Counted from the stretch's first letter, positions 1-64,000 are shown. The stretch: 64,000 bases of DNA from Candidatus Poribacteria bacterium (GCA_965242965.1 OZ251518.1:2688001-2752000); one strand, 5' to 3'. Numbers and translations are program-made. Notes: generated by a model from the letters alone, not told the origin.

Positions 1-121
1 ATCCTCACAGGTAGTCGCAGTCGCGATGCCTAACAAATTGAAACGGCTATTGACAGTATAGCAAATTTTGATAACTGTTGTCAAACAAAAATGAATTTTC
101 CAGAAGGATTTCGTTTTTTTG

Positions 122-150
122 TTGACATTTAATTGTGATTGTGGTATCCT
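122..150 (+). promoter_or_regulatory. sigma70-like promoter (TTGACA-17-TATCCT, extended -10 TG)
   Basis: TTGACA at 122-127, 17-nt spacer, TGG-TATCCT ending 150; AAGGAG RBS before ATG 207. Confidence 0.65.
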
Positions 151-206
151 ATTTTTATGACTGAAAAAAGCGCGGTTGCAAACTGCAACCTAACAAAGGA
201 GAATTC

Positions 207-878
207 ATGAAAAATTTCTTTTTACTCGTGATAAGTTTTTGCGTTTTAGCACTCTTCGCATCCCCTGCTTTCGCAGGCGAACAGATGTGGACATTTGACG
301 CAGACGCAGATGACTGGACACCCGCCAACGGCACATGGAGCGTCGAAGCCGGCACCTACAAACTCGCTAAAGGCGGGCGAGCCGAGCACTCCCTCATCGG
401 TGATGCCGCTTGGGACGATTACACCGTTGAAGCGAAAGTGCAACTGGATGAAGGCAACTGGGCAGGTATCGTTTTCCGCGCGCAGAGCGAAATGGAATAC
501 TACGTCTACTACCTCAACGTTCCGAATAACAAGACGGAACTCTGGCGACACAAAACGGGCGCGTGGGATGCCCGCGACAAAATCGGCGAACTCGCCGGCA
601 CGAACGTCACCATAGCGAACGGCGAATGGTTCGACATGGAGGTAGTCGTCGAAGGGGCCGCTATGAAACTCTGGATTAACGGCGAAGAACAGGGCGAACT
701 CACCGACGATACCGCCGAGGCTTATACCGCCGGCCAAGCTGGTGTTTGGGCATGGGAGACAGCGGCGAGTTTTGACGATTTCAACGTCTCTGGCGATGCC
801 ATCGTCGGCGGTGGGACAACGGTTGAACCGCTGGATAAACTTACCACGGCGTGGGGCCGCCTCAAACGAACCCGCTGA
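207..878 (+). CDS. secreted DUF1080/LamG-like beta-sandwich protein with C-terminal 'KLTTAWGRLK' motif
   Basis: Signal peptide, WDDYTVEAKV..AGIVFR..YYV..GEWFDMEV..GVW..FDDFNV pattern; tail TVEPLDKLTTAWGRLK. Confidence 0.75.
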   Translation: MKNFFLLVISFCVLALFASPAFAGEQMWTFDADADDWTPANGTWSVEAGTYKLAKGGRAEHSLIGDAAWDDYTVEAKVQLDEGNWAGIVFRAQSEMEYYVYYLNVPNNKTELWRHKTGAWDARDKIGELAGTNVTIANGEWFDMEVVVEGAAMKLWINGEEQGELTDDTAEAYTAGQAGVWAWETAASFDDFNVSGDAIVGGGTTVEPLDKLTTAWGRLKRTR

Positions 879-883
879 AACCG

Positions 884-2584
884 ATGAAACGCTTTTGTCT
901 GCTCGTTATCATGCTTATGTTCGTGGGGTGTATTCTCTGCGGAATTCACCCCGCAGCCGGTTTCCAAAGCGAACCGGTAGCGAAGATTCAGGAATACCGC
1001 GCCCAACTTGCAGCGGATGCTAATCAACCTGACATCCGCCTGCAATTGGCAAAGGTTTACTTGCACATCGAGGCTTATGCGCAAGCCAAAGCCGAATATC
1101 AGCATGTCATCGGCACAGCGGAAAAGAGAAAAAGCACCATGCCTTTAGAGGCTGAGGCATTCTACGGCTTAGGGTTGGCTTATGCGGGGCTTGAGCAGTT
1201 TGAGTTAGCGATACCGGCATATCAAAAGGCGCGCGCCATTGCCGCCGATTGGGGGCACATTCACGCCGCGCTCGGCAGTGCTTACGTGAACATGCACCGA
1301 TACGAGGAAGCACTTGCCGCCTATAACATCGCCGTAGAATTGCAACCTGACGCTGCGAGACTTCACCATCACCTCGGCACTGTCTACAGCAAACGTGGAG
1401 AACGAGACAAGGCACTGCGTCACCAGTTACGCGCGATTGCCCTCGCGCCGAAATTGGCTGCGGCGCATTATCAACTCGGGCGGCTTTATGCGCAGCAACA
1501 GCGGTGGCATGAGGCCATCGCTGCCTATCAAAACGCTTACGCGCACGATGCCGAATTGCTTCAGGCACTCTATCATCTCGCGCAGACATACCGCCGCCGC
1601 GGCGATACCGCTGCTGCGCGCGAGCACATGACACGTTTTGAGGAACAGAAGTCGCTGCTGCATCCGCTCCATCAGTTGCGCGGTGCGTTGCAACGAACGC
1701 ACGATGTAACCGAACGCGCGCTGATTTTCACCAACATCGGCAGGCTTTACCTCAAAAGCGGTGACGCTGAGAAAGCGGCCTGGGAATATCAGAAGGCAAT
1801 AGCGCAAGCACCGCAGTTGGCAACGGCTTATAACGGGCTCGGCATCGCCTATGCCTTGCAAGAAAAATTTCCGGATGCACTCGCCGCACAACAGAAAGCG
1901 TTGGAATGCCAACCGGACTTTGCGAAAGCGCACGCAGGACTGGGATTCGTGTATTTTCAGCAAAACCGCGCAGAACTCGCTTTGAAGCATTATCGGCAGG
2001 CCGTCGCGTTGGAACCGCAGTTTTTAGAAGCGCATCGCAAAATCGGACTCATTTTACTGAACCAAAAGCGATATGCCGAGGCAGGTGCAGCATATCAGAC
2101 ACTCCTGACGCTGAATCCGGGAGATGCCGAGGCGTATCATAATTTAGGGTTGTGCGATGCCTATCAAGGGAAAACCGAGTCGGCGTTGGATGCTCTGGAA
2201 ACGGCAGTCACCCTTTGTTTGGCGGCACCGAACCAACCGCCATTCCTCGTTGAAACGTATCACCTCATCGGGGAACTGCAGGCGGCGCGAGGCCAGGTGG
2301 AAGCAGCCGCAGCGGCGTATCTCGCATCGGGCTTGCCAAAAGCGTATCACGCCCTCGCGCAACTTTACGCGAAGCGCGGTGTGAAGTTGGCGGCTGCGCT
2401 TGCATACGCGCAAAAAGCGATTGCGTTAAATCCGAATGTTGCAAGGTATTACAACACGCTTGCGCGCATTGCCTTCCGAAAAGGCGCGTATCGCCAAGCA
2501 GAGACTGCCATCCGAAAAGCCATTGAACTTGAACCTGAAAATCGGAACTACCGCGAAGGGTTAAAACAGATTTTGAAGCGATAA
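884..2584 (+). CDS. exported tetratricopeptide repeat protein
   Basis: Many 34-aa A..LG..Y...G...A...Y..A repeats; N-terminal hydrophobic signal from ATG 884. Confidence 0.9.
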   Translation: MKRFCLLVIMLMFVGCILCGIHPAAGFQSEPVAKIQEYRAQLAADANQPDIRLQLAKVYLHIEAYAQAKAEYQHVIGTAEKRKSTMPLEAEAFYGLGLAYAGLEQFELAIPAYQKARAIAADWGHIHAALGSAYVNMHRYEEALAAYNIAVELQPDAARLHHHLGTVYSKRGERDKALRHQLRAIALAPKLAAAHYQLGRLYAQQQRWHEAIAAYQNAYAHDAELLQALYHLAQTYRRRGDTAAAREHMTRFEEQKSLLHPLHQLRGALQRTHDVTERALIFTNIGRLYLKSGDAEKAAWEYQKAIAQAPQLATAYNGLGIAYALQEKFPDALAAQQKALECQPDFAKAHAGLGFVYFQQNRAELALKHYRQAVALEPQFLEAHRKIGLILLNQKRYAEAGAAYQTLLTLNPGDAEAYHNLGLCDAYQGKTESALDALETAVTLCLAAPNQPPFLVETYHLIGELQAARGQVEAAAAAYLASGLPKAYHALAQLYAKRGVKLAAALAYAQKAIALNPNVARYYNTLARIAFRKGAYRQAETAIRKAIELEPENRNYREGLKQILKR

Positions 2585-2646
2585 AGGTATATCCCTGAAA
2601 GTGGCGTTAATGCCACACAATGTGGGAGCCCTTCGGAAGGAAAACG

Positions 2647-2838
2647 AAGCAGGATTTACAGGATTTACCATGATTATGAGCAGGATTTACAAGATTATCA
2701 CGATTTCACAGGATTAGGGTTTTGACGAATCGAAAGGTTTAGGCAGTTCCCGATGGTCTCGGGGCATTGGAGAGCTCATCTTGTCTTCTCTTGATAAATC
2801 CTGAAAATCCTGCTCATAATCCTGAAAATCCTGCTCAT
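2647..2838. repeat. ~190-bp element with CAGGATTTA-type 9-nt periodic arms (inverted copy at 4309-4500)
   Basis: Left arm repeats of (c)aggattta, right arm aaatcctg/aaatcctgctcat. Confidence 0.75.
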
Positions 2839-2859
2839 AAAACGTGAGGGAAACCGCAA

Positions 2860-4308
2860 ATGGAAACCTACGCAACGCTCAGGGAGTTTGTCAAAGCACT
2901 CGACCGCGCTGGCGAACTCAAACGTATCAAAACAAACGTCTCCCCCGACTTGGAAATCACCGAAATCACCGACAGGGTGAGTAAAACCGGCGGTCCGGCG
3001 CTCCTCTTTGAAAACGTTGAAGGCAGCCGCATGCCGCTGTTAATTAACACTTACGGTTCTGCGAAACGGATGGCGATGGCACTCGGTGCCGAGGACCTGG
3101 GCGACATTGCTGCCGAAATTGAAAGCATGATTAAACTCAGTCCCCCAGAATCGCTCCTTGATAAGGTAAAGATACTTCGCCTCCTCTCACAGTTAACGAA
3201 CTTTCCTCCGAAAACTGTCAAGCGCGGCGCGTGCCAAGACGTTGTCCTGACGGGCGAACAAGCATCGTTAGATGTGTTGCCGCTCATCAAATGCTGGCCC
3301 CTTGATGCCGGCCGCTATATCACCTTGCCGCAGGTGTTTACGCACAGCCTGCGCACCGGGCAACGCAACGTCGGCACCTATCGCTTACAGAAACTGAATC
3401 CGTATGCGTTAGCGATGCACTGGCAGATTCACCACGACGGCGCGGCACAGCACCGCGAGTATCAGCAGGCAGGACAACAAATGCCCGTGGCCATCGCCAT
3501 CGGCGGTGATCCGGTGATGGGCTATATCGGCACCGCACCGCTGCCATCGGGTATCGACGAACTCCTGTTCGCCGGCTTCCTCCGTAAAGCGAACGTGCCG
3601 ATGGTGCCCGCGAAAACCATTGATATGCTCGTGCCTGCCGATGCAGACATTGTCATTGAGGGATATATTGAACCTGACGAAACCTGCATCGAGGGGCCCT
3701 TCGGAGACCACACCGGCTTTTACTCGCTTGCCGATGAATATCCCGTCTTTCGCATCACGGCGATAACGCATCGCAAAAAACCCATCTATCAGACAATTAT
3801 TGTGGGCAAACCGCCGATGGAAGATTGCTATATGGGCAAAGCCACCGAACGCATTTTTATGCCGCTCATCAAAACGCAACTGCCCGAACTCGTTGACATG
3901 AACCTGCCGTTGTTCGGCGTATTCCACAACTTCGCCTTCATCGCCATCGACAAACGCTATCCATTCCACGCCAAGAAGATAATGCACAGCCTGTGGGGAC
4001 TCGGGCAACTGATGTTCAGCAAAATCATCATCGTCGTTGACAAAGACGTGAACGTCCAAAACGTAGAGGAGGTGCTATTCTATGTCGGCAGCAACGTCGA
4101 TCCGCAGCGCGATGTCACGATAGTGGAAGGCCCCGTTGATGTGTTGGACCACGCCGCGCCGCTGATGGGTGCCGGTTCCAAGATGGGGATTGATGCGACG
4201 ACGAAATGGGCAGCAGAGGGGTATGCCCGCGAATGGCCGCAAGAAATCCGCATGGATGCGGATATGATGGCGCGCGTCACCGAACGGTGGAAGGCGTATG
4301 GATTCTGA
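2860..4308 (+). CDS. ubiD: UbiD-family (menaquinone biosynthesis type) decarboxylase
   Basis: LEITEITDR, RNVGTYR, EGPFGDHTGFY, SKMGIDAT motifs. Confidence 0.9.
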   Translation: METYATLREFVKALDRAGELKRIKTNVSPDLEITEITDRVSKTGGPALLFENVEGSRMPLLINTYGSAKRMAMALGAEDLGDIAAEIESMIKLSPPESLLDKVKILRLLSQLTNFPPKTVKRGACQDVVLTGEQASLDVLPLIKCWPLDAGRYITLPQVFTHSLRTGQRNVGTYRLQKLNPYALAMHWQIHHDGAAQHREYQQAGQQMPVAIAIGGDPVMGYIGTAPLPSGIDELLFAGFLRKANVPMVPAKTIDMLVPADADIVIEGYIEPDETCIEGPFGDHTGFYSLADEYPVFRITAITHRKKPIYQTIIVGKPPMEDCYMGKATERIFMPLIKTQLPELVDMNLPLFGVFHNFAFIAIDKRYPFHAKKIMHSLWGLGQLMFSKIIIVVDKDVNVQNVEEVLFYVGSNVDPQRDVTIVEGPVDVLDHAAPLMGAGSKMGIDATTKWAAEGYAREWPQEIRMDADMMARVTERWKAYGF

Positions 4309-4500
4309 AGCAGGATTTTCAAGAGAGCAGACATGAGCAGGATTTACAAGATTTATCAAGATTAGCAAGATTGGAGGTCTGATAGACCGAACACGCCGTG
4401 GACTGCCAGAACCCCGCCGGTCTATCAAAAATCTAATCCTGTGAAATCCTGTGAAATCGTGTAAATCCTGCTCAAATCCCTGCTCATATCCCTGCTCATG
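4309..4500. repeat. inverted homologue of the 2647-2838 element
   Basis: atgagcaggatttacaagattt left arm and aaatcctgtgaaatc..aaatcctgctca right arm; reverse complement aligns by eye to 2712-2838. Confidence 0.7.
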
Positions 4501-4511
4501 GGAGGGAGACA

Positions 4512-5606
4512 ATGTCAAAAACAGTTTACGATGTCGCCGTTATCGGCGCGGGCCCGGCAGGAACGCAAGCCGCTGTTTCCGCGAGCCATCAAATGAAACA
4601 TGTGCTGGTGCTACACGCCGGCAAAGTCAGTTTTAGTCGCGGGCGCGCGTACTGGTCCAAGTCCGTAGAAATTGAGGATGCGCCAGTGTTCCCCGGCATC
4701 ATCGGGCCGCACTTTGCCAAAGCACTCATGAAGTGGATGGAGAGCCGTCCCGTCGGTGACTTCAGGCTTGGCATGGAGAAGCGGAAGACAGGCATCGAGA
4801 TTCGCGATGGCATGGTTACCCACCTCACGCGGATACCTGATGCAAAAACGGAGGACAGCGGCATCTTTGAATTGGAAGCATCCACTGCGTCGCTGAAGAA
4901 AAACGCGCTGCTGCAGGTTGAGCGTTTCCGCGCGCGCACCGTTGTCGTCGCCTCTGGATTTGACGACAAGTGGCCCGATATTGAATTTCAGGCAGACGCA
5001 GAACGGTTGTATAAGCAATACGCAACCGTCTTCCGCTACGCGGGCAATCGGAAAGGCTGGCACGTCTGCATCCGTTGCGATGGCCATCTGCATGTCAACG
5101 AACACCTCGCCATCCTCGGCGTGGGCGATTATATTTACGAGGCGGCACTCGGCGCGCAGGATTTTACCGACAAAATTACGATTCTGACGAACGGCCGCCC
5201 TCACGGCATGTCACCGCCCGTGCTGAAACAAGTGGAAGAACGGCAGATACGTATCGTTGAAACTAAAATTAAGCGGCACATCGGTGAGAAGACAGACCTG
5301 CTCGGATTTGAGATGGTAGACGGCACCGAACTTTACTTCCACGGCTTCCTCGTGGACGAGGGATTAATTCCCAACACCAAGTTTCTAGAAGGCTGGGACT
5401 ACCAAATTGACGATGAGGGATTAATCGTTACGAACGAGGATATGCAGCTGCTGGACAGCCACGGCGCGCCGATACCGGGGCTTTTCGCTGCGGGCGATAT
5501 CGTCTCTGGACAGCGGAATCTGATTGCGACAGCGTTTGCCCTCGGGCAGGAGGCAGGGTTATCTGCCTCCGATTCACTGCGGCAGTGGCACTATCCCGAA
5601 GAGTAA
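4512..5606 (+). CDS. NAD(P)/FAD-dependent oxidoreductase, thioredoxin-reductase-like
   Basis: GAGPAG Rossmann motif, CIRCDG (CxxC), GLFAAGD. Confidence 0.85.
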   Translation: MSKTVYDVAVIGAGPAGTQAAVSASHQMKHVLVLHAGKVSFSRGRAYWSKSVEIEDAPVFPGIIGPHFAKALMKWMESRPVGDFRLGMEKRKTGIEIRDGMVTHLTRIPDAKTEDSGIFELEASTASLKKNALLQVERFRARTVVVASGFDDKWPDIEFQADAERLYKQYATVFRYAGNRKGWHVCIRCDGHLHVNEHLAILGVGDYIYEAALGAQDFTDKITILTNGRPHGMSPPVLKQVEERQIRIVETKIKRHIGEKTDLLGFEMVDGTELYFHGFLVDEGLIPNTKFLEGWDYQIDDEGLIVTNEDMQLLDSHGAPIPGLFAAGDIVSGQRNLIATAFALGQEAGLSASDSLRQWHYPEE

Positions 5607-5622
5607 GTAAGGAGTCAACACT

Positions 5623-8493
5623 ATGCACACCCAACCGAAAGAGACCTTATACATTCTTGACACGCACGCCGAGATATTCCGGGCATATTATGCCATCAGA
5701 ACGCGCCTGACGAGTTCTATCACGGGTGAACCCACGAACGCTATCTTCGGGTTTACCAGCACGCTGCTCAAACTCCTCACCGAAGTGCAGCCGACGTATA
5801 TCGTCGCCGCAATGGATACGCCCGGGGCTACCTTCCGCGAGGAACTTTACGCGGAATATAAAGCGCATCGCTCACCGCCACCGGCAGAACTTGTGACGCA
5901 GATGCCGCGCATTGAGCAAGTGCTGGCAGCATTCGGTATCCTGACGCTCGGCGAGACTGCGTTGGAGGCAGACGACATCGTCGCCTCCGTAACACAAGCT
6001 GTCCTCGACGAACCGACAGCGCGCCACGTCCACGTCGTTATCGTCTCCAAAGACAAAGACTTTGAGCAACTCCTCAGCAGGCGCGTCACGATGTTTGACA
6101 TTCACACTGACACGACGCTGGATGTCGCCACCTTGTGGCAGACGAAACAGATTGAACCTGCCCAAGTCATTGATGTGCTGGCGTTGATGGGCGATAGTGC
6201 CGATAACGTGCCGGGGGTTGAAGGCATCGGCTTGAAAACCGCGGCGACGTTGATTCACAAGTTTGGTTCCATTGAAAACATTTTCGCCAACATTGACGAG
6301 GTGAAAGGAAAGCGGCGCGAGAATTTAGAGAAGGCGCGCGAGCAACTGCCGCTCTGGCGAACATTAGTGACGCTGAAGCGCGATGCCGACTTAAATTTTT
6401 CGCTGGAGCAGGCGCGCGTTAAACCGTTCGATCTTCGGAAAATCCAGCCCCTCTTTCAAGAACTGGAACTCAAAAGGTTCAACAACGTCGTGCAAGCCAT
6501 CGCGGGCGGACAAGCGACATCTGTCGCACCGGAGACTTCCACGCGCAAGGAACGTGTAGCCGCCCTTGAAGAAAAAACCGATGCTATCTTGGAAAAAGGC
6601 GACTACGACACCGCCGAAACAGGGGAATACTCGGCAATTCTGACGCTCGCGCAACTGGAAGCACTCGTGGAAACTCTCGCCGAACAGGAGATTATCAGCT
6701 TGGATACCGAGACAGACGACTTGGACAGAGCGGCAGCACTCTGCGGCTTAAGTTTCTCATGGCAACCGAACCACGGCGTTTACGTGCCCCTCCGCTCCCC
6801 CGAACCCGAACGGCATCTCGATGCTGAAACAGTCCTAGCGCATCTCAAACCCATTCTGGAAAACCCCAAATTGCCGAAGTGCGGACACAACCTGAAGTTT
6901 GATGCCGGCATTCTCATCCGCCACGGTGTGAAACTCCGGGGTGTCGCTTTTGATACGCTGTTAGCAAGCCGCCTCATCGATGCGCGCACGCCATCGCACA
7001 ATCTGGACACCCTCGCGTTGCTGCATCTCAATCACAAGATGATTGCCTTTGACGAACTCATCGACAGTGATGAAACCGAGACTGAGTTGTCACTCTTCAC
7101 GGTTGCCGCTAGAACCGAGCCGTCTGATGCCATCACCTCCATTGATAAAGTCCCGTTGGACAAGGCGACGCTTTACGCCGCCGAGGATGCCGACATCACT
7201 TTGCGGCTGTATCATTTTCTCTCACCAAAGTTGGAGGAGATGGGCATTACCGAATTGGTGCGCGATATAGAATCGCCCCTCGCGCCTGTCCTTGCCGAGA
7301 TGGAGTATCACGGTATCGTCTGCGATAAGGAAGAACTGAGACAGCAAACCGCCGTGATTCAACGCCTTGTTGATGAACGTGAAGAACAGATATTTGACAT
7401 CGTCGGGCGGCCGTTCAACATTGATTCACCACCGCAACTGGCGACGGTGCTCTTTGAGCAACTCGGTTTCAAACCGACGAAACGGACGAAAGCCGGCAAA
7501 GTTTCTACCGATGTCACCGTGTTAGAGGCACTCTCCCTCAACGAGGATGTGAACACGCCGAAAACCAGTGTGCCGCGCTTAATCGTTGAATATCGGCAAT
7601 TTCGCAAACTCCAAAGCACCTATATGGAGCAGTTGCAGCACGCGATAGACGAGAAGACGCAGCGGATTCACACGCATCTCTATCAACTGATGACGGCGAC
7701 AGGACGGTTGAAATCCGACCGGCCGAATTTGCAGAACATTCCTGTCCGCACCGAAATTGGACGGCAGATCCGTCTTGCGTTCAAAGCACCAGAGGGATAT
7801 AAGTTAATCTGTGCCGATTATTCGCAGATTGAACTCCGCATTCTCGCGCACTTTAGTCAAGATGAGCATCTGCTTGAAGCGTTTGCGCAAGATTTGGACA
7901 TTCACGCCTCGGTAGCCTCGCAAGTGTTCGATGTGCCGCTAGCGGCAGTCACGCGAGAACTCCGCGATAAGGCGAAGAGCATCAACTTCGGTATCATTTA
8001 CGGCGTGTCCCCCACGGGGCTCGCGCGGCGGATTAAAGGTATGAGTATCCAAGAGGCGGCGCAACTTATCAGTGACTATAAAGCACGGTTTCCGGGGATA
8101 AACCGCTTTCTTATCCAGTGCGTCCAAGAAGCCTTGCATCGGGGGTATGTTACCACGTTGACGGGCCGGCGGCGCGCTCTCCCTGAAATTTTCGCCCACA
8201 CCCAGAATCGGCGGAGCCAAGGCGAGCGGCTGGCAATCAATACCGTCGTGCAAGGCACAGCGGCAGATTTGATGAAAATCGCTATGGTGCGCGTGCAACA
8301 CCGTATTGACAGGGACAGCCTACCGTTGAAGATGCTCCTGCAAATCCACGATGAATTAGTGCTTGAAACGCCGGCGGCGTTGGCTGCGGAACACGCCGCT
8401 ATTGTCTGTGAGGAAATGGAGAATGTCGCGTCGTTGCGGGTGCCGCTGCGCACGGAGGCGGGAATTGGCGATAATTGGCGGGATGCAAAATAG
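5623..8493 (+). CDS. polA: DNA polymerase I
   Basis: 5'-3' exo (GDSADNVPGVEGIG), 3'-5' exo (LDTET, YAAEDA), polymerase motifs DYSQIELR, NFGIIYG, QIHDEL. Confidence 0.97.
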   Translation: MHTQPKETLYILDTHAEIFRAYYAIRTRLTSSITGEPTNAIFGFTSTLLKLLTEVQPTYIVAAMDTPGATFREELYAEYKAHRSPPPAELVTQMPRIEQVLAAFGILTLGETALEADDIVASVTQAVLDEPTARHVHVVIVSKDKDFEQLLSRRVTMFDIHTDTTLDVATLWQTKQIEPAQVIDVLALMGDSADNVPGVEGIGLKTAATLIHKFGSIENIFANIDEVKGKRRENLEKAREQLPLWRTLVTLKRDADLNFSLEQARVKPFDLRKIQPLFQELELKRFNNVVQAIAGGQATSVAPETSTRKERVAALEEKTDAILEKGDYDTAETGEYSAILTLAQLEALVETLAEQEIISLDTETDDLDRAAALCGLSFSWQPNHGVYVPLRSPEPERHLDAETVLAHLKPILENPKLPKCGHNLKFDAGILIRHGVKLRGVAFDTLLASRLIDARTPSHNLDTLALLHLNHKMIAFDELIDSDETETELSLFTVAARTEPSDAITSIDKVPLDKATLYAAEDADITLRLYHFLSPKLEEMGITELVRDIESPLAPVLAEMEYHGIVCDKEELRQQTAVIQRLVDEREEQIFDIVGRPFNIDSPPQLATVLFEQLGFKPTKRTKAGKVSTDVTVLEALSLNEDVNTPKTSVPRLIVEYRQFRKLQSTYMEQLQHAIDEKTQRIHTHLYQLMTATGRLKSDRPNLQNIPVRTEIGRQIRLAFKAPEGYKLICADYSQIELRILAHFSQDEHLLEAFAQDLDIHASVASQVFDVPLAAVTRELRDKAKSINFGIIYGVSPTGLARRIKGMSIQEAAQLISDYKARFPGINRFLIQCVQEALHRGYVTTLTGRRRALPEIFAHTQNRRSQGERLAINTVVQGTAADLMKIAMVRVQHRIDRDSLPLKMLLQIHDELVLETPAALAAEHAAIVCEEMENVASLRVPLRTEAGIGDNWRDAK

Positions 8494-8661
8494 CCGCATC
8501 GCTGGACATAACAACGTAGGGTGGACGCAATTCAATGTTTTCTAGCCGGTAGGCGAGGCGGCGTGCAACGCCATCGTGCTCCGTTAAGGGATAACGGTTT
8601 GAAACCGCGCCTGCGTGGCTAGGCGCACTTATCAAAGTCGCTGCTGCGTTCTCCTAAAAAA

Positions 8662-9285
8662 TCACTCCGGTGGGATATATCCCCGTTCCACAAATCGCGA
8701 TAAATACCGCTGCCATCCTTCATCCAAAAGTTCTGGCGAGTCTGCAAAAGGAGAGAAGCGATAGAACTGCTCCCGTGCCTCTGCCCAGAACGCCCGTTGT
8801 TCATCACGGGAAAGCGTGTCCAAGTGTGCTAAGAGCAGCGATACGGATTCGTCAAGCATCTCGTGTGCTTCTTCTTGTGCGCGTTCGCTTTCATCCAACT
8901 CGTTTTGGACACCCTCAAGTATTTGCTCCAACGCTGCCTGTGCTGCCGCCCGCGCATCGTATTCAGGCGTGACTGAAACGTCTACGTCTGAGAAGGCGTT
9001 CTCGCTGTCAACATCCTCGTATTCAACATCTTGCGTGTCCAGTCCTTCCGTTTCCGTGAGCATTTCAGGCGCAGCCTCCATGTCCCCATCATCGGTGATG
9101 GTATCGGTGGAGCGTGCTTTATCAGTTGAGGTATTCGATTTGGCGGGGACCGCGCTAAATGTTTTCTTCGTCACCGTCCGGTTTTTTTCCTGAAGCGGCC
9201 GGAGATAAAACTGGTAAACGCCCAGCGCGATTCCCAATACAATGAGGGCTGATACTAGTAGTTTCATAAGGGTTTCCTTTCCCAT
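8662..9285 (-). CDS. hypothetical membrane-anchored acidic protein
   Basis: N-terminal TM segment, acidic helical remainder; start may be 9267 (MKLLV). Confidence 0.65.
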   Translation of the reverse strand: MGKETLMKLLVSALIVLGIALGVYQFYLRPLQEKNRTVTKKTFSAVPAKSNTSTDKARSTDTITDDGDMEAAPEMLTETEGLDTQDVEYEDVDSENAFSDVDVSVTPEYDARAAAQAALEQILEGVQNELDESERAQEEAHEMLDESVSLLLAHLDTLSRDEQRAFWAEAREQFYRFSPFADSPELLDEGWQRYLSRFVERGYIPPE

Positions 9286-9476
9286 GCTGGCTTGCAGGGG
9301 AATTCAGAAAATCAGGGGCGGATAGTGCTGTCCGCCCTGACAGACCTTTGTTGGGTGGATATGGTCACCCGCCCTAACGAAGAAGGTGGGCGCGCATCGG
9401 ATGCAGCACCCTGACAAAAATTGTCCGACTGACGACGAGAACTGCATCCGAACGCGGTGAGGAACCAGGTTCAATC

Positions 9477-9842
9477 CTAGAGGCTTCCACAGCAGCCGCA
9501 AGTGCCTGAAGGGCTGCAACCAGCTGCTGGTTGGCTGTTTGTATCGTTCCCAGCCTGAGTGAGTGCCGCCTGGACATTGATGAGGTTCGTTCTTGCCGTG
9601 GTAACGGCATCCTCCTCCGTTTGGCTCGGGCTCGGCCCCGGTGCCGCCGTCAGCGTTCCCGACGGGGTGCTGGTGCTGAGGCTAGTCCCGCTATCGAGAG
9701 ATGTGCCGTCATCCACAGCAACATCCACTCCGGACGATGTAACAGTATTTACCACGACGAACGCCAGGGTGCACAGGAACATGAGGCTGAGCGCGCCAAG
9801 CACCTGTGCCTTGCTGGAGTGCCGAACTAACATCCTTTTCAT
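9477..9842 (-). pseudogene. frameshifted copy of the 10242-10694 exported protein
   Basis: Lacks about 65 nt present at 10331-10395; the homologous QTANQQLVAALQALA C-terminus lies in another frame (ORF 9374-9610). Confidence 0.65.
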
Positions 9843-10088
9843 CTTTTATTCTCCTTTAAGACTCACTTACGCAAACCGCCGAACCCGTAGGCGCGATTTG
9901 AAACAGCACCTACCGGCACGTATGGCTCTTTGCTTAAGCGTGCCTTTTAGTCGTTCACCATCTCGGCTGTTCACTGTTGCAAGAACAATCTCGCAACAGC
10001 CGCTTTTTTCCATAGCACGGAAGACCATCTCCCGCGAACTCTCCACCGAAATGGGAGCGAATGTCATAGCCTACAAACTATTTAATAT

Positions 10089-10117
10089 ATTATACCACAT
10101 TTCCACATAAAAAGCAA
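10089..10117 (-). promoter_or_regulatory. sigma70 promoter TTGCTT-17-TATAAT with extended -10 (second copy at 10940-10968)
   Basis: Reverse complement reads ttgctt..tgtggtataat in both duplicate units. Confidence 0.6.
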
Positions 10118-10241
10118 GAAAAGTGGATATGGTCACCCGCCCTAACGAAGAAGGTGGGCGCGCATCGGATGCAGCACCCTGACAAAAATTGTCCGACTGA
10201 CGACGAGAACTGCATCCGAACGCGGTGAGGCACCAGTTCAA

Positions 10242-10694
10242 TCATATTTTGCTGTGGCAGCTGCGCACGTTCTCAACAGCAGTTGCAAGTGCTTGAATGG
10301 CTGCCATCAGCTGCTGGTTGGCTGTTTGTAACGATGCAGCCGCACTCAGATATTCCGAGGTATCCTCCCCGTAACTGTCGCGGACTGCGTAGAAATCGTT
10401 CTGAGCCTGCCTGAGTGCCGTCTGGGCATTGATGAGGTTCGCTCTCGCCGGGGCAACGGCATCCTCCTCCGTTTGGCACGGACTCGGCCCCGGTGCCGCC
10501 GTCAGCGTCCCCGACGGGGTGCTGGTGCTGAGGCTGGTATTGCCCCCCAGAGATGTGCCGTCATCTACAGCAACATCCACTCCGGACGATGTAGCGATAT
10601 CTACCACGACAAATGCCAGGGTGCACAGGAACATGAGACTGAGCGCGCCAAGCACCTGCGCCTTGCTGGAGTGCCGAACTAACATCCTTCTCAT
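10242..10694 (-). CDS. hypothetical exported/membrane-anchored protein with S/T-rich linker and helical hairpin
   Basis: AGGAG RBS, hydrophobic N-region, two Cys (PCQ, RSC) flanking coiled helices. Confidence 0.65.
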   Translation of the reverse strand: MRRMLVRHSSKAQVLGALSLMFLCTLAFVVVDIATSSGVDVAVDDGTSLGGNTSLSTSTPSGTLTAAPGPSPCQTEEDAVAPARANLINAQTALRQAQNDFYAVRDSYGEDTSEYLSAAASLQTANQQLMAAIQALATAVENVRSCHSKI

Positions 10695-11096
10695 TTTTTA
10701 TTCTCCTTAAGACTCACTTACGCAAACCGCCGAACCCGTAAGCGCGGTTTGAAACAGCACCTACCGGCACGTATGGCTCTTTGCTCAAGCGTGCCTTTTA
10801 GTCGTTCACCATCTCGGCTGTCCACTGTTGCAAGAACAATCTCGCAACAGCCGCTTTTTTTCGTAGCGCGGAAGACCATCCCCCGCGAACTCTCCACCGA
10901 AATGGGAGCGAATTTCATAGCCTACAAACTATTTAATATATTATACCACATTTCCAACTAAAAAGCAAGAAAAAATGACAAACCCAGACGATTTAGTTTT
11001 CTATTTTCGGATATTTGATGGAAATGACAGATTTCTATAGGTGTCAACTTGCCAACGAGCGATTTTTTGTTGCATCAATTGTGAAAATATGTTAAA

Positions 11097-11732
11097 ATGA
11101 TATTCCAGCATCGCAGCAGTCCTATTTTAAATGCTGCGAACTGTGCTGTTTGTCATCTCAACCCATGGAAATTGTCTAAATTTTCGTATCAACTTATGAG
11201 GGAAAAAGAGAAGCATCCTCAGAATGAAGACCGTCGGGTGCCCCGCGGTATCGTCCAAGCCTTTCTTGGGCTTGTTTACTTCGGGACATACCTCACTATT
11301 GCGAATTCTGTAAATCCGCAAGCAACGCTCATCGAGTTCCTAAAAGTGCATAGCAGTGCTGCGCAAGTTATTTCTGCTGCAGGCGTGCTTGCAACGGAAG
11401 TCCTTCAATGGGCTTTCAAGGAACTGAAACGCTGGTTCAGCAGGAGAATAATGATGTGGCTATTTCAAGCATCTGGAGAAGACCCGCTCAAAGAACTGAG
11501 ACAACTCCGCAAGCAGAGTAAGGAGTTGGAAGAACTCCGCGAGGAGACTAAAGAGCTGGAAGAACTCCGCGAAGAGAATAAGGAGTTGAAAGCATTCCAC
11601 GAGCGTTATTCTCAATGGGAGCGCGAAAAGGCAGCACTTGAGACTGAAAACGCGTCTCTCCGTCAACGCAACACCGAGTTAGAAAACGGGAAAGCCGCCG
11701 CAGCCGACACCTCCGATTCCGCCGATGGCTAA
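11097..11732 (+). CDS. hypothetical membrane protein with coiled-coil (KELEELREE decad repeats)
   Basis: Hydrophobic segments followed by 10-aa repeats at about 11490-11590; true start uncertain. Confidence 0.6.
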   Translation: MIFQHRSSPILNAANCAVCHLNPWKLSKFSYQLMREKEKHPQNEDRRVPRGIVQAFLGLVYFGTYLTIANSVNPQATLIEFLKVHSSAAQVISAAGVLATEVLQWAFKELKRWFSRRIMMWLFQASGEDPLKELRQLRKQSKELEELREETKELEELREENKELKAFHERYSQWEREKAALETENASLRQRNTELENGKAAAADTSDSADG

Positions 11733-11771
11733 CCCGCCGAATCGCCCCCGGTTACGCCGAAAGGAAACGTC

Positions 11772-14700
11772 ATGAAAGCACGATTCCTTTCGCAACGGGC
11801 GCGCGCTAGACTCACAACTATGCCAACACTTAACCTCAAACCAACACATAGGGCCATAACCACCTACTACGCCGCATTGGAGCGGTATCAACACCACGGA
11901 ATCACGCACGAGACAGCGGTGCGCGCCGCGTTTCAAGCACTCCTAGAAACCTGCGCGAGGCAGATGAATTGGACGCTTATCTGTGAATATACGCTCCGCA
12001 TCCCCGGCAGAAATCCGATCCGGCTCGATGGCGCGCTGCTGGATAAGCACAACCTGCCGCGCGGCACCTGGGAGGCAAAAGGCGTTCACGGAAATCTCCG
12101 CGCCGAAATCCAAACCAAATTTGACGCAGGCTACCCGCAAGATAACATCCTCTTCCAAACGCCGGAACGCGCCATCTTATACCAAAACGGCCGCGAAGTG
12201 CTGGACGCGGACATCACCGATGCGGACACGCTCGTCTCGGTGCTGAGGACGTTCTTCGCTTACGAACGCGAACACGCCGCCGAATGGGAAACCGCCATCG
12301 CTGAATTCCGCGACATCGTGCCGGAACTTAAACGCGAAGTTGAGGCACTCATCCAGACGCAACACCAGACTAACAAGGTATTCCGTAACGCTTTCGCCGA
12401 TTTCCACCAACTCTGCCAGAACACGATTAACCCGAATCTCTCGCGCACCGCCGTGGAGGAAATGCTCATCCAGCATCTCCTGACAGAACGCACCTTCCGC
12501 ACCGTGTTTGACAATCCTGACTTCACACGCCGGAATATCATCGCAAAGGAAATCGAAAAGGTCATCAATGCCCTCGCATCCCGCGCCTTCAGCCGAAACG
12601 AATTCCTCCGAAACCTCGACAGGTTTTATCGTGCCGTTGAACGGGAAGCGGCGACACTCGTCGACTTTTCACAAAAACAGCATTTCCTCAACACCGTCTA
12701 CGAACAGTTTTTTCAGGGCGCGTCCGCGGATGTCGCCGATACGCACGGCATCGTCTACACCCCGCAACCCATCGTCGATTTCATGGTGAAGAGCGTTGAC
12801 TTTCTGCTCCAAACCGAATTCGGGCGTTCCCTCTCGGACAAGGGTGTGCACATCATCGATGCGTTCGTCGGCACCGGCAATTTCATCGTTCGCCTGATAC
12901 GCGAGATTGACGAATTCCGCCTAGAAGAAAAGTATCGTTCCGAACTCTGGGGCAACGAGGTTCTATTATTGCCCTACTATATCGCCAGCCTCAACATCGA
13001 ACACGAATTTTATGACATCACGCAGCAATACGTGCCGTTTGAAGGCATCTCCCTCGTGGATACGTTCGATCTGGCGGAAAATCGGCAGTTGTCGCTCTTA
13101 ACACAAGAAAACACTGAACGCGTGGAGAGACAGAAGGCATCTCCCATGTTTGTCGTCATCGGCAATCCGCCCTATAACGTCGGGCAGAAGAGCGAGAACG
13201 ATAACAACAAAAATCGCAAATACGCCGCCATGGATGCACGCATAGAGGAAACCTACGTCAAAGCCTCCACATCCACACTGCGAAAGGCACTCTATGACCC
13301 TTACGTCAAATCACTTCGCTGGGCATCCGATAGAATCGGCAAAGAGGGCATCGTCGCCCTTGTCACGAATAACAGTTTTCTTGACGGCACGTCGTTTGAC
13401 GGTATGCGGAAACATCTCGCCGAAGAGTTCGACCGGCTCTATATCCTCGACCTGGGTGGAAATGCGCGCACGGATACACTCGTCTCCGATGCGAGTGTGT
13501 TCGGTGTCCAAGTCGGCGTGAGTATCAACTTTTTCGTCAAAGGCCCGTCTTCTACCGTAGCGCGGGGGCCTGTCCCCCGCGATGGCGAGGAAAATTCTGC
13601 ACGCATCTTCTACTTCCGCACCGATGACGCGTGGAACAAAAACCAAAAATTTGAATTCCTCGCGCACACCGAACACGTCGGTAATGTCCCGTGGCAAACG
13701 CTTCAACCCGATGCGCGGCACACTTGGCTCACCGAAGGACTCAACACCGAATTTTTGACGTTCCTCCCGATAGGCAGCAAGACAACAAAACGGATGAAAG
13801 GCGAGGCAACCGGCGCGATTTTCCATCAATACAGCCCCGGTGCCAGTACAGGGCGCGATGGCTGGACTTACAACTTCAATCGGCACGCGCTCTCGGAAAA
13901 CGTGCAAAGCATGAGCGATGTCTATAACGAGCATGTCATTAGGTGGCGCGGACTAGAGGACAAACAGGATGTCAATGTCGACAACTTTGTCGATAACGAT
14001 GAAAAGAAGATTAAGTGGAGCCGCGACTTAAAGGCGAAGTTGAAGCGCGAACGGCTCGCCGAATTCGCTCAGAGCCGCATACAAACGGCTCTCTACCGTC
14101 CGTTCACGAAAATGCATTTATACTCTGATAAAATCCTGAATGATCGGATGTTTCCATCTACGATTTTTCCAACCTCGGGGGGAAAAGAAAATCGGGTGCT
14201 CTGTGTCAATGTGACGCGAGAGAGACCTTTTATGTGCCTGATGGTTGACTGCATTCCGGCACGCGCGATGACAGGAGGGTTTGGTGCACCTGCGCAATGC
14301 TTCCCTTTCTACATCTACGACGAAGATGGCACAAACCGTCGAGAAAACATTACCGACTGGGCATTGTCTGCATTCCGCGCGCATTACGGCGACGATACCC
14401 TCACCAAGTGGGACATCTTCCACTATATCTATGGGCTCCTGCACCATCCGAAGTATCGCGAACGTTACGCCGCCGATTTGAAGCGCGATTTGCCGCACAT
14501 TCCGTATGCGGCGGATTTCTGGGCATTCGCCGATGCAGGTGCGCAACTCGCCGAACTGCACGTCAACTACGAAGCGCAACCGCAGTACCCGTTGGAGCCT
14601 CGGCGAAAAGCGGACAGCCCGCGTGATTTGCGCGTTACGCGGATGCGGTTGTCGAAAGATCAGACAGAGTTGATTTACAATGCGTATCTCACGTTGGCAG

Positions 14701-14915
14701 GCGTGCCGGCGAAGGCGTTGGAATATCGGTTAGGCACGCGTTCGGCGTTGGAGTGGCTGATCGACCAGTATCAGGTGGATTCTCGCCGCACAATTGCCAA
14801 TAATCCGAACGATGCGTCGGATCCGCGGGCCATTGTAAAGTTAATCGGTTCGGTGATTACGGTGAGTTTGAAGACATTGGAGATTGTTGAGCGGTTGCCG
14901 GAAACGTTCTATTGA
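11772..14915 (+). CDS. single-chain restriction-modification enzyme (type IIG / type ISP-like: PD-(D/E)xK nuclease, N6-adenine MTase, C-terminal specificity domain)
   Basis: LDG..WEAK, IVYTP, DAFVGTGNF, GNPPY, YRPF, DIFHYIYGLLH..YRERY; alternative start 11820. Confidence 0.85.
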   Translation: MKARFLSQRARARLTTMPTLNLKPTHRAITTYYAALERYQHHGITHETAVRAAFQALLETCARQMNWTLICEYTLRIPGRNPIRLDGALLDKHNLPRGTWEAKGVHGNLRAEIQTKFDAGYPQDNILFQTPERAILYQNGREVLDADITDADTLVSVLRTFFAYEREHAAEWETAIAEFRDIVPELKREVEALIQTQHQTNKVFRNAFADFHQLCQNTINPNLSRTAVEEMLIQHLLTERTFRTVFDNPDFTRRNIIAKEIEKVINALASRAFSRNEFLRNLDRFYRAVEREAATLVDFSQKQHFLNTVYEQFFQGASADVADTHGIVYTPQPIVDFMVKSVDFLLQTEFGRSLSDKGVHIIDAFVGTGNFIVRLIREIDEFRLEEKYRSELWGNEVLLLPYYIASLNIEHEFYDITQQYVPFEGISLVDTFDLAENRQLSLLTQENTERVERQKASPMFVVIGNPPYNVGQKSENDNNKNRKYAAMDARIEETYVKASTSTLRKALYDPYVKSLRWASDRIGKEGIVALVTNNSFLDGTSFDGMRKHLAEEFDRLYILDLGGNARTDTLVSDASVFGVQVGVSINFFVKGPSSTVARGPVPRDGEENSARIFYFRTDDAWNKNQKFEFLAHTEHVGNVPWQTLQPDARHTWLTEGLNTEFLTFLPIGSKTTKRMKGEATGAIFHQYSPGASTGRDGWTYNFNRHALSENVQSMSDVYNEHVIRWRGLEDKQDVNVDNFVDNDEKKIKWSRDLKAKLKRERLAEFAQSRIQTALYRPFTKMHLYSDKILNDRMFPSTIFPTSGGKENRVLCVNVTRERPFMCLMVDCIPARAMTGGFGAPAQCFPFYIYDEDGTNRRENITDWALSAFRAHYGDDTLTKWDIFHYIYGLLHHPKYRERYAADLKRDLPHIPYAADFWAFADAGAQLAELHVNYEAQPQYPLEPRRKADSPRDLRVTRMRLSKDQTELIYNAYLTLAGVPAKALEYRLGTRSALEWLIDQYQVDSRRTIANNPNDASDPRAIVKLIGSVITVSLKTLEIVERLPETFY

Positions 14916-14926
14916 ACGCTCGCGCC

Positions 14927-15128
14927 GGTAGGCGAGACCTCCCGGTCTCGATGCGTTCTCTTTCACCATTGAACGTTCGCGGGGGACAGGCCCCCGCGCT
15001 ACGGGACGCAGGCATCCTCTTTCACCGTAGGGCGAGGGCCTGTCCCTCGCCATGCCCCGCATCGATAAAATGTCCCTTCTGTCTGAATCAGGATTATCAG
15101 GATGATAGGATTTTCAGGATTAGGGCAT
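14927..15128. repeat. cluster of GTAG-REP palindromes plus tgtctgaatcaggat arm
   Basis: gtaggcgagacctcccggtctcg, cgcgggggacaggcccccgcgctac, gtagggcgagggcctgtccctcgcc. Confidence 0.85.
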
Positions 15129-15172
15129 TTGATTCATCCGAGAGTTTTTAGGTCCTTAATGGGGGATACAAC

Positions 15173-15457
15173 GTGAGAAGAAGCCTGATTCTCCAATCGA
15201 TTCGACAGAAAATCGTTAAGAATCGCTATCAGATAACCGAACATGCTATAGATGAAATGCGTCATGACGCATTCTCAACGGTTGACGTAAAACATGCGAT
15301 TCGTCGTGGGCGGCTGGTCCAACGGTTTACCTATGACCCGAGAGGGACTCGATATCGGATTTTGGGACCTGCGCGCGATGGGAGAGAGGTTAACGTGATT
15401 TGTCGGATTTTAGACTCGGAAGAATTACGAATCATAACCGTTTACGCAGAGGAGTAA
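15173..15457 (+). CDS. DUF4258 family putative toxin
   Basis: ITEHAIDEM..DPRGTRYRILG..RIITVY pattern. Confidence 0.8.
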   Translation: MRRSLILQSIRQKIVKNRYQITEHAIDEMRHDAFSTVDVKHAIRRGRLVQRFTYDPRGTRYRILGPARDGREVNVICRILDSEELRIITVYAEE

Positions 15458-15463
15458 CGAACC

Positions 15464-15700
15464 ATGAAAGCACACGTCTGTGAATTTTGCAACGGCGACA
15501 TTCGCCAACGTAAGGTTACCGTCAACCATTGGTATGAAGGCACCCTCGTCATCATCAAGGATGTGCCCGTCGGAGTCTGTGGGGAATGTGGGCATCGGTA
15601 TTATGCGGGGAAGACGCTTGACGCGCTAGATACCCTCGCACAGAACAGCGAGATGGCGCAGGAAAGAATCTCCGTCCCCGTGATGGTGATGGATTCTTGA
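15464..15700 (+). CDS. YgiT-type zinc-finger (MqsA-like) antitoxin
   Basis: CEFC..IIKDVPVGVCGECG..YY. Confidence 0.85.
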   Translation: MKAHVCEFCNGDIRQRKVTVNHWYEGTLVIIKDVPVGVCGECGHRYYAGKTLDALDTLAQNSEMAQERISVPVMVMDS

Positions 15701-15718
15701 TCTTTCCGTTCGTGAGTG

Positions 15719-17626
15719 TTACCAACTCAAATAGACGACGCGGAAATCGAGGATGAGCCCCAAGATACTAATCACCGATGCCACGATGACATCGCCGATG
15801 ACGAGCCCGATGAAAAAGGGTATTGCGCGCCGATACAGCCGCACGCCGCCTGTCGAAAGCAAAATTCGCTTTATGATCCAACTGATAAGCAGCGGAAACC
15901 ACAGCCCGGTAAACGTCCACCAACTAGAGACAACGTAGCCGACAGGATGCAGGGGCCATTGGATAAATCGCCAGCGCAACAAGAGGAGACTCACGGCGAA
16001 GACGAACCCGCCAGCCGTGTAGAGCAATCCGCTGACGCTAGTCTCACTCGGATTGTAGAGCCAGCCGGCGAGGCGGTTGAATGCGGCGCGTGCATACCAC
16101 GAACGTGCCTGCTCTAACCCTACCTGATAGGAGAGGTGCAGATGCCCCCACGCCGCCGATAGTGCGCCGACGAAAATCGCAATGGCTAATACCCACAACA
16201 GGTGCGTCGGATTAAAACGGGTTTGGTGCGCGAGTTTCAGTGCCTCCAGTTGATGCGGCATCGGATGCGCGCGATAAGCGAGGTGGTTCAGCCAGAAGAA
16301 AAGCGACATGACAGAGAGATTGCGAGGCCCAATCCGGCGCGTGCCGAATGCATCCGTTAACAGCAGGTCTGGGCCAGCGTTATAGAGGTCGTGCGCGGGC
16401 GGACCGAGTTCAGCACGGATGCGCGTAATTGTCACTGACATCGCGAAATAGAGGACGAAAAAGAGGAGCGCGAACCAGAGGGACATCCCCGCCTTAACGC
16501 AGAATCCCAGAATGATGATGAGTCCGAGCAGCGCACCGAGTGCGGCGGTTTTATAGCGCATCGCTTCACCTGTATCGTGCGGCGTTTTGCCGGTGCCGAA
16601 CACGGCGCGCCAGATTGCGCGGATGTGCGCGCGTCCCATCCATACCGTCCAGAGGAATAGTGCTATCCATACGCCTCGGATTTGCGCCATCTCGCGCGGA
16701 AACCCGATGGCACTGCGCCAGCCGAAACTCTCGCCGACGATGCGTTCAAAGTGCCAGAAAAGATGGAAAAACCAGCAGGAGAAACCCAGGTCGAGTGGGA
16801 TTAAGAAGCCGACACCGATAGCGAACGGGAAGAAACTGATGCGGAAGCCGGGGTTATTCATCGCGCTCCACGGTTTCTCGGCGAGGCGAAACCCGCGATA
16901 GAGCGGAATTGTTGGAAAAACCGGATCGATCTGGTGTAAACTATAGAGTAGGTTGAGGAGAGCGGCGATGCCTAATCCGACTGCCATCGTTCGCCGGTTG
17001 AAAAACGCGCTTTTTCCTTGCGTGATTTCATAAGGCAGCTGCGCGATAGGATACGTGAGGCGTTCGTGCTCCTGCCACTGCCTGCGGAGAAGCACGTTGA
17101 GGCACAGCATCGTCACGCCGATGACAAGGCAGAACGCCACCCAGATGAGCGTCGGCAGCAGCCACGCGTTGATGTGGGTTTGCAGGTAGAGTGTGGATTC
17201 GCCCTCATAGAAACCGCGCAATACTTCCTGCTTCCCGACGACGAGCCATTCGGGAAGATGCTGATGGAAGAGTTGTGCCCATTCGTTTTCAGGTGTGGCA
17301 TACCAAAACCCGTTGCCGAGGAGTGGCATGAGCACTTGGAGCATATCGCGTCCGGCGAAGACAGAGGCTTGGCAGAGCATCGCGTAGATAGTCAGCAGCT
17401 CGGTTTGCGTCAACGCTAGCCGCGGCCGGAAGCGGCGCAGCAATGCGCTGATGCCGATGAGGACGAGCAAAGTGAACAGCACATTGAACAGCAACGCCAA
17501 ACTCGTCGGACGGTTGGAGTCCCAAATGTAACTGAGATGCAAAATCCAGTAACTGTTAAAGGGGATGAGAACAATACCGATGAGGGTTGCGCGTAAGGTG
17601 ATGGGGCTCGTTGCTGTTGGGGACAT
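15719..17626 (-). CDS. multi-pass membrane protein (DUF6785/DUF6784-like, putative transporter)
   Basis: RRQWQEHERLTYPIAQLP, RIRAELG, WPLHPVG, GGVRLYRRAIPFFIGL; paralog at 51331-53262. Confidence 0.75.
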   Translation of the reverse strand: MSPTATSPITLRATLIGIVLIPFNSYWILHLSYIWDSNRPTSLALLFNVLFTLLVLIGISALLRRFRPRLALTQTELLTIYAMLCQASVFAGRDMLQVLMPLLGNGFWYATPENEWAQLFHQHLPEWLVVGKQEVLRGFYEGESTLYLQTHINAWLLPTLIWVAFCLVIGVTMLCLNVLLRRQWQEHERLTYPIAQLPYEITQGKSAFFNRRTMAVGLGIAALLNLLYSLHQIDPVFPTIPLYRGFRLAEKPWSAMNNPGFRISFFPFAIGVGFLIPLDLGFSCWFFHLFWHFERIVGESFGWRSAIGFPREMAQIRGVWIALFLWTVWMGRAHIRAIWRAVFGTGKTPHDTGEAMRYKTAALGALLGLIIILGFCVKAGMSLWFALLFFVLYFAMSVTITRIRAELGPPAHDLYNAGPDLLLTDAFGTRRIGPRNLSVMSLFFWLNHLAYRAHPMPHQLEALKLAHQTRFNPTHLLWVLAIAIFVGALSAAWGHLHLSYQVGLEQARSWYARAAFNRLAGWLYNPSETSVSGLLYTAGGFVFAVSLLLLRWRFIQWPLHPVGYVVSSWWTFTGLWFPLLISWIIKRILLSTGGVRLYRRAIPFFIGLVIGDVIVASVISILGLILDFRVVYLSW

Positions 17627-17792
17627 ATCTTATCAAATTGCGTTTCGTCTCTAATCGTCTCCCTCTCCGCCGAACGTTCTCGTGGGGTAGGAGAGCCCTC
17701 TTGCAGTAGGAGAGACCTCCTGGTCTCGATGCCTGCCGGTAGGAGAGCCCTCCCGGTCTCGATGCTTCAGGAAGACTGTCCCTCGTCACCGA

Positions 17793-18063
17793 ACGTTCGC
17801 GGGGGACAGGCCCCCGCGCTACGGACACGGCGCACGTTTCACGTCCGCGGGGGACAGGCCCCCGCGCTACGAACACGGCGCAGGGTTCACGCTCGCGGAG
17901 GACAGGCATTCGCGTTACGGATTCGGCGCAGGTTTCACGTTCGCGGGGGACAGGCCCCCGCGCTACGGCTCCGGCACCTGTTTCACGTTCGCGGGGGACA
18001 GGCCCCCGCGCTACGGCTCCGGCACCTGTTTTACGTTCGCGGGGGACAGGCCCCCGCGCTACG
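17793..18063. repeat. 48-nt-period tandem array of six GTAG-REP palindromes
   Basis: acgttcgcgggggacaggcccccgcgctacg (with variants) at 17793, 17841, 17889, 17937, 17985, 18033. Confidence 0.9.
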
Positions 18064-18089
18064 TTAGAGTTTGAATAAAGGAAAAAAAT

Positions 18090-18308
18090 ATGCTAATAAC
18101 TGTTTTCGGTTTGATAGTTTTAGTGATGATAGGCGGCGGCGTGTTGCTTTCACGCTTAGCAACGGTTGCGAAATCCAAAGGTTCGTGGGTATGGGGATTC
18201 TTCATTCTCATCCTGCTCATCTGCGTGCCGCTTTTGCTGTTAGGGATAGGCGCGTTGTTCCTCTTCGTTAACGACGTGAATATGCCATCATTCCCGACAG
18301 GGAATTAA
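18090..18308 (+). CDS. small two-TM membrane protein
   Basis: AAGGA RBS, two hydrophobic helices. Confidence 0.6.
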   Translation: MLITVFGLIVLVMIGGGVLLSRLATVAKSKGSWVWGFFILILLICVPLLLLGIGALFLFVNDVNMPSFPTGN

Positions 18309-18961
18309 TCGCGCGTTTTACCGGCGAGGTAGAGGAACCAGAAAGTCATGGCGACAGCGACGATAATCCACAGGATGCCCCACATCTCTGTCGAGAGGAA
18401 GGTTATCTCCGAGAGCATGCGCGCGTCAGAACGGAGATGTGCCCTATCTAGCACATCGCTTTTGATGTCAAGGATTGCGTAGAGGCAACTCGTTACGCCG
18501 ATAGTGCGCAGCACCCAATCGTTGGCGGCTTCCGGCAGAAACATCCCCATCGCGATGAGCCCGACAGCAAAACCGAGGCAGAAAAGAATGGTAAACAATT
18601 CTTTTCCGAACCCGATGCCGATGACTATCATGCCGATGCCGATGAGGATGCTGACAGCCTTATCCCATCGGGTGCGCGCCGCCACCAGCAGGATAATCCC
18701 GCCCCACATCAGACTGCCGAGATAGCCCGCGGTGAGCGTCCAGAACCGAGAACCGCCTCTGGTGAGCGCGTGTCCACCTTGTTGCGGGTTAATCTCAATT
18801 TCGACAATCTCTCCACCGGTGACTACGGCTGCGAGCCCGTGGCTGACTTCGTGCATAAACACGACGAAAATTTTGAGTGGATAGACAACTATGGTATCCC
18901 ACAGCAGTCCGATGGCGATGAAAATGAGCAGTAAGGCGATGTAGCGTTTGAAAAGTTCCAT
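18305..18961 (-). CDS. M50-family membrane metallopeptidase (peptidase M50B-like)
   Basis: HEVSHG zinc motif, AGYLG, SDA motif; start MELFKR at 18961. Confidence 0.85.
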   Translation of the reverse strand: MELFKRYIALLLIFIAIGLLWDTIVVYPLKIFVVFMHEVSHGLAAVVTGGEIVEIEINPQQGGHALTRGGSRFWTLTAGYLGSLMWGGIILLVAARTRWDKAVSILIGIGMIVIGIGFGKELFTILFCLGFAVGLIAMGMFLPEAANDWVLRTIGVTSCLYAILDIKSDVLDRAHLRSDARMLSEITFLSTEMWGILWIIVAVAMTFWFLYLAGKTRD

Positions 18962-19187
18962 TGTTTTTGTTGGTTTACCTTTGCGTTTTTGATTGCGGTG
19001 CCATTTAGTTTTCTGTTTCCGGTTCCCCTCAACGGCGGACAACTATAGAAATCTGTCCTTACAGGGCCCATCGAAGAACTAAATCGTTCTGTTTTTGCTT
19101 GCACATTAACTGCAAAATCTGTTATAGTAATACATAATACCATAGGATGCGAAAATTTAACAACCTAAAAAAACGAAAGCCTGCAGA

Positions 19188-20276
19188 ATGAACACATTTG
19201 GACACCTTTTTCGGATAACGACATGGGGAGAATCGCACGGCGGGGCAGTCGGCGTTGTTGTTGACGGATGCCCACCGCAACTCACCCTTGACATATCCGC
19301 AATACAATTTGAATTGAATCGGCGGAAACCCGGGCAGAGCCATCTCACCACACCGCGCCAAGAAGGCGATGAGATTGAGATTCTCTCCGGCGTTTTTGAA
19401 GGCACAACGCTCGGCACACCTATCTCGATGCTGGTGTGGAACAAAAACGCGCGTCCTTCAGATTACAAACACCTGAAGGATGTCTACCGTCCCTCGCACG
19501 CCGATTTTACGTATCAGCAGAAATACGGCATTCGGAATTGGCAGGGCGGCGGCAGGGCCAGCGCGCGCGAAACCATCGGCCGCGTCGCCGGTGGCGCGAT
19601 TGCCAAACAACTCCTGCGCGAGGCGTGTCAAACCGAAATCCTCGCTTACGTCAAGCAGATTCATACCTTGACAGCGGATGTTGACACCGATACAGTAACG
19701 CTGGAGCAGATAGAGGCAAGTCCGGTGCGATGCCCAAATCCTGACGTGAGCCCGAAGATGGCGGAACGGATTGACGCGGCAAGGCGGGACAGGGATTCTC
19801 TCGGCGGTGTGATTGAAAGCGTAGCGCGCAATGTCCCTATCGGACTCGGCGAACCGATTTTTGATAAACTCAAGGCTGATTTGGCGAAGGCGATGATGTC
19901 CCTCCCTGCAACGATGGGGTTCCAAATCGGTTCTGGATTCGGCGGCACCACGATGACAGGTTCGGAACATAACGATGCATTTTACAATGCGGATGGCCGC
20001 ATCCGCACCCGCACGAACAACTCTGGCGGCACGCAAGGCGGGATTTCAAACGGTGAAAATATCGTGTTTCAGGTGGCGTTTAAACCGACAGCCACTATCG
20101 GCAAGGTGCAGGAGACGGTGGATATTCACGGGAACGCGGTAGAATTAGCGGCGAGTGGAAGGCATGACGCTTGCGTGTTAGTGCGTGCACCGGCGATAGT
20201 AGAAGCGATGACGGCGTTGGTTCTGGCAGACCATCTCCTACGTCAGCGCGCGAGAACTCCCGCTGTTTCACCGTAG
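19188..20276 (+). CDS. aroC: chorismate synthase
   Basis: [40 protein letters not shown]. Confidence 0.97.
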
Positions 20277-20431
20277 GGCGCGGGCCTGTCCCGCGTCGTA
20301 TCCGATGTAAAGTTACCGCCACGTCATCGTAGGGCGCGGGCCTGTCCCGCGCCAAGCGCGGCGTAAGGACAGATTTCCATATTTGTCCATAGCCCACGAG
20401 ACGAACAACAGAACAGAAAAAGAAATACGTC

Positions 20432-21265
20432 ATGGAGAAGTCAAAACCTAGCGCGAGGCACGTTATCGTCGGTTATTTCCGTGAGATGCAGTCCCACAAA
20501 ACGGGCGCGATAGAAGGCATCGACATTGAATTTGTCCACGATATGCGCGTCGCCTCGCGGCGATTGCGCACGGTATTAGACGATGTTGCCGCCGCTTTCC
20601 CGCAGAGGGTGGACAAAAGATTCAAAAAGCGTTACAAAAAGATAAGAAAGATAACCCGCACGATGGGTGCGGTGCGAGATTTGGATGTCCTCATCGCACG
20701 TTTTCACGCGGAAAAAACGGTGTTGCCAGAAAGAGCACAACCAGATGTGCAAGCGTTGATTACGCACCTGAAAGAGAAACGGGACGCGGCGCGGCAACCG
20801 ATGCTGACGTTGTTTGCGAAACTGGCTGCATCCGATTTTGAGACGAAGTTTATGACGTTTTTTGACACACAGGCGTTTGATGTGCAATTTCGCGACGCGC
20901 ACATCCGGAAAATTATCCGCCAAAAGTGTGAAGACATTCGCGAATGGGAGCGTTTTATTGAAGACGCGGCGCGCCGCGAAGAACTCCACGAAATGCGAAT
21001 CGCTGTCCGGCGGCTCCGGTATTCCATGGAGGTTTTTATGCCAACCGCTGCACTTCTGTCGGAAGTCGTCGATTTGCAAAGGATACTCGGCGGCATCCAC
21101 GATTGCGATGTCGTGCTTGATGTGTTGACAAATTATCACGATGTGCATTTTCCGGGCATTGCGACGCTCATCGCGCGGACTCGCGAGAGCCGGGATGCGG
21201 ACTATGAAACGTTTTTGGAAAAATGGGAGGAGCACTTGCGATGGATAGTAACGTTATCGGTGTAG
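20432..21265 (+). CDS. CHAD domain protein (polyphosphate-binding family)
   Basis: VHDMRVASRRLR, GAVRDLDV, LHEMRIAVRRLRY, LQRILGGIHDCDV. Confidence 0.9.
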   Translation: MEKSKPSARHVIVGYFREMQSHKTGAIEGIDIEFVHDMRVASRRLRTVLDDVAAAFPQRVDKRFKKRYKKIRKITRTMGAVRDLDVLIARFHAEKTVLPERAQPDVQALITHLKEKRDAARQPMLTLFAKLAASDFETKFMTFFDTQAFDVQFRDAHIRKIIRQKCEDIREWERFIEDAARREELHEMRIAVRRLRYSMEVFMPTAALLSEVVDLQRILGGIHDCDVVLDVLTNYHDVHFPGIATLIARTRESRDADYETFLEKWEEHLRWIVTLSV

Positions 21266-22218
21266 ATATGGGCGGCACGAAGATTCTCGCCGCCGTTGTG
21301 AATGCGGAAGGCAAAATTTTAGGCACCGCCAAAATCCCCACGAAGGCGGACAAGGGTGCGTCTGTCGTCATTGACAGGATTGCGCACTGTATCCAAAAGG
21401 CTGTTGACAAATCGCGCGTGGACACTGCGTCCATTCAGGCAGTAGGGATTGGTGCCCCCGGTCCGCTTGACCCGGGTACAGGCGTTGTCATCTTCGCGCC
21501 GAATTTGGGGTGGACAGATGTGCCGCTCAAAACCGAACTTGAAAACCGCGTCGGCATTCCAACGTTCGTTGACAACGACGTAAACGTCGGAACACTCGGC
21601 GAGCATGCGTTCGGCGTGGGCAAAGGGGTGTCAACGCTCGTCGGCATTTTCGTCGGCACCGGCATTGGCGGCGGCATTATTATGGACGGTAAACTTTTCC
21701 ACGGTGCCAGCAAAACTGCGGGAGAGATTGGCCACATCATCGTCAAAGCCGGGGGGCCGCGGTGCGGATGCGGCACGCGCGGCTGCTTAGAAGCCCTAGC
21801 GAGCCGCACGGCTATCACGAGGCAGTTGCAGAAAGCCATCGTGAAAAAAGGGAAAAAGAGCGTCCTTCCTGAACTCACCGGCGGCGATTTGAAGTTAATT
21901 CGGAGCGGTGCTTTAGCGAAGGCACTCCGGCGAAACGATAAACTCACCGTGAAAGTTTTCAAGAAGGCGACGAAATACCTCGGCGTTGGCATCGCCTCCA
22001 TCGTCAATTTCTTGAATCCGGAGATGATAGTGTTGGGCGGTGGTGTCGTTGAGGCACTTGATGATAGTTTCTTGGACGATATCAAGGACGTTGCGGCGGC
22101 TTACGCACTGCCGAATACCTTAAACGGTGTCCAGATTGTCAAGGCGCAACTGGGAGACGATGCGGGGATTCTCGGCGCGGCCGCTTTGGCACGCCAGCGG
22201 TTTGCAGCCGCGCCCTAG
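21241..22218 (+). CDS. ROK-family sugar kinase (glucokinase)
   Basis: GVDMGGTK, DNDVN, GTGIGGG, GEIGH, CGCGTRGCLE. Confidence 0.9.
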   Translation: MDSNVIGVDMGGTKILAAVVNAEGKILGTAKIPTKADKGASVVIDRIAHCIQKAVDKSRVDTASIQAVGIGAPGPLDPGTGVVIFAPNLGWTDVPLKTELENRVGIPTFVDNDVNVGTLGEHAFGVGKGVSTLVGIFVGTGIGGGIIMDGKLFHGASKTAGEIGHIIVKAGGPRCGCGTRGCLEALASRTAITRQLQKAIVKKGKKSVLPELTGGDLKLIRSGALAKALRRNDKLTVKVFKKATKYLGVGIASIVNFLNPEMIVLGGGVVEALDDSFLDDIKDVAAAYALPNTLNGVQIVKAQLGDDAGILGAAALARQRFAAAP

Positions 22219-22452
22219 TTGCACGATGTTCGCCCTAGGTAGGCGCGATTTGAGCCAAGAATGAATGCGCGTGCTGTTATCCGTTTTGCATTGAATTTAC
22301 CCCGGTGGGTGAGGGCCTTTTCCACGCCGTTACCCGGCACGACTTAGAGCAAGGGCTGTTCCTCGCTAGGCAAGCATTGCCCTCGGCACTGCTGTCTGCT
22401 AAGGCAACGTCATCAGCCCAGACGCGGCCAGACTACCGCTAGGAACAAAAAA

Positions 22453-24156
22453 ATGTTAGTAGATGATAACAGAGAAGAGCACCGGATGATGATTTTCGGC
22501 AACGATAGCCAGTTCGTCCAAGAGCGGTTAATCGTTGACGATAACGCGGAACGTGATGGCATCTTGGCGCAGAAAGTGCACGCCGATTCCTACACGGTCA
22601 CGTTGTATGTGCTGCTCAAGGACTATGGGCTCACGCCTGTCTTCCGTATCAAGCCGCGTATCCGCTTCCACCGCTCTAACTACGATAACCTTTCGTCCAG
22701 CGCGCCCATTTTGTATAGCGTTGACGACATCATCCATTTCGCGGAGCTGAAGCGCGGCATCGATCTGACAGAAAAGCTGGACGAAACCAAACTGGCGGAG
22801 GTTCTCGGTGATGCCCCGACGCTCACCGATATGGCGAACGACGCGGCGTTGCAACTCGTCGCGCAGCGCGATGTCTCGCTACGGAATCCGCCTTTCAAAA
22901 CGAAAACGAAAATCTTCGGCAAAGGCGATGGCGAAGGCGAGGAGGAGAGCGGGATTCCGCTCGGGAAGTTCCTTGATGCGCTCAACCATCCGAAAGACAC
23001 GGAACGGATTTTCAAGGACTTTTCGCGAGGTGCCGAGTTTGCCCGCGATTTGCGCGAGGCGTTAGCCCCGTTTGAAGCGTTTGAGTTTCAATTCGGGCTC
23101 TACTCTCGCTATGAACGGCGCGATTGCGTCTTAGCAATTGCCCCCCCGGAGATGAGCGGCGGATACCGCGCCACGTTCGATCCGTGGACAGCCTTAGGGT
23201 ATATCCGCACGACGGGGGACACACAGCAGTTCCAAATCCTCGCGCACGAACGCGGCACGCGATGGGAACACAAGATTATGCTGGAGGGGCTAGATGCGCC
23301 GACGTTAGAACGCTTGGCGCAGGAAATCCGGACACTCCGCCGCGAGTACCTGATTGGGCGCGTGTTATCGAAAAGCCAGACAGCACTGAACATCTTGGCA
23401 CATCTCCGCGAATCGCAGTTGAACCTCACTACCGATTTACCGACAGGGTATCAACTTCGGTTGGAGGTGCCGCTCGCGAATAAGCGGTTTTCTGTGATAG
23501 AGCATCGCCGAAAACTGCGAGAAATCTTTAACGGGACAGGGAACCGATACTGTCTGCATCCGCTCAACGGCGATTTTGTTGAGAAGCACCAGAACTTGGC
23601 GAAAGGCGTTCGGAACGGTGCAGTCTGGATGCTTGAAAACGTCCACTTGTTCACAGGACTGCCGCCTGCGCAGACGAACGATGAGGAATTCCTGATTATC
23701 AGAACGCCGCGGCAAAACAAGTTTGTCGTCCGTTCCGCCGCAGAACTCCGCGAACGCCTGCCTCAAAACGGGTTCGAGAAGTGTTGGAATGAGACGATTG
23801 ACGAAGGCGGCTACACTATCCTCAATTCGACGAGTGGGAGAGGCTACACGGTGAGTTATGGCCGGCGCGAGACAGGCAGTATTCACGATGGGGTTATGAC
23901 ACAGGAGGGACGCGCTCACTATCTCTCCATTGACTACTTGGGGGTAGTGCCAGCACACCCCGGTGTTGTCCGCCACGACATCCCCGAAGTGCCGCAACAC
24001 CCCGGTCTTTTTGCGAGATTAATGAATCGATTGAGTCCGTCGGATGAGCCACCCGTGCCGCCGCACTTCCGGCAAATTATTGACACGGAACGGCAGATTC
24101 TTGCGGAGATGAAGTTGCTAGCGCGATATTGTAAAGAGAAGTTGGCGATTCCGTAA
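22453..24156 (+). CDS. hypothetical protein (567 aa)
   Basis: Long ORF with AGGA RBS; no motif recognised. Confidence 0.7.
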   Translation: MLVDDNREEHRMMIFGNDSQFVQERLIVDDNAERDGILAQKVHADSYTVTLYVLLKDYGLTPVFRIKPRIRFHRSNYDNLSSSAPILYSVDDIIHFAELKRGIDLTEKLDETKLAEVLGDAPTLTDMANDAALQLVAQRDVSLRNPPFKTKTKIFGKGDGEGEEESGIPLGKFLDALNHPKDTERIFKDFSRGAEFARDLREALAPFEAFEFQFGLYSRYERRDCVLAIAPPEMSGGYRATFDPWTALGYIRTTGDTQQFQILAHERGTRWEHKIMLEGLDAPTLERLAQEIRTLRREYLIGRVLSKSQTALNILAHLRESQLNLTTDLPTGYQLRLEVPLANKRFSVIEHRRKLREIFNGTGNRYCLHPLNGDFVEKHQNLAKGVRNGAVWMLENVHLFTGLPPAQTNDEEFLIIRTPRQNKFVVRSAAELRERLPQNGFEKCWNETIDEGGYTILNSTSGRGYTVSYGRRETGSIHDGVMTQEGRAHYLSIDYLGVVPAHPGVVRHDIPEVPQHPGLFARLMNRLSPSDEPPVPPHFRQIIDTERQILAEMKLLARYCKEKLAIP

Positions 24157-24258
24157 GCGTGATTGCGTGTTTCGGGCACCAATTTTTTTGCAAATTCAGT
24201 TTGAGATATGCTATAATTTTCTCAAACCGAAAGCGCACTGTAGAGGAGAACTATTTTC

Positions 24259-25494
24259 ATGATAAAGCGACTTGTCGTCAAGGGGTTGAACAACCGAGCC
24301 GATGGCACGCACGACTTGGAATTTCATCCCGATTTGAACATTTTCACCGGCCCGAACGGCTCGGGGAAAACGACGCTGCTGAAACTAATCTGGTATCTCA
24401 TTAGCGGGAATCTGGAACGCATCTTTCCGGAAATTCCGTTTCAGTTTGTTTCTATTGAGACAGACGTATTCGCTTTGGAGATGGCTTGGGTTGAACAAAA
24501 GTGGGACGGCACCTTGCGATTTGACGGACAGCACACGTTCGGTGAGAGTAAGGTTGAACTCAAATGGCGATTCACTGGAGAGAAAGAATTTTCGGAACCG
24601 TTATCCGTGGATTCGGAAACTAAGGCTATCCACCGTGCGGATGTTGATAAGATAAACGCGCTGAAAAAACGCCTCGCGCAGACGACGAAGAGCAGCCTCT
24701 TCTTTCCAACCTTTCGGCGGATTGAAGGCGGCTTCTCAAGTATCTCCGGAGATGCTGATGAACTCTCTGTGAGGTTGCGGACTTCGGCCCCGGAAGGGCT
24801 TCAACTTTCGATGTCGCAATTTTCAACGGAGATGTCGGTTAACGACCACAAGTTCATCGCCTCAATTTCAACGAATGATTTGTGGAAATTGCTAACGCAG
24901 AAATACGTTGATATTCATGAGGAAATCATCGGACTGCAGTCGCGGGTATTAGACAATATTTCAAAGCAGATCCAAACCTCTGCTGATCAGTCAGAAGCAT
25001 CTGAGACTCAGATTCTTCAAGATGTTACTTCTGTCGTGAATGCTATTAAGCATGTTGATGAGCAGAAAGATTTGCTCCGGAAGCCGTTTTCGGTGTTATC
25101 GGATCTGACTCGGCAACTCTTACAGTATCAGGCAATTCGTGTTACGGGACGGGTTGCCAGCGGGGAAATGACAGCCGGAATTACCCTCGGCGCAGGAAAA
25201 GATGGCATCACGCCCGCTGAAACCAAGGAAGCCATCTCCTCCGACAAACTCTCTGCCGGCGAGAAGCAGATGCTTAGCTTCCTCTGCTACAACGCATTTA
25301 GCGACAACGCCGCCATTTTCATTGATGAACCGGAACTAAGCCTGCATGTAGACTGGCAAAGACTACTCTTGCCTGTGCTGTTGCAGCAGCAAACCAACAA
25401 TCAATTTTTTGTGGCCACGCACTCACCTTTCGTCGCCATGAAGTATCCGGACAAGGAATTTCTCCTGGGGGATGACCGGGGAGGAGAAATCTGA
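24259..25494 (+). CDS. ABC/AAA-type ATPase (AriA-like)
   Basis: GPNGSGKT, LSAGEKQ signature, IDEPELSLH, ATHS; promoter TTGCAA-18-TATAAT at 24188-24217. Confidence 0.85.
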   Translation: MIKRLVVKGLNNRADGTHDLEFHPDLNIFTGPNGSGKTTLLKLIWYLISGNLERIFPEIPFQFVSIETDVFALEMAWVEQKWDGTLRFDGQHTFGESKVELKWRFTGEKEFSEPLSVDSETKAIHRADVDKINALKKRLAQTTKSSLFFPTFRRIEGGFSSISGDADELSVRLRTSAPEGLQLSMSQFSTEMSVNDHKFIASISTNDLWKLLTQKYVDIHEEIIGLQSRVLDNISKQIQTSADQSEASETQILQDVTSVVNAIKHVDEQKDLLRKPFSVLSDLTRQLLQYQAIRVTGRVASGEMTAGITLGAGKDGITPAETKEAISSDKLSAGEKQMLSFLCYNAFSDNAAIFIDEPELSLHVDWQRLLLPVLLQQQTNNQFFVATHSPFVAMKYPDKEFLLGDDRGGEI

Positions 25495-26243
25495 TGCCGA
25501 ATCTGAGTGCTACGTTAACGGTAGACGATCTAATCTTCGCGCTGCGCCGTTCCCAAAAACCAAATCTCGTTGTTGAAGGCAAGGACGATGAGGGAATTTA
25601 TGGGGTGCTTGTAGAGCGGCTTGGAATATTCGACGTAGATTTTCATATTTCTGGCGGAAGGCAGAAACTTCTTGAGATTTATGAACGCAGAAGCGAATTC
25701 GCTCACGTCCCTGTCGCCTTTATCGCCGACCAGGATATGTGGTTGTTCTCAGAGAGCCCCCAACGCTATAAGGGGATTATTTGGACAAAAGGCTATAGCA
25801 TTGAGAATGACCTCTACGCCGGCGCGGAACTTGAACGCTTAATGGATGCTGTCGAAAGGCTTGAACATCAAAAGGTGTTGGAGGCCATCGTTGAATGGTT
25901 CGCGTTTGAGGTCGAAGAATTTTTAGCAGGAAGAGCAGCTGAGGTTGATACCCATTGTAACCGAATTGTTCCGCTGAATCAGACAGAAATTAGCGATGAG
26001 TTTCGCAAGAGCCGCGGATTGCGCCGACCTAATCCACAACTTCATCAACAAATCAGGGAAGCATATCAACTTCAACTGAGAGGAAAGCATCTTTTTGACT
26101 TGCTCCTTCGGTTTCGGGGCACTAAGCATAGCCGTCGTGGACTGCACGAAATCGCATTGAAGATGCCGGATTTTCACCCGTTAATGGATAGGCTAATGCA
26201 GGAGATAAACCGAAAAATCGCCGAGCAGAGAGGTGTGTCTTGA
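25494..26243 (+). CDS. DUF4435 TOPRIM-like protein (AriB-like)
   Basis: VEGKDD, IADQD, YSIENDLY motifs; TGATG coupling to the ATPase. Confidence 0.8.
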   Translation: MPNLSATLTVDDLIFALRRSQKPNLVVEGKDDEGIYGVLVERLGIFDVDFHISGGRQKLLEIYERRSEFAHVPVAFIADQDMWLFSESPQRYKGIIWTKGYSIENDLYAGAELERLMDAVERLEHQKVLEAIVEWFAFEVEEFLAGRAAEVDTHCNRIVPLNQTEISDEFRKSRGLRRPNPQLHQQIREAYQLQLRGKHLFDLLLRFRGTKHSRRGLHEIALKMPDFHPLMDRLMQEINRKIAEQRGVS

Positions 26244-26341
26244 TAGCACCCGCTTCTCCGAATAACAGAGGCCGGAGTCCCGAGCCGCTTGCAAATGCAT
26301 TTTGCAATGAGCGCATTTTGTTTGTAGGAGGAACCCAAACC

Positions 26342-27166
26342 GTGCCAAAACGCAGAGTCCTCATCACAGGAGCCGCCGGCTATATCGCCGGACGGATGCT
26401 CCCCGAATTTCGTGAACGCTACGAACTTGTCCTCATCGACGTGAAAACTACGAACCGACAAGACGAAGAAGTCAAAGGCGTTCAAATTGCCGAACTGACG
26501 AACCCTAACCGAGAACGCTACCGCCACCATTTCAACGGCGTTGATGCTGTCGTGCATTGCGCCTTCAAAGGCGGCAGTTTTGAGAACGAACTTGCCAACA
26601 TTCAGATGGCATATAATATCTACCAGACCTGCGTGGAAACCGAGGTTCGCCGCGTCGTCGTCTGTAGTTCCAATCACGCCGCCGACTATTATGAACGTCT
26701 CATCTGGGCAGATAAGTGGGATGTCGTCACGCCAGAGATGCGGCCGCTGTCCGATAACTTCTACGGATGGGCAAAAGAGGCGTATGAGCACCTCGGCTTC
26801 GTCTTCGCCACCGGACACGTCGATGGGAAGAAACTCCAGAATGTGCAGTTGCGCATCGGCGGGCCTCGCGAAACTGATATGGCGAACGCCTCTGCTGACG
26901 ATTTAAAGGCTATGCACCGCGGACTCGGCGCATATCTGAGCGTCCGGGACCAGGTCCAACTCTTCGTCAAGAGTATTGAGACAGAGAATATCGAGGACGA
27001 AAACGGGATTCCGTTCCAGATCTTCTACGGCATCAGCGACAATTCGCATAAATTCTGGAGCATCGCTAATGCACGCAAAGTCATCGGCTATGCACCGGAA
27101 GACGACAGCCAACGCCGATTCGCCGATAGACTGGCAGAAGTATTGGCACAAGCAAAAACCGAATAG
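26342..27166 (+). CDS. NAD-dependent epimerase/dehydrogenase (uronate dehydrogenase-like)
   Basis: ITGAAGYIA, SSNHA, YGWAK, LRIG; GTG start after AGGAGG. Confidence 0.85.
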   Translation: MPKRRVLITGAAGYIAGRMLPEFRERYELVLIDVKTTNRQDEEVKGVQIAELTNPNRERYRHHFNGVDAVVHCAFKGGSFENELANIQMAYNIYQTCVETEVRRVVVCSSNHAADYYERLIWADKWDVVTPEMRPLSDNFYGWAKEAYEHLGFVFATGHVDGKKLQNVQLRIGGPRETDMANASADDLKAMHRGLGAYLSVRDQVQLFVKSIETENIEDENGIPFQIFYGISDNSHKFWSIANARKVIGYAPEDDSQRRFADRLAEVLAQAKTE

Positions 27167-27357
27167 CCGCGCGCCAATCTTTTTTGTTGACAACGTTTCC
27201 TGTCTGCGGTAAGATAACGATTGAAAACGGAGTCATTGACAACGTTGATGAATCTGATGACATCTCTAGTCAGAATACGTCAGGTATACCCTTCCAAAGG
27301 GGGTTAATACCTCATTGCACAAAAGAGATGATTAAACGCTTTACGAACGAGGGAAAC

Positions 27358-28107
27358 ATGAAATTTGCACGATACACATTGAACGAAACTATCGGTTACG
27401 GGCTCGTTGAAGGCGATGCCTTGCGCGTGCTATCGGGATGCCCGTTTTCGGATTATGAAGAAACCGGCGATACCGTTGCGCTAGCCGATGTCCAACTGCT
27501 CGCGCCGACAGTTCCCACGAAAGTCCTCGCGGTTGGCCTGAATTACCGCAGCCACTTAGGGGGGCAGCCCGAACCGCAAAACCCAGAAATCTTCATCAAA
27601 ACGCCTTCGTGTATCAACAACCCTGGCGGTGAGATTGTCTTACCCGCCGGCGATGATGACGTGCACGCCGAAGGCGAACTCGTCGTTATCATGAAGAAGC
27701 AGACGCGAAAGGCAACGCCGGAAGAAGCCGCCGCCAACATCTTAGGCGTAACCTGCGGTAACGATGTCAGCGCGAGGACTTGGCAGAGCGATGACCTGCA
27801 GTGGTGGCGCGCCAAAGCCTCTGATACGTTCGGCCCCGTGGGGCCCTTCATCGCAACCGATATCGACTACACGAACGCGCAATTGGAGACGCGCATCAAC
27901 GGCACCGTTGTGCAAGCGCAGACAACCGCAGACCTGATTTTCCCGGTAACGACGATTATCAGTTTCATTTCACAAGCGATAACGCTGGAGCCCGGCGACG
28001 CAGTCTTCACCGGAACACCGGGCACTACCAGCGCGTTGAAAGCCGGTGATGTCGTCGAAATTGAGATTGAAGGCATCGGCGTGTTGCGGAATCCTGTTGT
28101 TGGCTAA
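27358..28107 (+). CDS. fumarylacetoacetate hydrolase family protein
   Basis: VGLNYRSH, HAEGEL, NDVSAR, TLEPGD..TGTPG. Confidence 0.9.
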   Translation: MKFARYTLNETIGYGLVEGDALRVLSGCPFSDYEETGDTVALADVQLLAPTVPTKVLAVGLNYRSHLGGQPEPQNPEIFIKTPSCINNPGGEIVLPAGDDDVHAEGELVVIMKKQTRKATPEEAAANILGVTCGNDVSARTWQSDDLQWWRAKASDTFGPVGPFIATDIDYTNAQLETRINGTVVQAQTTADLIFPVTTIISFISQAITLEPGDAVFTGTPGTTSALKAGDVVEIEIEGIGVLRNPVVG

Positions 28108-28239
28108 TGTTTTCGGACTACGGGCTCGGCGGTTCTGTGGTGCGGAAGCCTGCTGATACCAAAAAGCGCGGACGAGGGAGTGTTCCTCTTCCGCGCTTTT
28201 TTCTCTCCAATTAAAATCCGAGGTGTGCTAGAGTAAATT

Positions 28240-28571
28240 GAGGGGGTTTCATAAATCGCGCAACGTCGCGGGGGAAACCCGCTCGGATGCGCGTGCGGCA
28301 TCCGAGGGGCCCCGTGCTACGGTATCGGGAGGGTTCTTCGTCGAAAAACGGCCCCTTCCTTCCGCGTAGGGCGAGGGCCTGTCCCTCGCCATGCCGCACT
28401 CTACCGGAAACTCGCGGGGGACAGGCCCCCGCGCTACGGTACTATGACATTTTCTTGACGGGTCTCTCCTCCGGTGTTGCATCGAGACCAGGAGGTCTCT
28501 CCTACCGGGGAAACGGAATCGTTCGGGTGTCACGAAACCATTTTGACAACAACGAGTTATGAAACACCCTC
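28240..28571 (-). mobile_element. MITE-like element, 14-bp TIR, 8-bp TSD agtaaatt, REP cargo
   Basis: gagggggtttcata ... tatgaaacaccctc flanked by agtaaatt at 28232-28239 and 28572-28579. Confidence 0.85.
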
Positions 28572-28643
28572 AGTAAATTACGATTTATTTTTTTTACCTC
28601 TATTCTGCCTCTGTCCTGAAGAACAAAGGAGCAGTAGTGATTC

Positions 28644-29741
28644 ATGATTCGTCCAAAACCCAAAGTCACAGTCGTCGGTAGTTTGAACATCGATCTGGTG
28701 AGCCGCGCCCCTCGGTATCCGCAGCAAGGCGAGACGCTCATCGGCGACGCGTTTGATATCTTCACCGGCGGAAAAGGGTTTAATCAGGCCACCGCCGCGG
28801 CGCGATTAGGCGCGGATGTCACGCTTATCGGCTGCGTCGGCACAGATTCTTTCGGGGAGATGCTCCTCTCGGCAATGGCTGCGGAGCAACTCGATGGAAG
28901 GATAAAGCGCGCCGAAGTAGGCACCGGCGTTGCAACCATCGTCGTTGAACCGAACGGCGAAAATAGCATCATCGTCGTGCCGCGCGCAAATATGACGTTG
29001 ACACCTGCAGATATTGAAGAAGCCGCCCCTTGCATCGCCGAGGCGGATGTGTTGCTCCTGCAATTGGAAACCCCGATTGCCGCATCCGAACGCGCCGCTG
29101 AGATTGCGAAGACGAACGGCACTACCGTGCTGCTCAATCCGGCACCGGCGCAACCTCTACCCGACAGTTTCCTCGCACACATTGACATCATCGTTCCCAA
29201 CGAATCCGAGGCGGCGTTGCTGACAGGCATGCCAGTAACGAATGCAGAAGAAGCCGTATCCGCCGCGCGCCGCTTGATGACTACCGACGCGGCGACAACC
29301 GCCCCCGGTCCCGTAGCGCGAGGGCCTGTCCCTCGCGATGCCGCGCTCGCTGCGACAACCTCCCCTGCTGCCGTAGCGCGAGGGCCTGTCCCTCGCGACC
29401 GTTCGGCGCAAACATCCCCCGGTTCCGTAGCGCGAGGGCCTGTCCCTCGCGATGCCAATTTGGCGAATACCGAAATCCCCGCCATCGTGTTAACACTCGG
29501 TGAAAGCGGCGCATTGTTGCTGACAGCAGAAATATCCGAGGTAATTCCCGCTCTCCCAGTTGACGTAGTCGATACAACGGGCGCGGGGGACGCATTCTGT
29601 GGCGCGCTGGCGACTGCGCTGGCCTCTGGTGAGAGTCCGCGAGAAGCCGTCAGGTTTGCGAATGTAGCGGGTGCGGCGGCCGTCACCACCCTCGGCGCGA
29701 CTCCCTCAATGCCGACGCGCGAAGAATTAAAAAAGATTTGA
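28644..29741 (+). CDS. rbsK: ribokinase with in-frame triple REP insertion
   Basis: VGSLNID, GGKGFNQA, LQLE, NPAPA, PNESE, DTTGAGDAF. Confidence 0.92.
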   Translation: MIRPKPKVTVVGSLNIDLVSRAPRYPQQGETLIGDAFDIFTGGKGFNQATAAARLGADVTLIGCVGTDSFGEMLLSAMAAEQLDGRIKRAEVGTGVATIVVEPNGENSIIVVPRANMTLTPADIEEAAPCIAEADVLLLQLETPIAASERAAEIAKTNGTTVLLNPAPAQPLPDSFLAHIDIIVPNESEAALLTGMPVTNAEEAVSAARRLMTTDAATTAPGPVARGPVPRDAALAATTSPAAVARGPVPRDRSAQTSPGSVARGPVPRDANLANTEIPAIVLTLGESGALLLTAEISEVIPALPVDVVDTTGAGDAFCGALATALASGESPREAVRFANVAGAAAVTTLGATPSMPTREELKKI

Positions 29742-29766
29742 CAATGTTTGAAAAATAACGTATAAT
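29738..29766 (+). promoter_or_regulatory. consensus sigma70 promoter TTGACA-17-TATAAT for era
   Basis: Exact consensus; the -35 box overlaps the rbsK stop. Confidence 0.75.
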
Positions 29767-29820
29767 ATATGCAACGCGCAGTATAGCAAAATTAGCAACT
29801 TTTTAAAGACAACATCAACT

Positions 29821-30744
29821 ATGAGCCTTCTGAATCATCCAGAAAACTTTGCATCGGGTTACGTCAGCATCATCGGCAGGCCGAACGTCGGCAAATCGAC
29901 GTTGCTCAATACCTTGCTTGGGCAAAAATTAGCCATCGTTACGCCGAAGCCGCAGACGACCCGGCATCAGATCCGCGGCATCGTCACCACCGACGCGCAC
30001 CAAATCATCTTTGTTGACACGCCGGGGCTGATGGAGGTTTCCAAATCCCGGTTGCACACGGAGATGGTGAAAGCCGCTTACAAGGCGTTAGGCGGTGCCG
30101 ATGTGGTGCTTTTCGTCATTGATGTCTCACAACAGCGGAAGGGTGCAGGCGAAGGCAGGGAAAAACAGCTCCTCGCGCGCCTCCGCCGAACGAACGCGCC
30201 GACGATTCTGGCACTTAACAAGATCGATCTGGTTGCAAAAGAGACGCTGCTCCCGATCCTGGAGAGTTACGGTGAGCAGTATCCGTTCGCCGCGATGATA
30301 CCGATTTCCGCACGCACGAAGGACGGCGTTTCACTACTCATGGCGCATGTCCGAGAGGCTTTACCGCCAGGGCCCCTTTATTTTCCGGAAGACCAGGTGA
30401 GCGACTTACCGGAACGATTTTTCATCGCCGAAACCGTGCGCGAGAAAATTCTGTTCCTTACCCAGCGCGAGGTGCCGTATAGCACAGCCGTCGTCGTTGA
30501 GGAATTCCAGCGGCGCGACACCGGGATGATTTACATCCGCGCTATCGTTTACGCAGAACGACAGACACAAAAACAGATTCTCATTGGCAAAGGTGGAACG
30601 CTCATCAAACGCATCGGCGAACAGGCACGGCGCGATATCGAGAAATTTCTCGATGCCCGCGTCTTTTTGGAACTTTACGTCACCGTCAAACCAGACTGGC
30701 GGCAAGACATACGACAACTCAGAGATATCGGCGGAATCCACTGA
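29821..30744 (+). CDS. era: GTPase Era
   Basis: GRPNVGKS, PQTTR, DTPG, NKID, KH domain (ILIGKGG). Confidence 0.97.
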   Translation: MSLLNHPENFASGYVSIIGRPNVGKSTLLNTLLGQKLAIVTPKPQTTRHQIRGIVTTDAHQIIFVDTPGLMEVSKSRLHTEMVKAAYKALGGADVVLFVIDVSQQRKGAGEGREKQLLARLRRTNAPTILALNKIDLVAKETLLPILESYGEQYPFAAMIPISARTKDGVSLLMAHVREALPPGPLYFPEDQVSDLPERFFIAETVREKILFLTQREVPYSTAVVVEEFQRRDTGMIYIRAIVYAERQTQKQILIGKGGTLIKRIGEQARRDIEKFLDARVFLELYVTVKPDWRQDIRQLRDIGGIH

Positions 30745-30888
30745 GTCCAGAGCGCGAGGTAGGAGAAACCTCCTAGTCTCAATTCCCTCCGGTAGGCGAG
30801 ACCTCCCGGTCTCGATGCAATTCCGTAGCGCGAGGGCCTGTCCCTCGCAACAGCACGTCAAAAAACAACGCATTGCGAGAGACAAAAA

Positions 30889-33800
30889 ATGGAAACACAC
30901 GCCACTATTGATATCCACGGCGCAAGAGAACACAACCTAAAAAACATCAATATCCAACTGCCAAAAGAGAAGTTGATTGTCTTCACCGGCGTAAGCGGTT
31001 CCGGCAAATCGTCGCTCGCTATGGATACCCTATACGCGGAAGGGCAACGCCGCTATATTGAATCGCTATCGGCGTATGCCCGGCAGTTTTTGGGGCAGCT
31101 CCATAAACCAGAGGTTGACGAGATTATCGGGCTGTCGCCTTCCATTGCCATCGACCAGGGTTCAACCGGACACAATCCGCGTTCTACCGTTGCTACTGTC
31201 ACAGAAATATACGATTATCTGCGTGTTTTGTATGCCCGCGCGGGGCAATTTCACTGTCCCGAATGCGGACAGCCTGTCGGTTCACAAAGCGCGAGCGATA
31301 TTCAGAACGCCATCCTCAGCCTTCCGCCGCGCACCCGCATCCTCATCTTAGCACCTATCGTGAGAAGGCGGCGCGGGGAACATCGCCTCGCATTCGCTGA
31401 TGCACTGAAAGCTGGCTTCGTGCGCGCCCGGATTGATGGCGACATCCATGAAATCCGCCCCGAAATGTCCCTCAATCCCAATCAACGCCACGACATTGAC
31501 ATCGTCGTTGATAGGATTATTGTCAAGGCGGGGATTGAAGAACGCGTCGCTGAGGCTGTGGAGCAAGGTCTGAAACTTGGTAACGATAGCCTGATTGTTC
31601 ACATCGTTGGTGCGGAATTGCATCGAGACCGGGAGGACGCGCCTACGGTATTGCATCGAGACCAGGAGGTCTCTCCTACCCGAAGAAATCAAAACCAGGG
31701 AGGCGCGCCTACTGAATTGCATCGAGACCGGGAGGTCTCTCCTACCGGCAGAAATCGAGACCGGGGGGGCTCGCCTACTGCAGATGAAACTGGCGAAGAC
31801 AGGCTTTTCAGCACCGAGTATGTTTGTGGGCAGTGCGAGATCAGCTATGAAATTCCCGAACCGCGCCACTTTTCCTATAACACGCCGGAGGGACAATGCC
31901 AGACGTGCAAAGGATTAGGCTCGCAAAAAGGTATTTCTCCTGCACTGATAGTGACAGACGAAACCCTTTCCATCCCAGAGGGTGCGATTGCGTTGTGGGG
32001 GAAACCGGATATCAAACAGAACGCTGTTATCCAATCATTGGCTCAGCACCTCGGCTTTGATGTAGATGCGCCGTGGAAGGCGCTCGCACCTGAACACCAG
32101 CACGCTATCCTCTACGGCACCGGCGATACCACCATCTCTTTTACACGGCCGCCTATCAGAGGCAATGCGCGCTCGCGCCGATACCTCGGACGGTTTCAAG
32201 GCATCATCCCCGCGCAGGAACAGGTATATCAGGGACTGCCCGAAGAAGATTTGCCCGAATTTTTTGTCAACATGCCGTGCCGCGAATGCAACGGCAGCCG
32301 CCTCACCCCCGCTGTCAACGCTGTCACCCTTAACGGCACGCCTATCACCGAGGTGCTAGCGATGTCCATTGAAGATGCTGCCGCCTTCTTCAACGCGCTT
32401 GAACTCCCACCGCGCGAAGCATTCATCGCCACTGAATTGTTAAAGGAGATTCGCGGGCGGCTCGGATTCCTCCAGCATGTCGGATTAGGCTACCTCACGC
32501 TGGCTCGTTCTGCACCGACACTCTCCGGGGGAGAATCGCAGCGGATACGGCTCGCCAGCCAAGTCGGCGCGGGCCTGCGCGATGTTATCTATGTTCTCGA
32601 TGAACCTAGCATCGGGCTGCACCCCCGAGATCACGCAGGACTCCTATCAACCCTCATTAACCTCCGTAATCAAGGCAACACCGTCATCGTTGTGGAACAC
32701 GATGAAGCCACGATGCGCATCGCCGACTGGATAGTCGATTTTGGACCGGGGGCAGGTGTCAAGGGTGGTGCTATCATCGCTATGGGCACCCCCGAGCAAA
32801 TTAGTGACGAAAGCGATTCACTCACGGCGCAATACCTCCGCGGTGACAAGCAGATAGTGCAGCCCGCATCGCGCCGTCCCGGTAACGAGAAGTGGGTGCA
32901 AATTTGCGGCGCGCGCCAAAATAACCTCAAAGACATTCATCCGAAAATCCCTCTCGGCACGCTCTGCTGCGTCACCGGTGTCAGCGGCTCTGGGAAGAGT
33001 TCCCTCGTCCACGATATCCTCTATAACGCGCTCGCCCGCGATTTGATGCGCGCGAAGACGGTCCCCGGTGCCTACGAGAAAATCCAAGGGTTGGTTCTCA
33101 CAAAAAAGCCGTGGCTAGCGACAGAACCCCTTGCTACGGGAAGCGATGGCATCGTCAAAAAAGAAAAAGCCGTGCCTGTCTCGGAGGTAATCGACAAAAT
33201 TATCCACATTGACATGGCACCCATCGGCCGCACGCCGCGTTCTAACCCTGCTACTTATACGAAGGTGTTCGATGCCATTCGCGCCTTCTATGCCAATTTA
33301 CCGGCATCGAAATTGCGCGGTTACAAACCCGGGCGGTTTAGTTTCAACGTCACCGGTGGTAGGTGTGAAGCGTGCAGCGGCAACGGCGCGAAAAAGGTGG
33401 ACATGGGCCTGCTTTCCGATGTTTGGGTGGCGTGCGAGGTATGTGAGGGACACCGCTACAACAGCGAGACGCTCACCGTGAAATACAAAGACAAAAACAT
33501 CGCCGATGTGCTGGAGATGGATGTTGATGTCGCCCTCGCGCATTTCGCCGATATTCCGAAAATTGCCAGGCCGTTGAAACTGCTACACGATGTCGGGCTT
33601 GACTACATCAAACTGGGACAGCCGGCACCGACGCTCTCCGGTGGCGAAGCACAACGGATTAAACTATCGCGCGAACTCGCCAAACGGAGCACGGGGAAGA
33701 CGCTCTATCTCCTTGATGAACCCACGACAGGGTTGCACGTTGACGATGTCAATAAGTTGCTTTCTATCTTGCACCGCCTCGTTGATGCCGGCAATACCGT

Positions 33801-36800
33801 CGTCGTCGTGGAACACAATCTGGAAGTGATTCAGTCCGCCGATTATCTCATCGACTTGGGGCCGGAAGGCGGCATGCACGGGGGCAACATCGTCGCTGTC
33901 GGCACACCGGAAGAAGTCGCCGAAATACCTGAATCTTACACAGGACAGGCACTCTGCGGCCAATTTCATATCGACAACGTCAGTGACAGCAATGGAAAAA
34001 TAGCCGGCACGCCACAAGAGAACACGGCAGAACGCATTGTGAAAGACAAAAAAATCACCGTGCGCGGTGCAGAAGAAAATAACCTCAAAAACATTGACGT
34101 TGACATTCCGCACGGCAAACTGACGGTGCTGACAGGGGTGAGCGGTTCAGGCAAAACTTCGCTGGCACTGGATACGCTTTACGCCGAGGGACAACGTCGT
34201 TACATTGAGACGCTCAATACTTACGCGCGTCAATTCATCGGGCAAATGGAGAAACCGAAAGTGGCGAAGATTGATGGGTTGTCCCCTGCCATCGCCATTT
34301 CACATACGAGTCCCACGCAGCAGCCACGCTCCACCGTCGCAACGATTACCGAAATCCACGATGGACTCCGGACGCTTTATGCGCGATGGGGGCAGCCGCA
34401 CTGTCCGGATTGTCTTGAACCGGTGCTGCCACAGACTGCCCAAGAAATCGCCGAGATAGTCTTTGCAGCACACCACGGCAAATACGTTGAGGTGCTGGCA
34501 CCGCTCACCAATTATCGGATGTCCGGTCAGAACGTCGGCATGGATATGGATGCCACGCCGGGACTAAAAGGTAATGAGGACTTCCCGCAGGCTTTCCGGC
34601 GATTGCAGAAGGAAGGGTTCGCGCGCGTCCAAATCAACGGCAAAATGCATCGGCTTGATGAGGCACCCCTCCTCCACAAAGGCATCCGGCAGGAGGTGTT
34701 GCTTGTTATTGACAGGCTGGAACTGGTAGCGGAGGAAGAGAGCCGTTTTATGGAGGCAGTGGAACTCGCGCTTTCACAAGGAGAAGGGTTCGTCGCTATC
34801 CAAGAACAACATCGCGATAGGGCCCTACCAGAACAGCATTTTTTCAGTGAGCATGCGGTATGCCCATCCTGTGGGGACAATTTCCCGCAACTCACGCCGC
34901 GCCACTTCTCTTTTAACAACAAACTCGGCGCGTGCGGGTTCTGCGATGGAATCGGTAGACTGCCATTAGGCACAGGCACTGTCGGCGGATACTCGCCGGA
35001 AGTCTGCACACTCTGCGACGGCAGCCGCCTCCAACCGTTCCCCAGCCATGTCAGGTTCTGTGAGAAAACCATCGCGGAAGTGATGAACCTGTCCATTACC
35101 GAGATTATCCAATTCTTTGGAGAGCGCGTGGCCGCGATTGAGACAGAACTCGCCGCCAACCCAGAAAACGTCAAAATTCCAGAGGAAGTTAAGGGCCCCA
35201 CGACTTCAAGGGCGACGCACCCGTCTCTCCATGCCCACACGTCACCCGAATTTGAGGCGGAGGTTCTCCGACACCTTCAGACGCGCCTCCGGTTCCTAGA
35301 AGACATCGGACTCGGCTACCTAGAATTAGCCAGACCGGCTCCGACGCTCTCTGGCGGTGAAATCCGCAGAATTCGACTCGCCAGTCAACTCGGCAGCGGA
35401 CTCACCGGTGTTACCTATATCCTCGATGAACCGAGCATCGGGTTGCATCCCCGCGACCAGGAGAAACTCATCACGGCGATGAAGGCGTTGCGCGATATCG
35501 GTAATAGCGTGCTTGTTGTCGAGCACGATAAAGACACGATTTTAGCGGCAGACCATCTCGTGGACTTCGGTCCGCGCGCAGGCGAACATGGCGGTGAAAT
35601 TGTCGCCACAGGCGAACCGGATGTATTCACTTCCAATGGAAACGTCTTGAATGCCCGGCCCTCGCTCCAAGGCAAGGGGGAGAACGGAAACCGTTCGCTG
35701 ACGCAAGCCTATCTCTCCAATGCGCTGCAGATTCCGGTGCCGAAAAAGCGTCGGAAAGGCATCGGCAAATCGCTCACGCTCACCGGCGTGCAGACGAACA
35801 ACCTGAAGGACATTGATGTCAGGTTTCCGCTCGGCACGCTTATCGCCGTGACAGGCGTTTCAGGGTGTGGAAAGAGTTCGCTTATTGATGGCACCCTGCG
35901 GCCCGCCCTTGAAAGCCGCCGTACTGTCCAGACTGGGGAGGAAGAAGGCGAATTCGATTACGAACGCTATCGACAGATGGTGCAAGAGAAACAGCAGCAA
36001 GGGCAGCCTATCTATCGGAAGATCCGTGGCATCACGGACGTGAAACGGCTTATCAACGTAGATCAGAAACCCATTGGCGAAACACCGCGCTCCAATCTGG
36101 CAACATATACAGAGTTGTTCACGAAGATTCGTGCTGTCTTCGCCGAGCAACCCGCTGCGCGACATCTCGGCTTTGGCATGGCACGGTTCAGTTTCAACCT
36201 CAACTACGGACAGTGCGAGCAGTGTGGCGGCCATCGGTTCAACCGCGTGGAGATGCATTTCCTGCCTGATGTTTGGATGCCGTGTGAGGCGTGCGGTAGC
36301 ACCGGCTACAATGCCGACACGCTTTCTGTCCGATACAAAGGCAAAAACATCGCCGAGGTGTTGCAATTGACGGTGGCAGAGGCACTTGAACTCTTCAGCG
36401 ATGTGAACACCGTTGGTAACAACATCCGGCACGTGTTGGAAGTGCTTACGGCGGTAGGGTTGGACTATCTCTCCTTGGGACAACCTGCGACGACGCTCTC
36501 CGGCGGCGAGGCACAGCGTATCAAACTCGCGAAGGAGCTGGCACGCCGGCACGTCGGTTCCACCCTTTACCTCATGGACGAACCCACCACCGGGTTGCAC
36601 GTTGACGATGTTCAGAAGTTGCTGAAAGTGTTGAACCAACTCGTCGATGCTGGCAATACGATTATCGCTGTCGAACACAATCTGGACGTGATTAAATCGG
36701 CAGATTGGGTTATCGATTTAGGCCCGGAGGGAAGCAAAGACGGCGGCGAGATTGTCGCTACTGGCACACCGGAGAAAATTGCCGAAATTTGGACATCGCA

Positions 36801-36834
36801 TACAGGCCGGTTTTTACGGGAGGTGCTGTCGTGA
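30889..36834 (+). CDS. uvrA: double-length excinuclease ABC subunit A (two fused UvrA units)
   Basis: Four GVSG(S/C)GK Walker A motifs, four LSGGE signatures, repeated AEGQRRY and zinc fingers. Confidence 0.95.
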   Translation: METHATIDIHGAREHNLKNINIQLPKEKLIVFTGVSGSGKSSLAMDTLYAEGQRRYIESLSAYARQFLGQLHKPEVDEIIGLSPSIAIDQGSTGHNPRSTVATVTEIYDYLRVLYARAGQFHCPECGQPVGSQSASDIQNAILSLPPRTRILILAPIVRRRRGEHRLAFADALKAGFVRARIDGDIHEIRPEMSLNPNQRHDIDIVVDRIIVKAGIEERVAEAVEQGLKLGNDSLIVHIVGAELHRDREDAPTVLHRDQEVSPTRRNQNQGGAPTELHRDREVSPTGRNRDRGGSPTADETGEDRLFSTEYVCGQCEISYEIPEPRHFSYNTPEGQCQTCKGLGSQKGISPALIVTDETLSIPEGAIALWGKPDIKQNAVIQSLAQHLGFDVDAPWKALAPEHQHAILYGTGDTTISFTRPPIRGNARSRRYLGRFQGIIPAQEQVYQGLPEEDLPEFFVNMPCRECNGSRLTPAVNAVTLNGTPITEVLAMSIEDAAAFFNALELPPREAFIATELLKEIRGRLGFLQHVGLGYLTLARSAPTLSGGESQRIRLASQVGAGLRDVIYVLDEPSIGLHPRDHAGLLSTLINLRNQGNTVIVVEHDEATMRIADWIVDFGPGAGVKGGAIIAMGTPEQISDESDSLTAQYLRGDKQIVQPASRRPGNEKWVQICGARQNNLKDIHPKIPLGTLCCVTGVSGSGKSSLVHDILYNALARDLMRAKTVPGAYEKIQGLVLTKKPWLATEPLATGSDGIVKKEKAVPVSEVIDKIIHIDMAPIGRTPRSNPATYTKVFDAIRAFYANLPASKLRGYKPGRFSFNVTGGRCEACSGNGAKKVDMGLLSDVWVACEVCEGHRYNSETLTVKYKDKNIADVLEMDVDVALAHFADIPKIARPLKLLHDVGLDYIKLGQPAPTLSGGEAQRIKLSRELAKRSTGKTLYLLDEPTTGLHVDDVNKLLSILHRLVDAGNTVVVVEHNLEVIQSADYLIDLGPEGGMHGGNIVAVGTPEEVAEIPESYTGQALCGQFHIDNVSDSNGKIAGTPQENTAERIVKDKKITVRGAEENNLKNIDVDIPHGKLTVLTGVSGSGKTSLALDTLYAEGQRRYIETLNTYARQFIGQMEKPKVAKIDGLSPAIAISHTSPTQQPRSTVATITEIHDGLRTLYARWGQPHCPDCLEPVLPQTAQEIAEIVFAAHHGKYVEVLAPLTNYRMSGQNVGMDMDATPGLKGNEDFPQAFRRLQKEGFARVQINGKMHRLDEAPLLHKGIRQEVLLVIDRLELVAEEESRFMEAVELALSQGEGFVAIQEQHRDRALPEQHFFSEHAVCPSCGDNFPQLTPRHFSFNNKLGACGFCDGIGRLPLGTGTVGGYSPEVCTLCDGSRLQPFPSHVRFCEKTIAEVMNLSITEIIQFFGERVAAIETELAANPENVKIPEEVKGPTTSRATHPSLHAHTSPEFEAEVLRHLQTRLRFLEDIGLGYLELARPAPTLSGGEIRRIRLASQLGSGLTGVTYILDEPSIGLHPRDQEKLITAMKALRDIGNSVLVVEHDKDTILAADHLVDFGPRAGEHGGEIVATGEPDVFTSNGNVLNARPSLQGKGENGNRSLTQAYLSNALQIPVPKKRRKGIGKSLTLTGVQTNNLKDIDVRFPLGTLIAVTGVSGCGKSSLIDGTLRPALESRRTVQTGEEEGEFDYERYRQMVQEKQQQGQPIYRKIRGITDVKRLINVDQKPIGETPRSNLATYTELFTKIRAVFAEQPAARHLGFGMARFSFNLNYGQCEQCGGHRFNRVEMHFLPDVWMPCEACGSTGYNADTLSVRYKGKNIAEVLQLTVAEALELFSDVNTVGNNIRHVLEVLTAVGLDYLSLGQPATTLSGGEAQRIKLAKELARRHVGSTLYLMDEPTTGLHVDDVQKLLKVLNQLVDAGNTIIAVEHNLDVIKSADWVIDLGPEGSKDGGEIVATGTPEKIAEIWTSHTGRFLREVLS

Positions 36835-37727
36835 GCGCGCCCGACTACTACGCCTGCTTAAAGCTTGATAGAGACGCAACGGCGGCGGACATCAAAAAGG
36901 CGTTCCGTAACCTCGCGAAACGCTACCATCCAGATAAAAATCCGGAACCAGCCGCCGCGAGAAGGTTTCGCCGCATCTGGCGCGCCTATAACGTCCTCCG
37001 AGACGCAAAGCAGAAACGTGCTTATGACAAGACGCTCCGCGCAGCAGAAAGCACCGTTGCAAACCACGCCTACGGGGCACGCAAGCACCCGCACACTGCA
37101 GAGACGGTAGACAGGCTGTTTCAAGCACTGCTCCAGCATCGCTACGAGACAGGGATTGCACTCTATGAACAATTGCTGCAGCGATTTGAGAGAAATGGCG
37201 AGAAAAAAGGCGGAGGTGTAACCCTTGACGCGGTGTTGAGTTATGAGGAGAGCCGCGACTGCGAATTCCTCGTCGCCGAAGCTTACGAGAAAATTGCGTT
37301 TCAGAAAACCTGCGCGCAGGTTGCCGCGAATTACAGACAACAAGCCATCGTGCTGTATGAGTCCTTGCTCGCCGCTGAAGCGCAACGTCCCTGCTTCCGG
37401 CACTTCACCCGTGAAGTGAAGGAACGGCTGAAAATGTTATATCTTGCCTACTATAAAGATTGCACTGCTAAAATCACAGCGAGGGACGGGAAACCCTCAC
37501 CCTACGAGGAATGTGAGACTAAAGGGGTTTTATTGGGAAAAGTCCAGGCACTACACCTGCCGAAACGCGAAACGGCGTGGATTTACAAAAAAATCGCAGA
37601 ATTTTATGTTGAAATCGAACGGTACCCCGAAGCACGCGAGGTTTTGCAATTGGCGTTTGAACTGCATCCCCGACTCGCCGGTGCCAAAAAGATTTGTGAA
37701 ACGTTGAATATCGTTCAGCCAAAATAA
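36831..37727 (+). CDS. DnaJ-domain protein with C-terminal TPR-like region
   Basis: DYY..L..IKKAFR..YHPDKN; GTGA overlap with uvrA stop. Confidence 0.85.
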   Translation: MSAPDYYACLKLDRDATAADIKKAFRNLAKRYHPDKNPEPAAARRFRRIWRAYNVLRDAKQKRAYDKTLRAAESTVANHAYGARKHPHTAETVDRLFQALLQHRYETGIALYEQLLQRFERNGEKKGGGVTLDAVLSYEESRDCEFLVAEAYEKIAFQKTCAQVAANYRQQAIVLYESLLAAEAQRPCFRHFTREVKERLKMLYLAYYKDCTAKITARDGKPSPYEECETKGVLLGKVQALHLPKRETAWIYKKIAEFYVEIERYPEAREVLQLAFELHPRLAGAKKICETLNIVQPK

Positions 37728-37729
37728 GT

Positions 37730-37998
37730 GAGGGTGTTTCATAACTCCGTTTCGGTAGTTATCCCCCCTTGGGGACAGGCGAATATCAGAAGCCATCGGG
37801 CCCACCTCTGTAGTTCGGGAGCGCCCGCTCCCGAACGGGTCAGGATCAGGCGATCCTGACCTACAGGGGGGAGATACGGTCTGACAGCAAAACGCATGGC
37901 GAGGGACAGGCCCTCGCCCTACGTGAAAGGGATGCGTTTTTTTCACCGTATCGCGGGGGTTTGTCCCCGCGACGTTGAACGATATATGAAACACCCTC
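37730..37998 (+). mobile_element. MITE-like element, 14-bp TIR, 8-bp TSD aaataagt, REP cargo
   Basis: gagggtgtttcata ... tatgaaacaccctc; aaataagt at 37722-37729 and 37999-38006. Confidence 0.88.
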
Positions 37999-38095
37999 AA
38001 ATAAGTAGGCTGAAGCAAATACCGTATCTTCTGTCCGGTAGGCGCGGTGCCTATTGAGGGGATTTCCCCGCGTCTGTCTAATGCGGAGCATTTTG

Positions 38096-38965
38096 ATGAG
38101 AAAAAAAGTTCAATGGGAACGAATGTTCCCCGATGAATTAGAAGCGGCGTTCGCCGCGTGTCCCGGTGTCTATTTCACTTACGGCCTCTGTGAACCGCAC
38201 GGGCCGCACAACGCTGTCGGACTTGATAGTCTCAAGGCGCACGCGATTGCCTGTGCCACTGCGGAGCGGTTCGGCGGCATCGTCGCGCCGCCCGATTATT
38301 GGCACATCCACGAACACGGCATGTATGCGAATTGGGCATATCAACACGTCGGTGAAGCGCGCAGTTGGCTCACCGCTATGCCGGCGTGGCAGCACTTCAA
38401 AAACGTCTGTTATCACGTCCGTGCTGCAGACGCACTCGGCTTCCACGCCGCCATCTTCCTCACCGGGCATTACGGCCCGAATTGGGAAGATTTGAAAACG
38501 TTGCTGGAATTGATTCAACCCGCTTTTGCGATGCGCCTCTATGGCCTGCCTGACTTTGAAGCGAACACGCGCGGCTTTGAAGGGAACGAAGGGGCAGACC
38601 ACGCTGGACGCGTTGAAACCTCGTTGTTGAGTGCTTTGGACCCGGCGTGTGTTGATATGACACGGTTGCCGGAACCCGATGCCCCCGGCCCGCACTTCGC
38701 CATGGGCAAGACAGCGCACCAATCCAACCGGCAGGAAGGCGAGCGCATGGTGAACGATGAAGTTGAATGGCTCGGAAAGAAGATGCAGGAACTCTTGGAT
38801 GCGTATCCGCAGAACAGGCAGTCCCAACCGCTGACGTTCAACGAAGTGGAAGAGTTGTGGGAAGAAACGGTGAAGCCCGCGCTCAAGGATTTTAAGACGA
38901 TGCAAAATTCCGGAGAACCACCGCCGGAAAATTCACAGTGGTTTCGGCAGTGGCGCATTCCATAG
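38096..38965 (+). CDS. creatininase-family amidohydrolase
   Basis: CEPHGPH..GLD, TGHYG, DHAGRVETS. Confidence 0.85.
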   Translation: MRKKVQWERMFPDELEAAFAACPGVYFTYGLCEPHGPHNAVGLDSLKAHAIACATAERFGGIVAPPDYWHIHEHGMYANWAYQHVGEARSWLTAMPAWQHFKNVCYHVRAADALGFHAAIFLTGHYGPNWEDLKTLLELIQPAFAMRLYGLPDFEANTRGFEGNEGADHAGRVETSLLSALDPACVDMTRLPEPDAPGPHFAMGKTAHQSNRQEGERMVNDEVEWLGKKMQELLDAYPQNRQSQPLTFNEVEELWEETVKPALKDFKTMQNSGEPPPENSQWFRQWRIP

Positions 38966-38971
38966 GAGGAC

Positions 38972-39724
38972 ATGATGCAAGACAAAACACGCTCTCTCGC
39001 AGAGACATACCAACAAGACGGATTTTTAACCGGCATCCCCATCGCCGATGCCACGGAAGCGGCGCGCTATCAAACCGCTTACAACGCACTCGAAGCGGAA
39101 GTCGGCGCGGAGAAATGCGAAATCGGACTCGTGGATTGGCATTTTGAACATCAATTTATCTGGGACATCGCAACGCACCCGAAGATTGTCGATGTCATTG
39201 AGGCACTCATCGGGCCTGATGTAATGTTGCTTGCCACCCACTTCTTCTGCAAGTATGGGCCTCGCGAGAAGTTCGTGGCGTGGCATCAAGACGTTACCTA
39301 CTGGGGATTAGAGCCGCCAGAAGCCGTCACGGCATGGTATGCGGTTGACGACAGCGATACCGGCAACGGATGCATGCAGGTGATTCCCGGCAGTCACCGG
39401 CACGGTATCCAAGCGCACGGCACGTCTGAACGCGCCGGGAACCTGCTCAGCATCAATCAGGAAGTGCCGGTGACAGAGGACGCGGCGGCATCAGCAGCAG
39501 ACCTGGTGCTGAAAGCCGGTGAGATGTCTATCCACCACGGGGCACTCATTCACGGCAGTCTTCCGAATCACTCCACTCGGCGGCGATGCGGACTGACGGT
39601 TCGTTATATCCCACCCACCGTGCGGCAGGCAGAAGAGAATTCGTTGAAACGGCCTTGGAAACCCATCCTCCTCCGGGGCGAAGACCGGCATCACCATTTC
39701 ACCACGGTGCCAGAACCGTTTTAA
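38972..39724 (+). CDS. phytanoyl-CoA dioxygenase (PhyH) family Fe/2OG oxygenase
   Basis: WHQD, NGCMQVIPGSH, HGSLPN..RR. Confidence 0.9.
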   Translation: MMQDKTRSLAETYQQDGFLTGIPIADATEAARYQTAYNALEAEVGAEKCEIGLVDWHFEHQFIWDIATHPKIVDVIEALIGPDVMLLATHFFCKYGPREKFVAWHQDVTYWGLEPPEAVTAWYAVDDSDTGNGCMQVIPGSHRHGIQAHGTSERAGNLLSINQEVPVTEDAAASAADLVLKAGEMSIHHGALIHGSLPNHSTRRRCGLTVRYIPPTVRQAEENSLKRPWKPILLRGEDRHHHFTTVPEPF

Positions 39725-39726
39725 AT

Positions 39727-40630
39727 GCGGGTATTTCATAAATCGCTCACCGTCGCGGTGCCAGGCCCTTGCCCTGCGGTGCAGGCAGCAACCGTCCGCT
39801 TTCACCGTAGGGCGAGGGCCCTCGCATGCCACACGCGCATGCGAGAGGGTTTCCCTCGCCATGCCTAGGTCTATCAAACCGCTCTTTTAGGTCCGTAGGA
39901 CCTTAATGTCTATAGCTCCTCGCGCGGCGAAGACTCTTAAGGTCTGTAGGACCTTAATGTGCGCCGCACCGCGCGGCTAGTATGCTATTAAGGACCTAAA
40001 GGACCTTGAAAAGGGTGGCAGGCACGTTTTTCTATAGACATGCAGGACCTAACGGACCTGAAGAGCCGTTTTTTCAAAAGAGATTTCACCGCCGCGCGGG
40101 AGAGAATCCTGCAAATCCTAGAATCTTGTGAATCCTGATTCAGACACCTAGAGGCATCGCGGGGGACAGGCCCCCGCGCTACCGGAACCGCGACATTTTC
40201 TTCACAAAACGGCCCCTTTCACCGTAGGGCGAGGGCCTGTCCCTCGCCATGCTCCGGTCTATCAAAAAAACTCTTTTAGGTCCGTAGGACCTGAATGTCT
40301 ATAGAAAAACGCGCCGCACCCTAGCAAGGTCCGTCGGACCTTAATATTGCATCGAGACCGGGAGGGCTCTCCTACGGGGCAATCGCGGGGGACAGGCCCC
40401 CGCGCTACGGGAACGGGACATTTTCTTCACAGAACGGCCCCTTTCACCGTAGGGCGAGGGCCTGTCTCTCGTCGTGCTGCGGTCCATCAAACACCTCTTT
40501 TAGGTCCGTCGGACCTGAATGTCTATAGAAAAACGTGCCGCACCCTAGCAAGGTCCGTCGGACCTGAATGTTGCATCGAGACCGGGAGGGCTCTCCTACG
40601 GGACGCTCGCGGGGGACAGGCCCCCGCGCG
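39727..40630. repeat. composite repeat region: degenerate MITE end, GTAG-REPs, AGGTCC-GTAG-GACCT hairpin family
   Basis: gcgggtatttcataaatcgctc end, aggtccgtaggacct units, internal duplication (about 40156-40350 vs 40380-40570). Confidence 0.85.
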
Positions 40631-40713
40631 ACATTACCGTGATATTTTCTCTACATTCACCGAAACTTATGATATAATAATTACCAGAAAATTTGGAAAT
40701 GGAGGGACATATC

Positions 40714-40953
40714 ATGAAAGAAAAATTCGTTGGGAAGTGTTATCTCCCCGGTTTCGATCCGGCGACTTACACCGATCCGGTGCTTGAAGAATGTTATCGA
40801 ATGAAACGGGAGTTCAACGCGCAGTTCAAGACATTCGAGGAACGCCACGCGTATCTAGTAGCACAAGAAATAGAAAATCGGAAGAAGGGGCACAACTATG
40901 CGCCGATTCCGCCGCATTTGGAGCGGTATCCTCATCAGGAGGACGTAGACTAA
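40714..40953 (+). CDS. small hypothetical protein (DPVLEECYRMK type)
   Basis: GGAGG RBS and upstream TATAAT; 79 aa. Confidence 0.6.
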   Translation: MKEKFVGKCYLPGFDPATYTDPVLEECYRMKREFNAQFKTFEERHAYLVAQEIENRKKGHNYAPIPPHLERYPHQEDVD

Positions 40954-40963
40954 CCGTGAGGGC

Positions 40964-41250
40964 TCGCGGGGGACAGGCCCCCGCGCTACGGTGAAAAAAA
41001 CGCCGCCCCTTTACGTAGGGCGAGGGCCTGTCCCTCGCCATGCCTCGGTCTATCGAACGATCGCGGGGGACAGGCCCCCGCGCTACGGGAACCGGACGGT
41101 GTTTCATAACTCTGTAGTTCGGGAGCGCCTGCTCCCGAACGGGTCAGGATCAGGCGATCCTGACCTACAGCGGTGAGGCGGTCTGACTCTCCTACGGCGC
41201 GCCATCAAACGTTCGCGGGGGAATCGAGACCAGGAGGTCTTTCCTACGGA
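40964..41250. repeat. GTAG-REP cluster including double-hairpin element 41114-41168
   Basis: Same palindromes as elsewhere in the window. Confidence 0.85.
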
Positions 41251-41304
41251 GACATCACTCGCATCAAGACTTGACCCCGTCGACGACGGCTTACGGAGAG
41301 AAAC

Positions 41305-42504
41305 GTGATTGCACCAGATACGTTATTGAACGCCTCGCGAACAACAAAAAATTACGATGCCATCGTTATCGGTGCAGGCGGGATGGGCAGCGCGACAGCC
41401 TATCATCTCGCCAAAGCTGGCGCGAAGGTGCTGGTTTTGGAACAGTTCCAGCGCGGGCACACCTTCGGCAGCTCGCACGGCGAGACGCGCATCATTCGGC
41501 TATTCTACGATAAGCCGTTCTACACCGAGTTGATGAAATCCGCCTACGCCGAATGGCGCTCCGTGGAAACCGAGGCAGGCATTCCTTTGCTTTTCACTAC
41601 AGGGAGTATCAGTCTCGGCGTTGCAGGTAATCACTATAGCATGGCCACGCGCGATAGTTTGACGGCAGCAGGGGTTGCCGCCGAGGTGTGGGATGCGCCA
41701 CAACTGGCGCGCCGTTTCCCGCAATTTCAGGTGCCGGAGGAGATGGACATCCTCTGGCAGCAAGATAGCGGATTCCTCCATGCAGCCGCCTGTGTCTCAA
41801 CGCTTTTGCAGTTGGCAGAACGCCACGGCGCAGTTATCCGAGAGAACACCCCTGTCACCCGAATAGACTGGCAGGCAGACATGCCACGGGTTGAGACGAA
41901 AGCAGGACGCTTTCACGCCAGAAAACTCATCGTGACAGCAGGAGCGTGGACAAGTTCGCTGCTCGCCGAATTGAATCTCCCGCTTACTGTGACACGGCAA
42001 CAAGTATGCTATTACCGTCCGGCGGATGCTGCCGATTTTCAGCCAAACACCGGGAGACACGGTTTGAAATCGCGCGCGCCTTTTCCTGTCTTCGTTGAGG
42101 TAACCGCGGAGAACGAATTTTTCTACGGCATCCCTTATTTCGGAAAAAACGGCGTAAAAGTGGCACGGCACGGAGGGGGACAGCCCATCTCTGCGGATGC
42201 CTGCAACCGCACCCCCGATGCTGATTACATTCAGCGGCTAGATACCTATGTGCAGCAGCGCATCCCGGCACTCGGCAAAGCGGTTCACGCCGAGGGGTGC
42301 CTCTATACCGAAACCCCGGACGAAGATTTCATCATTGACGCGCATCCCGACTGTCCCGATGTGCTGATAGCCGCTGGGTTTTCTGGACACGGGTTTAAGT
42401 TCTGTGCCCTTGTCGGCCGCATTCTGCAAGCATTGACGCAGAGTGGCAAAACGGAGTTTGACATCAGCCATTTTTCCATTCGGCGGTTGATAGCCGACGA
42501 CTAA
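41305..42504 (+). CDS. solA: N-methyl-L-tryptophan / monomeric sarcosine oxidase
   Basis: GAGGMGS, GSSHGETRIIR, CLYTETPD, GFSGHGFKF. Confidence 0.85.
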   Translation: MIAPDTLLNASRTTKNYDAIVIGAGGMGSATAYHLAKAGAKVLVLEQFQRGHTFGSSHGETRIIRLFYDKPFYTELMKSAYAEWRSVETEAGIPLLFTTGSISLGVAGNHYSMATRDSLTAAGVAAEVWDAPQLARRFPQFQVPEEMDILWQQDSGFLHAAACVSTLLQLAERHGAVIRENTPVTRIDWQADMPRVETKAGRFHARKLIVTAGAWTSSLLAELNLPLTVTRQQVCYYRPADAADFQPNTGRHGLKSRAPFPVFVEVTAENEFFYGIPYFGKNGVKVARHGGGQPISADACNRTPDADYIQRLDTYVQQRIPALGKAVHAEGCLYTETPDEDFIIDAHPDCPDVLIAAGFSGHGFKFCALVGRILQALTQSGKTEFDISHFSIRRLIADD

Positions 42505-42580
42505 GTTGCCAATGGCGAGGAAATATGTTATGATTTTGATGACAAAATCTTAGTCATGAGAAGGAGGTTGTTAAAAAAAA

Positions 42581-43642
42581 ATGGCACCCTTACGTGATAA
42601 ACCACCAAAATCGCCGGTTGAATTTATCATCGGCGTTGACGACAACGGGCACGAGATAACGGAGACTTGCGCGTTAGCCGATGTATTTTTCCCGACGTTG
42701 GGCATGTCTAACCATCCACTCTTCATTGATTTCAACAAAAAGGTGTTAGACAAATACCGGCAAGCCGCCGAGGGATACCTGCTTTGGGATATGTGCGTCG
42801 CGAGTCCCATCCACAATTGGAGCATTCCGATTGACAGTTATCACGACGACAAAGTGAAAGTCCTGTTGGGGTATCTGTCAGAGCTGCCGTATGCAGAGCA
42901 ACTGCATTGGCGCGCGCACAACATCCCGCCAAACGGCGGCGTGAGCGAGGCATATTATCAACTCTACATAAAGAGTTTCCCCTTCCGGGACGCGCAGCAT
43001 CCGCAAATCTGGTTCCGAGATGCATACTATCAGCTGCAGGCGAAGTGCTCTGAATATCTTGGCTGGCAGTTGTTGCTGCCGCCACAACCCGATGCGGAGC
43101 ACTACATCGCCGATTTGACGCTGCCTGCACCTGACGAACATCGAGATTTTGACGCGTTGGTGACAAGCCTTTGCGCGCTTTGCATTGACTCGCTGAACCT
43201 CTCAAGACTCAAAAAATTAGGAACAGCCGAAGGGAAGCGTGCTGTGACGCAACGCCAGCATGTCTTGTCCAAGCGTTACCAGCAGACATTAGCAGAAAAG
43301 GATACCCTCGCCTATTTCTTGGAGATTTTGTCCTCCCGGGAGGCCGCCCTTCGCGATTACTGCTATTTTATGTTGGAACTCCAACGACTCCGCTGCACAA
43401 GCGCGGCGTATCGCAAAAGTAGCAACTACCGCCAGATTGCCGATGACTTCGGGGTTGACAACCGGAACCTTCAGACGGTATTTGCGGGCATCCTCACGCA
43501 AGCGAGCAGCCTCGTCACCCATTTTTGTTCACTAGTGACGAGGGTGTTTCATAACTCCGTTTCGGTAGTTATCCCTCCTTCGGGGAGGGCGAATACCGAT
43601 AGAAAAGCGAGGCGGTGCCGTGCATCGGGCCCACCTCTGTAG
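42581..43642 (+). CDS. hypothetical protein, possibly degenerate HEPN-like C-terminus, 3' end supplied by the MITE
   Basis: LPYAEQLHW, LQRLRCTSAAYRK; ORF reads into the element at 43540. Confidence 0.55.
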   Translation: MAPLRDKPPKSPVEFIIGVDDNGHEITETCALADVFFPTLGMSNHPLFIDFNKKVLDKYRQAAEGYLLWDMCVASPIHNWSIPIDSYHDDKVKVLLGYLSELPYAEQLHWRAHNIPPNGGVSEAYYQLYIKSFPFRDAQHPQIWFRDAYYQLQAKCSEYLGWQLLLPPQPDAEHYIADLTLPAPDEHRDFDALVTSLCALCIDSLNLSRLKKLGTAEGKRAVTQRQHVLSKRYQQTLAEKDTLAYFLEILSSREAALRDYCYFMLELQRLRCTSAAYRKSSNYRQIADDFGVDNRNLQTVFAGILTQASSLVTHFCSLVTRVFHNSVSVVIPPSGRANTDRKARRCRASGPPL

Positions 43643-43823
43643 TTCGGGAGCGCCCGCTCCCGAACAGGTCAAGATCAGGCGATCTTGACCTACAGGGGTG
43701 AGACGGTCTGACACCAAAACGCATGGCGAGGGACAGGCCCTCGCCCTACGTGAAGGGGAAGCGTTTTTTATCGTATCGCGGGGGCCTGTCCCTGCGACGT
43801 TGAACTATTTATGAAACCCCCTC
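43540..43823 (+). mobile_element. MITE-like element (close copy of 37730-37998) without matching TSD
   Basis: gagggtgtttcataactccgtttcggtag ... tatgaaaccccctc; flanks ctagtgac vs aatttatt. Confidence 0.8.
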
Positions 43824-43867
43824 AATTTATTCACCGCCCTGCCCGGGCGGTTAACAGGTGAAACACT

Positions 43868-45352
43868 ATGGAAAAACGAACAAAAATCATTCTCATCGCC
43901 GTTATCTGCATCGCGCTACTTCTCGTCGCGTTCTTTCTCTTTGTGCCAAGGGATTCGGAACGGACTGTGGCGGCCCCTGCACCGCCGCGGGAAGTGACAC
44001 CGATTCCATTACCGCCGCCGAGCCCTTCAACCATCGCAGTGAAGGCGGAATTGCCCATCGCCGAAGTCAGACAGAAAGCCGCATCAGCCCTCAGCGACTA
44101 TCTCCGCAAACCCATCCAGCGGGAAGACATTGTCAAGGGCATCACTATTGAATCTTTCGTCAACCTCATGCCGGGCACGATGACGATGACGAGCGCCCCA
44201 GACAGCACCATCTCGGTGCAAATGCCGTTTCAGTTTAAGGGCTGGGCACGTGCATCTAAAAAAGTGCTCGGGCAAGTGATTCGGCAGCGCGAGGATTTCA
44301 CAGGCAAGGCAACAGCGACGCTAACTCTGACATTAAGACTTGATTCAGATTGGAGCATCCGGCCGGAAAGTGAACTTGAGATTGTGATTCAGGAGGCGAC
44401 ACTCCGCTTCTGGGGTATCCCTATCTCCATTCGGAGCATCTTTACGCGATTGGTGGAAGATGTCGTTGCCCCGAAATTAGAGGAACTGATTGTGAAACAT
44501 ATCGCCCGCGTTGATGTGAAGACGCGCGTCGCGAGCGTATGGGAACGCCTCCAAGAACCGACAAAAGTCCGAGAAGAACCGCCTATCGTCCTTGTCATGG
44601 AACCGTTAGAAATCGCCTCGCAACATCTGTCCGGTAACGAGGAAACCCTCTTTATCAGCCTTGGGATAAGAACCTATATTCAGGTGCTCATCGGGGATAT
44701 CGCCGCGTCGCGACTTGAAGACGCGCCACTGGCACTGAAACCGCTGCCAGACTTACAATTTGTGGACGCGCTTGAATCAGGTTACCACATTCTCGCGCCT
44801 ATTGAAGTCGCTTACACTGCCATTGAAAGATTGGCGGAGCCGCATGTGGAGAAGGCGCATGACTTGAGAGGTATTGAAACACACGTCGAAACCTTGTCCC
44901 TTTACGGAAGCGGAAATCAACTCGTCGCTGGTGTCGCCTTTAACATGCCCGCGTTTGACGCGCGTGGACAACTCTACCTCCTCGGAACGCCGGTATACGA
45001 TGCAACGACGATGTCCATCGCTGTCACCGAATTCAATTATGCGCTGACAACGCAAAGCCTGTTGCTGGAATTCGCAGAGGATATCGGCGAAGGCATCTTT
45101 CCAAACCTACGGACAACAGTTGAGGAAAAACTGGTTTTCTCACTCGAAGAACGGTTGACAGATTTGCGAGATATGTTAGTGCGTGTCATCGAAAACCGCC
45201 AGATTGGTTCCTATGTCACCTTGCGCGGGACAGTCGATTCGGTTACCCCGGAGGCACTCTATTTGACGCAAACCGGCTTACGCGTGCCTTTCCGTTTGCA
45301 GGGTAGTCTCTCTTGCGAAGTGCACTTGGGCGAAACCGGACCAACCGAGTAG
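43868..45352 (+). CDS. DUF4403-family membrane-anchored protein
   Basis: N-terminal TM, Pro-rich linker, PSTIAV..PI, GQLYLLGTPVYD. Confidence 0.7.
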   Translation: MEKRTKIILIAVICIALLLVAFFLFVPRDSERTVAAPAPPREVTPIPLPPPSPSTIAVKAELPIAEVRQKAASALSDYLRKPIQREDIVKGITIESFVNLMPGTMTMTSAPDSTISVQMPFQFKGWARASKKVLGQVIRQREDFTGKATATLTLTLRLDSDWSIRPESELEIVIQEATLRFWGIPISIRSIFTRLVEDVVAPKLEELIVKHIARVDVKTRVASVWERLQEPTKVREEPPIVLVMEPLEIASQHLSGNEETLFISLGIRTYIQVLIGDIAASRLEDAPLALKPLPDLQFVDALESGYHILAPIEVAYTAIERLAEPHVEKAHDLRGIETHVETLSLYGSGNQLVAGVAFNMPAFDARGQLYLLGTPVYDATTMSIAVTEFNYALTTQSLLLEFAEDIGEGIFPNLRTTVEEKLVFSLEERLTDLRDMLVRVIENRQIGSYVTLRGTVDSVTPEALYLTQTGLRVPFRLQGSLSCEVHLGETGPTE

Positions 45353-45379
45353 GTCTTTCCTTAAAATCATATTTTAATT

Positions 45380-46320
45380 GAGGGTGTTTCATATCTTGAA
45401 GTCTTCCCAGTAGGAGAGACCTCGGGGCTCGATTTCCTGTAGGAGAGACCTCCCGGTCTCGATGTTCCCGCAGCGCGGGGGACAGGCCCCGCGAGCGTTG
45501 ATTTGCTGTCATAGTCTGGGGATCTACGGTAACGGGACGATTTCTTCACGTTCGCGGGGGACAGGCCCCGCGCTACGGGAACGGGACGGTTTCTTGGCAG
45601 CAGAACGGCCCCCTTTCACCGTAGGGCGAGGGCCTGTCCCTCTCCATGCTGCGGTTCATCAAACCGCTCTTTTAGGTCCGTAGGACCTTAATGTCTATAG
45701 CTCCTCGCGCAGCGAAACCTCTTAAGGTCTGTAGGACCTTAATGTGCGCCGCACCACGTGACTTGCATGCTATTAAGGTCCTAACGGACCTTGAAAACGG
45801 GCCGACACGTGTGGCTATAGACATGCAGGACCTAAAGGACCTGAAGAGACGTTTTTTTCAAAAGAGATTTCGCCGCTGCAAGGGAGAGCATCTTGTGAAT
45901 CCTGAGTCAGACAACTAACGGAGATCGAGAGATCGCGAGGGACAGGCCCTCGCGCTACGGTAATCGGGGCATGGTTTGCTGCACGCGAGGGACAGGCCCT
46001 CGCGCTCCCCCTCTGTAGTTTGCGATCGCCTGATCGCGATCAGGTCAAGAGCAGGCGCTCTTGACCTACAGACAGCGATGCTCAATTACCGTAGGGCGGG
46101 GGCCTGTCCCCCGCCGTGCCCGGGATGCGATGAAAGTTCGCGAGGGACAGGCCCTCGCGCTACGGGAATCGGGACGTGGTTTGCTGCACGCGCGGGACAG
46201 GCCCCCGCGCGCTCCCTCTGTAGTTTGCGATCGCCTGATCGCAATCGGGTCAAGAGCAGGCTCTTGACCTACAAACTACGGTAATCGAGCGATCGCGAGG
46301 GACAGGCCCTCGCGCTACGG
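45380..46320. repeat. ~1-kb composite repeat cluster beginning with a MITE TIR
   Basis: gagggtgtttcata at 45380, several REP families, copy of the 39881-40146 hairpin element at 45666-45913. Confidence 0.85.
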
Positions 46321-46391
46321 TGACAAGGACCGTTTTTTTGCAACCAAAACCTTGACAAAAACGTTAAAAAACATTAAAATCACATTTTAAT

Positions 46392-46420
46392 TTGACAAAC
46401 GCGCGAAAATGTGGTATAAT
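46392..46420 (+). promoter_or_regulatory. consensus sigma70 promoter TTGACA-17-TATAAT with extended -10
   Basis: Exact consensus 570 nt upstream of the 46990 gene. Confidence 0.7.
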
Positions 46421-46989
46421 ATATTCATTACACAAATTTGGTGCGATAGTAACCCTCATCAACGAAAAAGGAGCGCGAAACATGACATCTCAAATCGCTT
46501 GCATTTCCGCGGATATGCCGAAGTGTCTGCATCCGACGTGCCAGCCGCATCGGCTGCGCGCCGTGTCTCCATTTGCGCGTCCAGTTGATGACACCGCACT
46601 AAACATAAGTTCGATTTACCCCCCCCGTCCTATATGTCCGTTAACCCGTGACGTTATCGGCGGGAAGGCGATTCGGGGGAATATCTCATCTGAATCCCAA
46701 CCCAAAACCCGCGTGCTTTGCACGCGCATATCTTCTTTTGCCTCGTGGCACGCGCTCGCCTTCGCGAGCTCGCTCTTGCCACGGGGATTTTTGCGTTGCA
46801 TCGTCCGATGCAACGGTTACCAGCGTTGTTCCGGGGAAACTTCACTCCCCACTAGGGGTATTAAGGGGCAGGATAACCGTGGGCACCCGCCCACGGTTAT
46901 CTTGTTTTCTCCGAAACACGCGCGCCTTTCGCCTACCGAGGCGGGAGTCCCCTATTCATTTGATTTTCATAACTCTTGGAGGAATTTGA

Positions 46990-49900
46990 ATGAAAAGCAA
47001 ATCGCTTTTTTCCTTAAGTTTACTACTGCTGTTTGCCGGGATAGTTGCCATGATGGGAACACCGACAGACGTGCAAGCACAACTCTTGATTGATAGCATC
47101 AGGATTTACGTGAATCCTGACATGGTTGCGCCCGAGAACGACAACACGCCAAATAATTTTGCTGAGGGGTGGGTACCGTCAAATAATTTTGATGGCCAAA
47201 TCGCGGCCATTGATAATTTTGAGGAGGGAACGCTTCAAGGGGGCATCTTAATCGATGAATCAAACGCGCACTCGGCGGGAGCAGATGCTTTCACCGCGAA
47301 CGCGGGCGATATCATCGCCATCGCATTTAGGCTGCAAGAGGCTGGAACGAGCACCAGGATGGTATCGCATATAAATCTAGCCTTCGATACGTTAGGGCGA
47401 CCACATTCTCCACACATGTTTAATGGAGAGTCCTATCGGAACACTCGAGGCCCTAGCCGTTTCCTACAAACTTCAGGTGGAGCCAAGGTGAATGTAACTC
47501 CAAACACCTATTTTACCGCGGTCTACCTCTACCAAGTGAGGTCAGGAGACAGCGATGTGAACGGTGATTGGATTAGTCGTCGTCCAGGGACCAGCGGTAG
47601 GACCAATGACGGGCCCTTCATCAGATATGATGGGCCTCCGCTCGTTGAAATTCCCGCCAGTGCCACTGTCCACTATCCCAGGATAGATGGTAGCGTTTCG
47701 ACGATTCCTCAGGTGACGCGCCTGACGATAAACAGTCCGCCCGCCGGGCAGTCAGGACGCTCCCGCTATTACAAAGTCCGCCAAGAGTGTTTGGATCATC
47801 AACGAAAATACGGGGATGTCTACACGACTGCTTGTGAGTTAGTGCAGGACCACGGCTGGGCTCTTCCCAACGATCCGACTCATCCGGTGACGCTAGCCAA
47901 TAGCCTGCCGACTGCCTTTTTCAAAGCCGGCGACACGATAGAATTTCAGTTGCATTTTAGCGAAGAGGTGATTGTGACAGGGGCTCCAATCCTAGAGCTC
48001 ATGCTTGATGGGGGGACCGGACGGATGCACTACGTATCCGGGAGTGGGGCAACGACACTTACCTTCCGATACACAGTGCAACAAGGCGATACGGCTTTCG
48101 GTGGCATCGCGGCTTGGAATGCTTGGGGTAACATCAGGGATGGCAATAGCATCGAAGATATGTCAGGGCATAAAGTGAATAGCGTTACCCGGGACGTTGA
48201 ATCGGCGATTCGGGCATTTTTTGCCGGTCAAGAGGGCATCAGGGCGGAGGAGGCTCATCCCTGGTTAGACCCGCCAGGTGCCCACTGGAAAAAGTATGCC
48301 ACCGGTATCGCTGAATACCTTGTGGATACTGTTCCCCCGACGGTGTGGATTCCCGGCTTGATAAAGAATGGGGAGACACACACCGACGATAGACGGAATA
48401 CGTTTGTGAGTGTGGAACCGACTTATCTTGCTGTCCCCACATTTACGGAGGCAGATCTCCGAGCGTCTATTACGGAAAGTGAATCACAGACAGATGCCTT
48501 TGATGTGGAATTCCGCTTTTTCAATTGGGACGGCGGGGCATTAGCCGACGAAGTGGGGATAAGTTTTACCGGCGATGATGTGGAGATCACGGGGGCGAAT
48601 GTGGAGCGAGCCGATTGGGCGGTTGAAACTACCTATATCGGGTTAGACCATCGTGCTACCAATCAGTGGCCGCCTACCGACAGATCGGGGCAGCTAGCGG
48701 GTTCAGCCCATAAGCCAGGGCATGCAAAAAACTCCGCGTCGTTCCTCGTCTACAAGGCGACAATTCGTCCGGCCCTGGGTTTTCAGGGCAACGTGTCCAT
48801 CAGTTTGCCGGCGGGTGCTACCCAAGATATCGCCGGCAACGACAGTTATGCCTCAAATACGTTGACAGTGCCCGTGAGCAATCCATTGCGCGTGGTGGAA
48901 ACGCCGGAGATTGTCGTGCCTCCCGCCGGTGTCCATACCGCCGGGGATAAGATTGAAGTGGAAGTGACGTATGACAAGGATAATCTCCGCTATGAAGGCG
49001 ACAACCCGCCGTATCTCACGCTGTATCTCGGCGAAGAAGTGCCGGCAAATGCTCGGCATGCTGTCTGGAGTGCCTCAGAAGACACGAATTCGACGAAAGT
49101 AACGTTCGCGTATACGGTGGCAGCAACGGACACGGTGGCAGAGGCAGTGCGTGTCCCTTCCGTCAAGATAATGGTTCCTGAAGAGACGAGTTTGCTTTCT
49201 GGTTCCCTCGGTGCGTCGGCTGAGCGGCAGTCTGGGACAGAGGAGCCTGCGGCGGCATCTGGCACTGCGCCAAAAACGGTGCCGGTGATAGAGCCGTCGC
49301 CGTTGACAGATACGTCTGGCAGTGAAGTTGCACCGGTAGTTTCGGAGACACCGGTGGTGCCGTATACGCTGATTCCTGAGGAGACAGCACCGAAGGCGGC
49401 CGCCACAGATGTCCCAGAGGATCCGATTGTCTTCAACGAACTCGGCAATGGCAGCGGCGATGCTGATGACTGGCTGGAACTCCGCAATGTGACAGGATCT
49501 GCCGTGTCCTTAAAAGACTGGGAGCTCAGCATCGTGCAGGATGGCAAGAAGGAAGATACCTCCCTGATTGCTTTTGTAGAAGATGTGAGTGTGCCGGCGA
49601 ACGGGTTGTTGCTGATTACCAACAGCGATCCGACGGCGAAAGGCAATGCGCTTGCAGGTGGGGATGATGTAGAGACTGCCGAGGTCGAAACAAAAGGTTC
49701 TTCGCACCTGTATCTTGTCAAATCGGAGTTGTCCCTACCTGACGATGGAAAATTCCTGTTGATTCTCCGGAATGCGCAGAAGAAACTCGGTTTAAACGAG
49801 GCGTTCGTGGATGTCGCCGGTGGCGGCGGCAGTGATACCGATGCATTCGTCCGCGAGCAGACAGGCGACTATGATACGCATGTCTGGCCCTTGCAAGTGC

Positions 49901-51105
49901 TGCAGGCACCCGGTGGTGACACTGAAGATGCCCTCGGTTCAGGCAAAGTCTGGCAGCGCGCCAAGGCGGATATCGTCGGGTATCATCGAGATGCCTGGGC
50001 AGAATCGGCATTCACGGGCATCGGTTATGACAGGAAGGTGACAGAGTCCGCTGCCACTTCCGGCACACCGGGCTATCCGAATGGTGCAGTGAAACCAGGG
50101 TCTGCCACGCCGAAAGGCAGTATCACCTTCAGCGAAATCATGGTGGATTCCGGCGGGCGCACACTGCCGCAGTGGATCGAACTCTACAACAATTCCAAAA
50201 CGGATGCTATCAATCTCAACCGTTGGGAGTTGGAGATTCAGAATGTCGATTCCGAGGATTTAGTCGGCCGCCCGATTGTCACGTTGACACTCGGTGAAAA
50301 AGTGATTCAACCGAATCAAACGTTGCTCATCGTGGCGGGACCGGCGCGTGCATCGTCGGATTCGTATCTGCCGGCGGACAGGGTTTATGATCTGTTGGCA
50401 CTGCATGATAAGAATCTGCGCATCAAAAGCGCGCGCGATACCTTCTTAAGTACCGAAGGGTTCTACCTGCAACTCTCCGATAGGAACGGGAATCTCGTCG
50501 ACGAAGTCGGTAACAGGGACAGCGATCGGCGTTCGGACGATGCACCGGCCTGGGCATTACCGCTGAGTTTTGAGGAAGGTTCTCGGAGTTCCATCATTCG
50601 GCGTTATGACAAGAGTGTTGCGCTGCCGGGACGAAAGCGTGCGAGTTGGGTTTTAGCATCGCGCATCAAGCCATTTGATGAGTCTCTCCATTACGGCCAT
50701 GCTGATGACATCGGCACGCCGGGGCATCGCGAAGGTGGTGCATTACCGGTAGAGTTATCAAGTTTCTCGATGACGCGCACCGAGGCAGGTGCTGTCGTCT
50801 TGACATGGACAACCGAGTCGGAGGTAGACAACGCGGGCTTCAACCTGCGTCGCAGCGAGAAACGCGCGAGTGGTTTCACGCTCTTGAATCCTGCGCTCAT
50901 CGCCGGTGCCGGCACGACAGGTGAACGTCAAACCTACACGTTTACCGATACGTCTGCGAAGCCGGGTGTTGAGTATTACTATCAGATTGAGGAAGTGGCG
51001 TTTGATGGGAAACGGGAAACGTTAGTGACGCGGTTGTTGCCGGGTCCTGTTTCTGCGGCAAATCGGATGCTGACGACGTTTGGCGAGGTGAAGAAAACGA
51101 AGTAA
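46990..51105 (+). CDS. large secreted surface protein: Ig-like repeats, two lamin-tail-like domains, LPVELSSF domain, C-terminal LTTFGEVK motif
   Basis: Signal peptide, YVSGSGATTLTFRYTVQ, IVFNEL..DWLELRN, ITFSEIM..QWIELYN, WTTESEVDNAGFNL. Confidence 0.85.
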   Translation: MKSKSLFSLSLLLLFAGIVAMMGTPTDVQAQLLIDSIRIYVNPDMVAPENDNTPNNFAEGWVPSNNFDGQIAAIDNFEEGTLQGGILIDESNAHSAGADAFTANAGDIIAIAFRLQEAGTSTRMVSHINLAFDTLGRPHSPHMFNGESYRNTRGPSRFLQTSGGAKVNVTPNTYFTAVYLYQVRSGDSDVNGDWISRRPGTSGRTNDGPFIRYDGPPLVEIPASATVHYPRIDGSVSTIPQVTRLTINSPPAGQSGRSRYYKVRQECLDHQRKYGDVYTTACELVQDHGWALPNDPTHPVTLANSLPTAFFKAGDTIEFQLHFSEEVIVTGAPILELMLDGGTGRMHYVSGSGATTLTFRYTVQQGDTAFGGIAAWNAWGNIRDGNSIEDMSGHKVNSVTRDVESAIRAFFAGQEGIRAEEAHPWLDPPGAHWKKYATGIAEYLVDTVPPTVWIPGLIKNGETHTDDRRNTFVSVEPTYLAVPTFTEADLRASITESESQTDAFDVEFRFFNWDGGALADEVGISFTGDDVEITGANVERADWAVETTYIGLDHRATNQWPPTDRSGQLAGSAHKPGHAKNSASFLVYKATIRPALGFQGNVSISLPAGATQDIAGNDSYASNTLTVPVSNPLRVVETPEIVVPPAGVHTAGDKIEVEVTYDKDNLRYEGDNPPYLTLYLGEEVPANARHAVWSASEDTNSTKVTFAYTVAATDTVAEAVRVPSVKIMVPEETSLLSGSLGASAERQSGTEEPAAASGTAPKTVPVIEPSPLTDTSGSEVAPVVSETPVVPYTLIPEETAPKAAATDVPEDPIVFNELGNGSGDADDWLELRNVTGSAVSLKDWELSIVQDGKKEDTSLIAFVEDVSVPANGLLLITNSDPTAKGNALAGGDDVETAEVETKGSSHLYLVKSELSLPDDGKFLLILRNAQKKLGLNEAFVDVAGGGGSDTDAFVREQTGDYDTHVWPLQVLQAPGGDTEDALGSGKVWQRAKADIVGYHRDAWAESAFTGIGYDRKVTESAATSGTPGYPNGAVKPGSATPKGSITFSEIMVDSGGRTLPQWIELYNNSKTDAINLNRWELEIQNVDSEDLVGRPIVTLTLGEKVIQPNQTLLIVAGPARASSDSYLPADRVYDLLALHDKNLRIKSARDTFLSTEGFYLQLSDRNGNLVDEVGNRDSDRRSDDAPAWALPLSFEEGSRSSIIRRYDKSVALPGRKRASWVLASRIKPFDESLHYGHADDIGTPGHREGGALPVELSSFSMTRTEAGAVVLTWTTESEVDNAGFNLRRSEKRASGFTLLNPALIAGAGTTGERQTYTFTDTSAKPGVEYYYQIEEVAFDGKRETLVTRLLPGPVSAANRMLTTFGEVKKTK

Positions 51106-51107
51106 AC

Positions 51108-51322
51108 GTAGCGCGGGGGCCTGTCCCCCGCGAGCTCTCGATTAACGCAGCATGGCGAGGGACAGGCCCTCGCCCTACGATAAAACGGGCCGTTCTTCTC
51201 ACCGTAGCGCGGGGGCCTGTCCCCCGCGATCGTTTCAGGCTCCGAGCGGGTTTCCCCCGCGATCGTTGCATGGCGAGGGACAGGCCCTCGCCCTACGGTA
51301 AAACGGGCCGTTCTTCTCACCG
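51108..51322. repeat. GTAG-REP cluster between convergent genes
   Basis: Alternating gtagcgcgggggcctgtcccccgcga and tggcgagggacaggccctcgccctac units. Confidence 0.85.
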
Positions 51323-51330
51323 TCTGCAAT

Positions 51331-53262
51331 TTAAATCCAACTATACACCGCCGAACGCAACACCAAACTCAACAGCGGCCAAAAACAGCCCATCAACGCT
51401 TCCCCAAGCACCAATCCGATGAAAAACGGCACCGCACGCCGATACGCGTTCACACCGCCGTGCCGGAGGATAACCCATTTCGCCACCATCGCCAAGAAAA
51501 GCGGAAACCAGATTACGTCTGTCGTCCCCGGCGCAACACCGATGACATACCCTGCCGGATGCAACGGACACCACACGAAACGCGAACGGAGAAACATGAT
51601 ACCCAAATTCGCCGCAAAGGCGAGGCATAAAACCGAGGTCGCCAGCCAATCTGTCGGTTTCGGACTCACCAGCCACGATGAGAGGAAGTTGTAGGTATCC
51701 GCACCACCGGCGTGAATTTGTTCGGAACCAGCGGCGACTCCTTCTCGATAAATCGCATACGGATAGAGGATCAGACTAGACAAAATCCCGACGAGACTCG
51801 CAATTATTAGCACGATGAACATCGTGCGGTTGCGAATGCCGGTGCGTTCAGCAAGTTTGAACGCCTCCAGCTGGTCTGGCATAGGATGCGTTCTGAAGGA
51901 GGCATAACTCGCGCCGCTCAGCCAATTCAGCAGCGAGAGCATCGTGAGGTTGCCCGGTTTCAGTCGCCGCGTGCCAAGCAGCGAAATCATCATATATTGC
52001 GGTGTCAAATAGCCGATGGCGTGTATCGGCGGGCCCAGTTCTGCACGCATGCGCGTTAATCCGACAACAATCATCAGGTAAATCGCAATGAAAATCGCGA
52101 ATGCCCACACCGACATCCCACCACGGACACAGAATATCGCCAGCAAAAGCAGCGAGACACCGAGCGTTATCACCGCACTGCGATGCGAGAGTGCTTCGGT
52201 TTTCGTGGTTTCGCGATTCGGGCGGAATACCTGCGAAAATACGGATGCAAAATGCTTGCGCGCGTGCCAGCAAGCGATAGCCAGAAGCGCAAGCAATGCA
52301 CCGGCTCCTTGTTCGCCGAAAAACGGATAGCCCGGCAACGCCGCTATACCCGCCATGCTCCCGAAGAGCAGTTGTCCCTTTTTCATGAAGTAGAAGAAGG
52401 TGCAGGAAAACGCCAGATCCAGCGGTAAAATGAACGAAAACCCGATGAGATATGGGTGAAAACGGAGCGGTGTGCTACCCATCGCGCTCCACGGCTTCTG
52501 CGTGAAGTAAATGTTCAGATTATACTTTCTGACAGGAATTTCTGGCAGCACGGGAAAAAAGAACTGCAATCCGTTGAGCAGATTGATGCCGGCGGCTATC
52601 CCGAATCCAATCCACAGCAGACGGTTGTTAAAAATACTACGGCCTGTCGTTATCTCCAGCGGAATTTGGATAATCGGGTATGCCAGTTTTTCGTTCTCGA
52701 TCCACTGCTTGCGGAGAAGCGAAGTGAGACATAAGAAAATCAGCATCAACAGGAAGACCACGGCAGACCAGGACAGAATCGGCACAATCCAATATTGCAC
52801 GTATCCTTCCGTAAAAAAGTTCACCTCGCCTTCATAGAAATCGTGGACAACTCTCGGTTCTTTCACCACCAGCCATTCGGGGAGGTGATGGAACAGTAGT
52901 GCTTCCCAGTCATTTTCCGGCGTAGCGAAGCGGAAGGCGTAAGGGATAAGCCCCATCAAGCGCGGGATGCAGTCGTGTCCCGAAAACGCGCTGCCGACAG
53001 CGAGCATGGCGTATACAACGAGCAAATCTCGCTGTTGCATCGCAGCGCGTGGAAAGATGCGCTGCACGCCGAGGTTCAGCACCGTAATCATCAAAATACC
53101 GAACATGACGTTGACGGACATCGCCACCGTGGTCAGGTGTGCAGTGTGCCAAATCATTTCGACGTAGGCAATCCAGTAACTATTCGCAATGATGAGGACT
53201 GCGCCGATGAACACCGCGCGTTTCGCAATGGCGTGTCCTGTCTGTTTTTTTGTTGTTCGCAT
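51331..53262 (-). CDS. multi-pass membrane protein (DUF6785/DUF6784-like), paralog of 15719-17626
   Basis: RKQWIENEKLAYPIIQIP, RMRAELG, CPLHPAG, YRRAVPFFIGL. Confidence 0.75.
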   Translation of the reverse strand: MRTTKKQTGHAIAKRAVFIGAVLIIANSYWIAYVEMIWHTAHLTTVAMSVNVMFGILMITVLNLGVQRIFPRAAMQQRDLLVVYAMLAVGSAFSGHDCIPRLMGLIPYAFRFATPENDWEALLFHHLPEWLVVKEPRVVHDFYEGEVNFFTEGYVQYWIVPILSWSAVVFLLMLIFLCLTSLLRKQWIENEKLAYPIIQIPLEITTGRSIFNNRLLWIGFGIAAGINLLNGLQFFFPVLPEIPVRKYNLNIYFTQKPWSAMGSTPLRFHPYLIGFSFILPLDLAFSCTFFYFMKKGQLLFGSMAGIAALPGYPFFGEQGAGALLALLAIACWHARKHFASVFSQVFRPNRETTKTEALSHRSAVITLGVSLLLLAIFCVRGGMSVWAFAIFIAIYLMIVVGLTRMRAELGPPIHAIGYLTPQYMMISLLGTRRLKPGNLTMLSLLNWLSGASYASFRTHPMPDQLEAFKLAERTGIRNRTMFIVLIIASLVGILSSLILYPYAIYREGVAAGSEQIHAGGADTYNFLSSWLVSPKPTDWLATSVLCLAFAANLGIMFLRSRFVWCPLHPAGYVIGVAPGTTDVIWFPLFLAMVAKWVILRHGGVNAYRRAVPFFIGLVLGEALMGCFWPLLSLVLRSAVYSWI

Positions 53263-53505
53263 CGGTGGGCGTGCTTATGCGATGAAACGCACGCAGTTTG
53301 TATAGGCATGTCCTTTCGGATAGGGTTGTGCGATTTACGGTAAATTATGCGAGGCGAAAATTTGCTTGTTGATTTTCCTGTCAATATGATATACTAAAAT
53401 AAGGAACGATGTCAAGAGAAATTGTCGCGGCTTAGCCATCAGAAATTCCTTGACTTCTACCCGATTTTTAAGGTATAATTTAGAAGGACAGACGCAAAAC
53501 GAACT

Positions 53506-53536
53506 CGGTAGGCGCGGTTTGAAACCGCGCCTACCG
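53506..53536. repeat. perfect GTAG-REP palindrome cggtaggcgcggtttgaaaccgcgcctaccg
   Basis: 15-bp arms; degenerate relatives near 8596, 9887, 10738. Confidence 0.8.
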
Positions 53537-53623
53537 GTGAAGAATTATAGCACTTGCGGAAGTCTTGTCTGATAATTACTGAGCCTTTTTGATAATCACT
53601 TAACCTAATAGGAGACTTTGAAA

Positions 53624-54736
53624 ATGGAATTAACTTTCCAAAAAGAACCCCTCTTGCACTCGCTGCAGGTGCTACAAGGCGTTGCAAGTGGGCGCAATAC
53701 CTTACCGATTCTGTCAAACGTCCTCATCCGTGCCGAGGCGGGGAACATTGAATGTATCGCGACAGACCTCGAGGTGGGCATCCGCGTCAAGGTGGACGGC
53801 AATATCCAAGAAGAAGGCGCGATTACCGTTTCCGCCAAAAAATTGGCGGACATTGTCAAAGAGCTGCCAGCCAAGGATATCCGCCTGACGACTACCGCGA
53901 ATGACCGGGTGGAATTGGAGTGCGGCAACGGCGTTTACAAAATCATTGGCCTGCCCGATGAGGAATTCCCGCAGCTCCCCTCCGTTGACGGTGAGGCACT
54001 GAACATTGATGGAGAAACGCTGCGCGGCGTTCTCGCAAAAACCGAATTTGCGGCATCTACCGAAGAAGTCCGGTATTTCCTCAACGGGCTCTATTTCAAC
54101 CTTCTTGAAGAGAGGACGGAAGTAGTCGCAACGGATGGCCGGCAACTCGCGCTGGCGCACTTCGATCCGCTCACACCGCCGGAAGGTGTGACAGGGTTCA
54201 TCGTGCCGCTCAAGGCGGTGCGCGAAATCGCCAAAACCTTCGCGAGCTCCGACTCCGTGAACGTCTCCATTTTCGAGAACCAGATCTTGTTCTCCGATGA
54301 GCACGCGACGTTGACGACGCGGTTGGTAGAAGGGGAATACCCGAAGTATGAGAAGATTATCCCCGAACCGGAGGCGACAGAAGGCCGCACCGTTTTAAAC
54401 CGAGAGGCGATGCTCAGGGCGACGCGCCGCGTTTCCTTGCTGTCTAACCCGAAAAACTACTCTGTCTGCTTGGAGATTAACGAAGAAGAGCCGAATATCC
54501 GAATCTCGGCGAAGACACCAGAACTCGGTGAGGCGCACGAAACCGTCGGTGTTGAGTCCTGCACGAAGAGTGTGCGGATCGGGTTCGATGCACGGCTGCT
54601 GATGGAGGCACTCGCGCACATTGACGCGGAAAATATCCAATTGGAATTCTCCGGCGAGTTGAATCCGGTTGTTGCGAAGCCGGCGGATGAGCCGGGGCAT
54701 ACGTGCCTCATCATGCCGATGCGGTTGGAATCGTAA
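53624..54736 (+). CDS. dnaN: DNA polymerase III beta clamp
   Basis: LPILSNVLI, ATDLE, RYFLNG, ATDG, IMPMR; promoter TTGACT-18-TATAAT at 53450-53479. Confidence 0.97.
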   Translation: MELTFQKEPLLHSLQVLQGVASGRNTLPILSNVLIRAEAGNIECIATDLEVGIRVKVDGNIQEEGAITVSAKKLADIVKELPAKDIRLTTTANDRVELECGNGVYKIIGLPDEEFPQLPSVDGEALNIDGETLRGVLAKTEFAASTEEVRYFLNGLYFNLLEERTEVVATDGRQLALAHFDPLTPPEGVTGFIVPLKAVREIAKTFASSDSVNVSIFENQILFSDEHATLTTRLVEGEYPKYEKIIPEPEATEGRTVLNREAMLRATRRVSLLSNPKNYSVCLEINEEEPNIRISAKTPELGEAHETVGVESCTKSVRIGFDARLLMEALAHIDAENIQLEFSGELNPVVAKPADEPGHTCLIMPMRLES

Positions 54737-54772
54737 GCGGCACGGGGGACATTCTTCTCCTCCTTTTGAGCG

Positions 54773-54804
54773 ATAAGGACGGATAGAACGCTATCCGTCC
54801 TTAT
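54773..54804. terminator. perfect 14-bp stem hairpin after dnaN (terminator or REP-like)
   Basis: ataaggacggatag-aacg-ctatccgtccttat; no U-tract. Confidence 0.4.
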
Positions 54805-54830
54805 GCCAGAGCAGGGAACAGAGATGCATC

Positions 54831-55037
54831 ATGCAAAACAAAAACTTGCGACAGCAGGCGGTAACGCTAGTCGAACAACTTCCCGATGAGAAACTCAAAA
54901 CCGCTGTTGATTATCTCACTTCCCTTGAGGAGGAAGTTTTGCAAGACAGCGAGGCTCCTCAGAAAGGGCTTGGAACAGCAATCCATGAGATGTTCAAACC
55001 GTTCGGTGGGGTGGAATTGGAGATACCGCCACGGTAG
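54831..55037 (+). CDS. small orphan antitoxin-like protein
   Basis: LVEQLPDEKL N-terminus and GLGTAIHEMFKPFGGVELEIPPR tail. Confidence 0.5.
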   Translation: MQNKNLRQQAVTLVEQLPDEKLKTAVDYLTSLEEEVLQDSEAPQKGLGTAIHEMFKPFGGVELEIPPR

Positions 55038-55063
55038 TCAATGCGCGGGCAAGGAGAGAGGCT

Positions 55064-55696
55064 ATGAAAACCGTAATGAAAAGGGCTTTTGACCCTTCCA
55101 CTGAGCAAGCCTACGAAATAAAATTTCCGGCACCCGAAGAAGTCAAAAAAGCCATCCTTGAATTGGAATTTCCGCATGAGGGAATAACGGTTGGGGAAGC
55201 CGCCATTACGTTGGCTGATATCTTTCAATTGTCGGGCGAGCAGCGAGAAGCGAAGAACCGCGTGGGATACAAAACGTTCCGTTACGATATCGTCATGCCT
55301 GCTTTTAAGGAGTTGTCGGATGAAAGGAGGTTAGAGCAACCCAAGGGACCGCATACCCCCTATGTCCGCACCGAAATTGAGCCGTTCACGCCGAATCCGG
55401 ACCCGCAGGTATCTGTTTCTATTGAAGAAATTTACCAACGGCTCCGCAAGGAGTTGACAGGGGACTTGATACAAATCATCAGGGAGTGCTTAGCCCCCTA
55501 CGAGAAACGCTTCGACAAAATCGATGCGCGCTTTGACAAAATTGATGCGCGATTTGAGCAACTCCACGAGGACATCCTGAAACTCGCCTTAACTGTTGAA
55601 AGGTTAAGCACCGAGGTTGAGTGGATGAAGCGGATAGTGCTTGGGATTGGCGGGGGTATCCTCCTCTATATCATCAAGATGATTTTCTTCCCGTAG
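55064..55696 (+). CDS. Mrr-N-like winged helix + coiled-coil + C-terminal TM protein
   Basis: LADIFQLSGEQR..FRYDI, IEEIYQRLRKEL, FDKIDAR repeats, hydrophobic tail. Confidence 0.55.
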   Translation: MKTVMKRAFDPSTEQAYEIKFPAPEEVKKAILELEFPHEGITVGEAAITLADIFQLSGEQREAKNRVGYKTFRYDIVMPAFKELSDERRLEQPKGPHTPYVRTEIEPFTPNPDPQVSVSIEEIYQRLRKELTGDLIQIIRECLAPYEKRFDKIDARFDKIDARFEQLHEDILKLALTVERLSTEVEWMKRIVLGIGGGILLYIIKMIFFP

Positions 55697-56167
55697 ATGC
55701 AAGCCGCGAGCACGACTATCGTGCGTTAAAACGAATACGGTTGGCGCGCGGACAAAGCGCGCTCACCAACAATCAGGAGACTGATTCGGTTTAGAAAGCA
55801 TATTTCAGCAAACCATCACATTTTAACTCTCTGTGCGGAGTTGCTCTTCGTGCGGTTAATCGCGATGGCGTGGACCGTCAATATCCCAGATCTGGTTTTC
55901 CTTGCTGTCCTCAAAACAGCACTCGATAAGGCATAGGAGCCCTTCACATCGGTATTGAGACGAACAGCGGCTGCGAACAAACGAATGCTATTACCGCGGA
56001 GGAAATGGCATCCTTGACGAGTCTGAATGGCAATGATTTCAGAGAGATCAGTTATCCCCTTACGTAGTTTGAGATCGCCCGATCTCAAACAAATGTTAAT
56101 GAGGAAATAGGTATCTTGTGCAATGTAGGTTCACAACCTATGTTCTACTAGAGAAGGAGACTACTGA

Positions 56168-57328
56168 GTGCACAACAAAACTGTCAACCTTGACAACCCT
56201 GAAAATGGCGAGGCCTACTATATCAGAGGATTCGGCCACTACGAAGCTGGCGATTATGATAAAGCTATCGCGGACTTTGACGAGGCACTCCGGATTGACA
56301 CCGAGAATGCTGAAGCCTACAAACTCAGAGCATCTGCCTACGCGGCTAAAGGGGACCACGATAAGGCTATCAAGGACTTCACCAAGGCCATTAGCATTGA
56401 TCCCAACGATGCCACAACCTATAATCGGAGAGGGTACAGCTACTCACACAGAGGCTATTATGACGGGTCTATCAAAGACTACAATAGGGGACTTCAGATC
56501 ACCCCTAACGATGCCGCCATCTATAACAATAGGGGATTCGCTTATGCTGCGAAAGGCGAATCCGACAAAGCCATCGCCGATTATAGCAAGGCTATCGCTT
56601 TTCTGCCTAACTATGCCACTGCCTATATTAATCGGGCGTATGTCCACTCGCGCAAAGGCGATTATGAGCTGGCTATTGAAGACTGCACCAAGGCTCTCAG
56701 CATCAAGCCCGACTATGCGACTGCCTATACTAGAAGAGGATGGGCATACGCTTTTAAAGGCGAATCTGACAAAGCTATCGTAGACTTCAACAAGGCTATC
56801 AACTGCGATCCCAACTTCGCCACAACTTACGATGGCATGGGGTATGCCTATGCAGCCAAGGGCGATTATGATAGTGCCCTCAGGAACTACAACAAGGCTA
56901 TCAGTCTCAAGCCTAACCACGCTCCCCTCTACCTCAGCAGAGGCGATTTATATTGCGATATGGGTAAACGCGCGAGGGCCATTGAAGACTACGATAACGC
57001 CGTCAGACTCTGTCCTAACTATCAGACAGACTTCGTTAACCACAAAATGCACAAGTTCATTAAAGGCCAGGATGCGGTTAACGGGGCTATTAACCTATTG
57101 GCCAGCGTAATTGGCATTCCACCGGGTAAAAGCCTTGCTGATTTTTTGATCAATCTGATTGACAATCGAGATAAAAATCCTGCAGCCTTCTACTATGCGG
57201 GCGTGCACGCACTATTCCAGAACGATGGGGTTTCGGCTGCGAGATGTTTCAAGTTAGCTTTGAGTTTTGGATACGAAGACTCAGCTAAGATTGAGCAACA
57301 TCTTGAAAATCTCGCGAATCGGACATAG
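56168..57328 (+). CDS. tetratricopeptide repeat protein
   Basis: Repeated A.Y.NRG..Y..KG..DKAI.D..KAI...P units; GGAG RBS. Confidence 0.9.
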   Translation: MHNKTVNLDNPENGEAYYIRGFGHYEAGDYDKAIADFDEALRIDTENAEAYKLRASAYAAKGDHDKAIKDFTKAISIDPNDATTYNRRGYSYSHRGYYDGSIKDYNRGLQITPNDAAIYNNRGFAYAAKGESDKAIADYSKAIAFLPNYATAYINRAYVHSRKGDYELAIEDCTKALSIKPDYATAYTRRGWAYAFKGESDKAIVDFNKAINCDPNFATTYDGMGYAYAAKGDYDSALRNYNKAISLKPNHAPLYLSRGDLYCDMGKRARAIEDYDNAVRLCPNYQTDFVNHKMHKFIKGQDAVNGAINLLASVIGIPPGKSLADFLINLIDNRDKNPAAFYYAGVHALFQNDGVSAARCFKLALSFGYEDSAKIEQHLENLANRT

Positions 57329-57446
57329 CAGACTGAGCCGCCTTTGGCCTGCCTACTATGCACCACAATACCTGCTGCGGAAGAACCTGCCCTAGGATTC
57401 GGGGCAGGTTTCAATAGCAGCCTACGGTTTTTTAGAGGATTTTAGG

Positions 57447-57587
57447 GAGGGTGTTTCATATATCAATGCCTTTCCTGATAGGAGAGCCCTCCCGATCTCG
57501 ATTTCTGCCCCTACCGGCAATTCTCCATTTTTTCACCGTATCGCGGGGGCTTTCACCGCGACGTTGAGCGATTTATGAAACACCCTC
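57447..57587 (+). mobile_element. short MITE-like element, near-perfect 8-bp TSD
   Basis: gagggtgtttcata ... tatgaaacaccctc; attttagg (57439-57446) vs attttagt (57588-57595). Confidence 0.8.
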
Positions 57588-57595
57588 ATTTTAGT

Positions 57596-59467
57596 CTATA
57601 CATACAACGCCTCGCGCAACTCCAAAATGCGTTGGTAATTTTTATGAGCAACGACGACGAGCATTGCCTTTGCACGGCTCATGCCTGTATAAAGGAGCCT
57701 GTTCAGGTGTTTTTCGCGGGGAAGCGTGATTCCACCTTCCAAAACAACCGTATCCTCGGCCATCGGAAGAACTAGAATAACCACGTCGCTTTCCAGCCCT
57801 TGGAAGTCATAGACATCACTATACCTGAGTGTATTCCTGAGCGAGGAATCGCCAGGGATCACAACCCCTTCCGCGTACTTAAAATCTGCCTCTGAAATTT
57901 CCCGTATGTTGCGAGGTTTCCAACCAGCGTACTCGCGCTCGGTATCAAACTCGTTGCCGATACCGCTGGACAGCAGGATTATTTGCTCAGGGTGGAAATT
58001 GGCATTTTGCCAATCGGATAGCAAATTATCCAGCAGATTTTCCAAATCTTCTGGGGAGTTGAAGTATTCGATTTGAACGTCGGGCCCGTACACGCCAGAT
58101 CTCGGTGGAGCTTCAATATCAACCAACATCGCGATTTTAGTCGCTATTTCCTCTGTATTCCGGCAGTTGGTTTCCAGCCGGTCGTTGGCCCAATAGAGTC
58201 CAAAGTCCGCCAGCACATCCGTTCCCTTTCTACCGAGTTCAGTCGGATAGACGATATCTTGATGGGTGAAATCGCCAAACATTGTCCAGCGTCCCCCAGC
58301 CAATCCGTCTTTCAGCAGCGCGTCCATCAGTTTAAGGAACACTGGATCGCACAGATTCTGTGCCTCGTCGACAATCAGATAGTCGAAAATGCCCTTCTGG
58401 CTCAGATCCTCAACCGTCTCCTCTACGAACTGTTCCCACTGGTCATCCAGATAACCGGACTTCAGCGAACCTTCAAGATTTGGGGAATTTTCCAATCTCC
58501 GCTGGTGCTTCTCCGCAAACGTTGGGTCTGCGAAAACTGAATCTTCGCTGAAAGCCCGAAGTGGCAGTGTCGCGGGCGTGCCTGCTACAATCGCACCCCA
58601 AAAATTTCCCGCCCAGGCATCAAAACGCTCGCTCAGATTTCGGTTGCTGCACAGTAGGGCGACGATTTCACCGTCATCACAACGCTGTTTGGCAAGTTCC
58701 ATCGCAAGGACAGTTTTGCCTGTGCCGGCAGCACCATCAATCACACAACGGTGATTCTGCTCGGTTAATTTCAAACTGTTAAGTTGATTGGTTGTCAGCC
58801 GCAGCAACAACGCGCGGTAAGTCGTTAATTCGGAAGCGTCTATCTTGTCTGGTTCGATCACCTCTCCACTGCCCTCCAAGGTAGTCCGCAGTTGATCTAG
58901 GGATTCCAATGCTTCCCTTGATTTCTCAGGATTAGTACTAAGTAGAGTCCTCACAGATTGTGGGGGCAGTTCGGTGGCATAATCTTTTAACATGTTCCCC
59001 AGTTTATTAGCGTCCCGGGCAACATATCTATCGATTATCAATGCTTCCTGAGGTAGCCTCACACCCTTCGGGAATTGACCGTCCGTGAATGCCACGGCGC
59101 ACCCAAGCGAAAGCAATGAATTTGCGGCAAAGTGGGAATCAAATTCATCCTTCAACGCAAACATCGCACTGCGGGACTGTTGGGGCGGCGGTTGAACCTC
59201 AACGCGCTGAGGCAGCCTATACCATCTCCCTTCGTCGATTTCATAGCCTCCGCCTTTTGCCTCAACGCAGATGATGGAGCAGTTATCTGCATTGAGGATA
59301 ACGAAATCAATCTCGCGCGGTCTTGCAAGACTTTTGGGATTTTTCACGCATTGTGAATGAAACACTACCCAATTTCTGGCATGAGGCGCGCTCTTAAGAT
59401 TCTCAAAAATGATTTTTTCTGACATCGGGGCATCGTCAGAAATTTCTGGGGGAATCATTTCGGGCAT
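57596..59467 (-). CDS. NERD nuclease domain + superfamily-1 helicase
   Basis: WVVFHS, EIDFVIL, CVEAKGG; GAAGTGKT, IVDEAQ, FQGLE, LYTGMSRA. Confidence 0.85.
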   Translation of the reverse strand: MPEMIPPEISDDAPMSEKIIFENLKSAPHARNWVVFHSQCVKNPKSLARPREIDFVILNADNCSIICVEAKGGGYEIDEGRWYRLPQRVEVQPPPQQSRSAMFALKDEFDSHFAANSLLSLGCAVAFTDGQFPKGVRLPQEALIIDRYVARDANKLGNMLKDYATELPPQSVRTLLSTNPEKSREALESLDQLRTTLEGSGEVIEPDKIDASELTTYRALLLRLTTNQLNSLKLTEQNHRCVIDGAAGTGKTVLAMELAKQRCDDGEIVALLCSNRNLSERFDAWAGNFWGAIVAGTPATLPLRAFSEDSVFADPTFAEKHQRRLENSPNLEGSLKSGYLDDQWEQFVEETVEDLSQKGIFDYLIVDEAQNLCDPVFLKLMDALLKDGLAGGRWTMFGDFTHQDIVYPTELGRKGTDVLADFGLYWANDRLETNCRNTEEIATKIAMLVDIEAPPRSGVYGPDVQIEYFNSPEDLENLLDNLLSDWQNANFHPEQIILLSSGIGNEFDTEREYAGWKPRNIREISEADFKYAEGVVIPGDSSLRNTLRYSDVYDFQGLESDVVILVLPMAEDTVVLEGGITLPREKHLNRLLYTGMSRAKAMLVVVAHKNYQRILELREALYV

Positions 59468-59704
59468 ATCCCTAACTCCTTGTTATCTAAAATGAAGTTG
59501 AATCAGACCGCGGCTCTAGGACGAGCTCGTCTGAAGCTCTGGCACATTGCGAAGCGAGTTTGACTGTTCGGGCTCAGGCGAGCCCGACTACAGTCAAGAA
59601 GTGGTTATGGAAGACCAAGACAAACCAAGTTAATTTGGTATTAGGTGCTGAGCCTTTCATATTTCAAAAGGCTTGCTAAATGAAGTCAACGAATATGATT
59701 CAAT

Positions 59705-59837
59705 TTAGGGCGAGGGACAGGCCCTCGCCCTACGGTATCGCGCTGAGGGACGCATGGCGAGGGACAGGCCCTCGCACTACGGTAAATAGAGCGGCTCTAC
59801 TTCACCTCTGGCGAGGGACAGGCCCTCGCCCTACGGT
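59705..59837. repeat. three tandem GTAG-REP palindromes (minus orientation)
   Basis: ggcgagggacaggccctcgc(c/a)ctacggta x3. Confidence 0.85.
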
Positions 59838-59879
59838 ATCATGCCGATGTTGGAAACTGAGCCGGTAAATAGAGTGGCC

Positions 59880-60785
59880 CTATTTCACCTCCGCGCCAGA
59901 CATTTGTTCTAATGCCAATAGCAACGCTTGCGTGCCGAGGCGGCCGTGCCCCTGCGCCTGCACCGCCGTATAGAGCTGATGCACTAACGCTAACCCCGGC
60001 AGACTCAAATTCATCTTGCGCGCCTCGTCTAAGGCGATGCTCATGTCCTTGATGAAATGCTCCACGAAGAAACCCGGGTCAAAGTCACGTTTCAATACAC
60101 GCGGTGCTAAATTGTCGAGGGACCAGCACGCTGCCGCGCCGCCACTAATCGACGACAACATCGTCTCTAAATCCAACCCGGCTTTGTAGCCGTAAAGTAA
60201 CCCTTCACAGACACCTATCATCGTGCCGGAGATGGTAATCTGGTTGCACATTTTGGTGTGCTGTCCTGCGCCCGCGCCGCCTTGATGGACAATGTTTTTG
60301 CCCATCGCCGAGAAGAGCGGCATCACCGCGCGCACGGCATCGACATCACCGCCTACCATGATGGAGAGGCGTGCCTCCCGCGCGCCGACATCACCACCCG
60401 AAACGGGGGCATCCACCGATAAGACACCCTGTGCCTGCGCCGCCGCGTAAATCTCTTGCGCGAGAGAAGGCTCTGTCGTCGTCATATCGACAACGATGCT
60501 GCCGCGTTTCGCGCCTTTTAAGATGCCGTTATCGCCGAGGTATACCTCGCGCACATCCGGTGGAAACCCGACAATCGTGAAGACAACATCGGATGCGGCG
60601 GCGACTTCACTCGGCGAATCTGCCCACGTCGCGCCGGCTTCGATGAGCGGCTCCGCCTTCGCTTTGGTGCGGTTGTAAACGGACATCGCGTAGCCGAGTT
60701 CCATCAGATGCTGGCACATCCAGCGTCCCATGACACCGGTGCCAATCCAACCGAGTTTCGTTGTGGTGGGTTCAATGGTTAGCAT
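59880..60785 (-). CDS. NAD(P)-dependent beta-hydroxyacid dehydrogenase (3-hydroxyisobutyrate DH family)
   Basis: [29 protein letters not shown]. Confidence 0.9.
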
Positions 60786-60894
60786 AATCCTAATTCCTCT
60801 TTTGGTTTTACCGTAGCGCGAGGGCCTGTCCCTCGCGCTCGTAATGCCATCACCGTCGTGGACAATGATTCCGTTTGCGATGCAAGAGGCATCG

Positions 60895-61947
60895 CTACGA
60901 CGATGACGTTTCGTTTCCTTTCAAATCCTTTGTCAGTTGTGAACCGAGGACAATCCCGCCGATGCCGACAGCGCAATAAATGGTGAAAAACCGGGTCAGC
61001 AGTGTCCAAAGCCCTACCAATTCAGGGCGAATGAGGTTTCTCATCAATAAAACACTCGTGATTTCGGCGATGCCGCTTGCACCCGGGCTGGGAGCAAACA
61101 GCGTGACGAAGTTGAGAATCATCCCCGCGGCGCACATTTCCCAGAGCGTCGCGCCGCCGCCGAGTGCCTTGACGACGACATAGCCGCCGACGAACCGGCA
61201 GGCGAAAAAGCCTATTGTCAATAACAGACTGAGCAGACAGGTGCCTTTATGATGGCTGATGAACATCCGTGTGAACGCCTGATGCTCGGTAATGAGTGCC
61301 TCTAGTCTAACAGTTATCCTCTCAAAGAGGGTTCCGATGAAGGGAAACCGAGTCCCCAGAAAAGCCCCGAGCCCTTTGAGGGGTGCCTGAATGATCTGTG
61401 GCTTGAGGAGCAACAGCAGAAAGCCTGTGAAAACCAGCGCAAATACCAGCAAACTATATCGACTCACCAGCGTAATGCCTCTCGGCAGGAACGGCGGATT
61501 CAGCCAAAGCACATACCCGGCGGAAAGCATGAGAATGGACAGCGTGCCGAGAAAGCAGATGATGCCTGTCGTCATCGCGGCAGAGAGCGGAACGCTTGTC
61601 CGCGTGAAGATATAGAGATGCCCTATCCCGCCAGTCTGGAATGGCGTGACACCGGAAACGCAGAGGGTAGCTAAATTCGCACGAAGACTATCGGCAAATC
61701 TCACTTTGGGTGCCATCTTTGAGACGAAAATGTGGAAGCGGAGACTGCCGCAGAGCCAATCCGCAAACATACAGAGGCACGCTAACAGCAGCGTCTCCAC
61801 CCGCATTGTGCGCAGCACTTCCCCGATATCCTGAACGCCGCTCCACAAAAAAATGAGGCATAACCCGCCGAGAGTGCATAACGTGAAGAAAAGCACTCCA
61901 CGGATAAGGTTTTTGCGGCTCAGCGAACGGCCCAAATCTTCAGGCAT
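60895..61947 (-). CDS. lysylphosphatidylglycerol synthase TM-domain (flippase-like) protein
   Basis: [18 protein letters not shown], multi-pass hydrophobic. Confidence 0.8.
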
Positions 61948-62794
61948 TAATGTTTACATCCTCAGCAAAGGTCAGACTCATATCCAACGGCATAGCGGAA
62001 TGCGTCAACGCGCCGACAGAGATAACATTGACACCCGTTGCTGCAACCGCCCGCACCTGTTCCAGCGTGATGCCGCCGGATGCCTCCGTGAGGGCTCTCC
62101 CGCCAATCTGTTCAACGGCGCGCCGCATGAGTTCAACGGACATGTTATCAAGCATTAAGACATCGGCACCTGCCTTCAGTGCCTCGTCCACCTGCGCCGC
62201 TGTCTCCACCTCTACCTCAATCTTTGCAGTATGCGGGACAACCGCGCGTGACTTCTGCACCGCGTTCGCTATGCCACCGGCGGCGACGATATGGTTATCC
62301 TTAATCAACACGCCATCGAAAAGCCCGAATCGGTGATTATGTCCCCCACCGATGCGCACGGCGTATTTCTGCACAGCGCGCCAACCAGCCGCTGTCTTCC
62401 GCGTATCCACGATTTTGACATCGTAGTCCGAAACGGCGTTGACAAATTGCGCCGTGAGCGTGGCGATACCGGAAAGCCGCTGCAGGAAGTTGAGCGCGGT
62501 GCGTTCGCCTATCAGAATTGACTTCGCGCTGCCCTGCACCTCGGCGATTCGGGTGCCTGCGACAACTTCATCACCCTCGTTAACCAGCGGACGAAAAATG
62601 AGTGTCGCATCGAGTCTCTTGAACACGCGCGCCGCCACAGGCAGCCCTGCGACAACACCACCGCTTTTGGCAACGATGCTCCCAACCGCTTGTTGAGAAT
62701 CCGGGACCGTCGCCTCGGTGGTGATGTCGCCGATGCCGATGTCCTCCGCGAAGGCGAGTTCAAGTAGGGCATCTATTGAACGCAGGTTGAGCAT
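61940..62794 (-). CDS. nadC: nicotinate-nucleotide pyrophosphorylase (quinolinate phosphoribosyltransferase)
   Basis: ERTALNFLQ, DTRKT, HRFGL.D.VLIKDNH, EASGGI, SVGALTHS. Confidence 0.97.
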   Translation of the reverse strand: MLNLRSIDALLELAFAEDIGIGDITTEATVPDSQQAVGSIVAKSGGVVAGLPVAARVFKRLDATLIFRPLVNEGDEVVAGTRIAEVQGSAKSILIGERTALNFLQRLSGIATLTAQFVNAVSDYDVKIVDTRKTAAGWRAVQKYAVRIGGGHNHRFGLFDGVLIKDNHIVAAGGIANAVQKSRAVVPHTAKIEVEVETAAQVDEALKAGADVLMLDNMSVELMRRAVEQIGGRALTEASGGITLEQVRAVAATGVNVISVGALTHSAMPLDMSLTFAEDVNINA

Positions 62795-62829
62795 AGTTTC
62801 TTGCCCTTTTAAATTACGCGAATTCCAAT

Positions 62830-63744
62830 CTAATACCGCTCCAAATACGGCGTAAGGAACTTCTTCGCATCTTCCGTCACTTCCCACGCATTTGGCCAGA
62901 AGCAGAGATCGATGGAGAACCAGTCGCCATCGTAGCCGGTTTCTTCCATGATGACAGGGATAATCGCGTCAAAGTCAAGCACGCCTTGTCCGAACGGCGC
63001 GTGCGTGCTCGTCTCATCGTGATGGAGCGTGTTATCGGAATCAATGAGGTGGAAATGTCCGATTTGCCCCTTGAGTTGCCGCGCCAAATCTATCACGCCG
63101 TTATCGCCGAGTGTTTCCTGTTCGCCTACTTGCCGCGCGCCGACGACTGCGCACATCTGCGCATGGCATGTGTCAAACATCACCTTGAAATTGGGATGCC
63201 CGACTGCTTGTGGCATTGCGATAATCTCGCTCGGTTTGTTGAACATGAAGCCGGGTTCAAACTCCCAGAGCATGAGGACACCGTGGTCTTCCGCAACTTG
63301 CGCGCAGCGTTTCCAGACATCGACAATCCGCGCCCAGGCTGTCTGCCTGTCTACGCCGGGAATTTCTGCCTCTGCATCGGTGACAGTATCCACGCGAATC
63401 GTGGGTGAACCGAGGTCTAAGGCGAGTTGGAGGTTTTCTTTGAACAGCTTGAAGTATCTGTCATCCTCCTGCGCCTCGTCCGTGGCGGGCCCGGGGTGAG
63501 ACCAGAAGTCGGCGGCGAGCCCGGAGACTTCCAAGCCGTGTGAGGCGATGAGTGCTTTCACAGCATCCCGGTCACTTTTCATCGGGTAGTCATTGATGTC
63601 AATGTGCGGTTTGAACGCGCCTATCTCCACGCCATCAAAATCAAGTTCGCTGAGGCGTTTGACGACGGTGTCAAACAGCACGGGGTTGTCTTCATAGGGG
63701 CCAAAAGTGTAAGCCCAACTGCCAATGGACAATTTTTTTGCCAT
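62830..63744 (-). CDS. sugar phosphate isomerase/epimerase (xylose isomerase-like TIM barrel)
   Basis: FDGVEIG, WEFEPG, FDTCHA, HLIDSD; start MAKKLS. Confidence 0.85.
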   Translation of the reverse strand: MAKKLSIGSWAYTFGPYEDNPVLFDTVVKRLSELDFDGVEIGAFKPHIDINDYPMKSDRDAVKALIASHGLEVSGLAADFWSHPGPATDEAQEDDRYFKLFKENLQLALDLGSPTIRVDTVTDAEAEIPGVDRQTAWARIVDVWKRCAQVAEDHGVLMLWEFEPGFMFNKPSEIIAMPQAVGHPNFKVMFDTCHAQMCAVVGARQVGEQETLGDNGVIDLARQLKGQIGHFHLIDSDNTLHHDETSTHAPFGQGVLDFDAIIPVIMEETGYDGDWFSIDLCFWPNAWEVTEDAKKFLTPYLERY

Positions 63745-63777
63745 GTTTCGTTTCCTTTTTAGCAGAATCGTAACTAG

Positions 63778-63939
63778 AGTGCGGGGGCTTGTCCCCCGCG
63801 CGATTTTATCCGTTTTCACCGTAGTGCGGGGGCCTGTCCCCCGCAAACTTCAATGCGTTTTCACCGTAGTGCGGGGGCTTGTCCCCCGCGCGATTTTATC
63901 CGTTTTCACCGTAGTGCGGGGGCCTGTCCCCCGCAAACT
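63778..63939. repeat. 90-nt-period duplication of REP doublets
   Basis: gtgcgggggcttgtcccccgcgcgattttatccgttttcaccgtagtgcgggggcctgtcccccgcaaact twice. Confidence 0.85.
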
Positions 63940-64000
63940 CCTATTAGGAGATTGTCGGCGGATAACAGCAGATAATCTCCATCGGTTCGTCACTGGTGCT

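Follow-up and report, generated by a model that had tools for sequence, protein, structure and literature searches.

A probable MITE family with variable GTAG REP interiors, likely mobilized in trans, in a Candidatus Poribacteria genome

Insertion sequences (IS) of the IS256 family generate duplications of 8-9 bp and have ends starting with Ga/g, and mobile insertion cassettes (MICs) have IS-like ends placed around passenger genes. Terminal inverted repeats (TIR), target-site duplications (TSD), non-coding sequence, location in spacers and stem formation are general features of MITEs (PMC3184786, PMC3733652), and a MITE of Porphyromonas gingivalis has a minisatellite within it (PMC4596501). 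The review of the IS6 family presents a conserved GG tip, cTGTt and caaa motifs and 8-bp repeats as characteristic, together with two MITEs of 227 and 336 bp (PMC7986276). A separate group of repeats, the REPINs and BIMEs associated with RAYTs, consists of GTAG-tagged hairpins that occur singly, as inverted pairs or in clusters (PMC2817692, PMC3733652), and REPs have been reported within genes of O. terrae and other bacteria (PMC3733652). HUH transposition, as described in PMC2817692, yields no 8-bp duplications of the kind considered here. Finally, some of the TIR families of TIRtrons combine a degenerate GTAG REP with unrelated sequence (Di Nocera et al. 2013, PMC3733652); these repeats flank tyrosine-transposase genes, many carry the motif GGGGWSAS and no TSD is reported for them. 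Degenerated GTAG-1 units with unrelated stem-loops also flank some RAYT genes and reach hundreds of copies (PMC3733652).

The elements that we have analyzed in a 64-kb stretch of DNA (the window) resemble bacterial MITEs such as Correia/NEMIS, RUP, Nezha and MITEAba12 in having short TIRs, TSDs and no coding capacity, as well as in occurring in numerous copies, both in spacers and at the ends of genes, and in folding into long stems. They differ from these MITEs in their interior, where a variable series of REP modules of the GTAG type replaces a fixed core, in the size range of their copies (141-863 bp) and in one type of end that has a built-in REP hairpin. With the P. gingivalis MITE and the MICs they share IS-like ends around passenger DNA that varies between copies, but what varies in those systems is a tandem minisatellite or genes, and here it is several classes of REP hairpins. 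The GTAG-tagged hairpins themselves are like those of REPINs and BIMEs, also being solitary, paired in inverted orientation or clustered, and the repeats are comparable to TIRtron TIR families in being moderately abundant inverted repeats of REP-containing genomes (PMC3733652). Three assignments were considered, and each departs from the elements in some features. RAYT-mobilized REPINs or BIMEs do not match units that have non-REP inverted-repeat ends and 8-bp duplications, with no RAYT in the 84 kb of DNA covered (see below); TIRtron TIR repeats do not match elements that have TSDs and lack GGGGWSAS, with no tyrosine transposase gene in the same 84 kb; and derivation from the IS6 family was judged by end motifs, of which TGTT and CA.A agree, as does the 8-bp TSD, but not the GG tip, since the ends begin with GA in 15 of 16 cases. 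A palindromic AT-rich target such as that of the present elements was not found described for IS6.

The 14-bp end motif GAGGGTGTTTCATA, allowing up to two mismatches, has 11 matches in the window versus 0.25 expected, a number reached in none of 100 shuffles, and all of them fall within 28240-57587. A genome scan with the pattern of A-type ends led to a single locus of a MAG, a 20-kb Poribacteria locus hereafter called L001, which has five end matches versus 0.07 expected and brings the DNA covered to 84 kb in total. When the 16 ends of the window and L001 are aligned, positions 1-14 are near-invariant and looser conservation extends to about position 19 (AWATCG); the TIRs of MITEs measure about 15-30 bp. 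The ends of the window make up four complete elements, located where the original prediction had placed them, and three solo ends (3/11); of the latter, those proposed at 39727 and 45380 are confirmed, but the one given as about 41098 lies in fact at 41095. The shared subterminal motif that had been noticed is also real, for its 30-nt pattern GAGGGNGTTTCATANATNGNNCAACGTCGC is exact at four ends (0 expected) and recognizable in a decayed copy at 39727. All six A-type ends, including this decayed one, carry a REP hairpin approximately 10 nt inside the conserved end. With its spacing fixed in this way, the REP might contribute to the function of the end instead of being passenger DNA.

The largest complete element of the window (28240-28571, 332 bp) is flanked by the perfect TSD AGTAAATT/AGTAAATT (8/8; 28232-28239 and 28572-28579) and has an A-type end on the left, its REP holding a nested palindrome, a B-type end on the right and an interior with two type-1 REPs (28366 and 28413) and one type-2 REP (28484). 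The element at 37730-37998 (269 bp; 37722..38006 with its TSD AAATAAGT/AAATAAGT, 8/8) presents in order a B-type end, a small hairpin, an inverted REP pair (37810, 37839), a type-1 REP (37898) and an A-type end. Its subfamily includes the 284-bp element at 43540-43823, which has no TSD (flanks 1/8) and a right flank, AATTTATT, agreeing with the target consensus discussed below. The minimal complete element (57447-57587, 141 bp; 57439..57595 with its TSD ATTTTAGG/ATTTTAGT, 7/8) combines a C-type end containing a decayed type-2 REP with an A-type end, and folds at -25.1 kcal/mol (z = -4.6) with its ends paired. Two longer stretches carry the solo ends. The intergenic mosaic at 39727..41300 (+ strand, 1.57 kb) opens with the decayed A-type solo end (39727-39740, two mismatches), contains eight perfect GTAG REPs plus AGGTCC modules, and encloses a small ORF (~40715-40954) and the internal B-type solo end (41095-41108, one mismatch) of a truncated 37730-type copy extending to ~41186. 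The 994-bp unit at 45380-46373 (45361..46392 on the + strand with its repeats) has a perfect C-type left end (0 mismatches) and no right end; it carries 10 perfect GTAG REPs and one AGGTCC module, and is flanked by the 19-bp direct repeat TTAAAATCAYATTTTAATT (45361-45379 and 46374-46392, 18/19). In L001, an 863-bp copy (6972-7834) with the TSD AGTTAATT (8/8) contains many REPs and two AGGTCC modules, and a second complete pair (9768-10030) has no 8-bp TSD and flanks that are alike at 13 of 15 positions. Complete copies therefore range from 141 to 332 bp in the window and reach 863 bp when L001 is counted, a size above that usual for a MITE.

Among the six complete pairs (four in the window, two in L001), the TSD is perfect in three and matches at seven of eight positions in one, the pairs at window 43540 and L001 9768 being without it. 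When left and right flanks of non-partner ends were compared, none of 30 combinations matched at 8/8 and two matched at 7/8, so that perfect matches are significantly enriched between partners (Fisher p = 0.003); the 8-bp TSDs of the original prediction are hence more frequent than chance in this sample. Partner flanks agree also at positions outside the consensus, which marks them as direct duplications instead of a continuation of the inverted repeat. When the flanks of 15 ends are oriented alike, with the internal end at 41095 excluded, they define the AT-rich palindromic target consensus ANTTAANT, with A at -8 (10/15), T at -6 (13/15), T at -5 (10/15), A at -4 (10/15), A at -3 (10/15) and T at -1 (13/15). 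An 8-bp stagger explains neither the 15-position flanks of L001 9768 nor the 18/19 repeat around the 45380 unit.

Copies situated just after stop codons, as originally proposed, are seen at three sites. Within the left TSD of the 37730 element lies the stop codon TAA of ORF 36705-37727. The decayed end at 39727 begins 2 nt past the stop of ORF 38972-39724, and the TSD of the 57447 element adjoins, at the stop codon, ORF 57596-59467 (- strand), a NERD/UvrD-type helicase gene in whose last codons the element sits. At 43540, the left tip is joined to codon 320 of ORF 42581-43642, the native last 18 codons of which are absent.

The comparison of orthologous loci that had been suggested as a check was carried out on the protein tails of relatives, from which filled and empty states were deduced at two copies of the window, and it revealed polymorphism at both. 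The DNA past the 57447 element encodes LKSSKKP*, the sequence with which orthologues of 631 aa terminate (P0170 ends in ..REALYHILKSSKKP). Uninterrupted tails are present in four of the nine members of the 90% cluster (three of 631 aa and one of 628 aa), and the other five, including the protein of the window, end with ..REALYV* at the insertion; the gene-side flank of this element departs from what the empty-site orthologues predict. For the gene interrupted at 43540 we considered 16 orthologues, namely 15 of 24 cluster members plus P0002, and the native tail [AS]GIL[NS]EAM..EARIAP* is kept in 12 of them. P0002 ends with ..ELIHRPARAVNR, corresponding to the right flank of window 43540 in frame (FIHRPARAVNR), and its site is thus empty with TTAATT uninterrupted, whereas P0155 and P0156 end with ..ELIEGVS*, equivalent to in-frame TTAATT plus GAGGGTGTTTCATAA, and their sites are thus filled, the left junction being intact. 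Only P0152, which is identical to the protein of the window, reads into the 43540 element. The presence of filled and empty sites at two copies among close relatives indicates that the family has moved recently.

No transposase, HUH or RAYT domain was found among the 88 ORFs of the window, as had been predicted for it, or among the 19 ORFs of L001 (84 kb together), and no Pfam family matched the ORFs inside the elements. An autonomous copy with the same ends was likewise not found in this DNA. A spurious ORF spanning the 37730 element matches 24 proteins in public data, three of which carry both end-coded peptides with differing module content between them. Taken together, the elements display several defining features of MITEs, namely a TIR, a flanking TSD, a small size, the lack of a transposase gene and, at the protein level, past mobility.

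The interiors consist of GTAG-led palindromes that vary between copies, in line with the original description. The window contains 63 perfect GTAG hairpins, whereas 20 shuffles gave 0-6 and 11 control tetranucleotides 0-10 each. Variants of the REP stem are compensatory (GCGGGGG/CCCCCGC, GCGAGGG/CCCTCGC and GCGCGGG/CCCGCGC). The complete elements hold only 9 of the 63 hairpins and clusters devoid of TIR hold 36, implying that REPs spread mainly without the element. REP clusters are present also in the region 1-28 kb, which has no TIR matches, and the module families inside the elements are identical to those outside. REPs are found within genes too, for example a uvrA-type gene. The same module order is shared by window 37730, window 43540 and L001 9768, being fixed in one subfamily across two genomes, and the neighbouring genes (DnaJ/creatininase, hypothetical/DUF4403 and jag/mnmE, respectively) identify these loci as unrelated. 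For at least one subfamily, REP cargo hence travels together with the ends. Other copies differ by whole modules; examples are a REP loop that holds a nested palindrome, and additional REPs of type 1 or type 2.

We consider it likely that these elements form a MITE family which moves by staggered-cut transposition with a transposase supplied in trans, the REP interior being passenger DNA. The transposase, which may be encoded elsewhere in the chromosome of ~5.66 Mb or already lost, would bind both ends and connect them with target DNA opened by an 8-bp staggered cut, the repair of which would produce the duplication; from the TIR plus TSD, and from these features only, we infer an enzyme of the DDE type. 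The preferred target is the AT-rich palindrome ANTTAANT, and in this genome of 53% G+C sites of that kind mostly coincide with stop codons and spacers. The interior comprises the same GTAG REP hairpin modules as the other spacers of the genome, and we ascribe the turnover of modules to the REPs, through their own activity and through recombination between them, rather than to the MITE transposase. Copies without TSD probably represent secondary rearrangements; at 43540, a deletion stopping exactly at the left tip has taken the 3' end of the gene.

The more ambitious reading, in which a DDE enzyme drives the TIR element as a dedicated carrier for capturing, dispersing and reshuffling REPs, functionally coupled with HUH (RAYT) processing of this cargo, appears unlikely to us. 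The cargo moved between loci in the 37730/43540/L001-9768 subfamily, the whole-module differences between copies, the REP hairpin beside the end in six of six A-type ends and the 863-bp copy of L001 speak in its favour, but the differences in cargo may stem from REP invasion or recombination rather than from capture by the ends. The distribution of hairpins described above, the REP clusters of 1-28 kb, the common module families and the lack of RAYT within 84 kb argue against it. Of the vehicle originally envisaged, what stands is that cargo moves with the ends in one subfamily; its role in dispersing and reshuffling REPs, with the DDE and HUH chemistries functionally coupled, is not supported as stated, 36 of 63 hairpins being in TIR-less clusters. 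A simpler reading would be that of a MITE in a REP-saturated genome, the interior of which gains and loses REPs like other intergenic DNA. It is very unlikely that the ends are instead substrates of a tyrosine HUH enzyme (RAYT or TIRYT) and the units REPIN- or BIME-like doublets, even if GTAG REPs saturate the genome, the A-type end, a REP plus a conserved tail, recalls the degenerated GTAG-1 units, and moderately abundant TIR families are linked to TIRYT genes (PMC3733652). Direct duplications of 8 bp at a palindromic target argue against it, as does the description of IS200/IS605-type enzymes as working without TIRs or larger target duplications (PMC2817692); moreover, the GGGGWSAS of TIRYT-linked TIRs is absent from the end and the words 'target site' and 'duplication' do not occur in PMC3733652. 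Still more extreme is the notion that no transposition took place, the motif being a linker module of a recombining BIME-like mosaic with flank identity arising from AT-rich context. Flanks alike across elements (with the two non-partner matches at 7/8), solo and internal ends and the flanking repeats of 15 and 19 bp would fit this notion, but we regard it as extremely improbable, for partner flanks are identical at variable positions, perfectly so in 3/6 cases versus 0/30, and at two filled/empty sites the flanking reading frame continues exactly across the element.

Within the preferred reading of a MITE mobilized in trans, the identity of the enzyme was considered separately. An IS6-type (IS26-like) transposase, forming replicative cointegrates and often leaving TSD-less copies beside deletions, seems doubtful. 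The 14-bp end and the 8-bp TSD equal those of IS26 in length, and the end is identical in register to that of IS26 (from pEC958) at 8 of 14 positions, with TGTT at 6-9 and CA.A at 11-14; the corresponding binomial p of 0.01 is valid for one pre-chosen comparison, but IS26 was picked post hoc among many IS families and is the sole one whose end was compared. The deletion at the 43540 tip and the motifs, 8-bp repeats and MITEs of the IS6 review (PMC7986276) also favour such an enzyme, against which stand the missing GG tip, the lack of an IS6-type gene in 84 kb and the majority of simple insertions flanked by TSDs, which are harder to obtain via a purely cointegrate route. The TSD length and GAG tip of the elements, the only two features behind the originally suggested IS256/Mutator-like enzyme, agree with the IS256 family and make such an enzyme a tentative candidate. 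IS6-like and IS256-like enzymes may be taken as leads, and membership of the elements in either family is at most tentative.

Overall, this is an ordinary kind of element, the hairpin-rich filling of which mostly mirrors the rest of the genome. Quite unlikely, in our opinion, is that a GTAG REP hairpin has become a working part of the A-type end, making the element a 'pack-MITE' for REPs in which any cluster lying between two inverted 14-bp ends is moved as a block and then remodelled by a RAYT. If true, new REP clusters would be seeded at AT-rich stop-codon sites, two unrelated transposition chemistries would feed each other in one genome, and the 15-bp and 19-bp repeats beside the units would be traces left by a second route of integration, a non-canonical one. 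For annotation, the elements serve as a warning, because at least 24 spurious or hybrid ORFs in public protein sets read through the repeats, and they explain why at least two genes, encoding a NERD/UvrD defence-type helicase and a conserved hypothetical protein, are cut short at the C-terminus. The family provides an uncultured, probably sponge-symbiont lineage with a defined and recently active mobile element having ANTTAANT as its target rule, and is usable as a strain-level marker. With TIR ends lying close to REP hairpins, this is also a good genome for asking if REP clusters move as passengers.

The element family in the window combines inverted ends, a target-site duplication (TSD), absence of coding capacity and, at the protein level, filled and empty sites, and its assignment as a MITE family is well supported. 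The end motif GAGGGTGTTTCATA (consensus for searching also written GAGGGKGTTTCATA) has 11 matches in the window with at most two mismatches, against 0.25 expected, a total of 11 not being attained in any of 100 shuffles; all matches fall within 28240-57587. Reading the sequence at these positions bore out the four units bounded by inverted end copies that the original prediction had described, namely 28240-28571 (332 bp, flanks AGTAAATT and AGTAAATT), 37730-37998 (269 bp, flanks AAATAAGT and AAATAAGT), 57447-57587 (141 bp, flanks ATTTTAGG and ATTTTAGT) and 43540-43823 (284 bp, with unrelated flanking 8-mers). Solo ends lie on the plus strand at 39727 (two mismatches), 41095 (one mismatch, earlier given as 'about 41098') and 45380 (no mismatch). 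The search for their partners, allowing up to four edits, returned weak candidates at best, for example TATCAAACCGCTCT at 39872, which were not counted because the background amounts to 227 such matches per window.

Six complete pairs were available for the comparison of flanks, four from the window and two from L001, a 20-kb locus of a Poribacteria MAG that carries further copies. Their flanks agree at 8/8 positions in three pairs and at 7/8 in one, whereas left flanks set against the right flanks of other elements agree at 8/8 in 0/30 and at 7/8 in 2/30 combinations (Fisher p = 0.003 for 8/8 agreement); the predicted 8-bp TSDs therefore exceed what chance or sequence context would produce. 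The near-matches among non-partners are explained by the resemblance of insertion sites to one another. With 16 ends aligned and the internal end 41095 excluded from the flank count (n = 15), the outward flanks favour A at -8 (10/15), T at -6 (13/15) and -5 (10/15), A at -4 and -3 (10/15 each) and T at -1 (13/15), and their consensus is the palindrome ANTTAANT. Within pairs, the flanks agree at the free positions too and their inverted identity is just 4-6/8, so that they are direct repeats, formed by duplication of a favoured symmetric target; an inverted repeat extending into the flanks was dropped, since direct identity (8/8) is the higher. Ends located on or adjoining TAA, TAG or TGA are those at 37730, 39727 and 57447 in the window and at 9768 and 16739 in L001, a location that follows from the clustering of target-like sites at stop codons in this genome of 53% G+C.

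The state of the corresponding sites in relatives was deduced from the tails of orthologous proteins, and at two sites these tails favour mobility, the question for which a comparison of empty sites had originally been requested. At 57447, the NERD/UvrD helicase of the window (gene 57596-59467) ends in ..REALYV* just ahead of the duplication, and past the element the DNA encodes LKSSKKP*. The 90% cluster of this helicase has nine members: three proteins of 631 aa end in ..REALY[DH]IL[KQ][PS]SKKP, one of 628 aa ends in ..REALYRILKRV, and five, including that of the window, end in ..REALYV. The long forms continue straight over the site with a single (C)CTAAAAT, the single-copy 8-mer predicted for the empty site being CCTAAAAT; in the short forms, to judge from these tails, the element has cost the gene eight codons.

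At 43540, the homology of ORF 42581-43642 to its nearest relatives ends exactly at the left tip (after ..THFCSLVT), beyond which the ORF runs on into residues encoded by the element. Sixteen orthologues were compared (the public protein P0002 and, from a cluster of 24, 15 members), 12 of which have the native tail [AS]GIL[NS]EAM[HP]E[KR][QR]EARIAP that also aligns with more distant homologues. The tail of P0002 (..ELIHRPARAVNR) equals the window's right flank of the element in frame, FIHRPARAVNR*, indicating an empty site with TTAATT intact. The orthologues P0155 and P0156 end in ..ELIEGVS, the exact in-frame translation of TTAATT joined to GAGGGTGTTTCATAA, a reading that recurs at 45374 of the window and 6966 of L001; hence these represent filled sites with an intact left junction. 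From the three tails it follows that the target at this site was AATTAATT. Among the orthologues compared, the tip is fused to codon 320 only in the window's own protein, P0152, and we propose that the window copy later lost its left duplication, together with the last 18 codons of the gene, through a deletion ending at the tip. A simple frameshift as the origin of the P0155 tail was tentatively set aside after inspection by eye.

The 14 terminal bases are near-invariant in the 16 ends, with positions 15-19 AWATCG-like, and the sequence that follows defines three types of end. In A-ends (6/16) the terminus is followed by ..CAACGTCGCGGGG-loop-CCCCGCGATAC, a REP hairpin of type 1 that carries its GTAG or GTAT tag on the inner side and folds at -12.8 kcal/mol; two of these six (window 28240 and L001 10030) have a 30-bp palindrome nested in the REP loop. 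The four B-ends read GAGGGTGTTTCATAACTC.., whereas the four C-ends continue with ATCGATGC, about 7 nt and then the type-2 REP GTAGGAGAGACCTCCCGGTCTCGAT; two ends of L001 lie outside these types. The subterminal motif noticed previously is indeed shared, for a degenerate 30-nt pattern drawn over it fits four ends exactly, with none expected.

Interiors are assembled from REPs of type 1 (GTAG-NGCGRGGG-CCTGT-CCCYCGCN) and of type 2 and from an inverted REP pair (GTAGTTCGGGAGC..GCTCCCGAAC / GGTCAGGATC..GATCCTGACCTAC), to which the large units add a module, about 180 bp long, that has AGGTCC inverted repeats. One module order is common to window elements 37730 and 43540 and to L001 9768, at three unrelated loci, and these copies vary through insertion or deletion of whole modules and through compensatory changes in the stems; 41095 is a truncated copy of the 37730 type. 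In the predicted fold of the minimal 141-bp copy at 57447 (-25.1 kcal/mol, z = -4.6), the ends pair with each other. The repeat of about 180 bp has inverted ends of its own (..TTTTAGGTCCnnnGGACCTTAATGTCTATAG .... CTATAGACAT..AGGTCC..) and occurs inside and outside large TIR units, at 39886-40064 and 45671-45845 of the window (half copies at 40275-40346 and 40500-40570) and at 4943-5116, 7130-7301 and 7465-7639 of L001; it has no match in Rfam, which also returned no family elsewhere in the window or L001.

Further copies were sought in public data. The 30-nt A-end pattern, the one pattern used to scan species-representative genomes, found a single locus, L001 (MAG AGPOR5, PYJE01000102.1); the window's own four matches were not returned, so the source genome is absent from that collection. 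L001 contains five ends in 20 kb against 0.07 expected, distributed over a unit of 863 bp at 6972-7834 with the perfect duplication AGTTAATT, a unit of 263 bp at 9768-10030 between jag and mnmE, and a solo end at 16739 from which a methylase gene takes its stop codon. It shares REP families with the window and has no synteny with it, having in common only the repeats and one gene pair of DUF4258 type (537 bp). With the spurious ORF across element 37730 as a protein probe, 24 of 32 candidates matched at E <= 0.001, all 24 with the peptide of the inverted REP pair. Regexes of our own design, derived from window translations, located the outward end-coded MKHP in seven of these proteins and the inward RVFH in six, one of which (P0137) was discounted. 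Both end-coded peptides are present in P0124, P0127 and P0131, and the REP peptides of type 1 and type 2 that separate them differ in number, so public data contain further copies whose cargo differs. Three of these copies are on a 5.66-Mb contig that also encodes proteins identical to three window ORFs and is probably the closed chromosome to which the window belongs. No long protein with an element-coded segment emerged at E <= 0.001 from 25 candidates.

The original prediction that the window encodes no transposase agrees with our Pfam searches, which identified none among 88 window ORFs (42 main and 46 further) or the 19 ORFs of L001; no RAYT, the HUH-type REP transposase, was found in the same ORFs. 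Plasmid blastn with element 37730-37998 for a parent IS produced one 22-nt match (E = 0.8), which is meaningless. Inverted ends combined with a fixed staggered duplication point to a transposase of the DDE type, as far as sequence can indicate. The GAG tip and 8-bp duplication would presumably fit the IS256/Mutator candidate of the original prediction. An enzyme of the IS6 type is another lead. A review of that family (PMC7986276) gives IS26 ends of 14 bp with 8-bp duplications, a GG tip and conserved cTGTt and caaa motifs, and mentions two MITEs, one 227 bp and the other 336 bp long. In plasmid pEC958, the end of IS26 is identical to the element end at 8/14 positions in register (1, 6-9, 11, 12 and 14), with a binomial p = 0.01 that holds for one comparison chosen in advance. 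Since the comparison was in fact chosen post hoc and the GG tip that defines IS6 ends is replaced by GA in 15/16 ends, we do not file the family under IS6. It also differs from REPIN/BIME and from TIRtron repeats, as membership tests placed it outside both. MITEs whose internal repeats vary have reportedly been described before (PMC4596501). No account of this family, or of any Poribacteria MITE or REP system, was found among the titles and abstract openings listed from a largely non-subscription literature.

Several copies depart from the pattern of a MITE insertion. L001 9768-10030 has perfect ends, yet its flanks are alike at 13/15 positions with no 8-bp duplication. The unit starting at 45380 has no right end, and the 19-bp repeat on either side of it (18/19) is found nowhere else in the window. 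The left breakpoint after ..SLVT is common to the 43540 deletion and to the differing rearrangement of P0155/P0156, and the gene-side flank of 57447 (TATGTATAG|ACTAAAAT) is unlike that predicted from empty-site orthologues. Such cases may reflect secondary rearrangements, selection on neighbour genes or a second route of integration. A putative consensus-like promoter recognised by eye (46392-46420; TTGACA, 17 nt, TATAAT) follows directly on the right-hand member of the 19-bp repeat bracketing 45380-46373.

Other genes deserve mention. Adjacent genes at 24259-26243, for an ATPase (AAA_15/AAA_21) and a DUF4435 protein, match PADLOC AriA (E = 4e-25) and AriB (E = 8e-12) and form a predicted PARIS-like defence pair. 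The helicase clipped by 57447 (57596-59467, minus strand; NERD plus UvrD-type) matches PADLOC models, with E = 2.5e-32 for a DRT-associated NERD helicase and E = 1.6e-14 for Nhi. A Type ISP/IIG restriction-modification fusion spans 11772-14915 (Type_ISP_C, E = 9e-100); the region upstream (8662-11732) contains ORFs without family, and at 9543-10973 a stretch of about 852 bp is duplicated in tandem with 90-96% identity. The two-gene unit whose first ORF is DUF4258 (toxin-like) lies at 15173-15700 in the window and 17306-17841 in L001 (80% nucleotide identity), in both beside a gene for a DUF6785/DUF6784 membrane protein, of which the window has two (15719-17626 and 51331-53262). L001 also has two PdxJ ORFs side by side (2648-3172 and 3450-4178), the first being partial (profile positions 2-152 of 234). 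No tRNA was found in the window.

The relationship of REPs with the element was evaluated from perfect GTAG-led hairpins (stem >= 6), which number 63 in the window; 20 shuffles gave 0-6, and 11 control tetranucleotides gave 0-10 each. Nine of the 63 reside in the four complete elements, 18 in solo-end mosaics (eight in 39727-41300, ten in 45380-46373) and 36 in clusters without an element end; the latter include every cluster in 1-28 kb, arrays within ORFs and, at 17745-18066, six tandem units of 48 bp, each a type-1 REP with a conserved spacer. Inside ORF 30889-36834, which encodes a double UvrA-like protein of 1981 aa, five 33-bp type-2 REP units are in frame at 31622-31786, between UvrA_inter (aa 133-239) and UvrA_DNA-bind (aa 351-448). 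PMC3733652 reports REPs within uvrA genes of other phyla and in other repair genes, describes GTAG REPs in PVC-type bacteria and mentions inverted repeats in which a degenerate REP adjoins a different sequence. Three type-1 REPs spaced by 54-60 bp at 29290-29461 look like an in-frame insertion in the PfkB-family kinase ORF 28644-29741, whose Pfam match is split into two stretches, the best one ending at aa 211.

The ends might serve as a carrier by which REP clusters are seeded, a REP hairpin being a working part of the end, but we do not favour this reading. The same module families occur inside and outside elements and 36/63 hairpins are in end-less clusters, so REPs spread mostly without the element. 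The idea that the element disperses and reshuffles REPs is not borne out as it was put: shuffling by its transposase is unsupported and most REPs spread independently, whereas REPs are carried along when the element moves, as the one module order at three loci indicates, and the modules so carried vary.
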